DNA of 64,000 bases. Source: Akkermansiaceae bacterium UBA2367. GTDB lineage: Bacteria; Verrucomicrobiota; Verrucomicrobiia; Verrucomicrobiales; DEV007. Made by a program: the position numbers and the translations under genes. Numbering within the stretch: position 1 is the stretch's first letter; every line of letters begins with the position of its first letter. The notes beneath the pieces were generated by a model. It was not told the origin of the DNA. It did no database searches and saw only the letters and a list, made by a program, of their open reading frames with translations. Below, in pieces: positions 1 to 64,000 of the stretch. The stretch lies in NCBI GenBank assembly GCA_002344525.1, contig DDTJ01000073.1, positions 3,102 through 67,101 of the forward strand, written 5' to 3'.

Positions 1-711
1 GGCGCCGAACTTCATGCCGGGGTCGAGGAAGTTCTGCGTCACCTCGACGCCGCCCTTCTCGTAGGTGAGGGAAGCGATGGCCTCGAAGAACTTGGCGAAG
101 CTGTAGTCGAACTTCGCCATGACCATGAAGCTGAGCGCAAAGGTCGCGGTCATCAGCAACACGGCCTTCACGATCTGCACCCAGGTGGTGCCGTGCATGC
201 CGCCGAAGATGACGTAGACGATCATCAGCACGCCCACACCGACGATGGCCGCGTTCGGCGTGATCCATGCGTAGTCCTTCAGCAGGGTGCTGACGAGCAC
301 ACCCGCGCCGATCATCTGCGCGACCATGTAGAAGGTGGAGACGGTGAGGGTACTCAGCGACGCCGCCGCGCGGACGGGGCGGGCCTTGAGCCGATAGGCA
401 AGCAGGTCGGCCATCGTGTATTTGCCCGCGTTGCGCAGCGGCTCGGCGACGACGTAGAGCACGCTGAGGTAGGCAACGAGGAAGCCGACCGAATACATGA
501 AGCCGTCGTAGCCGAAGAAGGCGATCATCCCCGAGATGCCGAGGAAGGAGGCGGCGGACATGTAGTCGCCGGCGACGGCGAGGCCGTTCTGCCAGCCCTT
601 GATGGAGCGGCCGGCGGCAAAGTAGGCGCTCGCCCCGGTGTTCTTGCGGGCGCTCCAGACGGTGATGCCCAGCGTGGCGACCACGAAGGCGAGAAACATG
701 GCGATGGTCAT
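1..711 (-). CDS. actP: Cation/acetate symporter (sodium:solute symporter family), 3' end runs off window
   Basis: Manual translation from ATG at 711: MTIAMFLAFVVATLGITVWSARK...GWQNGLAVAGDYMSAASFLGISG...AEPLRNAGKYTMAD; directly follows a DUF485 gene, the usual actP pairing. Not in the ORF track because it is open at the edge. Confidence 0.9.
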   Translation of the reverse strand, partial: MTIAMFLAFVVATLGITVWSARKNTGASAYFAAGRSIKGWQNGLAVAGDYMSAASFLGISGMIAFFGYDGFMYSVGFLVAYLSVLYVVAEPLRNAGKYTMADLLAYRLKARPVRAAASLSTLTVSTFYMVAQMIGAGVLVSTLLKDYAWITPNAAIVGVGVLMIVYVIFGGMHGTTWVQIVKAVLLMTATFALSFMVMAKFDYSFAKFFEAIASLTYEKGGVEVTQNFLDPGMKFGA

Positions 712-724
712 AGGGATCGGGGGA

Positions 725-1066
725 TCAGAGGTTTTCCTTGGCGAGGAGCTCGGCGGCGGCGCGATCGAAGGCGGCGGCCTTGCGCATGTAGAGCCAGGCC
801 ATGCCCCACGCCATGAAGAACTGCGAGAGGGCGAAGAGGTAGGCGATATTGATCTTGCCGAGGACAGGCTTCTTCATCAGGTCGAGGTGCCAGCCGACGA
901 AGTAGAGCAGGGCGAAGTAGTAGACGAGGAAGAAGACGCAGCAGGGGACGATGAAGCGCCGCTTCGCCGCGAGCAGGGCCTCGAACTCGGGACGTTCGAC
1001 GATGTTCTCCCAGACTTCGGCATTGCCGCCTTTGTCGGCCGATGGGGTGGATTCCTTCTCGCTCAT
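725..1066 (-). CDS. DUF485 family small membrane protein (YjcH-like)
   Basis: MSEKES...FEALLAAKRRFIVPCCVFFLVYYF..., two TM segments, immediately upstream of actP. Confidence 0.85.
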   Translation of the reverse strand: MSEKESTPSADKGGNAEVWENIVERPEFEALLAAKRRFIVPCCVFFLVYYFALLYFVGWHLDLMKKPVLGKINIAYLFALSQFFMAWGMAWLYMRKAAAFDRAAAELLAKENL

Positions 1067-1165
1067 GGGCCGGGATGTTAGGGATCGCGGCCACGGATGG
1101 CAAGCGGGAAATTGCGCGGGAATCCGCTCCGGCCCCGCCCATCGCATCGGACACCCGCCCGAACC

Positions 1166-2284
1166 TCATTCCGGCGAAGCCCCGGCCAGAGCCTCGATCC
1201 CCGCCCGGTCGGGCTTGCCCAATTCGGTTCGGGGCAGTTCCGCCACGACGACCTCCCGCGAGAGGCGCTCGACGGGAGGCAGACCGGCGTTAAAACGCTC
1301 CAGCGCGTCTTCCCTGTCGCCCTCCTCGCGCACCAGTACCAACTCGCTCCCCCGGCGCGAGCCGGACAGCGCGACGATCCAGCCCACGATCCCAAAGGCG
1401 GCGAGTCGGTCGTTCAACATCGGCAGGGAGACGAGTTCGCCCGAAACTTTCACCGCCCCGTCGGCGCGAGAGAGGAAGCGCAGGTCGCCGCCCCGCAGTT
1501 CGCAGCGGTCGCCCGTCGCGAACCAGCCCTCCGCGTTGCCAGCGGGATCGAAACGCCAACCTCCGCCCTCGCGAAACGCGTAGCCGGAGAAGAGGCATCC
1601 GCCGCGCAACCTCAGCCGTCCTTCTCCGTCCGTTTCCGCCTCCCAGCCGGGCAGCAGGGGCAGCCATTCGCCGTCGCCGTCGAGGCTCGTCGCCACCTGC
1701 GAAGCCGTCTCGGACATGCCGTAGGTGGGCCAGAGGGGCCAGCCCAGCGAACGCGCCTCCGCCACCAGAGCCGGGTCGATCCGCCCCCCGCCGAGGAAAA
1801 CCCCGCGCAGGCTCGCCGGACACCGCGCCCCGGCCCCGACCAAATCCCAAAGGTGCGTCGGCGTCAGCGACGCGAGCGTGGCCCGCGACTCGTCCACCGC
1901 CCGGAGGAAGGCGGCGCCGTCGCGCGTCCACGAGTCCCAAGCCATGGCCGCGACCTGCGCCCCGTTGCAAAAAGCCCTCGCATAGATCCCGAGGCCGCCG
2001 ACGTGGAAAGTCGGGAGGCCGCCGAGCCAGACATCCTCCGTCTCCAGCCCGCAATGCGCGTTCACCGCCCGCGCCGAGGCGAGGATCGCGGCCTTGGGGA
2101 GGACGACGAATTTCGCGCTCCCGCTGGAGCCGGAGGTGGCGAGCACCACGACGGCGCGCAGGCCGAGTTCGCCTTCGAGAAACTCGCGAAGACCCGCCGC
2201 CTCGACGGGGCGCTTGGGGTTCAGCCGGAGATCGACGCTCTCCGACTCCCAGTAGGCGGGAGAGATCAAGTCAGGCGTTTCCAT
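1166..2284 (-). CDS. menE: O-succinylbenzoate-CoA ligase (AMP-binding, short form)
   Basis: ATSGSSGSAK P-loop, LPTFHVGG, TYGMSETASQ, TGDR, KVSGELV; in men cluster; start METPDL chosen manually. Confidence 0.85.
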   Translation of the reverse strand: METPDLISPAYWESESVDLRLNPKRPVEAAGLREFLEGELGLRAVVVLATSGSSGSAKFVVLPKAAILASARAVNAHCGLETEDVWLGGLPTFHVGGLGIYARAFCNGAQVAAMAWDSWTRDGAAFLRAVDESRATLASLTPTHLWDLVGAGARCPASLRGVFLGGGRIDPALVAEARSLGWPLWPTYGMSETASQVATSLDGDGEWLPLLPGWEAETDGEGRLRLRGGCLFSGYAFREGGGWRFDPAGNAEGWFATGDRCELRGGDLRFLSRADGAVKVSGELVSLPMLNDRLAAFGIVGWIVALSGSRRGSELVLVREEGDREDALERFNAGLPPVERLSREVVVAELPRTELGKPDRAGIEALAGASPE

Positions 2285-3195
2285 GGCAGCGCCTCCAAGA
2301 GATCGTCGAAGCCGAGACCTGTTCCACCCGGCGGGAGCAGACGCGGCCCGTCGCAGCGCAGCCGCTCGAAGAAAGGGTCGGACTCGAAGCAGCGGTGGGT
2401 GAGAAGGCCGCAGGGGAGGAGCTTGTCGTTTTTCCCGCCTTGCGAAGCGATCGAAGCGAAGGCCGCCGCCCAGAGCTGGCCGAGCGCGTGGTCCATGTTG
2501 GAGGTGATGTAGAAGCGCGTCTCCCGGTGGCAGGCATATCCGAAGCGGGCGGGCTTGTAGACCAGCACATCCCCAAGGCGAAGCCGGCTCGTGTGGTCCC
2601 GGTCCACCGCGAGGGGCACCCCGGCGTCGCGCAAGGACATCCAGCCCTGTTCCGACCACGCTTCGGGGTCCTCGACCACATCGACCGCGCTCCTCCTCGC
2701 TTCGCCCAAACGTTTCCAGAAATCGAGAAACTCGCCGCAGCCGAGGGATTCGTTGAAATCGAGCCGAATCCGCAGACCCGCCTTCGACCAAGCGTCGATC
2801 AGAGCCACGACCCGCTCCCCATCCCGGCTTCCCTTGATCTTGGCGACCGCGAAGCCCTCGGACCGGGCGAAGTCCGGATCGTCGCCGTCCCGGACGAGCC
2901 AATGGCTTTCGGGGATCGGCTGAGTGAAAAGCGACTTCCCCGAGCGCCTCGCCTCCCCGTCGATCCTCACGCCTTCCAAGGCACCGATCACGAGCGGCGT
3001 GTGGAGCGACTCCCCGCTGGCGAGAGACCGCAACTGTCCGTCGAGCGGCAGATCCCCGAACTCCGGCCAAGGATGGAGGCACCCGAAGCCGTCCCCGACG
3101 CGGATGAGGGCTCCCTCGTGCTCCGTCCGAGCGCTCGCCGCGTTCAGCGCCTTCGCCGAACGCAGGGTGTAGCGCCAGAAATAGACGGGCTTCAT
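2266..3195 (-). CDS. menC: O-succinylbenzoate synthase (enolase superfamily)
   Basis: GFGCLHPWPEFGD, KIKG, RLDFN, VEDP, AVDR; start overlaps menA stop (ATGA). Confidence 0.85.
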   Translation of the reverse strand: MKPVYFWRYTLRSAKALNAASARTEHEGALIRVGDGFGCLHPWPEFGDLPLDGQLRSLASGESLHTPLVIGALEGVRIDGEARRSGKSLFTQPIPESHWLVRDGDDPDFARSEGFAVAKIKGSRDGERVVALIDAWSKAGLRIRLDFNESLGCGEFLDFWKRLGEARRSAVDVVEDPEAWSEQGWMSLRDAGVPLAVDRDHTSRLRLGDVLVYKPARFGYACHRETRFYITSNMDHALGQLWAAAFASIASQGGKNDKLLPCGLLTHRCFESDPFFERLRCDGPRLLPPGGTGLGFDDLLEALPWKRLT

Positions 3196-4076
3196 GGCAC
3201 GAGTTCGCGCAGCGTCGCCGCCACCGCGAAGAGCAGCAGTTGCAGCGCCCCGAAGGCGAGGATGCGGTTGTAGACCGGCCCCGGCCGAAAGCGGAAGACG
3301 CAGAACACGATGACCGCCCCGATGGGCGCGGGCAGCAGCCCGACGAACAATCCCTCGTAGGATCGCGGCACGGGCAGATTCCACAGCAGAACGGGGATCA
3401 GGCAGAAGAGCAGGATCTCCACCCGCGCGAAGGTCTCGCCGAAGCGCGTCGCGAGGGTGCGCTTGCCCGAACCGCGATCCTCCTCGACGTCCCGGAGGTT
3501 GTTCACCGCGATGAGCACGCTCGAATACAGCCCGCACTGGAGCCCGAGCCGCAGGATCTCGCCGCCGCCCCATTCCCCCGTCTGCGCGAAATACGACCCT
3601 GACACGGCCACCAAACCGAAGAAGAGGATGACGAAGAGCTCTCCCATCCCCCGGTAGGCGAGCGGACAAGGGCCGCCGGTGTAGCCGTAGGAGAAGAAAA
3701 GCGATACCGCCCCGATGGCGACGATGGGCCAGCCCCGCGTCACGATCAGGGGGATCGCGATCAGGGCCGCCGCGAGGCAGAAGCCCAGCGCCCCGATCAA
3801 CACCGTGCCTGGCCTCAGCATCCCCGAGGCTGTGACACGCCTCGGGCCGAGCCGCTTCTTCGTGTCGGCCCCCTTCGCGTGGTCGATGGCGTCGTTGAAG
3901 AGATTCGTCGCGATCTGAATGCAGAGACAGCTCAGCAGCGTACACCAGAAGAGGAACCACGATCCGGTGAAAAGGTTCCCGTCCATCAGCATCGGCATCG
4001 CCCCCACCCAAACCGGCACCACCGCCGCCGGGAGCGTCTTTGGGCGAGCCGCGAGAATCCAAGGCGAGAGGTTCAT
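3192..4076 (-). CDS. menA: 1,4-dihydroxy-2-naphthoate polyprenyltransferase
   Basis: WILAARPKTL, NLFNDAIDHAKGAD, YTGGP.PLAY.G.GE, NNLRDVEEDRGSGKRTLA. Confidence 0.95.
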   Translation of the reverse strand: MNLSPWILAARPKTLPAAVVPVWVGAMPMLMDGNLFTGSWFLFWCTLLSCLCIQIATNLFNDAIDHAKGADTKKRLGPRRVTASGMLRPGTVLIGALGFCLAAALIAIPLIVTRGWPIVAIGAVSLFFSYGYTGGPCPLAYRGMGELFVILFFGLVAVSGSYFAQTGEWGGGEILRLGLQCGLYSSVLIAVNNLRDVEEDRGSGKRTLATRFGETFARVEILLFCLIPVLLWNLPVPRSYEGLFVGLLPAPIGAVIVFCVFRFRPGPVYNRILAFGALQLLLFAVAATLRELVP

Positions 4077-4123
4077 GGCTTCGCTATCTCGAATCCGTTA
4101 CGAACACTACCACTCGCCAACCT

Positions 4124-4201
4124 GTAGAGAAATTTGTGAGAATTTCTCCCGGAACCACGCATGGAGGACGCTCTCGGAGAAATTCTCACGAATTTCTCTA
4201 C
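4124..4201. repeat. REPIN-like inverted pair of GTAG-tagged palindromes (family R1)
   Basis: 4124-4149 GTAGAGAAATTTGTGAGAATTTCTCC and 4176-4201 whose reverse complement is GTAGAGAAATTCGTGAGAATTTCTCC (25/26); each has an internal AGAAATT..AATTTCT hairpin; 26-bp spacer. Confidence 0.85.
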
Positions 4202-4247
4202 CCTGCGGCAAGGTGATGTCGTTTCCACTCTCACTCTTTGTTGCCTT

Positions 4248-5066
4248 TTACGGAAGCCTCGGGAATCTGGAGAAATCCGGCTTCCTTTTCTCGACGAAGG
4301 CGCTTCGTCCCTCCTTCGCCTCCTCCGACATGTAGTAGAGCAGGGTCGCGTTGCCGGCGAGGTCGAGGAGGCCCATTTGGCCGTCGCAGTCAGCGTTGAG
4401 GGCGGTCTTGAGGCAGCGCAGGGCGAGGGGCGAATGCTCCAGGATTTCGCGGCACCATTTCACCGTCTCCTCCTCCAGTTTCGCGAGGGGGACAACCGTG
4501 TTGACCAGCCCCATCTCCAGCGCTTGCTGCGCGTCGTACTGGCGGCAGAGGAACCAGATTTCGCGGGCCTTCTTCTGCCCCACGATGCGGGCGAGGTAAC
4601 TGGAGCCGAGGCCCCCGTCGAAGGAGCCGACCTTCGGCCCGGTCTGGCCGAAGCGGGCGTTGTCCGCCGCGATGGTGAGGTCGCAGACGACGTGGAGGAC
4701 GTGCCCCCCGCCGATGGCGTAGCCCGCGACCATCGCGACGACCGGTTTGGGCAGGGCGCGGATCTTCTTCTGCACTTCGAGGATGTTCAGCCGAGGCACC
4801 CCGTCCTCGCCGACATAGCCGGCGTGGCCGCGCACCTTCTGGTCGCCTCCCGCGCAGAAGGCGAGATCGCCCTCGCCCGTGAGGATGACGACGCCGACCT
4901 TCGGGTCCTCGTGGGCGAGGTCAAAGGCGGCAAGCATCTCCCGCACCGTCCGGGGGCGGAAGGCGTTGCGCACCTCGGGACGGTTGATCGTGATCTTCGC
5001 GATCTGTCCGTCCTCCGAGGTCTCGTAGCGGAGGTCTTCAAAGTCGTGGGCGGGTATCCAGTTCAT
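4248..5066 (-). CDS. menB: 1,4-dihydroxy-2-naphthoyl-CoA synthase
   Basis: [44 protein letters not shown]. Confidence 0.97.
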
Positions 5067-5196
5067 GCGCGGGGAGCGTGTTCCCGATGAGGGCCGGAGT
5101 CAACGGGAGTTGTGGGGGAAACCGGATCGATCCGCCCGCCTCGATTTGATCGCTTCCCTCTTGGGCGACCCCGTGGCACAGTATCGCGAGATTCGC

Positions 5197-6693
5197 ATGA
5201 AGAAGCTTCTCCTCATCCTCGCCCTCCTCGCGGTGCTCGCCCTGATCTCCGCCTTCGTCGTGGTCCGCATCGTCGGCCCGCGGCTCGTCTCGGTGCCTCC
5301 TCCGAGCGGGGAGCCGCTCGGGGAATACGACTCGCCCCGGCCCGAGGTCTCCCTGCTCGCCCTCGGCATCGTCGTGCCCGTCGGCCTCCTCGACGAGATC
5401 GCCAACGCCGAGGCGCCCCTGACCTTCGAAGGGGGCGAGGCGAAGAATTTCCACAAGCGCATCCAGAACGGAGCCTACACCTGGGACGCGACCCGCGGCG
5501 AGATCCGCTTCCACAACACCGGGAGCAGCCTCGCCTTCACCGTGCCCTTCGAGGGGAAAGCGACCCTGCAAGGCGAACTCGACGCCTCCATCCTGAAAAT
5601 CCCGATCGAGGGCAGCGCCGATGTCGCCGGCACCGCCGGGGGAACGCTCGTGCCGGAAGTCCAATCCGACTGGAACGTGAACCCGAATTTCACCCCGGAA
5701 CTGAAGCTCGACAAAGCCAACCTGCGGCTCGGCCAACTCGGCGGCATCGACATCGGCGAATTTCTCGGCGGCAGCCTCGGCGCCTACCTGCAGGAGGAGG
5801 CCGGGAAGATCGCGCCCGTGATCCGCAAACGCTTCGACCTGCGCCGCGAAGCCGGGAAGCTGTGGAGCCAAGCCCACCTGCTCGAGCAAGTCTCCGACGA
5901 CCCCCCGCTCTGGGTCCGCGTCACCCCCCGCCGCTTCCTCCTCGGCCCCGTCGACTACGGCACGCCGGAGCAGATCGGCCTCGCCGTCGCCATCGAGAGC
6001 GAAACCTACCTCGTCAACCGCGCCCCGGCCGCCCCGGAGCTCGCGCCCCTGCCCGAACTGGGTCCCCTGCCGGAGGCGGCGGGCACCGACCTGCGCGTGC
6101 CCGTCGTCGTCAGCATGACGGAGTTGAACCGGATGATCGCGGAGGAGGACTTCGACATCGACACCGGGATCGGCACGAGGATCAAGGTCCACGGCCTCGC
6201 CGCCGAAGTCGGGCAGGGCGGCTATCTGAACCTAAAACTCGACTTGGAGGCGGACAAATCGCGCCTCGGTCGCGGCGTCGCCGGCTCCATCTGGGTGAAG
6301 GGCCGACCCGTGATCGACTACGAGAAGCAAACCCTCGGGTTCACCGGAGTCGAACTGACCGTGGAGACGCGCGACAAGCTCACCGGCGTGGCCGCCTGGC
6401 TGCTGGAGGGGATGCTCGTGAAGGGCCTCGAAGGGCAACTGCGCGTCGATCTGAACGACTACAAGGAGGAGCTCGACGAGGAGGTGCGCGAGGCTATCGC
6501 CAAAGCGGACCTGCCCGAGGGCATCGACGTCTCCCTGCAAAACCTCGAAGTGACCCTCGCCGACATCTACACCATCACCCGCCACGTCGAGGGTGGGGAG
6601 CCCGATCCCGGCATCGTCCTCGTGATCCGCGCGACCGGGGACATGAGCACGCGCGTCAGCAGCCTCGACTTCCAACGGGACAAGAATCCATGA
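5197..6693 (+). CDS. Membrane-anchored/secreted DUF4403-like protein
   Basis: N-terminal hydrophobic MKKLLLILALLAVLALI; beta-rich tubular-type body (GSIWVKGRPVIDY); family call tentative. Confidence 0.6.
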   Translation: MKKLLLILALLAVLALISAFVVVRIVGPRLVSVPPPSGEPLGEYDSPRPEVSLLALGIVVPVGLLDEIANAEAPLTFEGGEAKNFHKRIQNGAYTWDATRGEIRFHNTGSSLAFTVPFEGKATLQGELDASILKIPIEGSADVAGTAGGTLVPEVQSDWNVNPNFTPELKLDKANLRLGQLGGIDIGEFLGGSLGAYLQEEAGKIAPVIRKRFDLRREAGKLWSQAHLLEQVSDDPPLWVRVTPRRFLLGPVDYGTPEQIGLAVAIESETYLVNRAPAAPELAPLPELGPLPEAAGTDLRVPVVVSMTELNRMIAEEDFDIDTGIGTRIKVHGLAAEVGQGGYLNLKLDLEADKSRLGRGVAGSIWVKGRPVIDYEKQTLGFTGVELTVETRDKLTGVAAWLLEGMLVKGLEGQLRVDLNDYKEELDEEVREAIAKADLPEGIDVSLQNLEVTLADIYTITRHVEGGEPDPGIVLVIRATGDMSTRVSSLDFQRDKNP

Positions 6694-9029
6694 GACGCAC
6701 GTTTTTCGCCGCCGCAGCCGTCGGATTCGCCACTGCGGCGCTCTGCCAGGACGCCGCCCCGCTCCCCGGCACCGCGCCGCTCGACTGGACCGAGGAGGAC
6801 CCCTCCGTCCGCATCATGGACGGCGCCCATGCCTTCATCGACCGGAAGATCGCCGAGGCCGCGACGAAAACGCCCCGGCTCCCCCTCGACGAGGCGGCGC
6901 GGAAGGAATTCGTCGCGAACTCCCGCGAGGCCCTCGCGGGGAAGCTCGGCGTCGTCGAGGAACGGCTCCCCCCGTCTCTCGAATTCGTCTCTGTCGACCC
7001 TGTTAACTTCGAGGGCGAACCCGGCACGTCCCTCGTCGCGGAGGGCCCCGGCTTCCGCGTCCACCAGGTGCGCTGGCCCGTCCTGCCGGGATACACCGCC
7101 GAGGGGCTCTACGTGAACCCGATCCCGCTGGAGGACGGGGTCGCCTCCCCTCCCCTGATGGTCCTGATGCCCGACGCCGGCGAGACGCCCGAGGAGGTCC
7201 TCGGCCTGTCGCCCCGCCTCGAAGCGAAGGAGCGGATCGGTCTGCGCTTCGCGATGGCGGGCTTCCGCCTCCTCATCCCCGCCCCGCTCGACCGGGGGAC
7301 GTTTGGCGGTTTGTCAGGAAACGAGGAGGCCGTCCTCAAAACGAAGCAGAGCCACCGCGAATGGATCTACCGCCAAGCCTTCCAGATGGGGCGACATCCC
7401 CTCGGCTACGACGTGCAGACGATCCTCGCGGCGGTGGACTGGTTCGAAAGGGCCTTCCCCGGCGACCGGGTGGCAGCGGCCGGCTACGGCGAGGGAGGCC
7501 GCGCCGCCCTCTACGCCGCCGCCCTCGATCCCCGCGTCGGCCGCGCCTTCGTCAGCGGGGCCTTCGCCCCTCGCGACGCGGCTTGGGCCGAACCCATCGA
7601 CCGCAACATCTTCGGCCTCCTCCCCGACCACGGCGACGCCTCCGTCGCCGCCCTGATCGCCCCGCGCGTCCTCCTCGTCGAGCACACCCGCTTCCCCGAG
7701 GTGAAGGACCAGAAAGGTGATCTCACGACCCCGCCCTTCGCCGAGGTGGAGCGCGAATGGCAGAGCATCGCCACGGTGATGAACGCCTTCTCCGCGCCGC
7801 CCTCCTTTTTCCTGACGGAGGCCCACGACGGCGCTCGCGGCGACTACCCCTCGGTCGCGGGCTTCCTCCAAGCCATCGGTCGCGAACCGGACATCGAGCG
7901 CACCCCGCCCCTCGCCCTCGTCCTCGAAAAACGCCAGGCCTTCGATCCCGCGTCACGCCACCGACGCATCCTCCTCGGCTTGCAAGAGCACGTCCAAAGC
8001 CTCGTCGACGCCTCCGACCGGACGCGCGAGGAGTCCTTCCTCTTCGCCGCCGAACCGGGTCTGCGACCGGGAGGCTGGTCCGTGGAAAAGGAGCATCCCG
8101 TCCTCGGCCCGGCGAATTTCATCGTCCGCAGCGAGGAATGGCGGACCCGTTTCGAGGAGGAATTCCTCGGCGCCTTCGACGAGGAGCCGCTCCCGCCGAA
8201 TCCGCGCACGAGAAAACTGAAGGAGACGGAGGCCTGGACGATGTGGGAGGTCGGCCTCGACGTCCATCCCGGTTTCGAGACTTGGGGCGTGCTGCTCCTG
8301 CCGAAGGGGCTGAAACCCGGCGAGCGCCGCCCTGTCGTCGTCTGCCAGCACGGACGCAACGGAGTCCCCCGCGACTGCGTCGATGCGGGCAAGCCCGCCT
8401 ACAACGACTTCGCCGCCCGCCTCGCCGAGCGCGGCTACGTCACCTTCGCCCCGCACAACCTCTACCGGGGCGAGGACCGCTACCGCTGGCTCGACCGCAA
8501 GGCGAACCTCGTCGGCGGCACCCTCTTCACCTTCATCGTCTCCTCGCACCGCCAGTGCCTCGCTTGGCTGAAATCCCTGCCCGAAGTCGATCCGCAGCGC
8601 ATCGCCTTCTACGGGCTGAGCTACGGCGGCGAGACGGCGGTGCGCGTGCCGGCGGTGATCCCCGACTATTGCCTCTCGATCTGCTCGGGCGACTTCAACC
8701 AATGGACCCGCAAAGTCGCCGACCCCGATTTTCCCGGCAGCTTCATGAAGAGCGTCGAGTGGGAGATGCCCTACTGGAACCTCGGCAGCGCCTACGACTA
8801 CAGCGAGATGGCGGCCCTGATCTTTCCGCGCCCTTTCTTCGTCGAGCGCGGGCACCACGACCGCGTCTCCACCGACGCCTGGGTGGCGCACGAGTATGCG
8901 AAAGTGCGCCACCTCTACGCCCGCTTCGGCCTCGCCGACCGCACCGGGATCGAGTTCTTCCACGGCGGGCATTCGATCCACGGCGTGGGGACTTTCGAGT
9001 TTCTGGAGAGGCACCTCGGGAAGCCGTAG
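6690..9029 (+). CDS. Secreted double alpha/beta-hydrolase (dienelactone hydrolase-like)
   Basis: Signal peptide MRRTFFAAAAVG; GYGEGG and intact GLSYGG elbows; VVVCQHG; GHHD; start overlaps upstream stop. Confidence 0.8.
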   Translation: MRRTFFAAAAVGFATAALCQDAAPLPGTAPLDWTEEDPSVRIMDGAHAFIDRKIAEAATKTPRLPLDEAARKEFVANSREALAGKLGVVEERLPPSLEFVSVDPVNFEGEPGTSLVAEGPGFRVHQVRWPVLPGYTAEGLYVNPIPLEDGVASPPLMVLMPDAGETPEEVLGLSPRLEAKERIGLRFAMAGFRLLIPAPLDRGTFGGLSGNEEAVLKTKQSHREWIYRQAFQMGRHPLGYDVQTILAAVDWFERAFPGDRVAAAGYGEGGRAALYAAALDPRVGRAFVSGAFAPRDAAWAEPIDRNIFGLLPDHGDASVAALIAPRVLLVEHTRFPEVKDQKGDLTTPPFAEVEREWQSIATVMNAFSAPPSFFLTEAHDGARGDYPSVAGFLQAIGREPDIERTPPLALVLEKRQAFDPASRHRRILLGLQEHVQSLVDASDRTREESFLFAAEPGLRPGGWSVEKEHPVLGPANFIVRSEEWRTRFEEEFLGAFDEEPLPPNPRTRKLKETEAWTMWEVGLDVHPGFETWGVLLLPKGLKPGERRPVVVCQHGRNGVPRDCVDAGKPAYNDFAARLAERGYVTFAPHNLYRGEDRYRWLDRKANLVGGTLFTFIVSSHRQCLAWLKSLPEVDPQRIAFYGLSYGGETAVRVPAVIPDYCLSICSGDFNQWTRKVADPDFPGSFMKSVEWEMPYWNLGSAYDYSEMAALIFPRPFFVERGHHDRVSTDAWVAHEYAKVRHLYARFGLADRTGIEFFHGGHSIHGVGTFEFLERHLGKP

Positions 9030-9037
9030 GGTGGCCT

Positions 9038-9091
9038 ACGGAAGACGCGGAAGACGCGGAAGACGCGGAAGACGCGGAAGACACGGAAAAG
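9038..9091 (+). repeat. 9-bp tandem repeat (RCGGAAGAC x5 plus ACGGAAAAG)
   Basis: ACGGAAGAC GCGGAAGAC GCGGAAGAC GCGGAAGAC GCGGAAGAC ACGGAAAAG; CACGGAAAA (9082-9090) can pair with TTTTCCGTG (9123-9131). Confidence 0.95.
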
Positions 9092-9190
9092 GATTGGAGC
9101 GCTCAAACGGTTTTCTTTCCTGTTTTCCGTGAGGAGGTTTTTGCGCCAGTTCGTCTTGCCCTCCGTCTCCCGATCTGTCTATGATCGGGC

Positions 9191-10012
9191 ATGATTCGTC
9201 GATCTTGGAGAAAGGCGCTCGTTTTCGCGGCATTCGGCATCTTGCTCGCAACGACCGCCTGGGTCGTTGACCATCTCCAAAAACAGGCACGCCCCGATGA
9301 GGAGGTCGTCCTGTGGTCGGACCTCCGGAACAGACCGGATTCCGAAATCGGGATTCTCCAGAGCGACCTGAAACTGGCGGACCTCGACGAAGTGGTCTTC
9401 AAGGAGACGCCTTTCTCGGAATGCCTCGCACAGCTTCAGCGAATGATCGTGGACGAGCATCCCCACATCGCACCGATCACGTTCCAAATCGAGGAGGAGG
9501 TTTCGCCAACGTCTCCCATCACCCTCCATCTCCGCGAAGTGCCCGCGTTGGAGGCATTGCAATACCTTGGAGGGCTCAATTCCGCCAGATACGATCTGGA
9601 GCTTGGTCGGACCGTCGTTTTCGACGTCGGCTATCTGGACAGAGAACGGTTCCGGGAGGAAGGGTGGTTTCGTATTCCTCCCGGTTTTTTTGAGGGCATC
9701 GATCCATCAGCGGAAACAGCCAATGTGCGCGACCAACTGCAACGACTCGGCATCGCGCTCGAAAGCGGCGAAGTCTCCATCTACTACCCGAAACGGGGGC
9801 TGCTTTGGGCCTCGGCGGACGTGGACAATATGGAGGAGATCGACTTTCTTGCTTCCAGCATCTTCTACGATCCCGAACCGCCTTGGAACGACCGACTCAT
9901 GGAATGGCGGTATCGCCAGACCTCACGGCTCCGCCCCGCAGCCCCTGCGGCCCCCGTTCCTCCCGGTCCAGCCAGCGGCCAAGGCTTGCCCGACCCGTTT
10001 GGTGTCCCATAA
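9191..10012 (+). CDS. Membrane-anchored protein resembling N-terminal periplasmic domains of verrucomicrobial secretins, no barrel
   Basis: PITLHLREVPALEALQYL, FRIPPGFF, LQRLGIALESGEVSIYYPKRGLLW resemble STN/N3-type segments; Pro-rich DPFG tail. Confidence 0.6.
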   Translation: MIRRSWRKALVFAAFGILLATTAWVVDHLQKQARPDEEVVLWSDLRNRPDSEIGILQSDLKLADLDEVVFKETPFSECLAQLQRMIVDEHPHIAPITFQIEEEVSPTSPITLHLREVPALEALQYLGGLNSARYDLELGRTVVFDVGYLDRERFREEGWFRIPPGFFEGIDPSAETANVRDQLQRLGIALESGEVSIYYPKRGLLWASADVDNMEEIDFLASSIFYDPEPPWNDRLMEWRYRQTSRLRPAAPAAPVPPGPASGQGLPDPFGVP

Positions 10013-10124
10013 CGAAATTCCCCTTTCCGCGTCTTCCGTAGGCCCCCTTCCCCGTCCCTGTCCCCCCGCATTCACGTCCGTTTGCCCCGCGACGATCCGG
10101 GCCTTATCGTTCCTCCTCCCCCCG

Positions 10125-11342
10125 ATGATCCAGCGGTCCATCCCCATCGCCTACTCCCATCGCGTCGCCTTCACTCACGGGGCCTTCGACGCGAAGAACC
10201 ACACCTTGCGCGACCTCGTCGCGGAAGGATGCGCCCTCGACGGGGCGGCGAAAGTGCTCGTCCTCCTCGACGCGGGCGTGGCCGAGGCCGACCCGAGGCT
10301 GGCCGGGCGCATCCAGCAGTATTTCGCGGCCCACGCCGACACCCTGAACCTCGTCGCCGATCCCCTCCTGCTCCCCGGCGGCGAAGGCTGCAAGAACGAC
10401 TGGCCCCTCGTCGAGCGCATCTGGAAGGCGGTCGAGTTTTTCAAAATCTGCCGCCACTCCTACATCATCGCCATCGGCGGAGGGGCCTTCCTCGACCTCG
10501 CCGGCTTCGGCGCAGCCACGGCGCACCGGGGCATCCGCCTCATCCGCATGCCCACCACGACCCTGAGCCAAGGCGACGGCGGAGTCGGGGTGAAGAACGG
10601 GGTCAACCACTTCGGCAAAAAGAACTGGGTCGGCACCTTCTCCGTACCCTGCGCCGTGGTCAACGACCTCGACTTCCTCGCCACCCTACCGCCCCGCGCC
10701 TGCCGCGACGGCCTCATCGAGGCGATCAAGGTCTCGCTGATCCGCGACCGGGCCTTCTACGAATTCCTCCTCGCGAACGGCCCCGCCCTCGGCCACCTCG
10801 AAAAGCGGCCGCTGGAGACAGCGATCCGGCGCAGCGCGGAGAACCACGTCGACCACATCGCCACCAGCGGCGACCCCTTCGAACACGGCTCGGCGAGGCC
10901 CCTCGACTTCGGGCACTGGGCCGCCCACAAGCTGGAGCAGATCTCAGATTTCTCGGTGAGCCACGGCGAGGCCGTCGCCATCGGCATGGCCGTGGACCTG
11001 CTCTATTCGGTGGAGACCGGCCTGCTCCCCCGCGCCACGGCGGAGGAGATCCTCGCCCTGATCGAGACGGTCGGCTTCGAACTCTGGTCCGACGAACTCG
11101 ACCGCGAGGAGCGGGGCCGCCCCGTCGTCCTCGCGGGCTTGGAGGAATTCCGCGAGCATCTCGGGGGGCGGCTCACCATCACCCTCATCCCCGCCATCGG
11201 CAGGAAAGTCGAGGTCCACGAGATGGACGAGCGAGCCATCCTCGCCGCCCTCGCCGAGTTGAAGCGGAGGGCGCGGAAGCCTGTAGCCAGCCTCACTGAG
11301 GCCGGATCGGGTGGCCAAACGACGCTCGACCGAGGTCAGTGA
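10125..11342 (+). CDS. aroB: 3-dehydroquinate synthase
   Basis: GGEGCKN, AIGGGAFLD, PTTTLSQGDGGVGVKNG, LDFGHWAAHKLE, HGEAVAIG; C-terminal ~20 aa encoded by a REP pair. Confidence 0.92.
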   Translation: MIQRSIPIAYSHRVAFTHGAFDAKNHTLRDLVAEGCALDGAAKVLVLLDAGVAEADPRLAGRIQQYFAAHADTLNLVADPLLLPGGEGCKNDWPLVERIWKAVEFFKICRHSYIIAIGGGAFLDLAGFGAATAHRGIRLIRMPTTTLSQGDGGVGVKNGVNHFGKKNWVGTFSVPCAVVNDLDFLATLPPRACRDGLIEAIKVSLIRDRAFYEFLLANGPALGHLEKRPLETAIRRSAENHVDHIATSGDPFEHGSARPLDFGHWAAHKLEQISDFSVSHGEAVAIGMAVDLLYSVETGLLPRATAEEILALIETVGFELWSDELDREERGRPVVLAGLEEFREHLGGRLTITLIPAIGRKVEVHEMDERAILAALAELKRRARKPVASLTEAGSGGQTTLDRGQ

Positions 11343-11354
11343 CCTCGGCCACAG
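11281..11354. repeat. BIME-like unit (family R2): GTAG REP-B plus inverted REP-A
   Basis: CTGTAGCCAGCCTCACTGAGGCCGG (11281-11305) is identical to the reverse complement of 63160-63184; CGACCGAGGTCAGTGACCTCGGCCACAG matches the reverse complement of REP-A at 63110/63212. Confidence 0.9.
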
Positions 11355-11646
11355 ATCCCGCCCCGAAGGCCGCGTCGGCGCTGTAGCTGGAGACATCGAA
11401 CGCGGACCGGGCGTCCCCCGAATGCCCCGAATGCGCCCCCGCCCGCCGAATTCCGCGTCCCTCACGCGATTTTCCTTGGAATTTGGTTGGTTTTTCTTAA
11501 AAAATGAGGAATCCTACCGATGGTCCTTTCCCCGGCCACTCCATGTTCACTCCTTGGCGATTCGATTCTGACCCCGGTCACGCGTTTTCCCCCGGACGAA
11601 AGCAGAGGCGCTCGGAACCCTCGGGCCCCCAACTGGTTAAGAATCG

Positions 11647-12192
11647 ATGAAATTGTATATTGGAAACCTGTCCTACGACACCTCTGAGGCTGAACTGCGT
11701 GAATTCCTCAGTCCCTTCGAACCCATCCTCGATCTGCATCTGCCGATCGACCGCGACAGCGGACGCCCGCGCGGCTTCGCCTTCGTGACGCTCTCCAGCC
11801 GCGATGCCGGCGAGGCAGCCATCGCCCAACTCGACGGCGCCGAACTCGGCGGTCGCAACCTGAAGGTACGGGAGGCCGAAGAACGCCGTGGTCCCGGAGG
11901 GGGCGGCGGAGGTGGCTACGGTGGCGGTGGGGGAGGCGGCGGACGCCCCCCGCGCGGCGGTGGCTACGGCGGAGGCGGGGGAGGCGGCGGCTACGAACGT
12001 CGCGGCGGTGGAGGTGGTGGTGGCGGCGGTCGCCATCGTGGAGGCGAGCGCGGCGACTACCGTGGCGAACGCGGCGACCGGGAATACCGGGGCGGTGGTG
12101 GTAGCGGCGGCGGCGGCCGGGAATACCGGGAGCCGCGCGGTGATCGCGACGACTACGGCGGCGGCGGTGGCAAACGCTATCGCAGCCTCTGA
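11647..12192 (+). CDS. RRM RNA-binding protein with Gly/Arg-rich tail
   Basis: RNP2 KLYIGNLSY, RNP1 RGFAFVTL, long GGGG/RGG tail. Confidence 0.93.
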   Translation: MKLYIGNLSYDTSEAELREFLSPFEPILDLHLPIDRDSGRPRGFAFVTLSSRDAGEAAIAQLDGAELGGRNLKVREAEERRGPGGGGGGGYGGGGGGGGRPPRGGGYGGGGGGGGYERRGGGGGGGGGRHRGGERGDYRGERGDREYRGGGGSGGGGREYREPRGDRDDYGGGGGKRYRSL

Positions 12193-12228
12193 TCCGGCCC
12201 CCCGGCCCGCCATCGCTTTGCTTTCTTC

Positions 12229-12261
12229 GCCTGCGGATTCCCCCATCCGCAGGCCCCTTTT
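12229..12261 (+). terminator. Stem-loop downstream of RRM gene, possible intrinsic terminator
   Basis: GCCTGCGGAT-loop-ATCCGCAGGC 10-bp stem followed by CCCTTTT. Confidence 0.45.
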
Positions 12262-12286
12262 CTCCGTATTCCCCCCATTCCCTGAT

Positions 12287-13408
12287 ATGATTCCCAAATT
12301 CCCCTTGGATCGGGTCAACTGGTTCACCAGTTCCTTTCTTATCGTCACCTTCTTCACCGCCCTGATCGGGGTGCCGATCTACGTCGCCCACCACGGGCTC
12401 GATCTGTTCCAAGTTCTCCTCTTTATCTTCTTTTTCATCGCGACGGGGATGAGCATCACCCTCGGCTACCACCGCCTCTTCGCCCACAAGGCTTTCCAAG
12501 CGGGCCGGGGGGTGAAGCTGACGACCCTGATTTTCGGCGCGGCGGCCTTCGAGGATTCCGCGCTCGACTGGGCCTCGGACCACCGCCAGCACCACAAGCA
12601 CGTCGATCACGAGGACGACGATCCCTACAGCATCTCCCGCGGCTTTTTCTGGGCGCACATGGGCTGGATCTTCTTCAAGCTCTACCCCCGCCCCCTCGCC
12701 AACGTCGCCGATCTGAAAAAAGATCCCCTCGTGATGTGGCAGCACCGCCACCACCGCCCCCTCGGCGTCCTCGCCGGACTCGCCCTCCCGGCGGCGATCG
12801 GGTGGCTCTACGGCGGCGCGACCTCCGCCCTCGGCGCCTTCCTCATCTCCGGCATCGCCCGCCTCGTCTGCGTGCAACATTGCACCTTCTTCATCAACTC
12901 CCTCTGCCACACCATCGGGAAGCGGCCCTACGACTCCGGCACGAGCGCCCGCGACAGTTGGCTCATGGCCCTTTTCACCTTCGGTGAGGGCTACCACAAC
13001 TACCACCATTCCTTCCAGCACGACTACCGCAACGGGGTCAAGCCTTGGCAGTGGGACCCCACGAAATGGGCCATCTGGACCCTCTCGAAGCTCGGCCTCG
13101 CCACCGAGCTGCGCCGCGTCCCCGAGGCGAAGATCGTCCTTGCCGAACTGCGCGAGATGAAGGATCGCGCCGAAGCCCAGATCGAAAACGGCAAGGGCTG
13201 GAAAATCCCCAGCCCCAACTTGGAGGAGGCCTACGCCACCCTGCTCGAACTCTCCCAGCAGCTCGCCGAGGGCTATCACGAGCTGGAAAAAGCCGTCGGC
13301 GACCGCATCAAAGTCTCCAGCGCGGCGCTGAGCCGCTGGCGTCAGTTGGGCGCCGATGTCGGCGATCAGATCCTGCTCCTCCGCACCCTGCAGCCGGGGC
13401 TGGCGTGA
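12287..13408 (+). CDS. Acyl-CoA (delta-9-type) fatty acid desaturase
   Basis: His boxes HRLFAH, HRQHHKH, HNYHH; FFWAHMGW; helical C-terminal extension. Confidence 0.92.
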   Translation: MIPKFPLDRVNWFTSSFLIVTFFTALIGVPIYVAHHGLDLFQVLLFIFFFIATGMSITLGYHRLFAHKAFQAGRGVKLTTLIFGAAAFEDSALDWASDHRQHHKHVDHEDDDPYSISRGFFWAHMGWIFFKLYPRPLANVADLKKDPLVMWQHRHHRPLGVLAGLALPAAIGWLYGGATSALGAFLISGIARLVCVQHCTFFINSLCHTIGKRPYDSGTSARDSWLMALFTFGEGYHNYHHSFQHDYRNGVKPWQWDPTKWAIWTLSKLGLATELRRVPEAKIVLAELREMKDRAEAQIENGKGWKIPSPNLEEAYATLLELSQQLAEGYHELEKAVGDRIKVSSAALSRWRQLGADVGDQILLLRTLQPGLA

Positions 13409-13539
13409 AGCCTTTCTCAAGGCGGTCCTGAATTCCGACGAGGCAGGACGACGGGACCGCCGATCCGCGAGGGTCGCGGCTGGTCCATCGGGACTCGAAA
13501 GAGGAATTGAAAAACGAGTTTCTTCGGTTTCGGTATCGT

Positions 13540-13977
13540 ATGAAGAACCTCCCCCGCCTTCTTTTCATCGGTTTCGGACTGCTCCTGCTGGCCGGTTTCC
13601 TCTCCTCCTGCCATTCCCATGGGCATCCCTCCTACGGATACGGCCATCCGGGTTATTCGAGCGGCTACTACCACACCTACCGCTACGTCCAGCCCGCACC
13701 CCGCCACCACTATCACCGGGACAGCCACGGGCACCGGAACCACAACCACGGCCGGAACTGGCACCGGGACAACCATGGCCACAGAAGCGGCCATGGTCAG
13801 GGCCACGGGAACAGCCACGGTCATGGCGGTCACGCCCACCGCGACGCCAACTATTCCTCAGGATCTCACTCCGGCCATTCCGCCCACTCCGGGCATGAAT
13901 CCCGCGGCGACGCCTACGGCCATCGCCATCACGGTGGCGGAGGCGGGCATTCGGGATACCACCACCGCCGTCGCTGA
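13540..13977 (+). CDS. His/Gly-rich putative lipoprotein
   Basis: MKNLPRLLFIGFGLLLLAGFLSSC lipobox-like; about 30 His in the ~120-aa mature part. Confidence 0.7.
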   Translation: MKNLPRLLFIGFGLLLLAGFLSSCHSHGHPSYGYGHPGYSSGYYHTYRYVQPAPRHHYHRDSHGHRNHNHGRNWHRDNHGHRSGHGQGHGNSHGHGGHAHRDANYSSGSHSGHSAHSGHESRGDAYGHRHHGGGGGHSGYHHRRR

Positions 13978-13986
13978 CCCCACTGT

Positions 13987-14763
13987 TCAGCCGGGAATCA
14001 GCCCCGGCCAATAGTGGGCGTCGGAACCCGGACGCCGACCGAAGATACCTTGGCCCACTCGCACGACGGTGGCACCTTCCTCGATAGCCATTTTATAGTC
14101 GCCCGACATGCCCATGGACAGCTCGGGCAGAAGCCCCGCTGGCGTCTGCCCGCTGAGATGATCGCGGAGGGACCGGAGACGCTCGAAACAGGGGCGCACC
14201 CGGGCGGCGTCCGGCGAAAAAAGGGCCAAGGTCATGAACCCCCGGGGGCGCAGCCTCGGGTAGGCGGGCAGCGCGTCCAAGAATGCCTCCACCTCGTCCG
14301 GGGCCAAGCCGAACTTGGTGGCTTCCCCCGAGGTGTTGACTTGGATCAACACGTCGATCTCCCGGTCCTCGGCGAGGAGCCGCTCGTGCAGAGCCTTGGC
14401 CACGCCCAGACTGTCGAGCGCCTGGAACTCGCTGGCGAAACGGGCGACCTCCTTCGCCTTGTTGCGTTGCAGGTGCCCCACCACCGTCCAGCGGATGGCG
14501 AGATCCGCCATCGCCTCGGCCTTCGCCTTGGCTTCCTGCACTTTGTTTTCGCCCAACTCGTCCAAGCCCAAGGCATAGGCGATGCGAAGAACAGGCTCCG
14601 GCACCGTCTTCGAAATGGGCAACAAGCGGACCGACCCGGTCGGACGACCCGCACGAGCGCAAGCCGCCTCGATCCTCCCACGAACCTCGGCGAGGTTGTC
14701 CGCGATGAGGGCCTCGGGGTCGGAGCCGAAACGCTCCCTCAATGAATCGGGATCAATAGCCAT
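13987..14763 (-). CDS. yggS: YggS family PLP homeostasis protein
   Basis: LLPISKT, GENKVQEA, GHLQRNK, QVNTSGEATKFG, SMGMSGDY, RVGQGIFG. Confidence 0.93.
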   Translation of the reverse strand: MAIDPDSLRERFGSDPEALIADNLAEVRGRIEAACARAGRPTGSVRLLPISKTVPEPVLRIAYALGLDELGENKVQEAKAKAEAMADLAIRWTVVGHLQRNKAKEVARFASEFQALDSLGVAKALHERLLAEDREIDVLIQVNTSGEATKFGLAPDEVEAFLDALPAYPRLRPRGFMTLALFSPDAARVRPCFERLRSLRDHLSGQTPAGLLPELSMGMSGDYKMAIEEGATVVRVGQGIFGRRPGSDAHYWPGLIPG

Positions 14764-14845
14764 CCCCTACTGTAGCCATCTCCCGGAACAAGGCGAGGGC
14801 AGATGCGGGAGGAGGGCCAAGCGGAGCGAAAAGAGCAGCAACCCG

Positions 14846-14894
14846 TTCGGATTTCGAGCTTCGGATTTCGGATTTCGAGACTCGACTTTCGACT
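14846..14894 (+). repeat. Heptamer tandem repeat (TTCGGAT-type) x7, single arm
   Basis: TTCGGAT TTCGAGC TTCGGAT TTCGGAT TTCGAGA CTCGACT TTCGACT. Confidence 0.85.
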
Positions 14895-14940
14895 TTCCCC
14901 GCGCCGGAGCCTCTCTACAGTGGAGGGCAGCTTCCCCCCG

Positions 14941-17637
14941 ATGCACTTCGCCGCGCCCCAATTCCTCTTCCTGCTGCCGATCTGGCTGCTCTTGGGCTGG
15001 CGCTTCCGCCGTCTCGAACTGTGGAGGCCGCTCCGCGCCGTAGTGCTGCTGCTCCTGACCCTGCTCCTCTGCGACCCGCGCGTCTCCCTAAAATCGGGCG
15101 GCATCGACCTCTGGGTGCTCCTCGACCGATCCCGCTCCGCCCAAGACCTCGTCGATGCGGGCGAGCTGGAGTGGCGCACCCTGCTCGAACGCACCCGTCC
15201 CAGCGAACGGCACGGGCTCCACTTCCTCGACTACGCCGGCGAGGTCATCCCCTTGGGCCGAGGCGAAGGCGCGATCTACTCCGGCGACCGCGACCAGACC
15301 CGCACCGCCCTCGCCCTCCACGAGGCCCTCGCCCGCATGGACCCGAAGCGGCACAACCGCGTCCTCCTCTTCTCCGACGGCTACAGCACCGAACCCCTCT
15401 CCGGAGCTGCCGCAAAGCTGATCGAAGCGGGCGCGCCCCTCGACTACCGCCTCCTCCGCTCGCCCGAATCCGTCGATTACCGCGTCGCCGCCGTGGAGAT
15501 GCCTGAACGGGTCCAGTTCGGCGAACCCTTCATCGTCGAGGCGCGGCTCGCGGGCACAGCGGACGGCACCGTGCCCATCGAAATCTTCCGTGGGGAAAGC
15601 CGCCTTTACGCCGGGGAGATCGCGGTGAAAGGCGGCGTCGGGCGCTTCCGCTTCTCCGACCGCATCGCCGAGCCGGGCGGACACCGCTACGCCGTCTCCA
15701 TCGCCCCCGCCAACGACGCCCATCCGGGAAACAACCGACGCGAACGCTGGATCGAGATCACGGGCGGCCCGCGCCTCCTCCTCGTCACCGCCTACCAGGA
15801 CGACCCCCTCGCACCGGTCCTGAGGGCGCAGGGCTTCGACGTCGTCGTCGTGGAAAACCCGCTCTCCCTGAACCCCGGAGCCCTCACCGGAGCCAGAGCG
15901 GTGATCCTCAACAACGTCCCCGCCTACGAGCTGCCGGGCGATTTCATCGGGGCGCTGCCCTTTTTCGTCAGCGACCAAGGCGGCGGACTCCTCATGGTCG
16001 GCGGCCATCGCAGCTTCGGATCGGGCGGCTACTACGAGTCGGCCATCGACCCGCTCCTGCCCGTCTCGATGGAGTTGAAAAGCGAGCACCGCAAGCTCGG
16101 CGTGGCCATGGCCATCGTCATGGACCGCTCCGGCTCCATGGGCATGACCACCTCTAGCGGACACACCAAAATGCAGCTCGCCAACGAAGGCGCGGCCCGG
16201 GCCGTCGAGCTTCTCGGCAGCATGGACGCCGTCACCGTCTTCGCCGTAGACAGCCAAGCCCACCAAGTCGCCCCCCTCCTCAACGTCGGCCAGGGCCGGG
16301 GCGAACTCATCAGCCGCATCCGCCGCATCGAATCCATGGGCGGCGGCATCTTCGTCTACACCGGGATGAAGGCGGCTTGGGACGTGCTCAAGAATGCGCC
16401 CCTCGGGCAGCGGCACCTCATCCTCTTCAGCGACGCATCCGACTCCGAGGAGCCCGGCGACTACATTGCCCTGATCGAGGAGATGCGCGCCGCCGGCACC
16501 ACCGTCAGCGTCATCGGCCTGGGCGGTCGCGGCGATCCCGACGCCGGGCTGCTCGAGGACATCGCGAAGCGAGGCGGAGGCCGTGTCTTCTTCACCGAGA
16601 TCCCCGGCGAACTGCCCAACATCTTCGCGCAGGAGACCGTGACCGTGGCCCGCTCCTCCTTCATCGAGGACGCGACCGGGGCGAAATCGACAGGCCGCTG
16701 GCACGAACTCGCCCGCCGCGAAGCCGAATGGCTCCCCGAAGTCGACGGCTACAACCTCAGCTACCTGCGCGAAGGCGACCAAGCCGCCCTGATCTCCGCC
16801 GACACCTACGCCGCCCCCCTCGTCGCCTTCGGACGGCGCGGCATCGGACGCACCGCCGCCGTCTCCTTCCCCCTCGGCGGCGGCTTCTCCGAGCGCACCC
16901 GGAACTGGGCGCAATACGGCGACTTCGTCCAGACCCTCGCCCGCTGGCTCATGGGTGACGAAGTGCCGCCCGGACTCGGTCTGCGGCACCGCCTCGTCGG
17001 GTCCGAGTGGACCTTCGACCTCTTCTACGAAGCCGATCCCTGGGAGGCCCGCCTCGCCACCGCCGCGCCGCGCGTCGTCGTGCAGAGCGGCTACCGCGAC
17101 GGGAGACGCCGCGAGTTGACTTGGGAACGCCTCGCCCCCGGCCATTACTCCGTCTCCACCTCCCTCGAAGCGGGCGCTCCCGTCCGCGCCGCCCTCCAGG
17201 TCGCGGGTTCCGCCATCCCCCTCGGCCCCGTCGTCGTCGGCTCCGACAGCGAATGGCAGTTCGACGAGGAGCGCGTCGCCGAACTGCGCGAGACCGCCCG
17301 CGCCAGCGGCGGCGGCGAACTCCTCGACCTCGGCAAAGCCTGGCGTCAGCCCCCCGCGCCGAGCGAGGAGCCGATCCGCACGCCCCTCCTCGTCGCGATC
17401 CTCGCCCTCTTCCTCCTCGACGCCCTCGTCACGCGGACCGGCTGGAAACTGCCGCGTTTCCTCCCCTCCTTTGTCTTCGCGAAACGCGCCGCCCGCCCGG
17501 TTCCGGTGAAAGCGCAAGCTACGCCCGAAACCGCGTCCTCCCCTGCCCCGCCCGCGCCCCCGACACCCGAACCCCCGCCGCCAGCGGACGGCGATTCCCG
17601 GAAAAGCCGCTTCCAACGGGCGAAAAAGCGGCTTTGA
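14941..17637 (+). CDS. Membrane VWA-domain protein with GATase1-like domain
   Basis: BatA-like start MHFAAPQFLFLLP; DRSRS and MIDAS-type DRSGSM motifs; LLMVGGHRSFGSGGY; C-terminal TM and Pro-rich tail. Confidence 0.8.
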   Translation: MHFAAPQFLFLLPIWLLLGWRFRRLELWRPLRAVVLLLLTLLLCDPRVSLKSGGIDLWVLLDRSRSAQDLVDAGELEWRTLLERTRPSERHGLHFLDYAGEVIPLGRGEGAIYSGDRDQTRTALALHEALARMDPKRHNRVLLFSDGYSTEPLSGAAAKLIEAGAPLDYRLLRSPESVDYRVAAVEMPERVQFGEPFIVEARLAGTADGTVPIEIFRGESRLYAGEIAVKGGVGRFRFSDRIAEPGGHRYAVSIAPANDAHPGNNRRERWIEITGGPRLLLVTAYQDDPLAPVLRAQGFDVVVVENPLSLNPGALTGARAVILNNVPAYELPGDFIGALPFFVSDQGGGLLMVGGHRSFGSGGYYESAIDPLLPVSMELKSEHRKLGVAMAIVMDRSGSMGMTTSSGHTKMQLANEGAARAVELLGSMDAVTVFAVDSQAHQVAPLLNVGQGRGELISRIRRIESMGGGIFVYTGMKAAWDVLKNAPLGQRHLILFSDASDSEEPGDYIALIEEMRAAGTTVSVIGLGGRGDPDAGLLEDIAKRGGGRVFFTEIPGELPNIFAQETVTVARSSFIEDATGAKSTGRWHELARREAEWLPEVDGYNLSYLREGDQAALISADTYAAPLVAFGRRGIGRTAAVSFPLGGGFSERTRNWAQYGDFVQTLARWLMGDEVPPGLGLRHRLVGSEWTFDLFYEADPWEARLATAAPRVVVQSGYRDGRRRELTWERLAPGHYSVSTSLEAGAPVRAALQVAGSAIPLGPVVVGSDSEWQFDEERVAELRETARASGGGELLDLGKAWRQPPAPSEEPIRTPLLVAILALFLLDALVTRTGWKLPRFLPSFVFAKRAARPVPVKAQATPETASSPAPPAPPTPEPPPPADGDSRKSRFQRAKKRL

Positions 17638-17739
17638 TGCCTGTGGCCAACCCTATTGCTTGAACGGAGGACAAATTTCGCGCTTTTCAACTTGCATGCG
17701 GCCCGGATCGGTTTTTGTTCAAAAATACACTGATTTGAA

Positions 17740-19053
17740 ATGTCGCGCCGACCTGTAGGAATCGATCTGTTCGCCGGAGCCGGGGGGATGAGCCTCGGAT
17801 TCGAGCAGGCCGGATTCGACGTGAAGGCCGCCGTCGAGATCGATCCCGTGCATTGCTCGGTCCACGCCTTCAACTTCCCCGAATGCGCAGTCATCCCTGC
17901 CTCCGTCTCCCGGATCACCGGAGGCGACCTCGAAACCGCCATCGGCGGAGGTCCTGTCGATGTCGTCTTCGGCGGAGCGCCCTGCCAAGGCTTCTCGCTC
18001 ATCGGAAAACGCATCCTCGACGACCCGAGGAACGCGCTGGTCAGGGATTTCGTCCGCATCGTCGCCGAAGTCGATGCGAGCTGGTTCGTCTTCGAGAACG
18101 TGAAAGGCCTCACCCTCGGCCACCATCGCAAGTTCCTCGACGAACTGCACGAGGAATTCGACCGGGCGGGCTACCGTGTCCAGAATCCTTGGCACGTCCT
18201 GAACGCGGCGGACTACGGCGTACCGCAGAACCGGGAGCGCCTGATCCTCCTCGGGGCGAAGAAGGGCCTTCCCCTGCCACGATATCCCGAGCCAACTCAT
18301 TCGCGGTCCAGCGCAGAATTGATGGGATACCGCGCCACCACCTGCCGCGAGGCCCTCGGCGACCTCCCCGACGCCGACGCCTTCGCGAGCTTGGAGAGCG
18401 GCGACTCCGTCGCGACGCGGGCTTGGGGCGAACCCAGCGCCTACGCCACGGAAATGCGATGCCTCGACGAGGCCTCGTGGCATTTTGGATACCGCCGCCT
18501 CTGGGATCCGGGGATTCTCACCTCAAGCATGCGCACCCATCACACGGACATCTCGAAACGGCGCTTCCTTGAAACCGCACCGGGCAGCGTCGAGCCGATC
18601 TCCCGCTTCTTCCGTCTGCCGCCGGACGGCCTCTCCAACACCCTCCGGGCGGGAACGGACGGAGCGCGCGGAGCCTTCACCAGCCCCCGCCCGATCCACT
18701 ATCGCCACGCCCGCTGCATCACCGTGCGGGAGATGGCCCGCCTCCACGGCTTCCCCGACTGGTTCCGTCTGCACGTCACCAAATGGCACGGTGCCCGGCA
18801 GGTGGGCAACGCGGTCCCCCCGCCGCTGGCCCGAGCGGTCGCCACCGCCCTGATGGAGGCCATGGGGTTCCGACCAACGCGCCCGCGACGCCGGCTCGGA
18901 CTCGGGGACCCCGCCCTGCTCGCCTTCGACCTCTCCCAAGCCTCGGAGTATTGGGAAGTCGAGAAGCCGAATTCAAAGCGCGACCGCAAGAGCGGCGCAC
19001 GCAAACGCAAGCAGGAGGAGATCGAGGCAACCCGGCTGTCCGCCGGATTCTGA
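17740..19053 (+). CDS. dcm: DNA (cytosine-5)-methyltransferase
   Basis: Motif I DLFAGAGG, IV GAPCQGFS, VI ENV, VIII QNRER, X QVGNAVPP. Confidence 0.96.
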   Translation: MSRRPVGIDLFAGAGGMSLGFEQAGFDVKAAVEIDPVHCSVHAFNFPECAVIPASVSRITGGDLETAIGGGPVDVVFGGAPCQGFSLIGKRILDDPRNALVRDFVRIVAEVDASWFVFENVKGLTLGHHRKFLDELHEEFDRAGYRVQNPWHVLNAADYGVPQNRERLILLGAKKGLPLPRYPEPTHSRSSAELMGYRATTCREALGDLPDADAFASLESGDSVATRAWGEPSAYATEMRCLDEASWHFGYRRLWDPGILTSSMRTHHTDISKRRFLETAPGSVEPISRFFRLPPDGLSNTLRAGTDGARGAFTSPRPIHYRHARCITVREMARLHGFPDWFRLHVTKWHGARQVGNAVPPPLARAVATALMEAMGFRPTRPRRRLGLGDPALLAFDLSQASEYWEVEKPNSKRDRKSGARKRKQEEIEATRLSAGF

Positions 19054-19059
19054 ACCCCC

Positions 19060-19854
19060 ATGCAAGTTCCCAAAGAAAACCGCTACCAAGCCCTCTTGGA
19101 GAAAATCTTCTTCGACCGCTTTTCGCAAGGCGACGAAGAAGTCGTCTTCGCCCGCGAGGACATCGAGGCGGCGGCGGAAACCCTCGGCATCCGGCTGCCC
19201 AAGAACCTCGGGGACGTGATCTATTCGGTGCGCTACCGGACCGCCTTGCCCGAGTCCATCCTCAAAGAGCAGAGCGGAGGCAGGGAATGGGGCATCGAGG
19301 GCGTCGGACGGGCGCGATACGCCTTCCGCCTCCGCAAGGTCAACCGGATCGTCCCGAATCCCGCCCTGCTGGCGATCAAGATTCCCGACGCGACTCCCCA
19401 GGTGATCGCCGCCAACGCCCTCTCGGACGAGCAGGCGCTTCTGGCGAAAGTGCGCTACAACCGCCTCATCGACCTTTTCCTCGGACTGACCTGCTACTCG
19501 CTCCAGAACCACCTCCGCACCACGGTGAAATCGATCGGGCAGATCGAGATAGACGAGCTGTATGTGGGACTCAACCGGAAGGGCGCTCAGTTCATCATCC
19601 CCGTGCAGGCCAAAGGCGGGAGCGACCGCCTCGGCATCGTCCAGACCGCGCAGGACATCCAATGCTGCGCCGAGAAGTTCCCCGATCTCGTCTGCCGCGC
19701 GATCTCGACGCAGTTCATCTCGGACGACCTCATCGCCCTGTTCGAACTCGCCATCGACGGAGACGACTTGAAAGTGGTCGAAGAGCGGCACTACCTCCTC
19801 GTGTCGGCCAACGCAATCAGCGGGGAGGAGCTACGGCGCTACGCGAACAGTTGA
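19060..19854 (+). CDS. Putative type II restriction endonuclease (PD-(D/E)xK fold)
   Basis: 6 bp after the methyltransferase; IEIDELYVG...IIPVQAKGG resembles D...QxK catalytic motif. Confidence 0.65.
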   Translation: MQVPKENRYQALLEKIFFDRFSQGDEEVVFAREDIEAAAETLGIRLPKNLGDVIYSVRYRTALPESILKEQSGGREWGIEGVGRARYAFRLRKVNRIVPNPALLAIKIPDATPQVIAANALSDEQALLAKVRYNRLIDLFLGLTCYSLQNHLRTTVKSIGQIEIDELYVGLNRKGAQFIIPVQAKGGSDRLGIVQTAQDIQCCAEKFPDLVCRAISTQFISDDLIALFELAIDGDDLKVVEERHYLLVSANAISGEELRRYANS

Positions 19855-20020
19855 CCTGCGTTTCCCGCCAAGTCTTGCGACCGCAGCCCGAAGCCGATTC
19901 GGCTTGTCTCTACAATCCTCCGCAAACCGAGTCCCACGCGGGATCCTTTCCGTGAAATCCCATAAATAACCTTGTCGTTTCGACAGGGCGCCCGCTACAA
20001 TCCCCTCCGAAACTCCTGCC

Positions 20021-21004
20021 ATGAACAAACCCATCCTCCTCGCCGCCACGGCCACCCTCGCCACCGCCTGCCTCCTCGTCGCGCAGAACCCTGCCCCCGA
20101 GAAACCCAAGACTTGGGAGGAGAAGGCCGCCGAACGCTTCGGAGCGAACCCCACCGACGAGCACAAGGCCCAGATCGAGGCGAACCTGCCCGCGGCCACG
20201 GCTCAGCCGAAGTCGCCGCGCAAGATCCTCGTCTTCTACCGCTGCGAAGGCTTCATCCACACCTCCATCCCCTTCGCCAACCACGCCCTCGGGAAGATCG
20301 CGGAGACCACCGGCGCTTACGCTGCCGACTTCTCCGACCAATACGCCGTTTTCACGAAGGAGAATCTCGCCCAATACGGCGTCATCGTCTTCAACAACAC
20401 CACCGCCCTCGACCCCGACGAAGCGCAGCGCGCCGCCATCCTCGACTTCATCCACGGGGGCAAAGGCATCGTCGGCCTCCACGCCGCCGCCGACAATTTC
20501 AACAAGTGGGAGGAGGGCGTCGCCCTCATCGGCGGCATCTTCAACGGCCACCCCTGGAACGCCGGAGGCACCTGGGCCTTCAAGGTCGAGGATCCCGGCC
20601 ACCCGCTCAACGCCGCCTTCGGGGGCAAGGGCTTCTGGCATAAGGACGAGATTTACTGGTACAAGCCCGAGAGCTTCCAAGGCCGCGAGAAACTGCGCGT
20701 CCTCCTCAGCCTCGATTTCTCCAAGGCCGAGACCCGCAAGCCCATCGAGAACGAGAAGGAGTCTCCCAAGCTCCTCGGCAAAGCCCCCGCCGACGTGGAC
20801 GTGCCCGTCTCCTGGTGCCGCGAGGTCGGGCAGGGCCGCCTCTTCTTCACCAACCTCGGCCACAACGACCTCACCTTCGCGAACCGCGCCGCCCTCCAGC
20901 ACATGCTCGATGGCATCCAATATGCTCTCACGGATCTCGACGCCGACGCCACGCCCTCCGGCAGCGTGAAAGTGGAGGTCGCGACCGCGCCGGAACAGCC
21001 CTGA
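20021..21004 (+). CDS. Secreted ThuA (trehalose utilisation/GATase-like) domain protein
   Basis: Signal peptide; GFIHTSIP, GIVGLHAAAD, DEIY, PVSW, GRLFFTNLGH. Confidence 0.85.
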   Translation: MNKPILLAATATLATACLLVAQNPAPEKPKTWEEKAAERFGANPTDEHKAQIEANLPAATAQPKSPRKILVFYRCEGFIHTSIPFANHALGKIAETTGAYAADFSDQYAVFTKENLAQYGVIVFNNTTALDPDEAQRAAILDFIHGGKGIVGLHAAADNFNKWEEGVALIGGIFNGHPWNAGGTWAFKVEDPGHPLNAAFGGKGFWHKDEIYWYKPESFQGREKLRVLLSLDFSKAETRKPIENEKESPKLLGKAPADVDVPVSWCREVGQGRLFFTNLGHNDLTFANRAALQHMLDGIQYALTDLDADATPSGSVKVEVATAPEQP

Positions 21005-21066
21005 CTGGACCCTGTCGAACTGTCGACGCAACCCTCTTTGATCACCGAAGTCCCCGCGCCAAGGAA

Positions 21067-21528
21067 ATGAATCGAGCCTTTTCCCACATTCCCGTTGGAA
21101 TGCTGGGCTTTTCGTTCCTCCTCCAAGGCTGCGCGGACCGGGAACCGTCCAGCCAGCCTCAGGAGGAAGCAACGGCTGAATCGATCCGTACCGGGCAGGA
21201 AATCACCGAAGCGGCGGCATCCGCCGTCAATCGTGAGCTTCGATGGAATCACCACACCACTGGGAGAGGTGAATTGGTTCGTCTCTTCCGGCCCTCTTTT
21301 CCACCGGATGAACGACGTGATTTCGTCACCGAAGGCGAGGGTAGACGCCTTCATATTGCCGTCGTGCGATACGGCCCGTCTTTCAAAGCGTTCGCCATCG
21401 ACAGGAAAAATGGATCGGTCGATTCGGATTTTTCCGGAGATTCGTTTGAGGAATGCCTCGCAATGGTAAGAAAGCGGTTCGAATTCACAGGGGAGTTCAA
21501 GAGATCTGAGGATTGCGCATGGCCATGA
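21067..21528 (+). CDS. Hypothetical putative lipoprotein
   Basis: MNRAFSHIPVGMLGFSFLLQGC lipobox-like; fills the gap between ThuA gene and hisN; visibly more A/T-rich. Confidence 0.5.
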   Translation: MNRAFSHIPVGMLGFSFLLQGCADREPSSQPQEEATAESIRTGQEITEAAASAVNRELRWNHHTTGRGELVRLFRPSFPPDERRDFVTEGEGRRLHIAVVRYGPSFKAFAIDRKNGSVDSDFSGDSFEECLAMVRKRFEFTGEFKRSEDCAWP

Positions 21529-21581
21529 CCATTTCCAATCCGATCGCCTGAACTCCGATCCCATTTCATCGTATCCTGACA

Positions 21582-22352
21582 ATGCTCCAAGACTACCTCC
21601 GATTCGCCGAGAACACCGCCCGCGAGGCCGGGGCTTTGACCTTGGAGTATTTCCTCACCGACGCGGCGCGGCCCGAGTTCAAGGCCGACGACACGCCCGT
21701 GACTGTGGCCGACCGGCGGGCCGAGGAGCTGATCCGCCGCCACATCGAGGAAACCTTTCCCGACCACGAGATCGTGGGCGAGGAGTTCGGCGCGTCGTCG
21801 GGCGGGTCGGAGTTCCGCTGGATCATCGACCCGATCGACGGAACGAAGTCCTTCACCCACGGCGTGCCGCTCTACGGCGTTCTCCTCGCCTTGGAGATCG
21901 AGGGGAAAGTCGAGGTCGGCTGCGCCCACTTCCCCGCCCTGAACGAAACGATCTCCGCCGCGACCGGGCACGGGGCTTGGTGGAACGGCAAGCCCGCCCG
22001 CGTCTCGGAGGTCTCCGACCTGAGCCGCGCGGTCTGCGCCCACATCGACACGGCTTATTTCGGGAAGAACGGCAAGGGCGAGCCGTGGAAGCGTTTGCAA
22101 CAAGCGGTCTACTACAACGCCGGCTGGTGCGACGCCTACGGCTACCTCCTCGTCGCGACGGGACGGGCCGAGATCATGGTCGACCCGGTCATGGCGGTGT
22201 GGGATTGCGGGCCCTTCCCGCCGATCTTGCGGGAAGCGGGAGGATATTTCGGGGACTGGTCCGGCAACGAGGGCCGCATCGACGGCGGCGAAGCCCTCGC
22301 GACGAACGCGGCGCTGCGGGATCAAGTGGTGGGCTTGTTGAAGGGAGCCTGA
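21582..22352 (+). CDS. hisN: Histidinol-phosphatase (inositol monophosphatase family)
   Basis: KADDTPVTVADR, GEEFG, WIIDPIDGTKSF, WDCGPF. Confidence 0.85.
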   Translation: MLQDYLRFAENTAREAGALTLEYFLTDAARPEFKADDTPVTVADRRAEELIRRHIEETFPDHEIVGEEFGASSGGSEFRWIIDPIDGTKSFTHGVPLYGVLLALEIEGKVEVGCAHFPALNETISAATGHGAWWNGKPARVSEVSDLSRAVCAHIDTAYFGKNGKGEPWKRLQQAVYYNAGWCDAYGYLLVATGRAEIMVDPVMAVWDCGPFPPILREAGGYFGDWSGNEGRIDGGEALATNAALRDQVVGLLKGA

Positions 22353-22366
22353 AAAGCGTTGGCGAC

Positions 22367-23248
22367 ATGGACACGAACGCACGCAAAGGGACGGCAACCC
22401 CGCTTCGCGCCTCTTTCCACCTCTCCCTGCTCCTCGCCATCTTCCCTGCCGTCGCAGCCGAGCCTCCTGAAAACTTCCGCCGAGAGAATCTCGTCGCTTG
22501 GTGCGTCGCCCCTTTCGACGCGAAAAAGCGCACCCCGCACGATCGGGCCGCGATGCTGTCCCGCCTCGGCCTGAAGCGTGTCGCCTACGACTGGCGCGAG
22601 GAGCATGTGCCCGAGTTCGAGATCGAGTTCCTCGCCTACCGCGAGCACGGCATCGAGCTCTTCGCCTTCTGGAAGAACCATCCCGAGGCCAAGGCGATCT
22701 TCGAACAGCTCGATCTGAAACCCCAAATCTGGGTGCCCCTGCAAACCGGGAAAGGACTCTCGAACCAGGAGAAGGTCGCCAACGCGGTCGAGTCCCTCGT
22801 TCCCCTCGCCCGCGAGACGGCGGAGCGGGGCTTCGCCCTCGGGCTCTACAACCAGGGCGGCTGGGGCGGACTGCCCGACAATCTCGCGGCGGTGAGCGCG
22901 GGGCTGCGCGAGAGGGGGTTCGAGCAGGTCGGCATCGCCTACACCTTCCACAACGCCCATCCCCGCATCGGCACTTTCGCCGACGATCTGAGGAAGATGC
23001 GGCCCCATCTCCTCTGCGTCTCCCTCAACGGCATGGCCGACCCGGCGAAGAGCGACATTTCGAAAAGCGAGAATCGCATCAAGCCTCTTGGCACCGGCGA
23101 GCACGAGGCGGCGATGATCGCCGAGCTCATCGAGCAAGGCTACGACGGACCCGTCGCCATCCTCGGCCATGTCGCGACCCGCGATGCCGAGGAGGTGCTG
23201 CGGGAGAATATCGAGGGGCTGGAGAGGATTGTTGGGGGTCTTCCTTGA
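22367..23248 (+). CDS. Sugar phosphate isomerase/epimerase-like TIM barrel, secreted
   Basis: AWCVAPFDAKKRTP, LYNQGGWGG, LCVSLNGM, GYDGPVAILGH. Confidence 0.7.
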   Translation: MDTNARKGTATPLRASFHLSLLLAIFPAVAAEPPENFRRENLVAWCVAPFDAKKRTPHDRAAMLSRLGLKRVAYDWREEHVPEFEIEFLAYREHGIELFAFWKNHPEAKAIFEQLDLKPQIWVPLQTGKGLSNQEKVANAVESLVPLARETAERGFALGLYNQGGWGGLPDNLAAVSAGLRERGFEQVGIAYTFHNAHPRIGTFADDLRKMRPHLLCVSLNGMADPAKSDISKSENRIKPLGTGEHEAAMIAELIEQGYDGPVAILGHVATRDAEEVLRENIEGLERIVGGLP

Positions 23249-23252
23249 TTCC

Positions 23253-23346
23253 ACTCCTTACTCCTTACTCCTTACTCTTACCTCTTACTCCTCGTCGTTG
23301 GCCAACCGTTCTTCGGGGAGTAAGAGGTAAGAGTAAGGAGTAGGAG
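23253..23346. repeat. TACTCCT/TACTCT tandem-repeat inverted-arm hairpin
   Basis: 26-bp perfect inverted repeat 23266-23291 / 23317-23342 with 25-nt loop, built of ACTCCTT/ACTCTT units. Confidence 0.92.
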
Positions 23347-24268
23347 ATAAAGTCGAAAGAAACCCCTCAACCTCCCCGAGCGTCGGGAGGAATCCCCTGC
23401 CCCCCAACCCGGTCGCCGCCATCGCCGCGGCGGCCGAGGCACGACGGGCGCAGACCGACAACGGCTCCCCCCGGACGACCTCCGCGAGAAAAGCCCCGTG
23501 GAACACATCGCCGCATCCCGTGGTATCGACGACGCGAGGAACGGCGAAGGCGGGTTGATGGAAGCTCGTCCCATCGCTCACGAGGAACCAACTGCCGCGC
23601 TCTCCATCGGTGATGCCCGCCAGTTTCACCCCCCGTCGCGCGAGACGCCGTAGTTGCTCCTCGCGCTCCCCCGCCCCGACGGCGCGGTCCGCGAAGTCGG
23701 CGGCGACGATGAGCAGATCAACGAGGGGGAGCAGCTCCTCGAACTTCGGATCATAGCGATGCGCCCCGCCGTCGAAGGAGACGAGCCCGCCCGCCTCCCG
23801 AACGATCCGCGCCGCCGCGAGGCAGGCGGGCCAGTGGCGTCCGTTGAGGTGGAGGACGCGGCAGCGCCGCAGGAGATCGAGCGGCAACTCCTCCTCGGCG
23901 AGCGGGGTGGCATCGCCTTCGTCGTAGATCAGGTGGCGCTCCCCGTCGGACCTCCGCACCAGCACGGTGCCCAGCGTGCTGCGGCGACCCGCCTCGTGGA
24001 GGAGGTGGCCGACGAACACACCGAAGCGCTCGTAGTCCGCGCGGAGAAGGTGCCCCCGCCAGTCGTCGCCGACGCGGTCGAGGAGCGCGGTTTCCGCCCC
24101 AAGCCGGGCGGCGGCGCAGAGGGCCGTGGGCACCGGACCGCCGCCCATCGTCGCGGACTCAAGGACGCGGGTGACGCCGCCCTGCGCGGGAAAGGAATCC
24201 ACGACTTGGACGCAATCGAGCACGGACATGCCGAACCCGACGATCCCTGGCGCCGGCTCCCGGGGCAT
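23285..24268 (-). CDS. PfkB/ribokinase family carbohydrate kinase
   Basis: GGGPVPTALCAAARLG, VSFDGG, VVDTTGCGDVFHG; start overlaps upstream stop (TGATG). Confidence 0.9.
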   Translation of the reverse strand: MPREPAPGIVGFGMSVLDCVQVVDSFPAQGGVTRVLESATMGGGPVPTALCAAARLGAETALLDRVGDDWRGHLLRADYERFGVFVGHLLHEAGRRSTLGTVLVRRSDGERHLIYDEGDATPLAEEELPLDLLRRCRVLHLNGRHWPACLAAARIVREAGGLVSFDGGAHRYDPKFEELLPLVDLLIVAADFADRAVGAGEREEQLRRLARRGVKLAGITDGERGSWFLVSDGTSFHQPAFAVPRVVDTTGCGDVFHGAFLAEVVRGEPLSVCARRASAAAAMAATGLGGRGFLPTLGEVEGFLSTLSPTPYSYLLLPEERLANDEE

Positions 24269-25002
24269 CAGTGGCTGTGGCCCTTCAGCCACGAGACGAC
24301 GGCGTCGGTCATTTGGACGAGGCCGTCGCCGCTGTAGACGTGGTCCACGCCGGGAAGGATGACGATCTCCTTCGGCTCGTAGGCGCTCGCGTAGATCTCC
24401 TGCCCCTCCTCGACGGGCACGACGTCGTCGGCATCGCCGTGGACGATAAGCCAAGGCACCTCGATCTTCTCGGTCTTGGAAAGGACGTTGCCGATCTTGG
24501 TGAGGTCGTCGGCGAAGGCTTGGGAGAGGGGGCAGTCCTTGTCGTCCCACATGCAGCCCTTGCCGGGCTTCTGGTCGCCGAACTCGCGTTCGAGGAACTG
24601 CTTGGTGTGGACCATGCCGGAGAGGGAGACGAGCAGTTCGATGCGCTCGTCCTTCGCCGTGGCGAGCACCCCGACGGCAGCGCCCATGCTGTGGCCGATG
24701 TAGCAGACGCGGTGGTAGCCCTCTTCCTCCGCCGCGTCGACGATGGTCTTGAGATCCTTCACCTCCTTCGTGATGGTGCTGTCCTCGAACTTGCCGCCCG
24801 ACTTGCCGTTGCCGGAGAAGGAGAAGCGCAGAGCGTTGAAGCCCGCCTTCTCCAGCGCCTCGGCGAGGCCGACAGCCCAAGGGCGGTCCTTGTTTCCGGT
24901 GACCCCGTGGCCGATGATGGCGAGGAGGGAGGTGTCGGAAGGATCTCCGTGGAACTCGTAGTCGAGGGTTTCCTTGGAGGAATTGAGGATTTCGAGATGC
25001 AT
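24268..25002 (-). CDS. Alpha/beta hydrolase
   Basis: HGVTGNK, FSFSGNGKSGG, GHSMG, VHGDADDVVP, GVDH. Confidence 0.9.
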   Translation of the reverse strand: MHLEILNSSKETLDYEFHGDPSDTSLLAIIGHGVTGNKDRPWAVGLAEALEKAGFNALRFSFSGNGKSGGKFEDSTITKEVKDLKTIVDAAEEEGYHRVCYIGHSMGAAVGVLATAKDERIELLVSLSGMVHTKQFLEREFGDQKPGKGCMWDDKDCPLSQAFADDLTKIGNVLSKTEKIEVPWLIVHGDADDVVPVEEGQEIYASAYEPKEIVILPGVDHVYSGDGLVQMTDAVVSWLKGHSH

Positions 25003-25060
25003 GCGGTTCAGGCGGACGGTTGTCGCGATAATTTGCGAGGGCGATCCGAATTGTCTAAGC

Positions 25061-25105
25061 GAAAAAAACGGAAAAAGACGCCGGGCGCTCTTTTCTTGGC
25101 CACCC
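25061..25105 (-). terminator. Possible intrinsic terminator after Dabb gene
   Basis: Imperfect GC hairpin with AAAAG/CTTTT flanks followed by a T-run on the minus strand. Confidence 0.35.
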
Positions 25106-25115
25106 GTCCGGGGAC

Positions 25116-25418
25116 TCAGAATTGGGTGTCAAAGACCCGGACCTCGCGGAACCACGGGGAGAAGGACTCCACAAAGACGCCGTGCTCCGGATGGACTTGG
25201 TAGGCGTCGTGCTGCGCGACGGAGTCGAACTCAAGGACGAGCGCGTAGTCGAAGGTGTTTTGCGTGACGGGACGGACCGGGGTCGCCGCGGCCTTGCCGA
25301 AAGAGCCCGCCGCGACCACGTCGATGCGGAAGAGGGCGCGGAGGCCCTCCTCGAAGGAGGCTTTTTGTTCGTCGGTGAGGGCGGGATCGAGCCAGAAGTA
25401 GACGCTGTGTCGGACCAT
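25116..25418 (-). CDS. Dabb (stress-responsive A/B barrel) protein
   Basis: MVRHSVYFWL...FDYALVLEFDSVAQHDAYQVHPEH. Confidence 0.88.
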   Translation of the reverse strand: MVRHSVYFWLDPALTDEQKASFEEGLRALFRIDVVAAGSFGKAAATPVRPVTQNTFDYALVLEFDSVAQHDAYQVHPEHGVFVESFSPWFREVRVFDTQF

Positions 25419-25463
25419 GGCGCGGAGATTAGGCGAAGTGCCGCGCCGAATCAACACAATCTG

Positions 25464-25620
25464 GAAATCCGAAGCCCGAAATCCGGACGCTGAACCGCTA
25501 CGCGGGACCGCTGATTGGCGCTGATCCGCGCTGATTTTTTTCCAAGCCCAGAAAAATCAGCGGCAATCAGCGAAGATCATCGGTCGCCGGAGGCCATTCG
25601 GATTTCGGGTTTCGGATTTT
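25464..25620. repeat. Nested hairpin: heptamer outer arms enclosing decamer inner arms
   Basis: Outer 25464-25485 / 25599-25620 (20/22 complementary, TTCGGAT family); inner CGCTGATnnn x3 (25509-25538) versus AATCAGCG-type units (25552-25582). Confidence 0.88.
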
Positions 25621-26797
25621 ACTCCGCCACGAGCGCCTTCGTCGCGTTGTGCAGCATCACTTGGATGTGCGGGGTGTAGAGGTCGGGTTCGAGGAGGAAG
25701 GAGTCGTGCCCCTTCTCCGAATGCACCGTGAAGTAGAGGTGCGGCACCGAGGCGCCCTTGAGATGCTCGACGAGGGCGGCCTGCTCCTCGGGGTAGAAAC
25801 AGTAGTCCTCGTCGATGCTGAAGACGAGATACTGGTGCCCCGCCTCGCGGGAGCGTCCGAAAAGGTCGGCCGCGTCCCTCGCGCCGCCTTCGCCCACGGG
25901 GTCGTAGCGGCTCCATGCCTCGCAGATGCGCAGGTAGGTGTTCGCGTCGAAGCGGTCGGTGAACTTCTTCCCCTGGTGCAGCATGTAGCTTTCGACGTGG
26001 TCGTGGGCCTGATACCAGGCGAAGCGGTCCCCCGGCTGGATCACGTCATGGCTTGCGCGGCGCTCGATCGCGTCGAGGTGGACGAAGGTCTTGTGGCTGA
26101 TCATCCGGGCGAGGGAAAGGCCCGTCTCCGGCGCGCCGCTCTCGTAGTAGTCCCCGGCGCGGAAGCTCGGGTCGTTCTCGATGGCGAGGATCTGCTCCAG
26201 GAGGATGATGCGGTTCAGCACCGTGGTCTTCACCCCCGAGGCGATGGAGATGACGAGGCGGGTGCGCTCCGGGTAGGTCGTCGCGAAGGTGGTCGCGCCG
26301 AGCCCGCCCGTCGACGGCCCGACCACCGCGAGGAGTCGCTCGATCCCGAGCCGGTCGAGGAGCATGGCCTGGCTGCGCACGATGTCGGAGACGGAGACGT
26401 GGGGAAAGGAGGAGGCGTAGCGTTTTCCCGTGGCCGGGTTCATGCTCGACGGGCCGGTCGAGCCGTAGCAGCCGCCGAGGTAGTTCGCGCAGATGACATG
26501 GTAGCGGGTCGTGTCGAGAGCCTTGCCGGGACCGATGAAAGGATCCCACCAGCCCGGCACGCATTCCTGCGTCCAGAACTCGTTCTCCTTGACCCAGCGG
26601 TTGGTCCCCGCGGCGTGCTGACTGCCCGAAAAGGCGTGGAAGAGCAGGATCGCGTTCGACCTGTCCTCGTTCAATTCGCCGTAGGTCTCGTAGGCGATCT
26701 CGACATGGTCGAGCGACTCGCCGCTGCGGAAGACGAAAGGCTCGTCCCGCGTCGCGAGGATTTCGAAGCGGGTTTCGACAGATCCTATCTCACTCAT
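25619..26797 (-). CDS. metX: Homoserine O-acyltransferase (MetX family)
   Basis: IAYETYGELN, LLFHAFSGSQH, NYLGGCYGSTGP, FDANTY, GHDSFL. Confidence 0.9.
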   Translation of the reverse strand: MSEIGSVETRFEILATRDEPFVFRSGESLDHVEIAYETYGELNEDRSNAILLFHAFSGSQHAAGTNRWVKENEFWTQECVPGWWDPFIGPGKALDTTRYHVICANYLGGCYGSTGPSSMNPATGKRYASSFPHVSVSDIVRSQAMLLDRLGIERLLAVVGPSTGGLGATTFATTYPERTRLVISIASGVKTTVLNRIILLEQILAIENDPSFRAGDYYESGAPETGLSLARMISHKTFVHLDAIERRASHDVIQPGDRFAWYQAHDHVESYMLHQGKKFTDRFDANTYLRICEAWSRYDPVGEGGARDAADLFGRSREAGHQYLVFSIDEDYCFYPEEQAALVEHLKGASVPHLYFTVHSEKGHDSFLLEPDLYTPHIQVMLHNATKALVAE

Positions 26798-26926
26798 CCA
26801 AGGCTTGGGGGTGGAAAGGCTAACCCACATCGGCGGGAACCGCCACCCTTTTGGGCGTCATACGCGCCCGCCTCTCGCGCGGCTTGCAATCCGGGGCGGC
26901 AAGGTGGATGAATACCCCTCCATCCC

Positions 26927-27913
26927 ATGAGCCGGAAGAACCCCGCCCCTCCGCCTTCCCACGCGAAAGGCCTTTTCGCCACCTTCCTCGTGCTCGGCGG
27001 TCTCGCCGCCGCCGCTTGGTTTCTCTACGATCCCTGGCTGAAGCCCTATGTGGAGAAGTTCACCGGGGGCACCTCCTCGAACGACAGCAGCCACGTGATC
27101 AAGAACCCGTCGGACGTCCCCCCGCCCCCGGTCGCGAAACCGAAAACGGAATCTGCGGGACCCTCGACGCCCGCTCCGGCGACGCCCGCCCCCCCAGCCC
27201 CGAAATCGGAATTGGAACTCCTCTTGGAGGCGAAATACCCCATGCCGGAAATCCCGCCGCTGACGGCCATCGTCGACGAATGGCGCAACGTCCCGCCGAA
27301 AGCCTATCCCGCCGAGGTGACGGCGAAGGAGGCCGTCGCCTTCCAGCTCGTGGTGAACGGACAGGCGGTCGGGTCGAGCAACGTCGCCCCCGGCACACCG
27401 TTGAAGCCAGTGCGCCTCGTGGGTGGGCGGCTCTTCGTCGCCTCGCCCGCCGACCCGTCGATGAGCGCCGAGATCGCCGTGGACCAGACCGATTTCAAAG
27501 AACGCATCGAGGCCCGCTACCGACAGTTCGTCGAGACGAAACGGCAGGAAGTCGAAACCAAACGCGCCCGCGCCCGCCAGATCCTCGCCGCCGATCCCGC
27601 GAAGCTCGACCTCCTCGTCGGCAAGGCGGCGCCTTCCGTCGGCAACGACGACGGCGGGGATCCCCGCGTCGCCCCGGTGAAGGCGAGCCTGAAGGCGGGC
27701 GAGGTCGCCAGCGCGACGTTCGAGGAGGCCCGCTCCTTCCACTGGAACGGTTCCGAGACGATCCGGGGCGAATACGCCGGGACCTACGACACGGTGACGG
27801 TGCGTTTCGAGATCGACACCATTTTCGGACGCTTTCCCGTGGAATACAAAGCCCTCCTCCGGGGCGGCCGGGTCCATGCTTGGATCGACCCGGTGACGGA
27901 GGACCGCATCTGA
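26927..27913 (+). CDS. Hypothetical single-TM protein with Pro-rich linker
   Basis: TM FATFLVLGGLAAAAWFLY; codon pattern like neighbours; stop abuts next start. Confidence 0.7.
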   Translation: MSRKNPAPPPSHAKGLFATFLVLGGLAAAAWFLYDPWLKPYVEKFTGGTSSNDSSHVIKNPSDVPPPPVAKPKTESAGPSTPAPATPAPPAPKSELELLLEAKYPMPEIPPLTAIVDEWRNVPPKAYPAEVTAKEAVAFQLVVNGQAVGSSNVAPGTPLKPVRLVGGRLFVASPADPSMSAEIAVDQTDFKERIEARYRQFVETKRQEVETKRARARQILAADPAKLDLLVGKAAPSVGNDDGGDPRVAPVKASLKAGEVASATFEEARSFHWNGSETIRGEYAGTYDTVTVRFEIDTIFGRFPVEYKALLRGGRVHAWIDPVTEDRI

Positions 27914-29898
27914 TGAAAAAAACGACCAACTCCCTTCCCCCCTTCGCCGCCACCATCCTCGCCCTGCTCGCGGCGACGACGGCCCCGGCGCTCGATCCCA
28001 TCGCGCCCATCGTGCGCATTCTCCCGCCGGAGGAGGGTGCTGTCGCCCTTCCACCGGAACTCCGCGACCCTCTCGAAAAACGCGTCTCCTCCCTCTCCGA
28101 GCAGATCCGCAAGATCGAGCGGGACCCCCACGCCGCCGATGCCGCAGTGCTGGTCAAAGCCGTCGATTTCGCCCTGAGGAACGGCGAATTCTACTCGGAC
28201 AAGGAGTTTCCCCGCGCCGCGACGATGCTCGATCTCGCCGACGAGCGCCTCCGCGCCCTCGGGAGGAAAGGCCAGCGCCCCTGGCTGAAGCAGCGCGGCC
28301 TCGTCGTCCGCGGCTACCGCTCGCAGATCGACCAGTCCTACCAGCCCTACGGTCTCGAAATTCCCGAATCCCTCGACCTCTCGCGTCCCGTCCCCCTGCT
28401 CGTCTGGCTGCGCGGCCGCGGCGACAAGGCCACCGACCTGCACTTTCTGGAGCAATGCCGCACGAGGAGCCAAGCCTTCGGCGGTTTCTACAAGGAGCAG
28501 GCCGAAGCCATCGTCCTGCACCCCTTCGGACGGCATTGCGTCGGCTGGAAACACGCGGGCGAGATCGACGTCTTCGAGGCGATCGAGGCGGTGATGGCCG
28601 ACTACTCCATCGACCCCGACCGCATCATCCTCGCGGGCTTCTCCATGGGCGGGGCCGGCGCCTGGCACATCGGCGCCCACTACCGTGATCGCTTCTGCGG
28701 CGTCCACGCCGGGGCGGGATTCGCAGAGACGAAGGAATACAACCGCCTCACCCCCGACAAATACCCTGCGGTCCACGAGCAGACCCTGTGGAAGGTCTAC
28801 GACGTGCCGGAGTATGCCGCCAATTTCCTCAACGGCCCCCTCCTCGCCTATTCCGGGGAGAAGGACAAGCAGAAGGCCGCCGCCGACCTCATGGCCCGCG
28901 AACTGGCCAAGGTCGGCCACGAGCTGCGCCATGTCGTCGCCCCCGACACCGAGCACAAATACACCGCCGAAGCCGTCGCGGAAATCGGCGAATGGCTCTC
29001 CGAAACTTGGCGAACGGGCCGCCAACGCCCGGCCCGGACGATCCGCTGGCAGACGCCGACCCTGCGCTACGGCGGCTACGATTGGCTGCGGCTCACCGGG
29101 CTGGAGGCGCATTGGACGACCGCCTCCGCCAAAGCCGAATGGGACCGTGAGAAAAAACTCATCACCCTCGACCTCGCAGGTGTCACCGCTTTTGAGATTG
29201 CTCCGGGACCGGGCCACCGCCTCGCCGGGACGAAGATCGAGATCGGCGGGGACACCCTCACCGCCGCGTCTTCCGGCTCTCCCGCCACCACCCTCTCCCT
29301 CGTCCGCCGCGACGGGCGCTGGACTTGGGGCCAACCGGACCCAGGCTCGAAGCGTCCCGGCCTCCAAGGCCCCATCGACGACGCCTTCCTGAGCCGCTTC
29401 GTCGTCGTGCCGCCCGACCGGGTTCCGTCCGATCCGAAAACGGCGCGCTGGACCGCCTTCGAACTCGACCATTTCCGCTCCCGCTGGCGCACCCTGATGC
29501 GCGGCGAACTCCCGGAAAAACGCGCCGACCAGATCGACGCCGAGGACATCGCCGACGCGAACCTCGTCCTCTGGGGTGATCCCGAATCGAACCCCCTCAT
29601 CGCCAAGATCGCAGCGAAGCTGCCCGTCGTGTGGCAGGGCGGCTCCTTCACCCTCCGGGGCGAAACCTACCCGCGCGGCGAGCATGTCCCCGTCCTCGTC
29701 TTCCCGAATCCGCTGAACCCGGATCGCTATGTCGTCCTCAACAGCGGCCTCACCTTCCGCGAAGGCCACGACCGGACGAACTCCCAGCAGAATCCCAAGC
29801 TGCCCGACTGGGCCGTGATCGGACTCGACCGCGACCCCGACGCCCTCTCGCCGGGCCGCGTCGTCGCGGCGGGATTTTTCGACAAGAGCTGGAAGTGA
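27913..29898 (+). CDS. Secreted serine hydrolase (prolyl oligopeptidase/esterase-like)
   Basis: Signal peptide; QPYGLEIP, GEIDVFEAI, AGFSMGG nucleophile, HKY. Confidence 0.78.
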   Translation: MKKTTNSLPPFAATILALLAATTAPALDPIAPIVRILPPEEGAVALPPELRDPLEKRVSSLSEQIRKIERDPHAADAAVLVKAVDFALRNGEFYSDKEFPRAATMLDLADERLRALGRKGQRPWLKQRGLVVRGYRSQIDQSYQPYGLEIPESLDLSRPVPLLVWLRGRGDKATDLHFLEQCRTRSQAFGGFYKEQAEAIVLHPFGRHCVGWKHAGEIDVFEAIEAVMADYSIDPDRIILAGFSMGGAGAWHIGAHYRDRFCGVHAGAGFAETKEYNRLTPDKYPAVHEQTLWKVYDVPEYAANFLNGPLLAYSGEKDKQKAAADLMARELAKVGHELRHVVAPDTEHKYTAEAVAEIGEWLSETWRTGRQRPARTIRWQTPTLRYGGYDWLRLTGLEAHWTTASAKAEWDREKKLITLDLAGVTAFEIAPGPGHRLAGTKIEIGGDTLTAASSGSPATTLSLVRRDGRWTWGQPDPGSKRPGLQGPIDDAFLSRFVVVPPDRVPSDPKTARWTAFELDHFRSRWRTLMRGELPEKRADQIDAEDIADANLVLWGDPESNPLIAKIAAKLPVVWQGGSFTLRGETYPRGEHVPVLVFPNPLNPDRYVVLNSGLTFREGHDRTNSQQNPKLPDWAVIGLDRDPDALSPGRVVAAGFFDKSWK

Positions 29899-29926
29899 GA
29901 TCGATCGATCCGCCTTCATTTCAAAG

Positions 29927-30697
29927 ATGGTTGAAATGCCAGGACTGCCGCCCGGTGTCGGACACGACTACGGAGAACTCCTGCGGCGATGGCGGGAGCT
30001 CGACGGGAGCAGCGGCCTGATCGTCCGCACCCTCTGCGAAGCGGGCGGCCATCCCGTGCTCGCCGTCGAGAGCGAACGCGCCGCCTCCGGCGAGCCCGGC
30101 GGCCTTTACCTCAGTGCCGGAGTCCACGGCGACGAATGCGCCCCGGTATGGGCTCTGCTGGCGTGGGCGGAGGGCGCGTCCGCGATCCTGCGGGAGCGGC
30201 CCGTCGTGATCCTCCCCTGCCTCAACCCCGTCGGCCTACTCTGGAACACCCGGCTCGACGGGGACGGGATCGACTTGAACCGATGCTTCGAAAACGGTTC
30301 CCATCCCGTGGTCGGGACGTGGCAAGGCTTCCTCCAAGGGCGCCGTTTCGAAACGGCCATCAACCTTCACGAGGACTACGACGCCTCCGGCATCTACCTC
30401 TACGAACTGACGCGCGGGGAATCCGCAGGCGACGCCCTGCTCGCCGCCTGCGAAGGGATCATCCCGAGGGAGCGGGCGGGCGAGATCGACGGATCGCCTT
30501 TCGCGAACGGATTGCTGGTCCGGTCCACGGAGATCGAGCAGGTCGTCGCGGAACGGCTCGGCGGTTTTCCCGAAGCGGCCTATCTCTTTCTGAAGCACGC
30601 CGGGACGGGCTACACCTTCGAAACGCCGAGCGAACTGGATTTGACCCGCCGCATCGCCGCGCACCTCGCGTTTTTGGAAGCCGCCACCGCCTGTTGA
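29927..30697 (+). CDS. M14 family metallopeptidase / succinylglutamate desuccinylase-like
   Basis: SAGVHGDE, NPVG, DLNR, INLHED, FETPS. Confidence 0.85.
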   Translation: MVEMPGLPPGVGHDYGELLRRWRELDGSSGLIVRTLCEAGGHPVLAVESERAASGEPGGLYLSAGVHGDECAPVWALLAWAEGASAILRERPVVILPCLNPVGLLWNTRLDGDGIDLNRCFENGSHPVVGTWQGFLQGRRFETAINLHEDYDASGIYLYELTRGESAGDALLAACEGIIPRERAGEIDGSPFANGLLVRSTEIEQVVAERLGGFPEAAYLFLKHAGTGYTFETPSELDLTRRIAAHLAFLEAATAC

Positions 30698-30785
30698 ATC
30701 TGGCCCAGTCGGTGCGGGTCGGGGGAAAACCCCCGCCCCCATCACGCCGCTTTCCCCCGCGCCGATTTTCGGCCATATTCCGGCC

Positions 30786-31706
30786 ATGCCCCTGCACCTC
30801 GATCCCCTGTCGCGTCGCCGTTTCCTCGGCGGTTCCGCCGTCCTTGTCCTTTCGCCCTTCCTCCGGGATTCCGCGACGGCGGCGGAGTCCGAGACCTGGG
30901 CCTTGCTCTCGGACACCCACATCGCCGCCGACCGGACCACCGTCGTGCGGGGAGCCGTGAACATGGCCGACCACCTCCAACGCGTCGTCGCCGAGGTGCT
31001 GGCCGAAAAGGACAGCCTCGCCGGAGTCATCATCGACGGCGATTGCGCCTACCTTGATGGCAAGGCGGAGGACTACGCCACCCTCATCGAACTGCTCGCC
31101 CCCCTCCGCGAGGCGGGGCTGCCGATCCACTTCACCATGGGCAACCACGACGACCGCGAGAAGATCGCCGCCGCCCTCGGGGAGGCCACCGGAGAGCCAC
31201 CCGTCGCGGGCAAGCGATGCACCCTCATCGAAACCCCGCTGGCGAACTGGATCCTCCTCGACTCGCTGCGCTACGTGAACCAAGTCGAGGGCGAGTTCGG
31301 CGCGGATCAGCTCGCTTGGATCGCCCGTCTCCTCGACGCCCATCCCGACAAGCCCGCCATCCTCGTCGGCCACCACAATCCGCAGTTCCTCCCCCCCGAC
31401 GTGCCCGGCGAGGAAAAGCCCAAGATCACCGGCATCCTCGACACCGAATCCTTCTTCGAGACGATCCGGCCCCGCCCCTCCGCGAAGGCCTACATCTACG
31501 GCCACAGCCATGCCTGGAAGCTCAAGCAGGAGGAGGACGGCCTGCACCAGGTCAACCTGCCGACCACCGCCTACGTCTTCAACGCCGCCCATCCGAGCGG
31601 CTGGGTCCGCGCCACCGTGACCGCCGGAGGCCTCTCCCTCGAGCTCCGCTCCCTCGACCCCTCGCATCCCGGGCACGGGAAAACGCACGACCTCGCCTGG
31701 CGCTGA
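30786..31706 (+). CDS. Tat-exported metallophosphoesterase
   Basis: SRRRFLG Tat motif; SDTH, DGD, GNHD, GHH, GHSH. Confidence 0.9.
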   Translation: MPLHLDPLSRRRFLGGSAVLVLSPFLRDSATAAESETWALLSDTHIAADRTTVVRGAVNMADHLQRVVAEVLAEKDSLAGVIIDGDCAYLDGKAEDYATLIELLAPLREAGLPIHFTMGNHDDREKIAAALGEATGEPPVAGKRCTLIETPLANWILLDSLRYVNQVEGEFGADQLAWIARLLDAHPDKPAILVGHHNPQFLPPDVPGEEKPKITGILDTESFFETIRPRPSAKAYIYGHSHAWKLKQEEDGLHQVNLPTTAYVFNAAHPSGWVRATVTAGGLSLELRSLDPSHPGHGKTHDLAWR

Positions 31707-31732
31707 CCCTTCCCCACTCCCCCCCTCCCGGA

Positions 31733-32596
31733 ATGCCCCTCCTCGGTCGCATCCAGAACTTGGTCGCCCTTCGCGAGTCGGACCACGGCCTCTACCTCGA
31801 CGGCGATATCCTCCTGCCGACCCGCGAGGTTCCGGCCGGGACCGAGCCGGGCGACGAGGTGCGCGTCTTCATCTCGCGCGATTCCGAAGACCGTCTCGTC
31901 GCCACGACGAGGCTGCCCCTCTGCCAAGCCGGAGACTACGCCGGGCTGAAAGTGGTCGAGGTGAACCCTCGCCTCGGGGCCTTTCTCGACTGGGGTCTCG
32001 TCAAAGATCTCCTCCTCCCCTTCGCCGAGCAGAGCAAGCCCGTCCGCGTCGGGGAGACCGTCGTCGTGCGCGTCCTCATCGATCCGAAGAGCGACCGCCT
32101 CATCGCCACGACCAAGCTGGGACGCTATCTCGACAAGACCGCGCCGCGCTACCAGCCCGGACAACCCGTCTCCTTGAGAATCCTGGAGCGCACCCCGCTC
32201 GGTTGGAGCGCCATCGTCGAAGGCAGCCACCGCGGACTGCTCCACGCCAACGAAGTCCACCGCCCCCTCCAGCCCGGCGAGGAGATCGGTGGTTTTGTCA
32301 GGGAGGTGAAGGAGGACTACAAGATCGACCTCTCCCTCGAACCCGTCGGATTCGGCCGGGTCACCAGCCTTTCCGACCGCATTCTCGAAGCCCTCCGCAA
32401 CGGGGGCGGGCGCATCGAACTCGGCGACGGGAGCACGCCCGAAGCGATCCGCGAAGCCTTCGGCGCGAGCAAGAAAGCGTTCAAAGCGGCCATCGGCTCC
32501 CTCTATCGCCGTCGGCTCGTCGAACCCGGCCCCCATTCCCTCGTCCTCCTCACGCCTTCGCCAAAGGCGCGGGGCAAAGGCCATCCCACGAAATGA
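31733..32596 (+). CDS. cvfB: CvfB/YitL S1-domain RNA-binding protein
   Basis: GAFLDWGLVKDLLLPFAEQ, KIDLSL, FGASKKAFKAAIGSLY. Confidence 0.85.
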   Translation: MPLLGRIQNLVALRESDHGLYLDGDILLPTREVPAGTEPGDEVRVFISRDSEDRLVATTRLPLCQAGDYAGLKVVEVNPRLGAFLDWGLVKDLLLPFAEQSKPVRVGETVVVRVLIDPKSDRLIATTKLGRYLDKTAPRYQPGQPVSLRILERTPLGWSAIVEGSHRGLLHANEVHRPLQPGEEIGGFVREVKEDYKIDLSLEPVGFGRVTSLSDRILEALRNGGGRIELGDGSTPEAIREAFGASKKAFKAAIGSLYRRRLVEPGPHSLVLLTPSPKARGKGHPTK

Positions 32597-33222
32597 GCGA
32601 TCCCCCCGCCACCCCGCCCCTCGACGCGCTGTCGCTTCGCCTCGCGGCGGCCAACGCCCTGATCCGCCGCCGCCGCAGCATCAAGCCGCAAGCGATGGAC
32701 CAACGTCCCGTCGATCCCCGCCATCTCGCCGCCATCCTCGAAAATGCGAACTGGGCACCGACCCACGGCATGACCGAGCCTTGGCGCTTCTTCGTTTTCA
32801 CCGGGGCCGGGCGCGAGCGGCTCGCCGATTTCTGCCAGTCCCTCTATCGCCGCCTCACCCTCGACGACGCCTTCCGCCAGGACAAATTCGACAAGCTGCG
32901 CTCGCAGCCCCTCCTCGCCCCCGTCGTCGTCGCCATCGCGATGAAGCGGCAGGAGATCGAGAAAATCCCCGAGATCGAGGAGGTCGAGGCCGTCGCCTGT
33001 TCCGTCCACAATATGCACCTCACCGCCTCGGCGCTCGGCATGGCCGCTTTCTGGTCCACGCCACCCCTCGTCTACAGCGACGAGATGCGGCAATGGCTCG
33101 GCCTTTCCGATCCCCGCGACAAATGCCTGGGGCTTTTCTACCTCGGCTGGCCCGCCTCCGAAACTTGGCCCGAAGGCCAACGCGGGGACTTCTCCGGAAA
33201 AATCGTCCACATTGAGGGGTAG
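32593..33222 (+). CDS. Nitroreductase family protein (YdjA-like)
   Basis: RRRRSIK, APTHGMTEPWRF, NMHLTASALG...FWST. Confidence 0.88.
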   Translation: MSDPPATPPLDALSLRLAAANALIRRRRSIKPQAMDQRPVDPRHLAAILENANWAPTHGMTEPWRFFVFTGAGRERLADFCQSLYRRLTLDDAFRQDKFDKLRSQPLLAPVVVAIAMKRQEIEKIPEIEEVEAVACSVHNMHLTASALGMAAFWSTPPLVYSDEMRQWLGLSDPRDKCLGLFYLGWPASETWPEGQRGDFSGKIVHIEG

Positions 33223-33412
33223 CGTTCTCCGCCACCCCCGCCTGGCAGCGGCAGGCATAGCAGGAAAAGGGCCGCCAGCCGTTTCATGCGGGGAGTACGC
33301 CCGGAAACCGCGACGGAGTCCGCGAGAACTTCGACCGATGGCATCCCGACAGCAAGGTCCACCGTCGTTCCACTATTGCCATCGTCCCGACGACGGGCTA
33401 AAAATGCCCCCC

Positions 33413-36400
33413 ATGAGACGCCTTCTCCTCCCTCTCCTCGCCCTCGCCGGGCTGGCCGCCCCCGCCTTCGCCATCACCCCGGCGGAACTGGAGGCGCGCT
33501 TCAAGCAGCTCCCCACCGTGCCCGAGGACGAACTGCCGCCCCTCAGCAACCAGCCCGGCCCCTTCCGCGGACTGATCCATCACGAGGGCCTCGAAGGCCA
33601 CACCTGGGTCGCCTTTCCCTTCGTCGAGAACCCCGGCAGCTTCGGCTTCGACCCGCAGGGCCGCCTCTACGTGGCCGAGGCAAACCGCTTCTGGCTCGGC
33701 GTCCCCGACCTGCGCGGGGCCAACGAACTGATCCGCGACGACTTCAAGGCGGTGACCGTGGCAGACCGCCTGACGATGTACCAAAAATACGCGGCGAGCT
33801 TTCCCGAAGGCTGGTTCAGCCGAGTCGCCGACCGGCTCATCCTCCTCGAAGACCGCGACGGCAACGGAGCCGCCGACCATCGCTCGCTTTTCTCCGACCG
33901 CTTCAAACGCCCCGAGGACGGCATCGGCTTCTCCATCCTCGCCGACGACGGCCATGTCTATTTCACCTGCATCCCCAGCGTGTGGAAACTGCGCGACACC
34001 GACGGCGACGGACGCGCCGACGAGGAGGAGGAAATCTCGACTGGCTACGGGGTGCGCGTCTCCTTCATCGGCCACGACCTCCACGGTCTCGTGCGCGGGC
34101 CGGACGGTCGGCTCTACTTCTCGGTCGGCGACCGCGGCTACCACGTCACCACGGCGGACGGGAAGACGCATCCGGGTTCGGGAGTCGGGGCCGTCTTCCG
34201 CTGCGAATCCGACGGCTCGGGACTGGAGCTCGTCTGCACGGGGCTACGCAACCCGCAGGAGCTCGCCTTCGACGACCACGGCAACCTCTTCACCTTCGAC
34301 AACACCGGGGACATCGGCGACAAGGCCCGCCTCGTCTACGTCCTCGAAGGCAGCGACTCCGGCTGGGACATGGCCCACCAATCGCCGCACCACTACGCCA
34401 CGCATCTCGATTGGGGCGGCTTCCGCCCGGAGAAATCGATGTGGGTGGCGGAGCGTATGTTCGACCTGCACAACGAGGAGCAGCCGCAATGGGTCTATCC
34501 GCCCGCCTCGCATGTCGCGAACGGTCCCTCCGGCGTCACATGGCTGACTGGCGAATCGCTGCCCGAGGATCTGCGAGGCAAATTCCTCCTCTCGAACTAC
34601 CGCGGCGCTTCGGACAACTGCAATCTGCTCCTCATCGCCACCGGGCCGAAGGGCGCTGGCTACGTCGCCACCGAGGTGGGAGAGCTGGTCAGGGGCGTCG
34701 GCGCGAGCGACGTCGAGCTCGGCTACGACGGCAAGCTCTACATTTGCGACTTCGGCGGCGGTTGGAGCGTGAACGAAAACGGCTCCATCCAAGTTGTCGC
34801 CTCGAAAGACCCGGCCCAGCGCGAGGCCGGGGCGAAGGTCGCGGCCTTGTTCAAAGAAGGCTTTTCGCAACGTCCCGCCGCCGAATTGCGCGGGTTCCTC
34901 GACCATCCCGACCGCCGCGTGCGGCAGGCGGCTCAATTTGCGCTCGTAGATCGCGGGGAGGAGGGGCTGGCGATTCTCAAAGAACTCGCCGGAGGCAACG
35001 TCGATCTCATCCCCCGGCTCCACGCGATTTGGGGGATCGGTCAAGCGGGCCGACTCAGCGTCGAGGTGGCGGACACGCTCTTGCCCCTGCTGAACGACGC
35101 CGAACCCGAAATCCGAGCCAACGCCGCCCGCGTTCTCGGCGACCTGCGCTTGGAAACGGCGAGAGGCGCTTTGCTCGAAACGCTCGCCAAGGACGAATCC
35201 CTCCACGTCCGATCCCTCGCCGCCATCGCCCTCGGACGCATCGCCAAGCCGGGCGACGCGGAGGTTACGAAAGCCCTCTTCGCCGCCGCCCTGACCAACG
35301 GTCAAAGCGAGCCCGACATCGTCCTGCGTCACGCGATCCTCGCCGCCCTGTCCGAAGTTGTAACCGAGGCCGAAGCCGTCGCGAAAGCCGCCTCGCCCTC
35401 GCGCGAGGAGCGCCTTCTCGCCGTGCTCGTGCTGCGGCGGAGGGAAAGCCCCGAGTTGGCGGCCTTCCTCGACGAGAGCGATCCCCTCGTCCTGCGCGAG
35501 GCGATCCGCGCGATCCATGACACGCAGGCCCTCGACAGCGCCGCTGGCGAGCGTCTCGCCGCCTTCCGCAAGGGACTCGCCGATCTGCCCGAGACCATCC
35601 AGCGCCGCGTCGTCGCCGCGAACTACCGCCGAGGCACGCCCGCCCACGCCCTCGCCTTGATCCAACTCGCCGCCGACGGCGGACTCGCCAAATCGGTGCG
35701 CAAGGCCGCCTTCCACGGATTGAAGCAATGGGAGGCCGCTATCGACACCGACCCCGTGCTCGGCCATTACCGGCCCCAAGCCGTGAAGGAAGGCCGCTCC
35801 TTCTCCGCCCTCGCGCCCGGCCTCGCCGAACCGCTGCGGAAATTCCTCGGCGATCCCCACGACCCCGAGCTGATCGCCCTCGCCTTGGAGTTCGCCACCG
35901 GCGCGAAGATCGAACTCGATCCCGCGACCCTGCTCGCCCAAGCAGGAAACGAAACCCTCGCCCCCGGATTGCGCGTCGCCGTGATCGAAAGCCTCGCCGC
36001 CTCGCGGCCCGAGGGCGCCCGCGAGCGCGTCGCCGCCCTGCTCTCCGACAAGGCGGTCCCGGTCCGCGCCGCCGCGATGGAAGCGGCCTTCGCCCTCGGC
36101 CTCGAAGGCATCGCCGCTCAGGCCTCCACCGCCGTCGCCGACGCTCCCCTGCCCGTCGCCCGCGCCGCCATCGCCGGGCTGGCAAAAGTCGATCTCGAAT
36201 CCGTCGTCGGATTATGGAAAGAGCGCAGCACGAAGCTGCGGCCCGGCCTCTGGCTCGACGCCTATCTCGCCCTCAACGAAAAAGGCCACGCCCAAGCCAC
36301 CGCCCACGCCGCCTCAGCGACGAACGCAGTCTTCCTCCTCGGGCTGGAAGGCGGCGATCCGGCGGCGGGCGAAATCGTCTTCAAGAATCAGGGCGCCTGC

Positions 36401-36826
36401 CTCCAATGCCACAAGGTCGGCGGCGAAGGAGGGGAAGGCGGCGGAATCCAAGGCCCCGACCTGCGCGACGTGGCGAAGCGCCTGTCGCGGGAGAATATCC
36501 TCGAATCCGTCGCCGATCCCGGAGCCGAGATCAGCCCCGGCTACGGCATGACCACCGTGACCCTGACAAATGGCGAAGCCCTCATCGGCCGTCTCGCCGA
36601 GGAGAGCGAGCAGCGCGTCGTCGTGGTCGGGCTCGACAACAGCCGTCGCGAGATTCCGCGCGGAGGGATCGCGTCCGTCGCCCCGCCCGTCTCCGCCATG
36701 CCCCCGATGGCCGCAGCCCTGCCGCCACGGGATTTCCGCGATCTCGTGGCCTTTCTGGCCTCGCAGAAAGGAGGCAAGTGGACCGCCGAAGACGCCTCGC
36801 ACGGCGACGAGAAAATCGCGAAGTGA
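33413..36826 (+). CDS. PVC-type membrane-bound dehydrogenase: beta-propeller, HEAT repeats, cytochrome c
   Basis: EDRDGNG/DTDGDG repeats, GLRNPQEL, HEAT repeats, CLQCH heme motif, GPDL. Confidence 0.85.
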   Translation: MRRLLLPLLALAGLAAPAFAITPAELEARFKQLPTVPEDELPPLSNQPGPFRGLIHHEGLEGHTWVAFPFVENPGSFGFDPQGRLYVAEANRFWLGVPDLRGANELIRDDFKAVTVADRLTMYQKYAASFPEGWFSRVADRLILLEDRDGNGAADHRSLFSDRFKRPEDGIGFSILADDGHVYFTCIPSVWKLRDTDGDGRADEEEEISTGYGVRVSFIGHDLHGLVRGPDGRLYFSVGDRGYHVTTADGKTHPGSGVGAVFRCESDGSGLELVCTGLRNPQELAFDDHGNLFTFDNTGDIGDKARLVYVLEGSDSGWDMAHQSPHHYATHLDWGGFRPEKSMWVAERMFDLHNEEQPQWVYPPASHVANGPSGVTWLTGESLPEDLRGKFLLSNYRGASDNCNLLLIATGPKGAGYVATEVGELVRGVGASDVELGYDGKLYICDFGGGWSVNENGSIQVVASKDPAQREAGAKVAALFKEGFSQRPAAELRGFLDHPDRRVRQAAQFALVDRGEEGLAILKELAGGNVDLIPRLHAIWGIGQAGRLSVEVADTLLPLLNDAEPEIRANAARVLGDLRLETARGALLETLAKDESLHVRSLAAIALGRIAKPGDAEVTKALFAAALTNGQSEPDIVLRHAILAALSEVVTEAEAVAKAASPSREERLLAVLVLRRRESPELAAFLDESDPLVLREAIRAIHDTQALDSAAGERLAAFRKGLADLPETIQRRVVAANYRRGTPAHALALIQLAADGGLAKSVRKAAFHGLKQWEAAIDTDPVLGHYRPQAVKEGRSFSALAPGLAEPLRKFLGDPHDPELIALALEFATGAKIELDPATLLAQAGNETLAPGLRVAVIESLAASRPEGARERVAALLSDKAVPVRAAAMEAAFALGLEGIAAQASTAVADAPLPVARAAIAGLAKVDLESVVGLWKERSTKLRPGLWLDAYLALNEKGHAQATAHAASATNAVFLLGLEGGDPAAGEIVFKNQGACLQCHKVGGEGGEGGGIQGPDLRDVAKRLSRENILESVADPGAEISPGYGMTTVTLTNGEALIGRLAEESEQRVVVVGLDNSRREIPRGGIASVAPPVSAMPPMAAALPPRDFRDLVAFLASQKGGKWTAEDASHGDEKIAK

Positions 36827-36848
36827 GCTTCAACGAGACAACGTGGAG

Positions 36849-37751
36849 TTATGAGCGGATGAGATTCCTTTCCGCCATCCACTTCAGGTAGCCAGACGCG
36901 CAGGCGTCGAGGTTCTCCAGCGAACCGCCTCCGCGCAGGGGCGAGCACATCTCGAAGGTGGCGACTCCGTCGAATCCTCCGTCGCGCAGCCCTTCGAAAA
37001 AGGCGGCGTAGTCGATGAAGCCCGTGCCGAAGGGCACCGCCCGCACCCAATCGACCGCTTCGCGCTCGTAGTTCACAAGTTCGGGCCGGTAGCGGTGGCG
37101 CGGCACTTTGATGTAGTCGGCGTTGGTCGTGATGACCGTGTGCGGCGCAGCCAGTCTGGCGGCTTCGTAGAGCGCCTCGCCACGCAATGCGGGCGACCAG
37201 GCGTCGAAGCCGAGCTTGCAGTTCGGGCGGTCGATGTCGACGAGCAGCTCCAGCAGCGCCTCGGTGTGCAGGGCGATATCGTGATGGTTCTGGATGGCGA
37301 CGAGCACCCCGTGCGCGGCGGCGCGGTCGCACATTTCGCGAATGGCGGCGACACAGCGCTGCCATTGCGCCTGCGGGTCCTGCCCCCCGGTTTCGTAGGC
37401 GGTGAAGATGCGCACCACCCCCGCCCCAAGCTGGGCGGCGAGGCGGGCGAGCGATTCGACATAGGCGATCTGAAATTCGACGAGGGGCACCTCGCCACCG
37501 ACACCGGCGGGCGGCGCAAGGTTCGTGTAGGCACCAAGCACAGCGCAGCGCACCTTCGCGGCCGACAGCGCCTCTTGGATGGACCTCACGAACTCCGGGG
37601 TGGCGTCCAGCGGCGAAAGATGCGGACGCTTGCCCGCGATCATGACGGAGGGGTAACCAAGCCGCCCGGCCCGGACGATGAAGTCGGCGAGGCCCAAGGC
37701 GGATTGGCCCCAGAGGCCCCCATAGCTGATGGAGAAAAGACAAGGTTGCAT
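36849..37751 (-). CDS. Sugar phosphate isomerase/epimerase (AP endonuclease 2 TIM barrel)
   Basis: IQNHHD, GFDAW, GTGFIDY, FEMC; start MQPCLF chosen manually. Confidence 0.82.
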   Translation of the reverse strand: MQPCLFSISYGGLWGQSALGLADFIVRAGRLGYPSVMIAGKRPHLSPLDATPEFVRSIQEALSAAKVRCAVLGAYTNLAPPAGVGGEVPLVEFQIAYVESLARLAAQLGAGVVRIFTAYETGGQDPQAQWQRCVAAIREMCDRAAAHGVLVAIQNHHDIALHTEALLELLVDIDRPNCKLGFDAWSPALRGEALYEAARLAAPHTVITTNADYIKVPRHRYRPELVNYEREAVDWVRAVPFGTGFIDYAAFFEGLRDGGFDGVATFEMCSPLRGGGSLENLDACASGYLKWMAERNLIRS

Positions 37752-37782
37752 GGGAAAGGCAACGAATCGGCTCCTTCGAGCG

Positions 37783-38754
37783 TCAATTCTTCGGTTCCAC
37801 CGCCAACTCCGCCTCGGGCACGAGCTGGATCTCCACTTCGGCACCCTTCAGGAACTTGTCGAAGAAATCGTTCATCAACCGGATCACTTCCGGTTTGCCG
37901 AAGGCGGGTCCGCCATGCCCGGCCCCAGGCAGGGTTTGCAACCAGACCGGCACGCCCTTCGCCTTCAGCGCCTCGGCGAATTGCGTGCTCTGCGCATACG
38001 GCACGAGCGCGTCGTGTGTCCCGTGGAGGATGAGGAAGGGCGGATTGCCTTCGCCGACGTAGGTCGCCGGGCTGACGGCTTTGGCTTTCTCCTCGTCGTC
38101 GAGGCGGGTGCCGATCAGGGAGGAATAGGGATCCTTGGGCGAATTGAATTCGAAGACGTTCTTCACCTTGTCGTCCTCCTCGGCCTGCCGCACCACGTTG
38201 ACGAAGTCGGTCGGGCCGAAGATGTCGCAGACCGCTTGGACTTGGTCCGACTGGTCCTCGTTCCCGCCGATCACGGGGAACGCGCCCTTCCCCCCGGCGG
38301 TCCCGACCAAGGCGGAGAGATGCCCGCCCGCCGAAGCGCCCACCACGCCGACTTTCTCCGGGTCGATGTGGTATTTCTCGCGGTTCGCCCGCAGCCAGCG
38401 GATCGCCGCTTGGCAATCCTGGATCTGCGCGGGGAACTTCGCCTTCTGGCTGAAGCGGTATTCGATGCTGGCCACCGCATAGCCTTTCAGCACCATCCCG
38501 ACCACCGGGCACGGGAACTTGCTGCCTCCCATCCAACCGCCCCCGTGGATGTGGACGACCAGCGGCAGCGGATGCTCCGAGGTCTGCTCAGGCAGGTAGA
38601 GGTCGAGCCGTTGCGCTTCGTCGCCGTCCGGCACATAGGCGAGGTCACGCTCCATCCGGACGCCCGGAGGCAGATTGGCCGCCTTGGGCGCGGGTTCGGC
38701 GGAGAGCGTCTGATGGAGGAAAACGACAGCGGCGAGCAAATGGAATGGCTTCAT
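37783..38754 (-). CDS. Secreted alpha/beta hydrolase (BD-FAE/HSL-like esterase)
   Basis: HIHGGGW, GASAGGHL, LHGTHD, GAGHG. Confidence 0.9.
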   Translation of the reverse strand: MKPFHLLAAVVFLHQTLSAEPAPKAANLPPGVRMERDLAYVPDGDEAQRLDLYLPEQTSEHPLPLVVHIHGGGWMGGSKFPCPVVGMVLKGYAVASIEYRFSQKAKFPAQIQDCQAAIRWLRANREKYHIDPEKVGVVGASAGGHLSALVGTAGGKGAFPVIGGNEDQSDQVQAVCDIFGPTDFVNVVRQAEEDDKVKNVFEFNSPKDPYSSLIGTRLDDEEKAKAVSPATYVGEGNPPFLILHGTHDALVPYAQSTQFAEALKAKGVPVWLQTLPGAGHGGPAFGKPEVIRLMNDFFDKFLKGAEVEIQLVPEAELAVEPKN

Positions 38755-38858
38755 CGGAGAGGGCGGAGTCTGGTGTTCGGCACGCTAAGTCCGTGTGGGA
38801 AACTCGCGAGATTTTTTTCAAATTCGAGGCGTGTGGTGACTGCCGCGCTTGCGCCGGA

Positions 38859-39644
38859 TCAGATCGCCACGGCGTAGAGCGTCATCTCCGCGCGGCGACC
38901 GCGGATGGAGACGGGATCGAGCGCCCGACCCTCCGGCTTCCGCTCCGCCGCTGTCCAAGTCGCGGCGGAGACGAGGAGGGAATAGCCGAGCTCCTTGGTG
39001 AGGCTCTCGATCCGGGCTGCGGTGTTCACAGTGTCGCCGATGGCGGTGTATTCCATCCTCCGGGGCGAGCCGATCGTGCCAACGACGGCGGGGCCGGTGT
39101 TGACGCCGACGCCGATCCTCACCGGGCCAAAGCCGTGGAATTCGAGTGTCTCGCCAAGCTCGCCCAAGCTACCCAGCATGGCGCGTCCTGCCGCGATGGC
39201 TTCGTCCGCGTGCCGGGATTGCCCCGTCGCTCCGAAGATGGCCATGATTCCGTCGCCGACAAGCTGGTTCACGATACCGCCATTCGCCTCGATGACGGAG
39301 GTCATGTGCTCGTGGTAGAGGTTGAGAAAGCGCACCGCGTCGACCGGGGCGAGCGACTCGCAGCGGGTCGTGAAATCCCGGATGTCGGCGAAGAGCACGG
39401 TAACGACGCGCTCACTCTGCCCAGCCCATCCAACGGCGCGGCGGAGTTCCTCCACCCGAGCCGTTCTCCTCTCCGAGCGGACGGGAGGAGTGAACAGGGG
39501 TACCCCCAAGAGGCCGCCGACCAGCAACCACGTCACCATCGGCGCTAGAGAACTGGCCATTCCGACCAGTCCCGTCTCCGAGGCTTCCGTGATTCCGGCG
39601 CAGCTCGTCGCCAGCAGGCATAGCGATAGTTTGATTGCATTCAT
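38859..39644 (-). CDS. Class III adenylate/guanylate cyclase with N-terminal membrane anchor
   Basis: LFADIRDFT, VGDG, GVNTG, YTAIGDTVNTAARIE. Confidence 0.9.
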   Translation of the reverse strand: MNAIKLSLCLLATSCAGITEASETGLVGMASSLAPMVTWLLVGGLLGVPLFTPPVRSERRTARVEELRRAVGWAGQSERVVTVLFADIRDFTTRCESLAPVDAVRFLNLYHEHMTSVIEANGGIVNQLVGDGIMAIFGATGQSRHADEAIAAGRAMLGSLGELGETLEFHGFGPVRIGVGVNTGPAVVGTIGSPRRMEYTAIGDTVNTAARIESLTKELGYSLLVSAATWTAAERKPEGRALDPVSIRGRRAEMTLYAVAI

Positions 39645-39680
39645 GGTGGATGTCGGATTGAGTTTTCGGGAATGCCTAGT

Positions 39681-40145
39681 TCATACGAATTCAATCCCAT
39701 GCTCTTCGGCGATACTGGTGATGGTCTCCATGTCCGGCCCGTCGGGTCGATGAAAGGGCTTCTCGCACTGCGAAAAGAAGGACTCCAGCCCTGCGGGGGT
39801 GGCCAGCACGCAGATCTTTCCGGTGGTGCTTCCCACATTCCGGAACGAATGCGGCCGTTCGCGCGGCAGATACACCGCCATGCCCGGCCCGCCCTCGATC
39901 CAACGGCCTTCGGCATGGAAGGCGAAGCGCCCCTCCATGACGATGAGGATTTCGTCCTCGCGGTGGTGGATGTGCATTGGCGGGCCGTTGTCGGGCGGGA
40001 TGAGCATATACCAGGCGCTCAGCCAGCCCTTCGTCTGTGCGGCGCTCAGGAAGCATTCCGATTGCCCTCCGAAGCAAGGGCGATAGCTGGCGTTTTCAGG
40101 ATGATAGAGGGTGGGGGTCATGGGATGCAGGTGTTGGGATTTCAT
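39681..40145 (-). CDS. Cupin domain protein
   Basis: GPPMHIHHREDE, YLPRERPHSFRN; start at 40145 or 40121. Confidence 0.85.
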   Translation of the reverse strand: MKSQHLHPMTPTLYHPENASYRPCFGGQSECFLSAAQTKGWLSAWYMLIPPDNGPPMHIHHREDEILIVMEGRFAFHAEGRWIEGGPGMAVYLPRERPHSFRNVGSTTGKICVLATPAGLESFFSQCEKPFHRPDGPDMETITSIAEEHGIEFV

Positions 40146-40232
40146 CGTGGTCGAGTCAAATAGCGATGGCATTCTGCCCCGGCGATCCTCTTTGGTAAAT
40201 GCTACCAAGGGTGAAGGCGTTTGCCTCCGGCC

Positions 40233-40265
40233 TTTCCTCAATGGGACGAAAGGCGTATCACCGCA
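40233..40265 (+). repeat. 33-bp imperfect direct repeat, copy 1
   Basis: TTTCCTCAATGGGACGAAAGGCGTATCACCGCA; 28/33 identical to 41166-41198. Confidence 0.85.
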
Positions 40266-40388
40266 GGACCAACCGTGAACAGGGTCGCGAGGGTGACCGA
40301 ACAGGGTCAACTGGATAAAATGACCGCATGTCTGCGGAATGCGTTTGGCATCGGGGTTGACCTCGGCAAGTTTCAAGGCAATCCTTTC

Positions 40389-41102
40389 ATGAATGAACCA
40401 ACTGGCCAAAAAACTCGAGGCGATTCGCCGCAAGCAGCGGCCCGTGAGTTCCGAAGTCTTCTGGGCGCAAGTGAAGGCGTTCCAGGACAATCCGGAACCG
40501 ATCCCGACATCCTCGAACAGCTCGGAGGTCTCGAAGCCTGGGCCGAAGCACGAGGAGAGCTTGCTGGCGGTGGATGGCTGACCGAGGCGCAGTGTGGTGG
40601 AGCGGAGCACTTCATCCAGCACGCGGCAGGAGACGAGCGTCTCGTCAAGGTAACCTATCCGGGCGAATACGGACTGCGGATGCGTCTCGTCCTGCCTGCC
40701 GGAACGATGCCGGATCGCCTTTCCGACGCCATCGGGCTTGGTCCCGCCACGCCACTGCAATATCTGGACCGCCTGGCGCTCCACAATGACCTCTTTGGTG
40801 ACGATGTGGAATTCCTGGGACTGGTCCGCCAGCGTGGCAGGTTGAGCATGGTGATTTCCCAAATTTTCCTTCGGGGCGAAAAGCCCGAGATCCCCCAGAT
40901 CGAAAGCTTCATGGCCGACAACGGCTTCCGCAAGGCGGGGGGAGAGAACGTCTACTTTCGCACCGAAGACCGTCTGGCGGTGTTCGATGCGCACGCCCGC
41001 AATTTCGTGCTGACCGAAGGAGTGCCCGTGCCCTTCGACGTGATTCCGCAGTATGTCAGCGGTCGCATGGAAGCGCTGCTGGCACTGTGGGCGCGGAAAT
41101 AG
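40389..41102 (+). CDS. Polyvalent-protein-type kinase domain protein (Kinase-PolyVal-like)
   Basis: GGAEH..., LVKVT, ATPLQYLDRLALHNDLFGDDV, ISQ.FLRG, DAHARNFV, PFD match my recollection of this family; not database-verified. Confidence 0.7.
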   Translation: MNEPTGQKTRGDSPQAAAREFRSLLGASEGVPGQSGTDPDILEQLGGLEAWAEARGELAGGGWLTEAQCGGAEHFIQHAAGDERLVKVTYPGEYGLRMRLVLPAGTMPDRLSDAIGLGPATPLQYLDRLALHNDLFGDDVEFLGLVRQRGRLSMVISQIFLRGEKPEIPQIESFMADNGFRKAGGENVYFRTEDRLAVFDAHARNFVLTEGVPVPFDVIPQYVSGRMEALLALWARK

Positions 41103-41165
41103 CCGGGCGGAAGCGCCTGTCGCAGGCATCTCGCAGGCCCTCCGCAAAGCGCAGGACCGCCGCCA

Positions 41166-41198
41166 TTTCCACAATGGAACGAAAGGTGTATCGCCACA
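41166..41198 (+). repeat. 33-bp imperfect direct repeat, copy 2
   Basis: TTTCCACAATGGAACGAAAGGTGTATCGCCACA. Confidence 0.85.
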
Positions 41199-41220
41199 TG
41201 CTTTCCAAGCCATCGCGGGC

Positions 41221-43599
41221 ATGGCATCGTTCGGCATGAACGAAACCCCCGCCTCATCTGCCACGATCTTTCCGCCGGGCGCGGACTGGTTCCGGCTGCT
41301 CTTCGAGCGCAGCGCGGAGGCGATGACTTTGTTCGACCCTGTGAACGGCATCTTCCTCGCGCACAACGAGGCGTCCGCGCAGGCGATGGGCGTGGAGGAC
41401 CCGGCGGAGATGAACGGCCTTTCGCCCAATGCCTTCGCGCCGGAGTTCCAGCCGGACGGGCGGCGCTCGGAGGACGTGACGCGAGAGGTGATCGCGCTGG
41501 CGATGGAGAAGGGCACGCACCGCTTCGAATGGCAGATCCTGCGCCGCGACGGCACCCTCACCTTCTACGATGTGGTGCTCACCTCGCTGGAGCTGGAAGG
41601 CCGGCCGATGCTGCTCACCGCCGGCCGCAACATCGACGAGCGCAAGCGGCTGGAGGAGGAGCTGCGGCTGGCGGAGGGCCGCTGGCGGCGCGTCTTCGAG
41701 CAGGCGCCGCTCAGCATGCAGATCTTCGCGCCGGACGGCAGCACGCGCGAGGTGAACCGCTCGTTCGAGAAGCTCTTCCGGCTCATCCTCACCGACCTCG
41801 ACCATTTCAACATCCGCACCGACGCGCAACTGGCGGAGGCGGGATTCGGCGAGCAGATCGAGCGCGCCTTCACCGGTGGGGCCTCAGTGATTCCACCGAT
41901 CCCCTTCGAGCTGAAAGCCACGCCCGAGCAGCCGGCGCGCGGCGTGAAATGGATCGGCTCCACCATGTTTCCCGTCTTCGACAGCCTAGGCCGCATCGCC
42001 GAGGTCGTCTGCGTCCACGAAGACGACACCGAGCGCAAGGTGGCGCAAGAGGAGGTGCGGCAGCTTCACCAATCGCTCGAGCAACGCATCGCCGAGCGGA
42101 CCAAGGAATGGCAGGCGAGCGAGGAGAAATTCCGCCTGCTCTTCGAGCTCTCGCCTCTGGGCATCTCGCAGATTGACTGGGAGGGGCGCTTCCTCCAAGT
42201 GAATCCCTCCTTCGCCCGCACCGTCGGGCGCACGCAGGAGGAACTGCTGCGGATGACCTACTGGGAGATCACGCCGGAGAAATACCGGGAGCAGGAGCTG
42301 CAAGTGCTGGAGACGATCCGGGAGCACGGCTACACGGGCCCCTTCGAAAAGGAATACATCCACGCCGACGGCCATTCCATTCCCATCGTGCTCTATGGCG
42401 TGCTGGTCCGCTCGCCCGACGGGCAGGAGCAGCTCTGGGGCATCACCCAGGACGTGACCGAAAGCCGTCGCGCCGAGCAGGCGGTGCGGGAGTCCGAACG
42501 CAAATACCGGCTGCTTTTCGAGACCTCCAGCCAAGGGGTGATGCTGCACGACGAGCACCAGTTTTTCGCCGACGTGAACCAGGCGGCGGCGGGGATCTTC
42601 GGCCTGACGCCGGAGGCGCTCATCGGCAGGCATCCGGCCGAGCTGGCCCCCGAGTTCCAGCCCGACGGCCAGCGCTCGGCGGATGTCGCGCAGCGGCATA
42701 TCGCGCATTGCCTGGAGCATGGACTGGCGCGATTCGAGTGGACGCATCTCCATTCTCAAGGGTACGAGCTGCTGATGGAGGTCGTGCTCAGCCGCATCAC
42801 CGACGGCGACCTTCATCTGGTGCAGGCGGTGGTGAGCGACATCTCCGAACGCCGCCGCGCGGAGACGGAACTGAAGAAGGCATTGGAACGCGAACGCGAG
42901 CTGAACCAACTCAAGAGCGACTTCGTGGCGATGGTATCGCATGAGTTCCGCACGCCGCTGGGCATCATTCAGTCCTCGGCGGAAATCCTCGACGACTACC
43001 TCGACCAGCTCGCGCCCGAAGAGCGACGCGAGCAGCTCGGCTCGATCACCAAGAACGCGCGCCGCATGGCCGGGCTGATGGAGGACGTGCTGCTGCTGGG
43101 CCGTCTCGACGCCGGGCGCATGGAGTTCCGGCCCGGCCCCATCGATCTCGCCGCCTTTTGCCGACGGCTCGTCGATGAAGTGGACTCCGCCCTGGAAAGC
43201 CGCTGCCCCATCGAATTCTCCACCGAGGGACTGCCTGCCGAGAGCCGGGCCGACGAGCGCCTGCTGCGCCACATGCTTGTCAATCTGCTGACCAACGCCG
43301 TCAAATACTCGCACGAAGGCGCGGCGGTCACCTTCAAAGCCAGCGCCACTCCGACGGGCGTGCGCTTCGTCGTGAGCGACCGCGGCATCGGCATTCCCGA
43401 GGAGGAGCAGCCGCACCTGTTCGAGTCCTTCCGCCGAGGCTCGAACGTCGGTGCACGGCAGGGTACCGGCCTCGGCCTCGTCATCATCAAACGCAGCGTC
43501 GAGCTGCACGGCGGTACGATCCACGTCCACAGCCGACCCAGCCAAGGCTCGCGCTTCACCCTCGACATTCCGCTTCTTCCCCTTCCGACCGAACCATGA
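41221..43599 (+). CDS. Cytoplasmic 4xPAS sensor histidine kinase
   Basis: Four PAS repeats; H-box SHEFRTPL, N-box NLLTNAVKYS, G1 DRGIGIP, G2 GTGLGL; no TM; start 41221 or 41236. Confidence 0.93.
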   Translation: MASFGMNETPASSATIFPPGADWFRLLFERSAEAMTLFDPVNGIFLAHNEASAQAMGVEDPAEMNGLSPNAFAPEFQPDGRRSEDVTREVIALAMEKGTHRFEWQILRRDGTLTFYDVVLTSLELEGRPMLLTAGRNIDERKRLEEELRLAEGRWRRVFEQAPLSMQIFAPDGSTREVNRSFEKLFRLILTDLDHFNIRTDAQLAEAGFGEQIERAFTGGASVIPPIPFELKATPEQPARGVKWIGSTMFPVFDSLGRIAEVVCVHEDDTERKVAQEEVRQLHQSLEQRIAERTKEWQASEEKFRLLFELSPLGISQIDWEGRFLQVNPSFARTVGRTQEELLRMTYWEITPEKYREQELQVLETIREHGYTGPFEKEYIHADGHSIPIVLYGVLVRSPDGQEQLWGITQDVTESRRAEQAVRESERKYRLLFETSSQGVMLHDEHQFFADVNQAAAGIFGLTPEALIGRHPAELAPEFQPDGQRSADVAQRHIAHCLEHGLARFEWTHLHSQGYELLMEVVLSRITDGDLHLVQAVVSDISERRRAETELKKALERERELNQLKSDFVAMVSHEFRTPLGIIQSSAEILDDYLDQLAPEERREQLGSITKNARRMAGLMEDVLLLGRLDAGRMEFRPGPIDLAAFCRRLVDEVDSALESRCPIEFSTEGLPAESRADERLLRHMLVNLLTNAVKYSHEGAAVTFKASATPTGVRFVVSDRGIGIPEEEQPHLFESFRRGSNVGARQGTGLGLVIIKRSVELHGGTIHVHSRPSQGSRFTLDIPLLPLPTEP

Positions 43600-44228
43600 A
43601 AACGATCCTCATCATCGAAGACGAGCCGGAAATGCGGCGCAACCTTGCCACCATCCTGCGGCTGGAAGGCTTCCGTCCGCTCACCGCCGCCCACGGTCGC
43701 GAAGGCGTCGCGCTCGCCCTCGCCGAACGGCCCGACGTCATCCTCTGCGATGTGATGATGCCCGAACTCGACGGCTACGGCGTACTGGGCGCCTTGCGTG
43801 CCGACTCCGTGACGGAGGCCACACCCTTCATCTTCCTGACCGCGAAAGGCGAGAAACCCGACATCCGTGCGGGCATGAATCTCGGCGCCGACGACTATCT
43901 GACCAAGCCGGTGGCCAAGGCCGACCTGCTCGCCGCCATCCATTCGCGGCTGAAACGTGCTGGGCAAAGCGGCGGCGGAGGCTTCGAGCCGGACTTCGAC
44001 TCTCCATTGCCCTTGGAGAAAGCCTTCGGCCTGACCCCGCGAGTGGCCGAGACCCTGCTCTGGCTGGCCCAAGGCAAGACCAACGGCGACATCGCCACCA
44101 TCCTCGGCATCAGCGAGGCCACCGTGAAGAAGCACGTCCTCGACATCTTCGTGGCCCTCGGCGTCGAGACCCGCACGGCCGCCTGTCTGCAAGCATTGGA
44201 GGTGCTCGCGGGGCAGCGCAGAAAGTGA
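43596..44228 (+). CDS. Response regulator (REC + LuxR-type HTH)
   Basis: IIEDE, CDVMMP, LTAKG, YLTKP; GKTNGDIATILGISEATVKKH; ATGA overlap with kinase. Confidence 0.95.
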   Translation: MKTILIIEDEPEMRRNLATILRLEGFRPLTAAHGREGVALALAERPDVILCDVMMPELDGYGVLGALRADSVTEATPFIFLTAKGEKPDIRAGMNLGADDYLTKPVAKADLLAAIHSRLKRAGQSGGGGFEPDFDSPLPLEKAFGLTPRVAETLLWLAQGKTNGDIATILGISEATVKKHVLDIFVALGVETRTAACLQALEVLAGQRRK

Positions 44229-44284
44229 TTGGGCCGGCAAATGCCCGTCAGGGCTTATGCCCACTTCGTTACATTGAGGTTTGG

Positions 44285-44452
44285 ACCACGGATGGCCACC
44301 AATGGACACGAATTTTCTTGATCTTTGAGGTGATTGCAAATCACCCGCTGCCAGACCGGATTCGTGAGCATTCGCGGAGATTTTCGGCCATTCGCGTTTG
44401 AAAAAGATGAGAAACGCGAATTTTCGCGAATGGAACGCGAATCGCCGCAAAT
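44285..44452. repeat. Decamer tandem-repeat inverted-arm cluster (ACACGAAT/ACGCGAAT type)
   Basis: ACCACGGATG GCCACCAATG GACACGAATT; ATTCGTGAGC ATTCGCGGAG ATTTTCGGCC ATTCGCGTT; AACGCGAATT TTCGCGAATG GAACGCGAAT; central GGTGATT-GCA-AATCACC hairpin. Confidence 0.8.
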
Positions 44453-44552
44453 GGAAGAAGGTCCTGCAATTGACTCCTCTATCTATGTAATGAATCTGAC
44501 GACGACCTCGGCGGGAGGTTCGCAATCGTCCAGATCTTTTCGGGATTTCGTA

Positions 44553-47500
44553 TTATTTCTTCAGGTTGCGTTCCGCGGCGAGAATTTCGATATTTCGCCT
44601 CTCGATTTCGGACATCCGCTGATCGATCAACTCCATCGTCATCGCCGGGTCGGGTTGGAACCAGGAGAATTGGGAGAAATGCTTGCGAATCTCCGCCGCC
44701 GAGGCGGAGGAGAAGGCGAAGCCGTAGACGGCGTAGAGTTCGTTGATCGCGTATCGCAATTGCCCGAAGGACATCGCCTTGACCTCCGCTTCCGTGAGGA
44801 GCCGCTCGCTCGCTTCAGGGTAGCGGCGTCCCTCCAAGCGGGGAGCCCTCGCCATCGCTGCGACGGGTGCTTGCGGCGGGGCCAACACCGGAGGTCTCGC
44901 GACCAGCGTTTGAGGAACGGTTCCGGGCGAGGGTTCCTTGCCCGCCAACACAAAATCAAAGGCGCGGTTCGCGTGGCGGAAACGGGGCTGCTGGACTCCT
45001 TCGGAGAGTTCGATCACCTTCCCCGAAACGAAGGAAAAAAGCTCCGTCACCGTAATCGCCCCATCACCGTTCCGGTCTGCGGTCTTTTCCCGAATTCCTG
45101 ACAAAAAGAAAAAAGTGAAGAGTCCGTTTTCCATCCCGGCTCCCTCAAGGGCGAACTCAAGCGGTCCCGCCGCGCTCAACACCTGCGCCCCCACCTGACG
45201 GCGCAGATCCCGGAACCCGTAGCCGACCTTCGCCCCCCCGGACGCTGGCGACGTGGTGCCGGTGTTCACGACCCGGAGCGCTCTCACCTCGGTGCCATTC
45301 TGCGCCGCAACACTGGAGGCGCTCTCCAGCCGTTTCAATTCGCCCGGCGTTAGCTCGCCCGCGTGGCAGCAGTCCATCAGGATCACCCTCCGCAGCGCGG
45401 GGATTCCTTCGAAGAGCGACTCGATCTCCTCGTAGGCGACCCCTTTCGCGGCGAAATTCTCGAAGTCCATATCGGCCGGGCAAAAGAAGAACTGGTTCGT
45501 CGCGGCCTCCCGCACTCCGTGTCCGGCGAGAAAGACGAGGGCCAAGTCGTCCGGACCTCCTTCCTCGAAGAAGGCTTTTGCCGCGAGAATGCCCTCCTTG
45601 GTCGCGGCGGAATCGGTGAGCCGTTTGACCTTCACCTCCGCAGATCCCCCGATCTCGCTGGAGAGGACGGAAAGGAGATCGTCGGCATCCTTCGCCGCGA
45701 AGTTGAGATCGTAGTCCGTGCCCAAATAGTCGGAGACGCCGATGGCGAGGAGACGAACGACCCTGCCCCGCGCCGCCGTCCGGTTCTCGTAGGTCAGGGT
45801 CTCCCGGATCGATTCCATGCCTTCGGAATCCATCACCGAAATCTGGATCTCGTTTCTCCCCGAGACGAGAGGCACCCTGACCTCGCCCGAAAACTCGGGT
45901 GCTCCCGTGAGGGGCGCTCCCGCCTTTCCGAAGACGGGGACATGGTTCACCCAAGCGAACAGCTTCACCAGCCCGGACGAACCGCCCCGCGCCCGCGCCG
46001 AGATCGTCAGGGAGCCTTCCGATTCGGATCGGATCGCTGCGCTGACTTCGGGGAGCGCCTCCGCCAGCTTGAAAGACGTCGTGGAGATGCCATGAAGGAG
46101 CAGCCTGTCCTCATAGGCCTCGCGGGCGTTTGCTATCCGCGAACCGGATGCGCCGAGGATTTCGAGGACGAGATGGGGCTGGTTGAAATGCAGGTCGAAT
46201 TGCTCCAGCGGGTAGGCCCGTCCCTCGGAACGCAGCGCGATCGCTTCCTCCGCGCCACCCGTGGCCATGAAAAAGTGATCCGGGGTGGAAACGATCAGTC
46301 CGGTCTCGTGATACCCTCTTGCGTTCACCTTTGCACCCCCTGTCGCGGCGTCGAAGAGGGTGAGGAGCCCGTCGTCGGAAACGGTGTAAAGGGAGCTTCC
46401 GTCAGGATCGACCGAGAGGTCTTGGATCGCGCCGATGGGCCGATGCCACTCCACCCTCGCCCCGGCGCCCGTGAGCCTCAATTTGGCGAGGACGCGGTCT
46501 TTGATCGCCGACATCGGCCCCTTGGGGTGTCCGAAACGGCCCACCAAGTAGAGGACATCCGACTCGCGCCCGAAACTGAGGCAGTCGGCGTAAATCCATT
46601 CGTCGCGGAAGAGGAGGCTCCCGTCGCGCAGGGAACGAACCTCGATCCCGTAGAGATCGGAGGCCCTGCCGGGCAGGACATCCCAGGACAGAGCGCAGGC
46701 CGTCCCGTCGCTGCGAGCAATCAGATCCCGGACCAGATGATGGTCGATTTGATAGGGTGAACTGGCCACCGCCGTGGGCTGGCCAGAGGCATCGACGAGG
46801 CACAGCACCTCCATCGGATCACCTCCGGCAGGGGAGAGACCGCCCGCACCGGCAAGCGGCCTCGTGCCCGCGATCCGCCTCACTTCATCCACGGGGAAGG
46901 AACGGACCACGGAAGCCCCCGCCTCCGCATAGGGGTCCACATCGAAGCCCGGAGCAAAACGAACCCCGTCCGGCGCTGTCCGGGACGGGACCGCGTTGCG
47001 CACGCTTTCGAGCAGATCGACATGGACGAGCGCGGGAGGGCCGTCCCCCGACACCTCGTCGAGATAGAACGACTGACTGTCGTGAAACCGGACGGGGGCC
47101 TTTTCAAAACGGACGACAGGCCGGCTCTCGACACCATCGGGCAGCAGAGTGGGGTCTTCATCGAAGAGGTATCCGTCATCCGACACCGCCGTCCGCATTC
47201 CCGTGACCGGTCGGTTTTCGACGGGGAGACCCGACGCGATCTCATAGGTGAATTCGATCTCGCCCACATATTTCACACGAACGATCGCCTGCAAAAGGCG
47301 CTCGTCCGACGACACGACAAAGGCCTCCGCGATCCCTTTTCCAGCCCCCTCGTCCATCGCGACGGGAATGCTCCGATAGAGAGCCTTCGACTTGTTGTCG
47401 TAGATGTCGATGAACTCCCCGCGATTGATATACGTGTAGCGGCTTCCGACGATGGACTGGTAGCCGGGCTGGATATCCTGCAAAACCGGGTCCAACTCCC

Positions 47501-47585
47501 GGCACTCGCCCGTCGAGGCCAGAAGAAAAAGGCATCCCACGAGCAACGCGGGAAGACGGGGGGAGGAAGGGGCAATCAAGACCAT
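44553..47585 (-). CDS. Secreted beta-propeller + caspase-like (peptidase C14) + YARHG-like domain protein
   Basis: Signal-like N-terminus; LLAIGVSDY, LAGHG, MDCCHAG, NGLFT; C-terminal LRYAINELYAVYG...SWFQP...EIERRNIEIL; start could be 47636. Confidence 0.82.
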   Translation of the reverse strand: MVLIAPSSPRLPALLVGCLFLLASTGECRELDPVLQDIQPGYQSIVGSRYTYINRGEFIDIYDNKSKALYRSIPVAMDEGAGKGIAEAFVVSSDERLLQAIVRVKYVGEIEFTYEIASGLPVENRPVTGMRTAVSDDGYLFDEDPTLLPDGVESRPVVRFEKAPVRFHDSQSFYLDEVSGDGPPALVHVDLLESVRNAVPSRTAPDGVRFAPGFDVDPYAEAGASVVRSFPVDEVRRIAGTRPLAGAGGLSPAGGDPMEVLCLVDASGQPTAVASSPYQIDHHLVRDLIARSDGTACALSWDVLPGRASDLYGIEVRSLRDGSLLFRDEWIYADCLSFGRESDVLYLVGRFGHPKGPMSAIKDRVLAKLRLTGAGARVEWHRPIGAIQDLSVDPDGSSLYTVSDDGLLTLFDAATGGAKVNARGYHETGLIVSTPDHFFMATGGAEEAIALRSEGRAYPLEQFDLHFNQPHLVLEILGASGSRIANAREAYEDRLLLHGISTTSFKLAEALPEVSAAIRSESEGSLTISARARGGSSGLVKLFAWVNHVPVFGKAGAPLTGAPEFSGEVRVPLVSGRNEIQISVMDSEGMESIRETLTYENRTAARGRVVRLLAIGVSDYLGTDYDLNFAAKDADDLLSVLSSEIGGSAEVKVKRLTDSAATKEGILAAKAFFEEGGPDDLALVFLAGHGVREAATNQFFFCPADMDFENFAAKGVAYEEIESLFEGIPALRRVILMDCCHAGELTPGELKRLESASSVAAQNGTEVRALRVVNTGTTSPASGGAKVGYGFRDLRRQVGAQVLSAAGPLEFALEGAGMENGLFTFFFLSGIREKTADRNGDGAITVTELFSFVSGKVIELSEGVQQPRFRHANRAFDFVLAGKEPSPGTVPQTLVARPPVLAPPQAPVAAMARAPRLEGRRYPEASERLLTEAEVKAMSFGQLRYAINELYAVYGFAFSSASAAEIRKHFSQFSWFQPDPAMTMELIDQRMSEIERRNIEILAAERNLKK

Positions 47586-47793
47586 TTCGGAAGGAGCATC
47601 GCCTCCTTGGATCGGTTCGGTCAACGATTTTCGCATGGGAGCGGGTGTCGGAAAACCGCTGGCCCGAATAGGAATGAGGCGGAAGTCTCCAAAACTGGCC
47701 AATGCGTCTGTTTGCACCCCGACAGGGCGCTCTCCCGATCCTGCGTTCTTCCATTGTCGTGCATGTGGACCTCGCCTACGTTTCCCATCTCTC

Positions 47794-48348
47794 ATGTCAG
47801 CCCCCGTTCTCGACTCGCTTTCCGGTTGGTTCTGCGTCCGTTCCCGTCCGAAGAGCGAGCACATCGCCGCGCGCAACCTTCAGCAGTTCGCCCATCTCGA
47901 CGAGGTCTTCTGCCCCCGCATCCGCTACGAGAAGGCAACGCGCCGGGGTCGGGTCTGGTTCGTGGAATCGCTTTTCCCAGGCTATTTCTTCGCCCGCTTC
48001 GATCTCGAGGAGGATCTCCGTGCCGTGAACGCGGCCTCCGGCGTGACGGGGGTGCTGCATTTCGCCGACTTCTATCCGCAAATCCACGACGACTACATCC
48101 GCGAGCTGCGCGAGGAATTCCCCGAGGAGGAGAACGCGATCCGCGTGGTCCATCAGCAGATCGAACTGGGCGACGAGATCGTCGTGACGGAGGGGGCGCT
48201 GAAGGGGTTGAAAACGATCGTCACCCGCTTCGTCGGAGCCGGCGAGCGCGTCGCCGTGCTCCTTGAGTGGCTAGGACAGGAGCGCGAAGCGGAGGTCTCC
48301 CTGCGCTCGGTGATGCGTCCCGGCGACATCCGACTGGAGATCCGCTGA
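47794..48348 (+). CDS. NusG paralog / RfaH-like antiterminator
   Basis: WFCVRSRPKSEHIA, VFCPR, LFPGYFF (NGN); GDEIVVTEGALKG (KOW). Confidence 0.88.
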   Translation: MSAPVLDSLSGWFCVRSRPKSEHIAARNLQQFAHLDEVFCPRIRYEKATRRGRVWFVESLFPGYFFARFDLEEDLRAVNAASGVTGVLHFADFYPQIHDDYIRELREEFPEEENAIRVVHQQIELGDEIVVTEGALKGLKTIVTRFVGAGERVAVLLEWLGQEREAEVSLRSVMRPGDIRLEIR

Positions 48349-48389
48349 AGGCACGCCGCCTTTTCCGATGGATTGGCTGCGCCTCCGCC

Positions 48390-50918
48390 CTACCGATCCC
48401 CCATCCCCGTCCACTCCACCACCGGCTTTCCCGCCGCGTCGCTGGCGGCGAGATCGACGTGGAAGGTCGCGCTCCAGTCGTGGATCTCCTCGGCATCGAC
48501 GAGAGCCTGCTCGACGCGCCAGATCCGCTTGGCCTCGTCGGCCTCCACATGGAAATGCTTCGCATTCCTCGCCTCGGGATCGAACCGCAGCAGGCCCCCC
48601 GCTTCGCGAAAGGCGGCGATCCTTGCGAGCGGGCTGCCCGTGGCCTCCGCCGCGATCCCGACCGATTCCAAGGCCCCGGCCTCGTCGCCCTGCCAGAGCC
48701 GCTTGAGGAAGTCGAAGACGAGTCCGCGCACTTGGCGGGTGAAGGCGGCGCGGTCGCGCGTGATCGCCGCCGGTTTCGGAGGGGCCGCCTCCTGCCGCTC
48801 GACCGGGGGCGCGAACTCCCCGCTCCGCATCCGCTCCCACTCGTCGAGCAAAGTGGAGTCGATTCCGCGCAGCATCGTTCCGAAGAAGAATTCGGCCTCG
48901 TCGAGGTCCATCGTTTTCAGCCCCGGCGGCACGGTCTGGACGAGCACCTTGTAGACCTCGGAGAGGTGCCGCAGCAGCACGGCCTCGCTGCGTTCGAGGC
49001 CGTAGACCTTGATGTAGTCCTCGAAGGACTGCCAGTTCTCGAACATCTCGCGGGCGATGGACTTGGGCCGCACCGAGGCCTCCTTCGCCCAAGGGTTGCG
49101 CGTGACGAAGTCGTTGTAGGTCGCGTAGATGAACTCCTTCCCCGGCTGGGGATGCTCGACCTCGTCGAGCCTCTCGATGCGCTCGTCGTATTCGATCCCC
49201 TCGGCCTTCATCTCGGCCATCAGGGCGGTCTTCGCCTTCTCGACTTGGCGGCGGAGGAGGGTCGCCGGGTTTTCGAGGATGGCCTCGATCAGGGAGATCG
49301 CGTTCAAGGCGTAGTCGGGCGCGTCGAATTCGAGCTTTGTCAGGGCCTCGATCAGGTAGAGTCCGAGGGCTTGGTTGAGGGAGAAGTCCTCCTGCAATTC
49401 GAGATGCAGGGCGACCTTGGCGGGGCCGCGTCGCTCGGATTTTGGGAGGATTGTCAGGATCTTTCCCTCGACCAGTCCCCGGAAGAGGGAGAAGGCGCGG
49501 CGGCGCAGCTTTTTCTTCGCCGCTCCGCTCTCGTGGCAGTCGCGGATGAGCTTCCGCAAGGCGAGGCAGCCGTCCTCGTCGCGGCGGGAGAGGACGTTCA
49601 GGATCAGCCCGTGGTGGATGGCGAAGCGCGAGACGAGCCGCTCGGGTTCGGACCCGATGAGGCTCTCGAAGGTGCTTTTGTCCCACATCACGAAGCCCTC
49701 GGGCGGCTTCTGCTTCACGAGGCGGTTCTTGCCCCCTTTCTCCGCCGCCTTCGCCTCGGCGCGCAGGTTCGCGATGACGTGGCCGGGCGCTTGGGCGACG
49801 ACGTGGCCGAGGGTGTCGAAGCCGCGCCGCCCGGCACGTCCCGCGATCTGGTGGAAGTCGCGCGACGCGAGGATCTTCGTCTTGTCCCCGCTGTATTTGA
49901 AGAGCTGGGTGAAGAGGACGGTGCGGATGGGCACGTTCACCCCCACACCGAGGGTGTCGGTGCCGCAGACGACCTTGAGGAGCCCTTTCTGCGCGAGCCG
50001 CTCGACGAGGACGCGGTATTTCGGGAGGAGTCCGGCGTGGTGGATGCCGATGCCGTGGCGGATGAACTTCCGGATCTCCTTGCCGTAGGGGCTGCGGAAG
50101 TCGGCCCCGGTCAGCTCGGCGGCGATGGCCTCCTTCTCCGCCTTGGTGCAGTAGTTGCGGCTCATCAGGTTCTGCGCCGACTCGGCGCAGGAGCGCTGGG
50201 TGAAGTGGACGAGGTAGATGGGGGCGCGGCCCTGCTCCACCAGTTCCTCGACTTTCTCCTCAAGGGGGAGGAGGTCGTTGTATTCGAATTCCAAAGGCAC
50301 GGGCCGCTGCGCCGATTTCACCAGCACGGTCGTCGCCCCGGTGAGCCGGGTGAGTTCCCTCTCGAAAAAGGCGGTGTCCCCCAAGGTCGCCGACATCAGG
50401 AGGAAACGCGCCCCCGGCAAGGCCAGCAGGGGGATCTGCCAAGCCACGCCGCGCTCCGGGTCGGAGTAGTAGTGGAACTCGTCCATGATCACGTCGTCGA
50501 TCGCGGCGCTTGCGCCCTCGCGCAGGGCTTGGTTCGCGAGGATCTCGGCGGTGCAGCAGATGACCGGGGCCTGCGGGTTCACCGTGGCGTCGCCAGTGAT
50601 GAGACCGACCCGCTCCGGCCCGAAGACTTGGCAGAGGGCGAGGAACTTCTCGTTGGCGAGGGCCTTGACCGGCACGGTGTAGAAGCTGCGACGCCCTTGG
50701 CAGATCGCGCGGAACTGCGCCGCGAGGGCGACGAGGGTCTTGCCCGATCCGGTGGGGGTGTTGAGGATGACGTTGCGGTCCGCGAAGAGTTCGAGGATGG
50801 CGGTCTCCTGATGCTCGTAGGGTTCGATGCCCGACTCGACGAGGTAGCCGAGGAAGGCGTCGAGGACCGCGTCGGTGGTGGCGGGTCCGTCGAGGCGGAA
50901 GGAGTCGAGATCGGGCAT
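48390..50918 (-). CDS. Ski2-like DEAD/DEAH helicase, DUF3516-type
   Basis: [38 protein letters not shown]. Confidence 0.9.
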
Positions 50919-50944
50919 GTCGTCGGCGGGGTTCGAACTCCGCG

Positions 50945-51700
50945 TCACTTCGCCTTTCTCTTCCAAGCCTTCACGTAATCGATCTGGAACTCGGCGGGAA
51001 AAACGGTCTCCGGCGTCGGGGCTTCGGCCCATCCGCCGACGGCGAGGTTGAGGAGGAGGAACATGGGGCCGTCGGGCACCTGCTCCGTGCTGCGGTGGCG
51101 AAGCGTGCCATCGACATACCAGCGGATCTCGCCCGGCTCCCACTCGACGGCGGCGGTGTGGAATCCCTCCGAGAAATCGACGCCCTTGAATTCCCCGCTC
51201 TGGGAGAGGTTCTTGCCGCCGGGGTTGGCGGGGTCGGCCCAGTGGTGGGCGAAATGGATGTTGTCCGGCTCGTGACAGAGGATCTCGAGCACGTCGATCT
51301 CGGGCGGCCAAGCGGGCGGCTCGGGCAGCAGCCAGAAGGCCGGCCAAAGCCCGCGACCTTTCGGGACTTTGCAGCGGACTTCGAAGCGCCCGTAGGTCTG
51401 GGAGAACTTGCCCGTGGTCGTCATCATGCCCGAGCGATAGTCACGCTTCGCCCCGTCGTAGTAGGCGGGCTCGTCCTCGCAACGGATGCACAGGATGCCG
51501 TCCCGCACCTCGAAGGCCTTCATGATGTAGGCTTGCAGTTCGTCGTTGCGGACGATGCCCCAGGGGTCCTGCGGAACCCATTTCGTGCGGTCGAGTTCCT
51601 CGCCGTCGAAGTCGTCGAAAAAGGTCAGTTCCCATTCCGAGGCCTCGCAGGGAATGGAAAGGAGCAGGACGAGAGGAAGGGGGAGAAGGAGCCGCCGCAT
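50945..51700 (-). CDS. Glycoside hydrolase family 16
   Basis: Signal peptide; WPAFW, EIDVLE catalytic motif, LLLNLAVGG. Confidence 0.9.
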
Positions 51701-51751
51701 CCCCGAATCTCCCCGCCCGACGGGCCTCGCGCAAGCGCCGGGTCGGTCGAA

Positions 51752-52633
51752 TCAGAAATCCTCCTCGCGCCACGAAAGGAGGTTCGGCCCCTCCTCGCCC
51801 GGCTCCTTCCTCAGCAAGCCGTGCCCGTCGAGGAAGGCGTCGATCTCGGCGAGGACGGCCTCGTAGGAGACGGGATCGACGTTGAGGTTGAAGAAATCGC
51901 GGTCCCTTCCCTCGAACTCGACGAGGCGGCAGGGGCTCTTTTTCCGCTCCATTTTCTCGACAAAGGCGCTCGCCTCCTCCATGGGCACGACGCGGTCGGC
52001 GTTTCCGTGGAGAACGAGCAAGGGCGGTTTTCGCGAGCCAACCAGTCGCGACAGGGACAGCGACCGGGCTTCGGCGGCGTCGACGCAAAGGTCGTAACCG
52101 GGGCCACCGCGAACCACGTCGAAAATCGCGCTGATCAGGACAGCCGCATCGGGCCGGGAACCGGCAGGGTCGAAGGCGGACTCGGACGTGGGGAGCGCGG
52201 CCCCGAGCGAGGCCGCCCCGGCGAGATTGGCCCCGGCCCCGGCTCCGACGGCGATGAGACGCGCGGGATCGAGGTTCAACTCCGCCGTCTGCTCGCGCGC
52301 GTAGCGGATCGCGGCGCGGGCGTCGGCGTGCGATTGCGAGGGGCTGGAGCCGGGATGCGAGGCGCGATGGAGGTATTCGACAAGGGCACAGACCGCCCCA
52401 CGCCCGACGTAGTGGAGCGCGTGCGGGGCGAACTGGACGACGCTGCCCCGGTCCCACGCGCCACCGTGGAAAAAGAGAAAGACCGCTCTCGGCCCGCCTT
52501 CGCGGAGATCCTTGGGGAGGAACCAGTGCAGGGCCAGCTCGCCGCCATCGTCGAGGGTCTTGTATACGGAGCGGCGGGCCTGCTCCAGCAGCAGCCTTTC
52601 CCGGTCCTTCAGCCAGTGGAAGTCTTTTTTCAT
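51752..52633 (-). CDS. Alpha/beta hydrolase (esterase-like)
   Basis: FFHGGAW, GAGAGANL (canonical nucleophile Ser absent), LHGNADRVVP. Confidence 0.75.
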   Translation of the reverse strand: MKKDFHWLKDRERLLLEQARRSVYKTLDDGGELALHWFLPKDLREGGPRAVFLFFHGGAWDRGSVVQFAPHALHYVGRGAVCALVEYLHRASHPGSSPSQSHADARAAIRYAREQTAELNLDPARLIAVGAGAGANLAGAASLGAALPTSESAFDPAGSRPDAAVLISAIFDVVRGGPGYDLCVDAAEARSLSLSRLVGSRKPPLLVLHGNADRVVPMEEASAFVEKMERKKSPCRLVEFEGRDRDFFNLNVDPVSYEAVLAEIDAFLDGHGLLRKEPGEEGPNLLSWREEDF

Positions 52634-52716
52634 TGCGCCACCCTGCGCCGAGACTAGGACGCGCCGGGACGATTTCAAGCTGGAAAAGAGGCGGGCCGAT
52701 GCGCTATCGTCGGGTC

Positions 52717-53616
52717 ATGCACCTTTCCCGTCTCTTCGTGGCCGCCGCCCTCGCCGTCTGCCTCGCCCCCCTCTCCGTCCGTTCCCAAGCGGGGAACGCC
52801 TCCGCCACGCGGCCCGACAACAGCATCCGCGTCAGCCTCGAATCGGCCTACGACGCCTGGCGCCGCGCCATGGACGCCGGCGATCTCGCGCTGTGGGAGC
52901 AGACCACCGCCTTCTCCCGGCAAATCGAGACGCGCAACCGCATCGTCTCCCAGAAGCTACCCTTCCCGCAGGCGCTCTTCGACGATCCCGTCGGCTCGCC
53001 TTCGCTAGGCGGACTCATCGCCCTCGGCGTGCTCTCCACTGGCGACACCGCCACCGCGACCTACTTCGGCAAGGCGAATTTCGGCGAGGAGCCGGGCGTG
53101 CCCATCTCGGACAACCTCCTCGTGCTGCACTTCCTCCGCGAGGAGGGCAAATGGCTCTTCGACAACCTCCGCATCGTGAAGATCGGGGGCGACGCCGAGC
53201 TCCTCCTGCAAATCCGCAACGCCGACTTCTCCTTCCTCAACGGCGCGGAGTTCCAGCCCGCGCCCTCCCTCCCCCCCCTGCCTCAGCCGGTCGAGACCCC
53301 CGCCTTCGTCGCCGAGGCGTGGATCGACTCGACCGGGCACGAGGTCACAGTCACGGTGAACGGCCATCTCACCGGCACCTTCAAGAACGCCAAAGTCACC
53401 GAGCTGGTCATGGGCGGGCTGCGGCGCGGCGGCAACAGCGTCAAAATCGAATCACGCCTCCTCCCCGAAGCCGGGCGGGGTGGCAACAGCCCCAAGGTCG
53501 AAGTCGCCATCTACGCCGCCGAGGACCCCGCTGGCCAAGCCAAGCGCGTCTATCATTTCCGACCGACAGCAGCGGTGCCGCCCGTCACCACCGAGCAGTT
53601 CGAGGTCGGCAACTGA
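52717..53616 (+). CDS. Secreted hypothetical protein
   Basis: Signal peptide MHLSRLFVAAALAVCLAPLSVRS; start may be 52699. Confidence 0.65.
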   Translation: MHLSRLFVAAALAVCLAPLSVRSQAGNASATRPDNSIRVSLESAYDAWRRAMDAGDLALWEQTTAFSRQIETRNRIVSQKLPFPQALFDDPVGSPSLGGLIALGVLSTGDTATATYFGKANFGEEPGVPISDNLLVLHFLREEGKWLFDNLRIVKIGGDAELLLQIRNADFSFLNGAEFQPAPSLPPLPQPVETPAFVAEAWIDSTGHEVTVTVNGHLTGTFKNAKVTELVMGGLRRGGNSVKIESRLLPEAGRGGNSPKVEVAIYAAEDPAGQAKRVYHFRPTAAVPPVTTEQFEVGN

Positions 53617-53625
53617 CTCCAACCC

Positions 53626-54402
53626 TTACGCCCCCTTGGCCGCCCCGTCCTTCGGCGGCCACGTCTTCGGATCGAGGTGGGAAAGCACCGAATACACCCC
53701 CTCCTTCTCCACAGGCAAGAGGGTCTCGTCCTTTTCCAGCATTGTCCGGAGGATCTCGACGAGGCGGGGATGGCGCTCGGCGTTCGCCAAGAGCGCCTCG
53801 TGCGCGAAATGGGGCAGGTGCTTGTAGAGAGGCACATATCCATCCGGCACATCGACGTCCTCCGGCTTGTCCGGGGCGTCACGGAAGCGGAAGGCGATGA
53901 CGATGCGGCGGATCGCGGTCTCGGACCCGGTGGCGTAGTAGAAGCCCCAGAGCATGTCCATGGTCCCTTGCTTGTCGAGAGGCATCTCCAATATCTTCCG
54001 GGTCTCGCGCTTCTGCTCGTCGTAGGCCGACCCGAAGGCGTCCCGCAAGATCGTGTCGGCCTCCTCCGTCCGCGAGAAGAGCATCGCGGTGTGGAGCACC
54101 TGCATCTGCTTGGGATCGAGGCCGGAGAGCGCTTCATACCACTCCTTCAGCCGCTCCCGGTTCTGCCGGATCACTTGGCTGGCGAAAGCGATCAGGGCGG
54201 GCTTGGCATGATCGTTGTCGAGCGTGCCATCGCCGGCCCAATCCTTCATCTGCTCGACGAAGCGCTCCGGATCGGGATTTTCGTAGTAATGTTCGAGCCA
54301 GTCCTTCTCCCCCGACGCGGGACCGGGCGGGGTCTCCTGCGGAATCGCGATGGACGGCAGGATGGCGAGGACGAGCAGGAGATGGGGAAAAGAGAGGCGC
54401 AT
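53626..54402 (-). CDS. Secreted hypothetical protein
   Basis: Signal peptide MRLSFPHLLLVLAILPSIA; helical body. Confidence 0.65.
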   Translation of the reverse strand: MRLSFPHLLLVLAILPSIAIPQETPPGPASGEKDWLEHYYENPDPERFVEQMKDWAGDGTLDNDHAKPALIAFASQVIRQNRERLKEWYEALSGLDPKQMQVLHTAMLFSRTEEADTILRDAFGSAYDEQKRETRKILEMPLDKQGTMDMLWGFYYATGSETAIRRIVIAFRFRDAPDKPEDVDVPDGYVPLYKHLPHFAHEALLANAERHPRLVEILRTMLEKDETLLPVEKEGVYSVLSHLDPKTWPPKDGAAKGA

Positions 54403-54500
54403 TGCGATGAGAGAAGCACAGACGGGGACGCTTTGGCGAGCCGAAATGTTCATTTTCTGCTTGAATCCCTGGCAGAAAGCGTAAATTTCCCACCCCCACC

Positions 54501-54770
54501 ATGGCAAAACAAAGTTGGATCACCCGGAACCAGCGCAAAGCGCGCACCGTAGCAAAATACGCCAAGCTTCGCGAGAAGCTGAAGGCGGAGAAGGACTACG
54601 ACGGTCTCACCCTGCTGCCGCGTGATGCCAGCCCGACCCGGGTGGTGAACCGCTGCGAAGTTACCGGTCGCCGTCGCGGCTACCTGCGTCGCTTCAGGAT
54701 GTCTCGGATCACCTTCCGCGAAATGGCCTCCCACGGTCTCATCCCCGGCGTGACCAAGTCCAGTTGGTAA
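54501..54770 (+). CDS. rpsN: 30S ribosomal protein S14, 89-aa zinc-free type
   Basis: [48 protein letters not shown]; single Cys. Confidence 0.97.
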
Positions 54771-54800
54771 GCGAGTCGCCCTCGTGACCGAAACGAAGAG

Positions 54801-54827
54801 GCGGAGCCGTCAGGTTCCGCTTTTTTT
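54801..54827 (+). terminator. Intrinsic terminator of rpsN
   Basis: GCGGAGCC-GTCA-GGTTCCGC then T7. Confidence 0.8.
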
Positions 54828-54844
54828 GTCCCTTGCTCTCGGGC

Positions 54845-54879
54845 TTCGAACTCCGGATTTTGGGTTTCGGATTTGAAAG
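54845..54879 (+). repeat. Degenerate heptamer tandem repeat (TTCGGAT-type) x5, single arm
   Basis: TTCGAAC TCCGGAT TTTGGGT TTCGGAT TTGAAAG. Confidence 0.6.
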
Positions 54880-54905
54880 TCCCCGCCGACAGCGGATGTT
54901 TCCCC

Positions 54906-55160
54906 ATGCCCCTCTACGAATACATCACAACGGACTCGGAGAAAGGCTGCCGCATCTGCCGCCAAGGTTTCGAACTGCGTCGCCCGCTCGACCGCCCGCC
55001 GCTGGATCTCTGCCCCCTTTGCCGGAATCCGGTGAAAAAGCTCCTCTCGAAGGGCGTCACCTCGCCCAAAATCGCGAAACCCCTCTCCGTCACCGACGCG
55101 AAGAAAGCGGGCTTCACCGTCTTGGAACGCCGCGACCAAGGCACCTACGAGAAGCTTTGA
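54906..55160 (+). CDS. FmdB family zinc-ribbon protein
   Basis: MPLYEY, CRIC...FE, CPLC. Confidence 0.85.
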   Translation: MPLYEYITTDSEKGCRICRQGFELRRPLDRPPLDLCPLCRNPVKKLLSKGVTSPKIAKPLSVTDAKKAGFTVLERRDQGTYEKL

Positions 55161-55164
55161 GCTT

Positions 55165-55257
55165 GGAGGGGGGCTTTCCAAGTCCCCACCGCTGGTTTTG
55201 CGTCGGTTGGCTCCGTCCCAAAGCTTCCGCCCACGGGGACTTGGAAAGTCCCCCTCC
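55165..55257. repeat. REPIN-like inverted pair of GGAG-tagged palindromes (family R3)
   Basis: GGAGGGGGGCTTTCCAAGTCCCC (55165-55187) versus reverse complement of 55235-55257 GGAGGGGGACTTTCCAAGTCCCC (22/23). Confidence 0.85.
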
Positions 55258-55285
55258 CAGTAGAGATCCCCTCGAAAGCCGCACG

Positions 55286-55314
55286 AAAAAAGGCCGGGCG
55301 ACGCCCGGCCTTTT
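55286..55314. terminator. Bidirectional intrinsic terminator between FmdB gene and fusA
   Basis: AAAAAA-GGCCGGGC-GAC-GCCCGGCC-TTTT. Confidence 0.85.
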
Positions 55315-55345
55315 CCGAATTGAGTCCGTTGCGTGAAACTTCCGC

Positions 55346-57442
55346 TCAGCGGGCCGCGTCGGCTGCCGCCTTGGCGGCGGCGGCTTTGGCGATGATGTCG
55401 TCGGAGATGTTCCTCGGACAGGGCGCGTAATGCGAGAACTCCATGGAGAACTGCCCGCGACCGGAGGTCATGGTGCGGAGGTCGCCGATGTAGCCGAACA
55501 TTTCGCTGAGCGGGGCATCGGCCTTCACGCGCACCCCGGTCGGGCCGGAGTCCTGCGATTTGATCATGCCGCGGCGGCGGTTGAGGTCGCCGATAACGTC
55601 GCCGACGTGGTTATCGGGGGTAAAGACGTCGATCTTCATGATCGGCTCCAGAATCTGTGGAGCGCACTTGGGAATGGTCTGGCGGTAGCCGGCCTTCGCC
55701 GCCACCTCGAAGGCGATGGCCGAGGAGTCCACCGCGTGGAAACCACCGTCTAGCAGGGTCACCTTGAAGTCGAGCAGGGGATAGCCCGCGAGGGTGCCCT
55801 TCTCCTTCGAGAGGCGGAAGCCCTTCTCGATGGCGGGCCAGAATTCCTTGGGCACGTTGCCGCCGACGACCTTCGATTCGAAGATGAATCCGGTGCCGGG
55901 CTCGCCGGGCTCGATCATGTAGTCGATCTTGCCATACTGGCCGGAGCCGCCGGACTGCTTCTTGTGGGTGTAGGAGTCGTTCGTCGCCTTGGTGATGGTC
56001 TCGCGGTAGGCGACCTGCGGCGCACCGACCTCGACCTCGACCTTGTGGGTGCGCTTGAGGATGTCCACCTTGATGTCGAGGTGCAGTTCGCCCATGCCCT
56101 TGAGGATGGTCTCGCCGGTCTCCTGGTCGGTCTCGACGTGGAAGGAGGGGTCCTCGCGCACCATCTTCGCGATGGCTTCGCCGAGCTTCTCCGAGGCGCT
56201 CTTGTCCTTCGGCGCGACGGCGATGGAGATGACCGGATCGGGGAAGACCATGGGCTCAAGCGTCGCCGGGTCCTTCGGATCGCAGAGGGTGTGTCCGGTC
56301 TGCACGTTCTTCAGCCCGACGAGGGCAACGATGTCGCCCGCCGAGGCTCCGTCGAGCTCCTGGCGCGAGTTCGCGTGCATCTCGACGATGCGGCCGACGC
56401 GCTCGGTCTTTCCGGTGAAGGTGTTCAGCAGGGTGTCGCCCTTGCTCAGCTTGCCGGAGTAGACGCGGGTGAAGGTCAGGGCGCCATACTGGTCGTCCAT
56501 GATCTTGAAGGCGAGGGCGCGCAGCGGGGCGTCGGGGGTGACAACGGCGAACTTGCCGGTCTCGTTGCCTTCGAGGTCGACCTCGGGCTGGGGGTTCACC
56601 TCGGTGGGGCTGGGGAGGTAGTCCACGACGGCGTCGAGAACGAGCTGCATGCCCTTGTTCTTGAAGGCCGAACCGCAGAAAGTGGGGAAGAATTTCAGGG
56701 CAATGGTGCCTTTGCGGATGCACTTCTTGAGCGTCTCGGCATCGGGCTCGTTGCCTTCGAGGTAGGCTTCCATGACCTCGTCGTCCTGCTCCACGGCGGT
56801 CTCGACGAGCTCGGCACGGTATTGCTCGACCTTGTCCTTCATGTCGGCGGGGATCTCCTCGATCTTGTAGTTCTCCGGCTGGCCGGAGTCGTCCCAGACC
56901 CACGCCTCGCGGGTGATCAGGTTGACGACGCCCTTGAACTGGTCTTCCTCGCCGATGGGCAGGACCATGACGAGCGGCTTGGCCCCGAGCACTTTCTTGA
57001 TCTGCTCGACGACGCGGTAGAAGTCCGCGCCGATGCGGTCGAGCTTGTTCACGAAGATGATGCGGGAGACCTTGGAGTCGTTGGCGTAGCGCCAGTTCGT
57101 CTCGGACTGGGGCTCGACGCCGCCGGAGCCGCAGAAGACACCGATGCCGCCGTCGAGCACTTTCAGGGAGCGATAGACCTCGATGGTGAAATCGACGTGG
57201 CCGGGAGTGTCGATCACGTTGAAGCGGTGGTCGTTCCAGAAGCAGGTGGTGGCGGCGGACTGGATCGTGATGCCGCGCTCGGCCTCCTGCTCCATGAAGT
57301 CCATGGTCGATTCGCCGTCGTGGACCTCGCCCAGCTTGTGGATTTTGCCCGTGAGCTTGAGAATGCGCTCCGTGGTCGTGGTCTTGCCGGCGTCGACGTG
57401 CGCGAAAATGCCGATGTTTCTGTATTTGGAGAGGTCTGTCAT
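55346..57442 (-). CDS. fusA: Elongation factor G (stand-alone copy)
   Basis: [50 protein letters not shown]. Confidence 0.97.
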
Positions 57443-57560
57443 CTACTGGAGGGTTGGGATCGAACCGAATTTTTGGAGCGGGTAGTGTTGTGCAAAGCGG
57501 CCCGAAGGCAAGCGGGAATTAGTTGGGGCCTGTGGAGGCGGCGGCCCCGCCGCTTCCACT

Positions 57561-57667
57561 CTCCTGCTCATACTCCCTACTCCTTACTCTTACTCCTCCC
57601 TGCTCTAGCCCAAAATCGGGGAGTAAGAGTAAGAGTAAGAGTAAGGAGTAGGGAGTATGAGCAGGAG
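57561..57667. repeat. TACTC-family tandem-repeat inverted-arm hairpin
   Basis: 35-bp perfect inverted repeat 57561-57595 / 57633-57667, with extra GAGTAA units in the right arm. Confidence 0.93.
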
Positions 57668-57677
57668 GGGTTCCAAG

Positions 57678-58847
57678 CTACACCCCCCGCAACCAAGCAT
57701 AAACCGCATCGCCGATCTGCTTGTAGCCCGCCGGAGAGGGATGGACGCCGTTGTTCTGCCGGGTCACTTCAGTTTCCGTCCGGGCATGCGCCGGAGCCGT
57801 CGCCGAGGGGAAGCCGTGGACCGGGTCGAGATTCAGATGCGCCGGGACGAGATCGATCCCTGCCTTCTCCCGCCCCGAAAAGGTCTCGACCATGCGCCCG
57901 ACGAGACGGTGGCGGTTGCGCAGATACTGCCAGCGGGTCTGGTTGCTGCCGTAGTTCGCCCCGAAAGCGTCCTGGCTCGCGGCGGGCGGCATAGGCAGGA
58001 GGAGACCGATGCGGGTGTCCGCCCCCGCCTCGCGGATTTGCGCGAGGAGGGTCTCGGTGTGGCGGACGAAGAGGTCGATACGCTCCTCGATGGTCTCGTC
58101 GGTGGCGTGAAAGGTGTCGTTGCAACCGAGAAGGATCGTGACGAAATCGGGGGCGGCCCCCTCGTTGAACTCGCCGTAGTAGCGGGCGAGGTCGAAGCGG
58201 GGCTTCTCGTCGGACGGGTCTTGGTAGAGGAAGGGGCTGCCGCATTCCTTGGCGGGACCGCCGCGGGCCTTGCCAGTGTAATGGGTCGCGAAGCGCTTCG
58301 CCGTCCAGCCGCCGTAGCCTTCGTGGCGGACTTCGCCGAGGGGCTTGCCCTCCTCCGCCCCCGGACCGCGCGTGCCGACGAGCTTCAGGGGCAGGCCGTC
58401 CTCCTTCGCGAGCTCCAGCACCCGCGCCGGGTAGACCGAGGCGGCGGTGAGGCTGTCGCCGACGATGAGGAGGCTGAGAGGCCGGTCGGGAGCGCTCGCC
58501 AACGCCCGGGGCCGCACCCGCACCGTGGTCGAGGCGCGGGCGACGACCGCGTTGCCGCCGTCCCGCAGTTCGAGGCGCAGGGCGTGGTCGCCGACATCCT
58601 CCGGTTTTGGCGTCCAAGTCCAGCGGGCGTTCTGCTGCGCCCCTCTCGCGGAGACGACGTCCGGCACGACTGCGGCGGGATTGAGAAGGAGGAAGGCGTT
58701 CTCGAAATAGAGGTTCGCCTCCAACCTCTCCAGCGCATGGATCGCCGGAGGGAGGAGCAGCCTCGCCTCGCCGGGGAGATCGCCGTTTTCGCCGCGAGCG
58801 GACAGGAAGGCGAGCAGGAGGGGCAGGATGGGGAAAAGGCGGTTCAT
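57678..58847 (-). CDS. Secreted SGNH/GDSL hydrolase
   Basis: Signal peptide; IVGDSLT, HEGYGGW, LLGCND, GVHPSPAGY. Confidence 0.88.
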   Translation of the reverse strand: MNRLFPILPLLLAFLSARGENGDLPGEARLLLPPAIHALERLEANLYFENAFLLLNPAAVVPDVVSARGAQQNARWTWTPKPEDVGDHALRLELRDGGNAVVARASTTVRVRPRALASAPDRPLSLLIVGDSLTAASVYPARVLELAKEDGLPLKLVGTRGPGAEEGKPLGEVRHEGYGGWTAKRFATHYTGKARGGPAKECGSPFLYQDPSDEKPRFDLARYYGEFNEGAAPDFVTILLGCNDTFHATDETIEERIDLFVRHTETLLAQIREAGADTRIGLLLPMPPAASQDAFGANYGSNQTRWQYLRNRHRLVGRMVETFSGREKAGIDLVPAHLNLDPVHGFPSATAPAHARTETEVTRQNNGVHPSPAGYKQIGDAVYAWLRGV

Positions 58848-58913
58848 GCGGAAACTCTCGGTAGACGGGGAAAGGCGGCAAGGGGCGGAAATCGGGCGGG
58901 CGCTTCTCCGCCG

Positions 58914-59564
58914 CTACTTGGCCACGGCCATCGCCTCGCGGGCGTCCGCCTCGATCCGCTGCCAGTCCCGCGCTTGGATGGCTTCGCGGGGGGCGATCCA
59001 GCTCCCGCCGACGGCGGCGACGAGGTCGGAGTCGAGCCAAGTCTTCAAATTGCCGAGATGGATGCCGCCGAGAGGCACGAACTTCGGCCCGAGATGGGCG
59101 AACGGCGCGGCGATGTTTTTCAGATGGGCGAGGCCACCGGCGGATTCGGCGGGGAAGAACTTCAGGAGACGGCAACCCTCGCGGATCGCGACATCGACGT
59201 CGGTCGGGGTCATCACGCCGGGACCGAAAGGCAGGCCCGCCTCCGCCGCCCGGCGGATGATCTCGGGATTCACCCCCGGCGACACGCCGAACTCGGCCCC
59301 GGCGGCGAGGGCGGGCGCGATCTGGTCGGTCGAAAGGATCGTGCCGAGGCCGAGGCGCATGTCGGGGCAGGCCGCACGGATCGCGGCGGCGGCGGCGAAG
59401 GCGGCGGGGGTGCGCAGCGTCAGCTCCATCGCGGTGACGCCGCCGCGCAGGAGGGCCTCGGCGAGAGGCACGGCGGACTCAGCTTCATCGATGACGAGCA
59501 CGGCGATGAGACGGGCATCGGCGAGCGCCTGGCCGATGCCGGATTCGGGGACGAGTTGGCTCAT
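58914..59564 (-). CDS. eda: KDPG/KHG aldolase
   Basis: ELTLRT, GLGTIL, VSPG, PGVMTPT, KFFPA, PLGGI, GGSW. Confidence 0.93.
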   Translation of the reverse strand: MSQLVPESGIGQALADARLIAVLVIDEAESAVPLAEALLRGGVTAMELTLRTPAAFAAAAAIRAACPDMRLGLGTILSTDQIAPALAAGAEFGVSPGVNPEIIRRAAEAGLPFGPGVMTPTDVDVAIREGCRLLKFFPAESAGGLAHLKNIAAPFAHLGPKFVPLGGIHLGNLKTWLDSDLVAAVGGSWIAPREAIQARDWQRIEADAREAMAVAK

Positions 59565-59640
59565 GGGGAAGAAGAGGGCGGAGGCTGGCCCGGCTTTCGG
59601 CGGGTTGAAAAGGATGGACACGGATGGGATACTCCCTTTC

Positions 59641-62271
59641 ATGATTTTTCAAAGCCTTCTTTCGCGCCGCGCCGGGATCGTCGGCATGGCCGCCCTGCTC
59701 CCAGCCCTCCCCCTCCGCGCCCAGCAAGGGGACCGGCCCGACCACGTCATGGCCCCGCCCCCGGCGTATTGGAAGATCCCGCCCGCTCCCGTGGTGCCCC
59801 CCGACGAGGCCGCCGCGACCATGACCCTCGAAGACGGCTTCGTGCTCGAGCTCGCCGCCGCCGAACCCATGGTCCACGACCCCGTCGCCCTCGCCTTCGA
59901 CGCCGATGGTCGCATCTGGGTGGCCGAGATGCTGGGCTACATGCCCGACATCGACGGCAAGCTGGAGGAATCGACCTACGGTCGCATCGCCGTGCTCGAA
60001 GACACCGACGGGGACGGAAAGGCGGACAAGCGCACCGTCTTCCTCGAAGACTACCTGCTGCCCCGCGCCGTCGCCCTCGTCGACGCCGACCGCCGCCTCC
60101 TCTTCGCCGACAACGAACGGCTCTACGAGGCCGAAATCCTCATCGACGGCACGGGCGCGATCCGTGCGGGCAAGGTCGTCGTCGTGGACGAGGAATACGC
60201 CAAGGGCGGCAATCCCGAGCACAAATCCAACGGGCTCGTCCGCGCCCTCGACAACTGGATCTACAGCGCGAAATGCGACGCCCGCTACAAGAAGGTGGAC
60301 GGCGCCTGGATCAAGGAGAAAACCGAGTCGCGCGGCCAATGGGGCATCGTCCAGGACGACTACGGGCGCCTCCTCACCAACACCAACTCCAACCTCGTCT
60401 CCGTCGAGGAGGTCCCGCCCGGTGTGCGGACGCGGAATCCCCACTACAGCTTCCGCGCCCCCGTCGTCTCCACCGTGAAGGACCAGAGCCTCTGGCCGGG
60501 GCGCATCAATCCCGGCGTCAACCGCGGCTACCTCGAAGGCACCCTCGACGAGGAAGGCCATCTCGTAAAGCCCACCGCCGTCTCCGGTCTCGCCCTCTAC
60601 CGCGGCGACCAGTTCCCGCTCGAATACCGGGGCCAGCTTTTCATCCCCGAACCCGCCGGGAACCTCGTCAAACGCCTCGCGGTGGAGACGGCGGCGGACG
60701 GCTTCCGCACCCTGACGAGCGCCACCACCGGGCACGAGTTCCTCACCTCCACCGACGAGCGCAGCCGCATCGTCAACGCCCACCTCGCGCCCGACGGCTC
60801 CCTCTACCTCATCGATCTCTACCGGGGCATCCTCCAGCACCGGGTCTACATGACCTCCTACCTCCGCGCCCAGGTGATCGAGCGGAAACTCGACGAACAC
60901 ATCGGCCTCGGACGCCTCTGGCGGGTGACGCACCGCGACGGCAAGCGGGATGCGGAGCGCCCCCGCCTTTCCGGCGAATCCAGCGCCGCCCTCGTCGCCC
61001 GCCTCTCCCATCCGAACGGCTGGTGGCGCGACACCGCCCAGCGGCTCCTCGTCGAGCGCGGCGGCGACGAAGCGGTCGAAGCGTTGAAATCCCTCCTCGC
61101 CGACGGATCGGACGAACTCACCGCGATCCACGCGGTCTGGACCCTCGAAGGACTCGGGAAACTCGATCCCGCGACCTTGAAGACCGCCTTTTCCCTGGGC
61201 CATCCCCGCGCCGTCGCCGAGGCCGTCCGCGCCGCCGAATCCCTCGCCGGGACGGAGCAAGCCGACGCCGCCTTCGATCTTCTCGCCAAGCTCGCCGGGA
61301 GCGAAAGCCTCCACGTCCGTCGCCAGCTCGCCGCGAGCCTCGGCCTCTTCGGCGAACGCGCCGTGCCCGTCCTCGCCGCCCTCGTGCAGGACCACGAGAA
61401 AGACCAACTCATCGGCGACCTCGCCGTGAGCGGGCTGCACCGCCACGAACTCGCCCTCTTCAAAGCCCTACCGCCGAAACACAACCTCCGCCCCCGTCTC
61501 ATCGAGACCTTGGTGAAACGCAACGCCAAGGGGCAGTTCGCCGAACTCACTGGCCTGCTCGGCGATCCCGGCGAATTCCGCGCCCTCGCCCGCACCTCCG
61601 CCGCCCAGCGCCGTGGCGACGGGGCCGTCTCCCTCCTCGCGCTCGTCGCCGACGCCGCGACCGATCCCGCCGTGCGCAAAGCCATCGTCGAGGGCCTCCT
61701 CGACGGGGGCAAGGACAAGGCCTTCAAACCCATCCCCGTGAAAGCGCTCGACGAACTCGATCTCGCCCTCGAACGCGGCCACCTCGACGCTCCGGCGCGG
61801 CAGCGTCTCGCCGCCCTCTTCCAAGTCGGCAGCGGCGAGGAGGAGGTCTTCCTGCTCACCGAGGAGCACCGCCGCCAGTTCAAAGAGGGCGAAGCCCACT
61901 ACCAGCGCATCTGCCTCGGCTGCCACCAGATCCACGGCAACGGCCAACAATACCTCGCCCCTCCCCTCGTCGGTGCGGAGTGGGTGCTCGGGCCGGAGCG
62001 GCGGCTCATCGCCCTCGTCCTCGACGGCGTCACCGGCCCCATCGAGGTGCTCGGCAAGACCTACACCGCGCCCGAGATCCAGCCCGTCATGCCCGGCCTG
62101 AGGCTGAACCCCGAGTTCACCGACGAGCAGCTCGCCGCCATCATGACCTACGTGCGCAACGCCTGGGGCAACGGAGCACCGCCCGTCTCCGCCGGGGCCG
62201 TGGCCCGCTACCGCGAATCCGTCGCCCCCCGCGCCCCGTGGACGCCGGAGGAGCTGATGAAGCTGGAATGA
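59641..62271 (+). CDS. PVC-type dehydrogenase-like beta-propeller/HEAT/cytochrome c protein
   Basis: LAAAEPMVHDPVA, DTDGDGKAD, GQWGI, CLGCH heme motif, LTYVRNAWGN-like C-terminus. Confidence 0.85.
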   Translation: MIFQSLLSRRAGIVGMAALLPALPLRAQQGDRPDHVMAPPPAYWKIPPAPVVPPDEAAATMTLEDGFVLELAAAEPMVHDPVALAFDADGRIWVAEMLGYMPDIDGKLEESTYGRIAVLEDTDGDGKADKRTVFLEDYLLPRAVALVDADRRLLFADNERLYEAEILIDGTGAIRAGKVVVVDEEYAKGGNPEHKSNGLVRALDNWIYSAKCDARYKKVDGAWIKEKTESRGQWGIVQDDYGRLLTNTNSNLVSVEEVPPGVRTRNPHYSFRAPVVSTVKDQSLWPGRINPGVNRGYLEGTLDEEGHLVKPTAVSGLALYRGDQFPLEYRGQLFIPEPAGNLVKRLAVETAADGFRTLTSATTGHEFLTSTDERSRIVNAHLAPDGSLYLIDLYRGILQHRVYMTSYLRAQVIERKLDEHIGLGRLWRVTHRDGKRDAERPRLSGESSAALVARLSHPNGWWRDTAQRLLVERGGDEAVEALKSLLADGSDELTAIHAVWTLEGLGKLDPATLKTAFSLGHPRAVAEAVRAAESLAGTEQADAAFDLLAKLAGSESLHVRRQLAASLGLFGERAVPVLAALVQDHEKDQLIGDLAVSGLHRHELALFKALPPKHNLRPRLIETLVKRNAKGQFAELTGLLGDPGEFRALARTSAAQRRGDGAVSLLALVADAATDPAVRKAIVEGLLDGGKDKAFKPIPVKALDELDLALERGHLDAPARQRLAALFQVGSGEEEVFLLTEEHRRQFKEGEAHYQRICLGCHQIHGNGQQYLAPPLVGAEWVLGPERRLIALVLDGVTGPIEVLGKTYTAPEIQPVMPGLRLNPEFTDEQLAAIMTYVRNAWGNGAPPVSAGAVARYRESVAPRAPWTPEELMKLE

Positions 62272-62307
62272 TGGAAGAGGGTGCCCAGCCCAGCGTCCCC
62301 TTCGTCC

Positions 62308-62625
62308 ATGGAAACCCACCCAGCCGCGCCCGCATTCACCGCCGACTCCCTCGCCGCGTGGAGCGAGGAGGACCGCGCCGCTTTCCTCGAAGCCGTCGAC
62401 GCCTCCGACTACTCCCTCGCCGACTGGATCGAGGCCCTCGCCGCCTTCGACCTCTGGCTCGCCGGACGGGGCGAGACGCGCCGCCCCTGGCGCGGAATCG
62501 TCGGCTACATCCACTGCTGCACCTTCCAAGCCTCCCCCGGAATCGCTTTAGGAAACTTAAAAGTCATTGTTCATCAATCACTTATCGAATTCGGTTTCCA
62601 TTTCATCGACGGGTCGCAGGATTGA
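62308..62625 (+). CDS. Hypothetical protein
   Basis: 105-aa ORF filling the gap in the same orientation as neighbours. Confidence 0.55.
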   Translation: METHPAAPAFTADSLAAWSEEDRAAFLEAVDASDYSLADWIEALAAFDLWLAGRGETRRPWRGIVGYIHCCTFQASPGIALGNLKVIVHQSLIEFGFHFIDGSQD

Positions 62626-62700
62626 GAAGATTCAGATTCTGCGAATTTCGGCGAAGAAAAGGGTAGGCAGGCCGGGGCGGATGTGGTAAGATAGAGTTCT

Positions 62701-62994
62701 ATGTCAACCACACGTAGAACACGTTTCTCCCGCCGGGTTCCAGATCACGTCACCGACGAACTGGTAACTGTCCTCTCCGACAAACAAACCTTCGGGTTTA
62801 ACGACTTGTTCGAGGTCGTCTACGAAAACCTGAAAGCCCGCAATGCCGTCAGCGGGGGCGAGGAGATGCTGCGGCTGAGGGCTTACGAGAAACTCCAGAA
62901 CCTTGTCACCCGCGGTCTCGTCGAGAAGAAGGGCAAGGAGTATCGCGGTCTCGAAAACATCCACGAAGCCTCCAGCGTCCCGGCAGCGTCCTGA
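62701..62994 (+). CDS. Small basic hypothetical protein, possible winged-helix
   Basis: LRLRAYEKLQNLVTRGLVEKKGKEY looks like recognition helix plus wing; basic N-terminus. Confidence 0.65.
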   Translation: MSTTRRTRFSRRVPDHVTDELVTVLSDKQTFGFNDLFEVVYENLKARNAVSGGEEMLRLRAYEKLQNLVTRGLVEKKGKEYRGLENIHEASSVPAAS

Positions 62995-63088
62995 GGCGGG
63001 AGTCTTCGACCCTGTTTCATCGCCGACCCGACCCTGCTCCGTCCTTGGCGGAGGGGTCGGGACTGCCATCGGCCTCGCTCAAGGGTCG

Positions 63089-63276
63089 CAGGGATGTCCG
63101 ATCCGGCTTCTGTAGCCGAGGTCATTGACCTCGGTCGAACGTCGACAGGGATGTCCTATCCGGCCTCAGTGAGGCTGGCTACAGCGCTGGCGCGTTCTTC
63201 GGGGGTGAACCCTGTAGCCGAGGTCACTGACCTCGGTCGAACGTCGACAGGACACCCGCCCCGAATCTCGCTACAG
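63089..63276. repeat. BIME-like array (family R2)
   Basis: 40-bp REP-A unit at 63110-63149 and 63212-63251 (39/40), inverted REP-B at 63160-63184, partial linker copy at 63089-63107, terminal CTACAG at 63271-63276. Confidence 0.9.
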
Positions 63277-63351
63277 ACGGAGTTGTGAATTCGTCTGGAC
63301 GCGGCGCTTGATCCCGCTACATTCCGTCGGTTCCGGCCCCGCCCCGGACCG

Positions 63352-63741
63352 ATGGATTTTCATGCCATGCTTACGGACTACCTCCCCGTCATCGTCCAGA
63401 TCGTGATCGCCTCGGGTTTCGCCGTGGCCACGCTGATCGCCAGCGCCCTTCTCGGAAAGCGCGCCAGCCGCAACCGCGTCAAGGACTCGGCCTACGAATG
63501 CGGCATGAACCCCATCGGCGGCGGACAAGCCCGCTTCAGCGTGAAGTTCTACCTCGTCGCCATGCTCTTCGTCCTCTTCGACATCGAGGTCGTCTTCCTC
63601 ATCCCTTGGGCGACGGTCTACCGCGAGCAGATCGCCGGCGGCGCGATCGTCTTCCTTTTGGGCATGCTCGGCTTCGTCGGCATCCTCTTCATCGCCTACC
63701 TCTACGCGCTGAAAAAGGGCGCTCTCGACTGGCGCCGCTGA
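63352..63741 (+). CDS. nuoA: NADH-quinone oxidoreductase subunit A
   Basis: YECG, FSVKFYLVAMLFVLFDIEVVFL.PWA, KKGALDW. Confidence 0.96.
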   Translation: MDFHAMLTDYLPVIVQIVIASGFAVATLIASALLGKRASRNRVKDSAYECGMNPIGGGQARFSVKFYLVAMLFVLFDIEVVFLIPWATVYREQIAGGAIVFLLGMLGFVGILFIAYLYALKKGALDWRR

Positions 63742-63774
63742 GAGCGGCCCCGGCAACCCCCGTCATCCGCTCAG

Positions 63775-64000
63775 ATGGTCCACTACATCGCGCTCTTCCG
63801 GGTCGGCAAGGCGACCTCCGACGAGGATCTCGAGGAGCTGATCCGCGCCAGCCGCACCTGCTTCCACCGCGTCCACGAGGCCCGCAACTTCCGCTCCGGC
63901 CGCAATCTCGATGCGAAGGGTGAGTTCGCCTTCTTCCTCTCCGCCGATTTCGAGAGCCGCGACAAGTACGCCATGTTCCGCGAGGATCCCCACTTCGTCC
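63775..64000 (+). CDS. Dabb family protein, runs off window
   Basis: Manual translation MVHYIALFRV...FAFFLSADFESRDKYAMFREDPHF. Confidence 0.7.
   Translation, partial: MVHYIALFRVGKATSDEDLEELIRASRTCFHRVHEARNFRSGRNLDAKGEFAFFLSADFESRDKYAMFREDPHFV

Follow-up and report, generated by a model that had tools for sequence, protein, structure and literature searches.

Short tandem units form hairpins and solo arms in the window

The stretch of DNA analysed here, a 64-kb window of the Akkermansiaceae genome under study (G000), carries short tandem units at all seven loci where the first-pass annotation had reported them. We called arrays with TRF at six of these, and the seventh, at 54845, lies under the TRF threshold and was seen by eye in the sequence. 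The annotation had also described most loci as two inverted arms, which proved right for the strong two-arm hairpins at 23.3, 25.5, 44.4 and 57.6 kb. Because the arrays at 14846–14897 and 54843–54880 are solo arms and 9028–9140 forms only a small local hairpin (fold z = −2.4; all z-scores were computed against dinucleotide shuffles), true two-arm hairpins number four of seven; the last locus is a bracket, a 20-nt arm pair around one gene (9.03/10.04 kb). Gene calls throughout are approximate and home-made.

The gene-less hairpin at 23253–23346, with 6/7-mer arms of the TACTCC(T) class, lies between convergent genes and pairs 23266–23294 with 23314–23342 (29 nt, 97% complementary; z = −10.2) around a loop of about 19–25 nt; its TRF arrays, ACTCCTT / GAGTAA, span 23253–23292 and 23318–23346, and the 3′ end of a PfkB reading frame extends into the right arm. 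Upstream of the EF-G gene, a second gene-less hairpin with 6/7-mer arms (57561–57667, TACTCC class) has 35-nt arms, 57561–57595 and 57633–57667, that are 100% complementary across a 37-nt loop (TRF arrays at 57571–57589 and 57620–57657; z = −12.1). Decamer arms of the ATTCGCGnnn class form the gene-less hairpin at 44355–44455, again between convergent genes (TRF, 44413–44456, period 21, ACGCGAAT-type). It is preceded by a solo left arm of a 10-mer class (44283–44330, unit GACCACGGATGGCCACCAATGGACACGAAT) whose full hairpin form sits within a GAAATCC-armed element at C71:162210–162391, and the 44.3–44.5 kb interval folds with z = −2.8. The element at 25465–25619, between the stop of a metX-like gene and the start of a Dabb gene, is composite (z = −7.2): outer heptamer arms of the GAAATCC class (25465–25485 and 25599–25619, 21 nt, 95% complementary; TRF, TTCGGAT at 25597–25619) are tied through asymmetric linkers to an inner decamer hairpin at about 25506–25585 (TRF, CGCTGATnnn at 25509–25536).

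Both solo arms are heptamer arrays of the GAAATCC class. The array at 14846–14897 (TTCGGAT / TTCGAGC units; TRF, TTCGGAT, period 7/21) lies upstream of a VWA-domain gene; its partner arm is absent and it forms no hairpin (z = +1.07). The degenerate arm at 54843–54880 does not fold (z = +0.1) and lies just past the terminator-like hairpin that follows the ribosomal protein S14 gene, as a 36-nt block missing from the orthologous spacer of the nearest relative, G002.

The bracket is made of parts of a 9-mer element of the ACGGAA class. Its left part, 9030–9131, begins 1 nt past the stop codon of a hydrolase gene (6690–9029) and comprises a terminus, GGCCTACGGAAGACG from 9033, a tandem array, (CGGAAGACG)x5.6 at 9039–9088 (TRF), and a small inner hairpin, CACGGAAAAGGA...TCCTGTTTTCCGTG at 9082–9131. 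The right terminus, TTCCGCGTCTTCCGTAGGCC (10013–10047), is the exact complement of 9033–9052 and directly adjoins the orf273 stop codon. The arms pair over 23 nt (9030–9052 and 10025–10047, 96% complementary, spaced 972 nt), with a perfectly complementary 20-nt core (9033–9052 and 10025–10044) that encloses exactly one gene, orf273 (9191–10012). The composition of orf273 is deviant, with GC 0.59 and GC3 0.675 versus 0.69 and 0.89 for its neighbours.

The hairpins belong to a genome-wide population of copies

A census of G000 at a minimum arm length of 16 nt found 426 hairpins, about 144 of them (at least 140) with periodic arms. Arm classes recur, including TACTC (at least 57), GAAATCC (20), ATTCGCG (19), CGCTGAT (11), ACGGAA (11) and others, and 129 of 135 placeable hairpins (96%) are intergenic. 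Irregular unit orders and loop cores are common to many copies, which identifies these as dispersed copies and not local slippage products; particular arm sequences have spread as copies. An arm 23-mer has 117 matches in G000 and 125 in G002, 0–10 in 22 other genomes of the same genus and none in other families. The reversed pattern has none in G000, so the matches are not due to chance, and none elsewhere except three in one unrelated genome of the same order. Only one lineage, that of G000 and its nearest relative, shows the expansion.

These elements form one superfamily in empty, nested and gene-filled states, as the first-pass annotation had proposed. Another hairpin lies inside 27 of the 175 hairpins with a loop of at least 40 nt, in combinations that include GAAATCC around CGCTGAT, GAAATCC around ACGGATG, ACGGAA around ATTCGCG, CATCTGCG around CGCGAAT, and CGCTGAT around a GTAG REP. 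The nested hairpin at 25.5 kb is not a local landing event: the composite of about 150 nt recurs as a unit, with at least 12 copies in G000 and at least 30 in G002. We saw no target-site duplication, excision product or transposition event in the population.

Two gene families occupy the filled loops

The arms pair at close range: partners are nearly always less than 150 nt apart, including 50 of 51 left-to-right pairs of the TACTC class. The cargo between them is not arbitrary: apart from the orf273 bracket, every filled loop inspected holds a gene of one of two families, GxxExxY (PD-(D/E)XK-like) or four-helix-bundle (S23p / 23S-rRNA-intervening-sequence protein / Avd family). In G000, inverted tandem-repeat arms enclose all intact GxxExxY genes (C39:76539, C41:21572 and C66:24042), one truncated GxxExxY remnant (C39, ~55000) and all five four-helix-bundle genes (C71:126508, C41:14813, C28:43774, C34:59 and C101:10600). 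The 64-kb window itself holds no gene-bearing cassette, yet its arms match three gene-bearing loci: the 23.3-kb arm has 34/35 identities with hairpins flanking the four-helix-bundle gene at C101:10585–11019, the 44.4-kb arm about 36/44 with arms bracketing an intact GxxExxY gene (C39:76453–76934), and the head of 9030–9131 has 28/32 with the arm beside the GxxExxY remnant (C39:54895). Every arm class with a gene-bearing copy also has gene-less copies; for GAAATCC and CGCTGAT, no gene-bearing copy was found in the assembled 92% of G000.

The association extends across the phylum. Counting a flanking inverted repeat at scores of at least 14, we found one at 24 of 30 GxxExxY loci versus 1 of 58 controls at shifted positions, and at 19 of 26 four-helix-bundle loci versus 0 of 52 (controls pooled, 1/110). 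Arm period separates the families, being 7 or less at 17 of 19 four-helix-bundle loci versus 1 of 24 GxxExxY loci (Fisher p = 7e-9). Arm classes are thus linked to the two gene families both in G000 and across the phylum. Most four-helix-bundle cassettes have the purine-rich arm first, and gene-less TACTC hairpins the pyrimidine-rich arm. At C101 the four-helix-bundle gene is flanked by two whole hairpins instead of single arms, and this hairpin–gene–hairpin layout, in which the hairpins are near-identical direct repeats, also occurs at C66 and at G002:C406.

Arms and gene are gained or lost as a block at one site

G000 and G002 are draft MAG-type assemblies whose contigs tend to break at hairpin repeats. 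Filled/empty polymorphism between relatives, which the first-pass annotation had anticipated, is found at G002:C406, where some 1.1 kb of sequence, made up of a hairpin, a GxxExxY-domain ORF, an arm and another hairpin, is precisely missing in G000 between C95:15319 and 15321. The empty site consists of two genes and a 7-nt spacer, with neither arms nor hairpin, so in this case, the only clean filled/empty pair, the arms arrived together with the gene and were not a waiting landing pad. Gene and arms are here gained or lost as a single block at an arm-less site, and no allele with an empty hairpin was found where the other genome is filled.

Orthologous occupied sites also differ internally. 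The 23.3-kb hairpin is present in G002 with identical inner arms and an inverted loop, and the loop is inverted at both of the two such sites compared. At 57.6 kb the hairpin arms differ in sequence between the genomes, yet are self-complementary in each. Loops thus flip, and the two arms change in concert.

The gene between the 9.0- and 10.0-kb arms had been read as cargo. In G002, however, an orf273 homologue lies beside the same hydrolase gene without arms, the left part of the bracket is missing from the orthologous spacer (44 nt only), and the right arm is orthologous, with a difference of one 9-nt unit, to that of an intact 130-nt element (L037:1325–1455) that immediately precedes the DHQ synthase gene. 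A third copy of the TTCCGCGTCTTCCGTAGGCC terminus belongs to a compact hairpin (C27:2155–2204), and no inverted repeat flanks the orf273 homologues of five other genomes (scores 7–9). orf273 is not a habitual cargo of the arms.

A probable selfish cassette with mostly gene-less copies

With a probability of roughly 0.7, we regard the seven loci as gene-less members of a population of hairpin cassettes that occurs throughout the genome and resembles ribosomal intervening sequences (IVS); among the seven are intact hairpins, one composite, and arms that are solo or decayed. On this reading the cassettes are a selfish element and not general landing pads for gene cassettes. A cassette consists of a loop between two arrays of short tandem units in inverted orientation; the loop spans 10–110 nt in most copies and holds one small gene in a few 'full' copies, the four-helix-bundle gene going with arms of 6–7-nt units and GxxExxY with 8–10-nt units. 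By analogy with the S23p-bearing IVS of 23S rRNA, transcribed arms may pair into a long stem that is cut by RNase III, so that an intergenic element would do the host little harm. The cassette's protein may recognize the units repeated in its own arms and contribute to their maintenance or copying, and gene-less copies could be non-autonomous derivatives, much as REPINs are of their RAYT gene. Several facts tell against this reading: the lack of a gene-bearing cassette in the 64-kb window and of gene-bearing copies in two of its abundant arm classes, the differing arm order of TACTC hairpins and most four-helix-bundle cassettes, the two whole hairpins at C101, the single clean filled/empty pair, and the absence of any target-site duplication, excision product or transposition event.

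An alternative that we consider unlikely is that the palindromes are independent selfish elements and that GxxExxY and four-helix-bundle genes home secondarily into loops or beside hairpins, making the arms true landing pads for these families and other hairpin elements alone. Frequent and varied nesting would fit, as would the gene-less copies of every gene-bearing arm class, and the direct-repeat hairpins at three loci are expected from a circle integrating at a resident hairpin. Against this, the sole clean empty site has no hairpin, no empty-hairpin allele faces a filled site, and the nesting seen most often comes from one multicopy unit copied whole, which counts as a single nesting event. 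Broader still is the first-pass annotation's model of attC-like targets for arbitrary gene cassettes, with the enzyme encoded elsewhere. Its empty, nested and filled states and its polymorphism stood, and the perfect 20-nt termini around a gene of deviant composition, contiguous in G002 as the 130-nt element, are in its favour; its arbitrary cargo and, in the one clean case, its pre-existing pads did not stand, and we judge it very unlikely. Left-to-right arm pairs at 300–3,000 nt are no commoner in the census than everted or direct pairs, the exceptions to close pairing hold the two small gene families, and neither a cassette array nor a conserved attC-like core was found. The armless homologues of orf273 and the compact C27 hairpin weigh the same way, as does a 2.5-kb gene-island indel in the window (~17.46–19.99 kb) with no such arms at its ends.

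Movement by RAYT (Y1 HUH) transposases, as for REP/REPIN elements, is scarcely tenable for the tandem-repeat classes. G000 has five Y1_Tnp matches, the elements are palindromic, intergenic and free of target duplication, and GTAG occurs in ACGGAA-class termini, with repeated GTAG/GTAA in TACTC arms. However, no tandem-repeat class brackets any of the five RAYT-like genes: three (C100, C95 and C31) have ordinary palindromes of other classes immediately flanking them, such as GTAGAGAAGTTCGTGAGAACTTC around C100:7545–8105, C62 has another ordinary palindrome close by and, about 900 nt upstream, a TACTC hairpin, and no hairpin lies near C86. The tandem-repeat classes co-occur instead with GxxExxY and four-helix-bundle genes. 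That the hairpins are immobile intrinsic terminators or slippage products is equally hard to credit. Most do lie downstream of at least one gene (context tandem 69%, convergent 20% and divergent 11%, the last depleted versus 22% of intergenic length), and unit numbers vary by slippage, as in the 5.6-unit array at 9039–9088 and the 9-nt difference between G000 and G002. Yet T-rich tails occur in only 2 of 144, arms measure 25–37 bp and are AT-richer than the genome (GC 0.50 versus 0.65), and the shared unit orders and loop cores, the single-lineage expansion, the link to two gene families and the gain or loss of a block all speak against this reading.

Relation to known systems

The nearest precedent for a landing pad with loop nesting is provided by IS1397 and ISKpn1, insertion sequences reported to enter the loops of REP (palindromic unit) sequences and so to use a palindromic repeat as a specific target. 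These are full insertion sequences with a transposase, whereas no transposase is involved here and the clean empty site is hairpin-free. Integron attC sites and cassettes likewise combine imperfect hairpins with single promoterless genes, and the three hairpin–gene–hairpin loci resemble an integrated cassette. Unlike integrons, the present system has no cassette array, conserved core site, adjacent integrase or attI, its cargo is limited to two small families and its arms are tandem repeats. Intergenic tandem heptamers are known as the STRR of heterocystous cyanobacteria and as Xanthomonas GGGAATC arrays, which include 70–75 convergent array pairs, potential stem-loops sited near the ORF upstream of them (Rehm et al. 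2015, PMC4692102). In the papers on these repeats, G-quadruplexes are discussed or no function is given, and no associated gene family is named, whereas here several unit classes, including 9–10-mers, coexist and are tied to two gene families.

REPIN–RAYT and REP/BIME systems are also short intergenic palindrome populations (Bertels & Rainey 2011, PMC3116915; Di Nocera et al. 2013, PMC3733652). As in REPIN–RAYT, a class seems to go with a small gene that is present in one or a few copies and is itself enclosed by that class's repeat, and expansion is lineage-specific and without target duplication. The genes here, however, are not Y1 transposases, RAYT-like genes being flanked, if at all, by non-tandem palindromes, and the arms are arrays of 6–10-nt units and not a GTAG-tagged single palindrome. 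Closest in design is the 23S rRNA IVS of Coxiella burnetii and Leptospira, an inverted-repeat stem with a four-helix-bundle (PF05635) gene in its loop and tandem heptamers of strain-variable copy number in its stem, which is regarded as selfish and known in ORF-less versions (PMC4990558). RNase III excises the C. burnetii IVS, which lies in helix 45 and carries an S23p ORF and tandem GACAGAT heptamers whose number varies by strain (Warrier et al. 2016, PMC4990558). The elements described here differ in lying between protein-coding genes and not in rRNA, in being mostly gene-less, nested in one another and present in hundreds of copies, and in extending the design to a second, unrelated gene family, GxxExxY, with 8–10-nt units.

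Tandem-repeat hairpins in the window

Intergenic loci in the window carry long stems of terminal inverted repeats (arms of 21–35 nt, 95–100% complementary), and heptamer tandem units, TACTCC(T) and TTCGGAT, lie within them. A first-pass annotation had described tandem units at seven loci, and these are present with sequences that fit its description; a tandem-repeat search (TRF) places short-period arrays at window positions 9039–9088, 14846–14897, 23253–23346, 25509–25619, 44413–44456 and 57571–57657. An inverted-repeat scan recovers paired arms at 57561–57595 and 57633–57667 (35 nt, 100% complementary), at 23266–23294 and 23314–23342 (29 nt, 97%), at 25465–25485 and 25599–25619 around a second hairpin (21 nt, 95%), and at 9030–9052 and 10025–10047 (23 nt, 96%), the last pair spaced by 972 nt. 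Single-strand folding against dinucleotide shuffles gives z-scores between −7 and −12 at the three compact loci (−12.1 at 57.6 kb, −10.2 at 23.3 kb, −7.2 at 25.5 kb) and −2.8 at 44.3–44.5 kb. The description of most loci as two inverted arms thus holds for four of the seven, but 14846–14897 (z = +1.1) and 54843–54880 (z = +0.1) each hold a solo arm array and do not fold, and 9028–9140 forms only a small inner hairpin that leaves five perfect CGGAAGACG units unpaired. All window copies sit between protein-coding genes, and an Rfam scan of the window matched no family, rRNA included. At 23285–23346 the minus-strand frame of a PfkB-family kinase continues through roughly 60 nt of the 23.3-kb hairpin, in its loop and right arm. 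Of the 327 residues of the product, the Pfam match covers none beyond 296, and the gene's present C-terminus and stop codon thus seem to come from the element.

Repeats of other kinds lie nearby. A classical GTAG-tagged REP dimer at 4124–4201 (GTAGAGAAATTTGTGAGAATTTCTCC ... GGAGAAATTCTCACGAATTTCTCTAC; 26-nt arms, 96% complementary) belongs to a class whose copies also lie on either side of a RAYT-like gene for a Y1 transposase (C100:7545–8105; C-numbers denote contigs) and in the interior of two CGCTGAT hairpins (C38:55895 and C45:24557). A palindromic element at 55162–55260 (CTTGGAGGGGGGCTTTCCAAGTCCCC ... GGGGACTTGGAAAGTCCCCCTCCCAG; 26-nt arms, 92% complementary, 47-nt loop) lacks tandem repeats and has a second copy at C51:174174–174256. 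At least six copies of a conventional MITE also occur in the genome (C5:77857, C30:6999, C51:112364, C56:6682, C63:9720 and C70:2583); each is about 230 nt long, has terminal inverted repeats of 34 nt (GAGACTGTTGAAAAACCCCGYRATGAAAAA) around a conserved 162-nt interior, and is flanked by CTAG or TTAA. A GGC-rich 48-nt tandem repeat at 11895–12026 (2.2–2.5 copies) lies in a reading frame, where it encodes a glycine-rich stretch, and is unrelated to the hairpin family.

A dispersed, lineage-specific population

This genome is a draft MAG-type assembly of 4.38 Mb in 110 contigs at 65% GC, in which the window occupies C27:3102–67101; its nearest relative, G002, is a draft MAG-type assembly that is 73% complete. 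A hairpin scan of this genome, set to arms of 14 nt or more and loops up to 250 nt, finds 916 inverted repeats, 426 of them with arms of at least 16 nt; palindromes break or collapse short-read assembly, so these and the other copy numbers reported here are lower bounds. Recurring arm classes include TACTC (at least 57), GAAATCC (20), ATTCGCG/CGCGAAT (19), CGCTGAT (11) and ACGGAA/TTCCGT (11), alongside GTTGAGA, CATCTGCG, GCACAAAA, GGGTCAT and others. Copies at different loci share an irregular order of variant units and also loop cores, such as gaaatcggaNgtcNctcgacgttcgga in TACTC loops, and are therefore dispersed copies and not independent products of slippage. The nested hairpin at 25.5 kb belongs to a composite family, each copy roughly 150 nt long, in which GAAATCC arms enclose a CGCTGAT hairpin by way of asymmetric linkers; at least 12 copies exist in this genome and at least 30 in G002. 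The expansion is specific to this lineage: the arm 23-mer TTCGGATTTCGRRYTTCGGATTT occurs 117 times here and 125 times in G002, 0–10 times in 22 other genomes of the genus and never in the other families sampled, and its reversed control is absent from every genome but one, an unrelated member of the order with three matches.

By gene calls from a home-made model of GC at each codon position, which are approximate and miss, for example, the S14 gene and orf273 (discussed below), 129 of the 135 placeable periodic-arm hairpins are intergenic. Most hairpin copies lie downstream of a gene, and periodic-arm hairpins under-use divergent spacers (11%, against 22% of intergenic length). The hairpins do not look like intrinsic terminators, in which a GC-rich stem is followed by a T-run: the 25–37-bp arms have a GC content of 0.50 in a genome at 0.65, and a T-rich tail follows 2 of 144 periodic-arm hairpins. 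It is often within a hairpin that a contig ends or an NN scaffold gap lies (C20:3, C10:12918, C22:35761, C28:81–116, C66:14065 and C20:89074). At 10 of 13 element loci in G002 the flanks map to different contigs of this genome, which may be a matter of assembly, since both drafts are prone to breaks and mis-joins there. In practical terms, the hairpins break short-read assemblies, and they often sit where the gene order of close relatives differs.

Arms enclose two gene families

The first-pass annotation had proposed that the arms may be landing pads whose loops gain or lose cargo. We listed arm arrays of each class by orientation, also in a k-mer version, and tabulated what lies between them. 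Hairpin-oriented neighbours are nearly always less than 150 nt apart (50 of 51 for TACTC, 20 of 21 for CGCTGAT, 52 of 56 for ATTCGCG), and neither version of the census reveals in this genome an excess of left-to-right pairs at 300–3000 nt over everted or direct pairs. There is thus no general gene-filled state, and the inspected long-range pairs enclose small genes of two families, which argues against pads for any cargo. One is GxxExxY (TIGR04256/PF13366), with a PD-(D/E)XK fold; the other is annotated as "four helix bundle protein" (TIGR02436/PF05635), the 23S rRNA intervening-sequence, S23p or Avd family.

Whole-genome HMM searches yield three intact GxxExxY genes and a short GxxExxY fragment lacking obvious arms, four matches in all, as well as five clear four-helix-bundle genes and a sub-threshold fragment at a contig end; tblastn with single seed proteins missed most of the four-helix-bundle genes that the Pfam HMM search found. 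A further, truncated GxxExxY remnant (C39, about 55000) surfaced among the long-range pairs. Inverted tandem-repeat arms enclose every intact gene of both families and this remnant. The GxxExxY genes lie within ATTCGCG arms (C39:76539), GCACAAAAR arms (C41:21572) and two whole ACGGAAT hairpins (C66:24042), and the remnant within ACGGAA arms. The four-helix-bundle genes lie within GTTGAGA (C71:126508), GGAGCTA (C41:14813), GTAAAAG (C28:43774) and GGGTCAY arms (C34:59), and between two whole TACTC hairpins (C101:10600).

The window elements share their arms with some of these loci. The 23.3-kb arm is identical at 34 of 35 positions to the hairpins beside the four-helix-bundle gene at C101:10585–11019, the 44.36-kb arm matches the arms around the GxxExxY gene at C39:76539, and the head of the 9.03-kb element is identical at 28 of 32 positions to the arm adjoining the C39 remnant. 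Judged by arm sequence, the window elements are cognates of these three gene-bearing loci. The HMM search places every PF05635/TIGR02436 match on other contigs and none in the window, and the same arm class surrounds such a gene on C101; the window copies are thus gene-less relatives.

Arm period follows gene family across the phylum

The association between arms and genes extends across a phylum sample of 121 genomes, in which we counted flanking inverted repeats scoring at least 14 and used shifted windows as controls. Such repeats flank 24 of 30 GxxExxY loci against 1 of 58 controls, and 19 of 26 four-helix-bundle loci against 0 of 52. The arm period of GxxExxY loci is mostly 9, with some of 8 and 10, and that of four-helix-bundle loci is 7 in 14 of 19 and 6 in 3, such that periods of 7 or less mark 17 of 19 four-helix-bundle loci but 1 of 24 GxxExxY loci (Fisher p = 7e-9). 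Because period splits the families, the 6/7-mer classes of the window (TACTCC, TTCGGAT) are of the four-helix-bundle type and its 9/10-mer classes (CGGAAGACG, CGCTGATnnn, ATTCGCGnnn) of the GxxExxY type. Full-text literature searches returned no paper linking such arms to these two gene families outside rRNA.

Gain, loss and change between relatives

Filled and empty alleles do exist between relatives, as the first-pass annotation had anticipated. Contig C406 of G002 carries a block of about 1.1 kb with 12-nt GTAGGAAAATTA units, comprising a hairpin, a GxxExxY-domain ORF, an arm and a second hairpin, between flanks that are 94.6% identical to C95:13953–15319 and 15321–16116 of this genome. At the C95 site (C95:15319/15321) the two genes are separated by the 7-nt spacer TCCCGCC alone, with no arms and no visible target-site duplication at the junction. 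Gene and arms were therefore gained or lost as one block, and no arms wait at this site as a landing pad.

Other elements differ between the two genomes in presence or in form. The orthologous spacers of G002 lack the element at 9.03 kb and the solo arm at 54.85 kb. Three elements have a counterpart at the orthologous site: two window hairpins, at 23.3 and 57.6 kb, and a composite on contig C46. For the 23.3-kb hairpin and the C46 composite, the inter-arm segment is inverted between the genomes; for the 57.6-kb hairpin, the two genomes have different arm sequences, yet within each the arms are self-complementary. Loops thus flip and arms evolve in concert. Template switching or arm-to-arm recombination would produce both outcomes. 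We rejected an inverton or phase switch as the source of the flipped loops, which are only 12–40 nt long (110 nt in the composite) and have no invertase gene nearby.

Two larger differences between the genomes were also seen. A 2.5-kb segment with two genes (about 17460–19990) is present in the window and absent from G002, where 190 nt separate the orthologous flanks; no tandem-repeat arms mark its ends. Its first gene, starting MSRRPVGIDLFAGAGGMSLG, looks like a DNA cytosine methyltransferase, so the segment is probably a restriction-modification islet. Two genes that adjoin at window 22346–22430 have orthologues in G002 that are set apart by some 2.4 kb of additional DNA (C246:1959–4412).

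The 9.0–10.0-kb locus

Exactly complementary termini at 9033–9052 and 10025–10044 bracket orf273 (9191–10012), a gene between those for a hydrolase and DHQ synthase that had served as the example of a gene-filled cassette. Its composition deviates from that of its neighbours (GC 0.59 and GC3 0.675, against 0.69 and 0.89), its N-terminus has a membrane anchor or signal-like segment, and it matches no Pfam family and, weakly, a secretin-N/Amuc_1098-like NCBIfam model (E = 0.005). Divergence is fast, with 56% identity to its G002 counterpart against 86–91% for neighbouring genes. In G002 these two termini belong to a single complete element of 130 nt (contig L037:1325–1455, z = −5.8), found immediately upstream of the DHQ synthase gene, and the right terminus in this genome is orthologous to that of the G002 element, one 9-nt unit shorter. 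The locus therefore looks in structure as if roughly 890 nt separated the two parts of that element.

We hold it possible, though we lean towards the alternative, that captured DNA did split a single element here. Four observations tell against reading orf273 simply as cargo: in G002, orf273 directly follows the same hydrolase gene after a 44-nt spacer free of arms; the same terminus also occurs in a compact hairpin at C27:2155–2204, on the window's own contig; gene order beside the DHQ synthase gene differs between the genomes on both sides; and none of the orf273 homologues in five other genomes is flanked by an inverted repeat. We rejected orf273 as a cassette gene. Scans of genome and metagenome contigs returned no closer relatives of the locus. 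Under any scenario the arrangement takes at least two events, and the bracket, unique to this genome, is a one-off and not a class.

A candidate partner-protein system

It may be that S23p/Avd-like and GxxExxY proteins are dedicated, sequence-specific partners of tandem-repeat hairpins, that arm unit length (about 7 against 8–10 nt) specifies the protein, and that gene plus arms form a transposase-free replicator akin to REPIN–RAYT; we put a probability of about 0.3 on this reading as a whole. Such a replicator would seed large gene-less populations and nest in the loops of other hairpins, and host DNA would occasionally be captured or split, perhaps so at 9.0–10.0 kb. We hold a narrower account of how the cassettes work to be the most likely one: when transcribed, as most copies would be from a gene upstream, the arms would pair into a stem of 25–40 bp, and RNase III would cut it, by analogy with rRNA intervening sequences, insulating the host genes. 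Each cassette protein would recognize its own arms by their periodic units, and this would account for the tie between period and family; gene-less copies would be maintained in trans or be relics.

Hundreds of intergenic tandem-repeat hairpins in this genome share arms with a handful of S23p-type or GxxExxY cassettes, linking two old unexplained bacterial features, tandem heptamer DNA and 23S rRNA intervening sequences. If the partner-protein reading is true, a single system would underlie these intervening sequences, the STRR repeats of cyanobacteria and the heptamer arrays of Xanthomonas, each as a state of it. Should the proteins act on their own arms, the system would be a widespread selfish one of a new mechanistic type, and two large "hypothetical" protein families would gain a function.

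Comparison with known systems

Integron cassettes, the analogy drawn by the first-pass annotation, form a tandem array beside an integrase gene and attI and carry diverse, unrelated cargo, whereas the elements here are dispersed singly in intergenic spacers, the three hairpin–gene–hairpin loci are isolated and not arrayed, and the inspected long-range cargo is GxxExxY or four-helix bundle, the orf273 bracket being a one-off. The analogy thus survives in the existence of gene-bearing hairpins but not in cassette arrays or open-ended cargo. Nor do the elements look like MITEs: no target-site duplication is visible at the 9.03-kb, 54.85-kb or G002 C406 junctions, or in the sequence beside some 60 copies, and the gene-bearing copies encode GxxExxY or four-helix-bundle proteins, neither a known transposase, in place of a transposase parent. 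A REPIN–RAYT system was set aside because none of the five Y1_Tnp genes in this genome is bracketed by the tandem-repeat arm classes; three are directly flanked by non-tandem palindromes of other classes, one has such a palindrome nearby and a TACTC hairpin about 900 nt off, and one has no hairpin nearby. The REPIN unit is a GTAG- or CGTC-tagged palindrome of 20–40 nt. ACGGAA-class termini read ...TTCCGTAGGCC, and TACTC arms contain GAGTAG or GAGTAA; each arm, however, is a tandem array and not a self-contained palindrome.

Intergenic inverted pairs of GGGAATC heptamer arrays have been described in Xanthomonas, with no gene link given (PMC4692102). In the 23S rRNA intervening sequence of Coxiella burnetii, an S23p ORF lies in the loop of a long stem with tandem GACAGAT heptamers that vary in number among strains; RNase III excises the sequence, which has long been suggested to be a selfish, once-mobile element (PMC4990558). 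The window elements share with such intervening sequences a long inverted-repeat stem and tandem heptamers. Intervening sequences sit in helix 25 or 45 of the rRNA, whereas the window copies lie between protein-coding genes, and the PF05635/TIGR02436 ORF that occupies the intervening-sequence loop is missing from the window copies but present elsewhere in this genome within arms of the same class.

Follow-up and report, generated by a model that had tools for sequence, protein, structure and literature searches.

Does a gene that lies between the arms of a perfect inverted repeat owe its position to that repeat, as cargo inserted into a hairpin would, or can such an arrangement come about in another way? 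The question is raised by a locus of Akkermansiaceae bacterium UBA2367, located in a stretch of 64,000 nucleotides that was analysed as a whole (the window). The 20-bp sequence GGCCTACGGAAGACGCGGAA occurs on the forward strand at 9033–9052 and its exact reverse complement at 10025–10044. The initial annotation reasoned that the gene between these arms had been inserted into a repeat hairpin between a hydrolase gene and aroB. Overall, the 20-bp inverted repeat is likely to come from two distinct copies, close to each other, of a palindromic repeat that is intergenic, dispersed, and lineage-specific.

The anatomy of the locus was described correctly in the initial annotation. The CDS at 9191–10012 (ORF273) is the sole credible gene between the arms. 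The left arm does run on into six 9-mers (5.6 copies of the 9-mer at 9039–9088 in Tandem Repeats Finder), CCGTAGG occurs as a direct repeat at 9024–9030 and 10036–10042, and its left copy pairs with CCTACGG at 9035–9041 in a 7-bp hairpin that is present in the RNA fold. By sequence and fold, this hairpin (CCGTAGG-GTGG-CCTACGG, 9024–9041, forward strand) is composed of the hydrolase stop region and the head of a repeat element, E1; the stop region is also found in G002, the closest sister species, as CCGTAGGG, without the element. The hydrolase (6690–9029, forward strand) is a 779-aa alpha/beta hydrolase of the dienelactone-hydrolase-like type (Pfam DLH, 1.8e-12), paired with an upstream DUF4403 gene throughout the genus, with synteny in more than 14 genus members. 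On the other side of ORF273, an upstream leader (10045–10124, forward strand) with a CCCCGCATTCACGTCCGTTTGCC...GGGCCTTATCG block that is kept across the genus precedes aroB, which encodes 3-dehydroquinate synthase (10125–11342, forward strand; NCBIfam NF004852, 2.9e-157). An Rfam scan of 8800–10300 gave no match. Within the window the bracketing pair is non-random: there are no further matches to the 20-mer with up to three mismatches, and shuffles expect 0.01.

The genome search for the 20-mer that the initial annotation had recommended places the pair in a dispersed family, with 18 matches at up to two mismatches in the 4.4-Mb genome of this stretch (G000). A stricter family pattern identifies 33 arms at 27 loci, and no arm when the pattern is reversed as a control. 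A complete copy consists of a GGCCTAC head (read as GTAGGCC on the opposite strand), 2–6 tandem 9-mers (CGGAAnnCn), a variable interior, and a mirror-image arm; either CCGTAGGCC or CCGTGGGCC stands at the end of every arm. Typically, a copy is an inverted pair of arms 10–50 bp apart. Nine of the 12 strict inverted pairs in G000 have spacers of 10–47 bp, and the remaining spacers measure 163, 260, and 936 bp. At least 22 of the 27 loci are not within long high-GC3 frames; many of the loci start 3–20 nt past a stop codon. The interiors differ among copies, a shared inner module being present only in G017 and G020. The interior of the C39 element was considered as GxxExxY, for which Pfam gave no confirmation. 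The family is found in five sister species (G002, G012, G013, G017, and G020); among the genomes of other families searched within the order, one isolated match is the sole exception to its absence. No transposase or other copying mechanism was found to be linked to it.

Because the 20-mer belongs to a dispersed family and the loci of this family are clustered, finding such a bracket is much less surprising than it would seem from the window by itself. A perfect 20/20 inverted match with one gene inside is still somewhat unlikely, at roughly 5–20% before any local copying is considered. It is conceivable that the two elements arrived independently, and that their adjacency and orientation are coincidental, with no link through local copying or rearrangement. 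Random placement of the 27 loci brings two of them within 1.5 kb, in any orientation, in about 20% of simulations (probability ~0.2), and the commonest arm variant, carried by 6 arms, is the 19-mer GCCTACGGAAGACGCGGAA. However, the exact 20-mer is limited to four arms within 11 kb (C27:2155, 2185, 12134, and 13126), and the clustering is significant: seven pairs of neighbouring loci are less than 10 kb apart against 1.4 expected, and 0 of 2000 simulations reach 7. Pure coincidence is therefore unlikely. The exact 20-mer is carried solely by E1, the element at the right arm (E2), and a further copy 10 kb upstream, so these three most likely arose from one another by local copying.

Comparison of the G000 and G002 intergenic regions delimits E1 as a self-contained repeat copy of ~105 bp (9032 to ~9140, forward strand). 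Its left arm (9033–9088, forward strand), formed by the GGCCTAC head and six 9-mer units, is expanded, as other copies hold 2–4 units. E1 also has a truncated right arm of its own, TTTCCTGTTTTCCGTGAG (9116–9133, forward strand), recognised from its fold and from comparison with the C106 and C6 copies, which pairs with the last units of the left arm and is without the terminal TTCCGTAGGCC unit. The left arm belongs to this separate element, and the supposition that it is half of a hairpin split by the gene is not supported. E1 is missing at the orthologous hydrolase–ORF junction of G002. The interior of E1 is no closer to the G002 element upstream of aroB than to unrelated copies; element interiors evolve fast, and so the dissimilarity between E1 and the left half of E2 in G002 is weak evidence against their orthology. 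The local fold of E1 is strong (−48.5 kcal/mol, z = −3.5) and is followed by TTTTT, and a scan with a terminator consensus found no terminator. E1 is probably a terminator hairpin, or an insulator that separates the hydrolase from the ORF273 promoter.

The arrangement in G002 is informative on both sides of the gene. The hydrolase of G002 (82% identity) is followed by a 61-bp spacer, in which TTGCCC-18-TATGAT is kept, and then by the ORF273 ortholog (54–56% identity), with the repeat on neither side of the ortholog. No clear target-site duplication is apparent between the filled site of G000 and the empty site of G002, the spacer being strongly diverged. The aroB gene of G002 (90% identity) sits elsewhere, in the order of a different gene, a complete element, and aroB. 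When reciprocal products of a rearrangement were sought, the different gene gave no tblastn match in G000, and the G002 genes downstream of the ORF273 ortholog were located on contig C86, where the corresponding junction is without the repeat. The right arm of the complete G002 element and the downstream leader align with window positions 10022–10124. The E2 right arm (10025–10044, reverse strand) has its ortholog in the right arm of the G002 element and is one 9-bp unit shorter. In the junction zone (9999–10024, forward strand), homology to the G002 ortholog stops at ...GACCCGTTTG, a breakpoint placed by eye; the right part of the loop of the aroB element appears to be the source of the last ORF273 codons, of the stop codon, and of the ~12 nt that follow. 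As the 3' end of the gene is fused to the remnant of the E2 loop and to its right arm, the right boundary of ORF273 lies within a former hairpin element.

These observations divide the idea of a cargo gene within one hairpin into two parts. The right boundary in a former hairpin stands; the left side does not, because the G002 gene adjoins the hydrolase without repeats. The synteny check suggested in the initial annotation likewise finds the gene kept without repeats in G002, on the hydrolase side only, which counts against the insertion there. If ORF273 had been inserted into the loop of a single hairpin, so that the arms are its two halves, the 20/20 match, the proper orientation, and the loop remnant at the right boundary would all be expected, and long interiors are known in other copies (163 and 260 bp, one of which apparently contains a gene fragment). 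Nevertheless, the left element with its internal right arm, the position of the G002 gene, which follows the hydrolase immediately and has the same promoter-like site but no arms, and the complete G002 element between a different gene and aroB all speak against a split hairpin. ORF273 is also single-copy in the genome, and 0 of 7 homologs from other species are flanked by family arms or by any consistent inverted repeat. A split hairpin is therefore very unlikely. In the remaining genus members, no elements were found at either site.

The preferred account of two neighbouring repeat copies would entail the following history, the order of which, including gain of E1 in G000 as opposed to loss in G002, we infer from one informative sister genome, G002. 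ORF273 would be an older accessory gene of low GC3 that adjoined the hydrolase before either repeat came. E2 would have inserted upstream of aroB before this species and G002 diverged from their common ancestor. In the present lineage, a rearrangement may then have fused the ORF273 3' end with the E2 loop, which would have removed the left half of E2 and re-made the last ORF273 codons. Loss of one 9-bp unit from the remaining E2 right arm could have produced the exact 20-mer. E1, a complete but asymmetric copy, would have arisen 3' of the hydrolase stop codon and 5' of the ORF273 promoter; slippage may later have added units to its left arm.

A promoter-like site, TTGCCC-18-TATGAT (9156–9185, forward strand), ends 5 nt before the ORF273 ATG and is the sequence kept in G002. 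It suggests that ORF273 has its own, possibly leaderless, transcript starting downstream of the left arm. This bears on the possibility that the arms act at the RNA level, forming a 20-bp long-range stem around the ORF273 message in hydrolase read-through and thereby processing or stabilising it. The complementarity is perfect, and the arms, neither of which overlaps the CDS, could be part of one co-transcript, on the same strand. However, the conserved promoter-like site lies 3' of the left arm, and therefore the gene's own transcript would be without that arm; moreover, E1 folds strongly by itself, and the arrangement is entirely missing in G002, so that an RNA stem has only a slim chance of being the explanation. 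Least probable of all is phase variation by inversion, in which recombination at the two arms would flip a segment with ORF273 and its promoter. A perfect 20-bp inverted repeat does enclose a promoter and an envelope-protein gene, and a single recombinase could act on a conserved family of repeats, but most family spacers (10–50 bp) leave too little DNA to invert, an identical locus in a single orientation is seen in four independent assemblies, and metagenome contigs do not contain the 33-mer predicted for the inverted junction, the last two being weak tests because minority variants are lost from contigs.

The enclosed gene has properties of its own. The impression that it is richer in A/T than its neighbours is borne out by calculation (ORF273 GC 0.591 and GC3 0.675; GC3 of 0.887 for the hydrolase and 0.904 for aroB), and in composition it is near the 8th percentile among ~2290 long ORFs of the genome. 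The G002 ortholog also has a low GC3 (0.731 versus 0.889 for the G002 hydrolase), which fits an older origin of the gene. The protein carries an N-terminal transmembrane anchor, an STN/N0-like domain (residues ~60–146) and an N1-like domain (~156–224), a Trp-rich helix, and a Pro-rich tail with a PDPF end, a layout drawn from the structure model, Foldseek, and an alignment of 8 homologs. The AlphaFold2 (AF2) model has a mean pLDDT of 77, with 85–97 in the domain cores. Its top Foldseek matches are nearly all secretin N0–N1 domains, together with anti-sigma STN domains (E 4e-6 to 1e-3, probability 0.99–1.0), and it superimposes on the STN domains of 4m0h and 6ovk with an rmsd of ~2 Å over 80 residues. 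The earlier description of a secretin-N-like protein without a barrel, which the initial annotation took for a possible accessory or decoy envelope protein, agrees with the structure check, as the fold is N0/N1-like and the protein ends at residue 273. ORF273 is predicted to be periplasmic and anchored to the membrane, with a fold of the secretin N0/N1 (STN-like) type.

In sequence searches, ORF273 has no significant match in Pfam, NCBIfam, or PADLOC (a weak Amuc_1098 secretin match, E = 0.005), and its profile has none among PDB sequences. It falls below the threshold of Pfam STN (PF07660), whereas relatives of the module obtained by profile search are above it (P0010, for example, at 2.4e-13) and also reach Secretin_N (1e-11). 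Among metagenome contigs and 5.8 billion proteins, its relatives are the G002 ortholog and others that are all at most 39% identical. The stand-alone family that combines a transmembrane anchor, STN/N1 domains, and a PDPF tail is uncharacterised; the module class is large and already recognisable.

The locus is largely ordinary. It illustrates how proliferating intergenic repeats can, as a by-product, leave a striking perfect inverted repeat around a gene, which is then not a sign of gene mobility. The repeat family is a modest curiosity, with a REP-like GTAG-type head and arms of slippage-prone tandem 9-mers. It occurs in clusters and in only a few sister species, and no transposase was identified for it. 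It is a speculative extension, in which we place little confidence, that 9-mer-armed elements may copy themselves locally, that they are fragile sites with loops that serve as breakpoints for changes of gene order in the genus, and that the inverted pair could permit inversion or composite movement of ORF273. If the loops were recurrent breakpoints, this would help explain the poor conservation of gene order in the genus.

Among known systems, the family most invites comparison with GTAG-tagged REP/REPIN sequences, repetitive extragenic palindromes that are mobilised by RAYT tyrosine transposases, are recognised by a conserved terminal GTAG (or GTGG) tetranucleotide, and have been reported in Verrucomicrobia (Di Nocera et al. 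2013, PMC3733652). Like these, the present repeats are short, dispersed, intergenic, and palindromic, mostly just 3' of coding regions; they carry the terminal tag (GTAGGCC, or GTGGGCC in a subfamily), occur in clustered inverted doublets, and differ in copy number between sister species. Unlike a REP unit, which is a 20–40 bp imperfect palindrome with its own stem-loop, the arms here are a head plus a variable number of tandem 9-mers without self-complementarity, only the pair of arms folds, and whole elements span 60–190 bp with variable interiors. Several RAYT-like genes are present in the host genome, and each has a REP family of its own on its flanks. In incomplete assemblies, from which a cognate gene could be missing, family arms lie within ~1.5 kb of 0 of 5 Y1_Tnp genes in G000 and 0 of 30 Y1_Tnp loci in G020, G017, G012, and G002. 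MITEs are resembled in that terminal inverted repeats of 20–30 bp enclose 10–150 bp of non-coding DNA and that copies are dispersed and lineage-restricted, but the interiors are not conserved and no insertion sequence that shares their ends was identified as a parent. As for the protein, the AF2 fold of ORF273 matches secretin N0–N1 domains (GspD/XcpQ, PilQ, InvG/EscC/MxiD) and the STN domain of FecR/PupR-type anti-sigma regulators. In contrast to secretins, it is without the C-terminal beta-barrel (PF00263), ends in a helix and Pro-rich tail, has an N-terminal transmembrane anchor instead of a signal peptide, and lies outside secretion or pilus operons. The module (~55–226) also occurs, often repeated, in the periplasmic parts of BlaR1-type Peptidase_M56 sensors of PVC bacteria. 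ORF273 differs from these in being a stand-alone protein with a PDPF tail, without the M56 protease and the multi-pass membrane part. Of the multidomain relatives scanned, 7 of 10 carry Peptidase_M56, and the relatives of the ORF273 module are mostly domains of BlaR1-type M56 sensors rather than of secretins.

The 20-mer GGCCTACGGAAGACGCGGAA on the forward strand (9033-9052) has its exact reverse complement at 10025-10044. A tandem array of 5.6 copies of a 9-mer occupies 9039-9088. Copies of CCGTAGG lie at 9024-9030 and 10036-10042; the first of them pairs with CCTACGG (9035-9041) in a hairpin that is present in the predicted fold. The only credible gene between the two arms is ORF273 (CDS 9191-10012, plus strand), which lies between a hydrolase gene (6690-9029) and aroB (10125-11342). 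The initial annotation had reported all of these features, and each is confirmed. The lower GC content it ascribed to the gene also holds: ORF273 has a GC of 0.591 and a GC3 of 0.675, against GC3 values of 0.887 for the hydrolase gene and 0.904 for aroB, which puts it at about the 8th percentile among long ORFs genome-wide. The locus is identical and in a single orientation in 4 independent assemblies of the same population; the predicted inverted-junction sequence had no match in metagenome contigs, a weak negative.

The window occupies C27:3102-67101 of an assembly of 4.38 Mb in 110 contigs. The 20-mer belongs to a dispersed repeat family: this assembly has 18 matches to it at ≤2 mismatches and 38 at ≤4. 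With the family pattern GCCYACGGAANNNNCGGAA, 33 arms at 27 loci are recovered, and with the reversed-control pattern none. The usual copy is an inverted pair: a GGCC[T/C]AC head leads into 2-4 tandem 9-mers (CGGAAnnCn), and a mirror-image arm follows after an interior that is short and variable. There are 12 strict inverted pairs, nine with spacers of 10-47 bp and the others with spacers of 163, 260 and 936 bp, the last being the window locus. Many loci start a few bases past a stop codon, and at least 22 of the 27 are outside any long coding-like frame. The 260-bp interior of the element at C39:54898-55215 resembles by eye, on its minus strand (MGNILYRQESYQIRGAYFEVYKEKG...), the N-terminus of a GxxExxY-type protein; a Pfam match is absent.

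The family is restricted to one subclade of the genus, with 33 arms in the genome under study, 17 in its closest sister species (G002), and 25, 45, 44 and 6 in the sister species G012, G017, G020 and G013, respectively. The genomes searched from other families of the order yielded a single isolated match. The elements of G017 and G020 are 120-190 bp long, with variable interiors that have a common inner hairpin module, and are flanked by tandem ...CGATGGTAGGCC units.

The initial annotation regarded ORF273 as cargo inserted into one repeat hairpin between the hydrolase gene and aroB. A DUF4403 gene and the hydrolase gene are kept as a pair throughout the genus, and the gene that follows varies in nearly every species. 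Only in G002, among genus members, is it an ORF273 ortholog (54-56% identity, vs 82% for the hydrolase and 90% for aroB); both junctions are informed by a single sister genome. There, the 61-bp spacer is repeat-free and carries the same putative promoter, TTGCCC-18-TATGAT-CGGGC-ATG. The genome under study has ~105 extra bases immediately 3' of the common CCGTAGGG. These form a self-contained element, E1 (9032-~9140), whose left arm is expanded and whose right arm (9116-9133) is truncated, with a loop of ~27 nt between them; its local fold is -48.5 kcal/mol (z = -3.5), and TTTTT follows. E1 is a candidate terminator. In G002, the conserved aroB leader is preceded by a complete element, E2, which in turn follows a transporter-like gene; the right arm of this element and all downstream sequence align with window 10022-10124, where by eye the arm is one 9-bp unit shorter. 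Other genus members have an element at neither site. The E1 interior is no more similar to the G002 aroB element than to unrelated copies; we take E1 and the right arm (E2) to be separate elements. Homology of the ORF273 orthologs stops by eye at ...GACCCGTTTG (~9999), so the right part of the former E2 loop seems to have supplied the last codons and stop. The aroB upstream block CCCCGCATTCACGTCCGTTTGCC ... GGGCCTTATCG (10045-10124) is conserved in 15 genus members (L054-L069) despite differing flanking genes and could serve as a promoter or a regulatory leader.

With a repeat-free junction in G002, a complete aroB element elsewhere and a self-contained E1, the cargo reading is largely unsupported. 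The order of events that we infer is as follows. ORF273 would have stood beside the hydrolase gene before either repeat arrived, and the ancestor shared by the two species would have acquired E2 upstream of aroB. In the lineage under study, a rearrangement would then have joined the ORF273 3' end to the E2 loop, with loss of the left half of E2. Finally, E1 would have been gained between the hydrolase gene and the putative ORF273 promoter; alternatively, E1 was lost in G002. Overall, an older accessory gene is flanked here by two copies of a repeat family that is modestly unusual.

Simulated random placement puts two loci within 1.5 kb in ~20% of runs. The exact 20-mer is limited to four arms within 11 kb of one contig (C27:2155, 2185, 12134 and 13126), and neighboring locus pairs <10 kb apart number 7, vs 1.4 expected, a pattern that favors local copying over chance alone. 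At C27:2155-2204, ~950 bp before the window start, there is a perfect palindrome, GGCCTACGGAAGACGCGGAAAACA-NN-TGTTTTCCGCGTCTTCCGTAGGCC, with arms identical to those of the window locus. Every other copy is imperfect and has a longer loop; the two N in this one could mask a fault in the assembly.

ORF273 has no significant match in Pfam, NCBIfam, PADLOC or PDB sequences. Eight homologs went into an AF2 model (mean pLDDT 77; 85-97 in the domain cores), in which a transmembrane helix is followed by two alpha/beta domains, then a Trp-rich helix and finally a disordered Pro-rich tail. Secretin N0-N1 domains (PilQ, EscC, MxiD, XcpQ, InvG, GspD) account for nearly all of its best Foldseek matches in the PDB, and STN domains of anti-sigma factors match too. 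A profile search recovered 1649 representatives, mostly large proteins carrying the module 1-6 times; BlaR1-type Peptidase_M56 occurs in 7 of the 10 relatives scanned, several of which have Pfam matches to STN or Secretin_N. These fold matches and relatives bear out the earlier description of a secretin-N-like protein lacking the barrel. The nearest relatives are periplasmic sensor modules, not secretins, and any function assigned to ORF273 is putative. The Pro-rich tail of the family (alignment A1) ends in a (P)DPF motif, with PDPFG four times in the G035 homolog. A 205-aa paralog (C66:57455-58069) lacks the second domain; it has the transmembrane anchor, an STN-like domain and the Trp-rich helix, and it ends in DPFQ.

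Further intergenic short-unit arrays occur at window 14846-14897, 23253-23346, 25509-25619 and 57571-57657 and at C7:2230-2340, with units such as TTCGGAT, ACTCCTT/GAGTAA and CGCTGATTCG; some are inverted pairs, and at C7 three short-unit families and a solo 9-mer arm are nested in 110 bp. The tandem repeats at 11895-12026 reflect the long Gly/Arg-rich tail coded by an RRM-type RNA-binding protein gene (11647-12192).

The genome is rich in REPs. At least four RAYT-like Y1 transposase genes (C31:14464-15084, C95:8162-8794, C100:7548-8138, C62:36878-37450) each have their own flanking palindromic family, so the genome hosts several REPtron-like systems. CTAC/GTAG tags occur in two of these four families. 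The family flanking the C62 gene, …GAACGTCGTTTGGACG…GGCCGAGGTCAnTGACCTCGGCTACAG, also lies 3' of the ORF273 ortholog in G002 (L017:3727-3800) and, at C51:232900-232980 and C106:38200-38260 of the genome under study, adjoins two 9-mer elements. None of 35 Y1_Tnp genes inspected in the genome under study and four sisters is flanked by 9-mer arms. Since REP traits are present, yet the arms are not stem-loops and no such gene is flanked, we class the window family as a REP/MITE-like variant for which the genes inspected offer no mobilizing enzyme. It shares with GTAG-tagged REPs (PMC3733652) a terminal GTAG or GTGG tag, an intergenic position just past genes, inverted doublets and a species-variable copy number; unlike those of REPs, its arms are built of tandem 9-mers.
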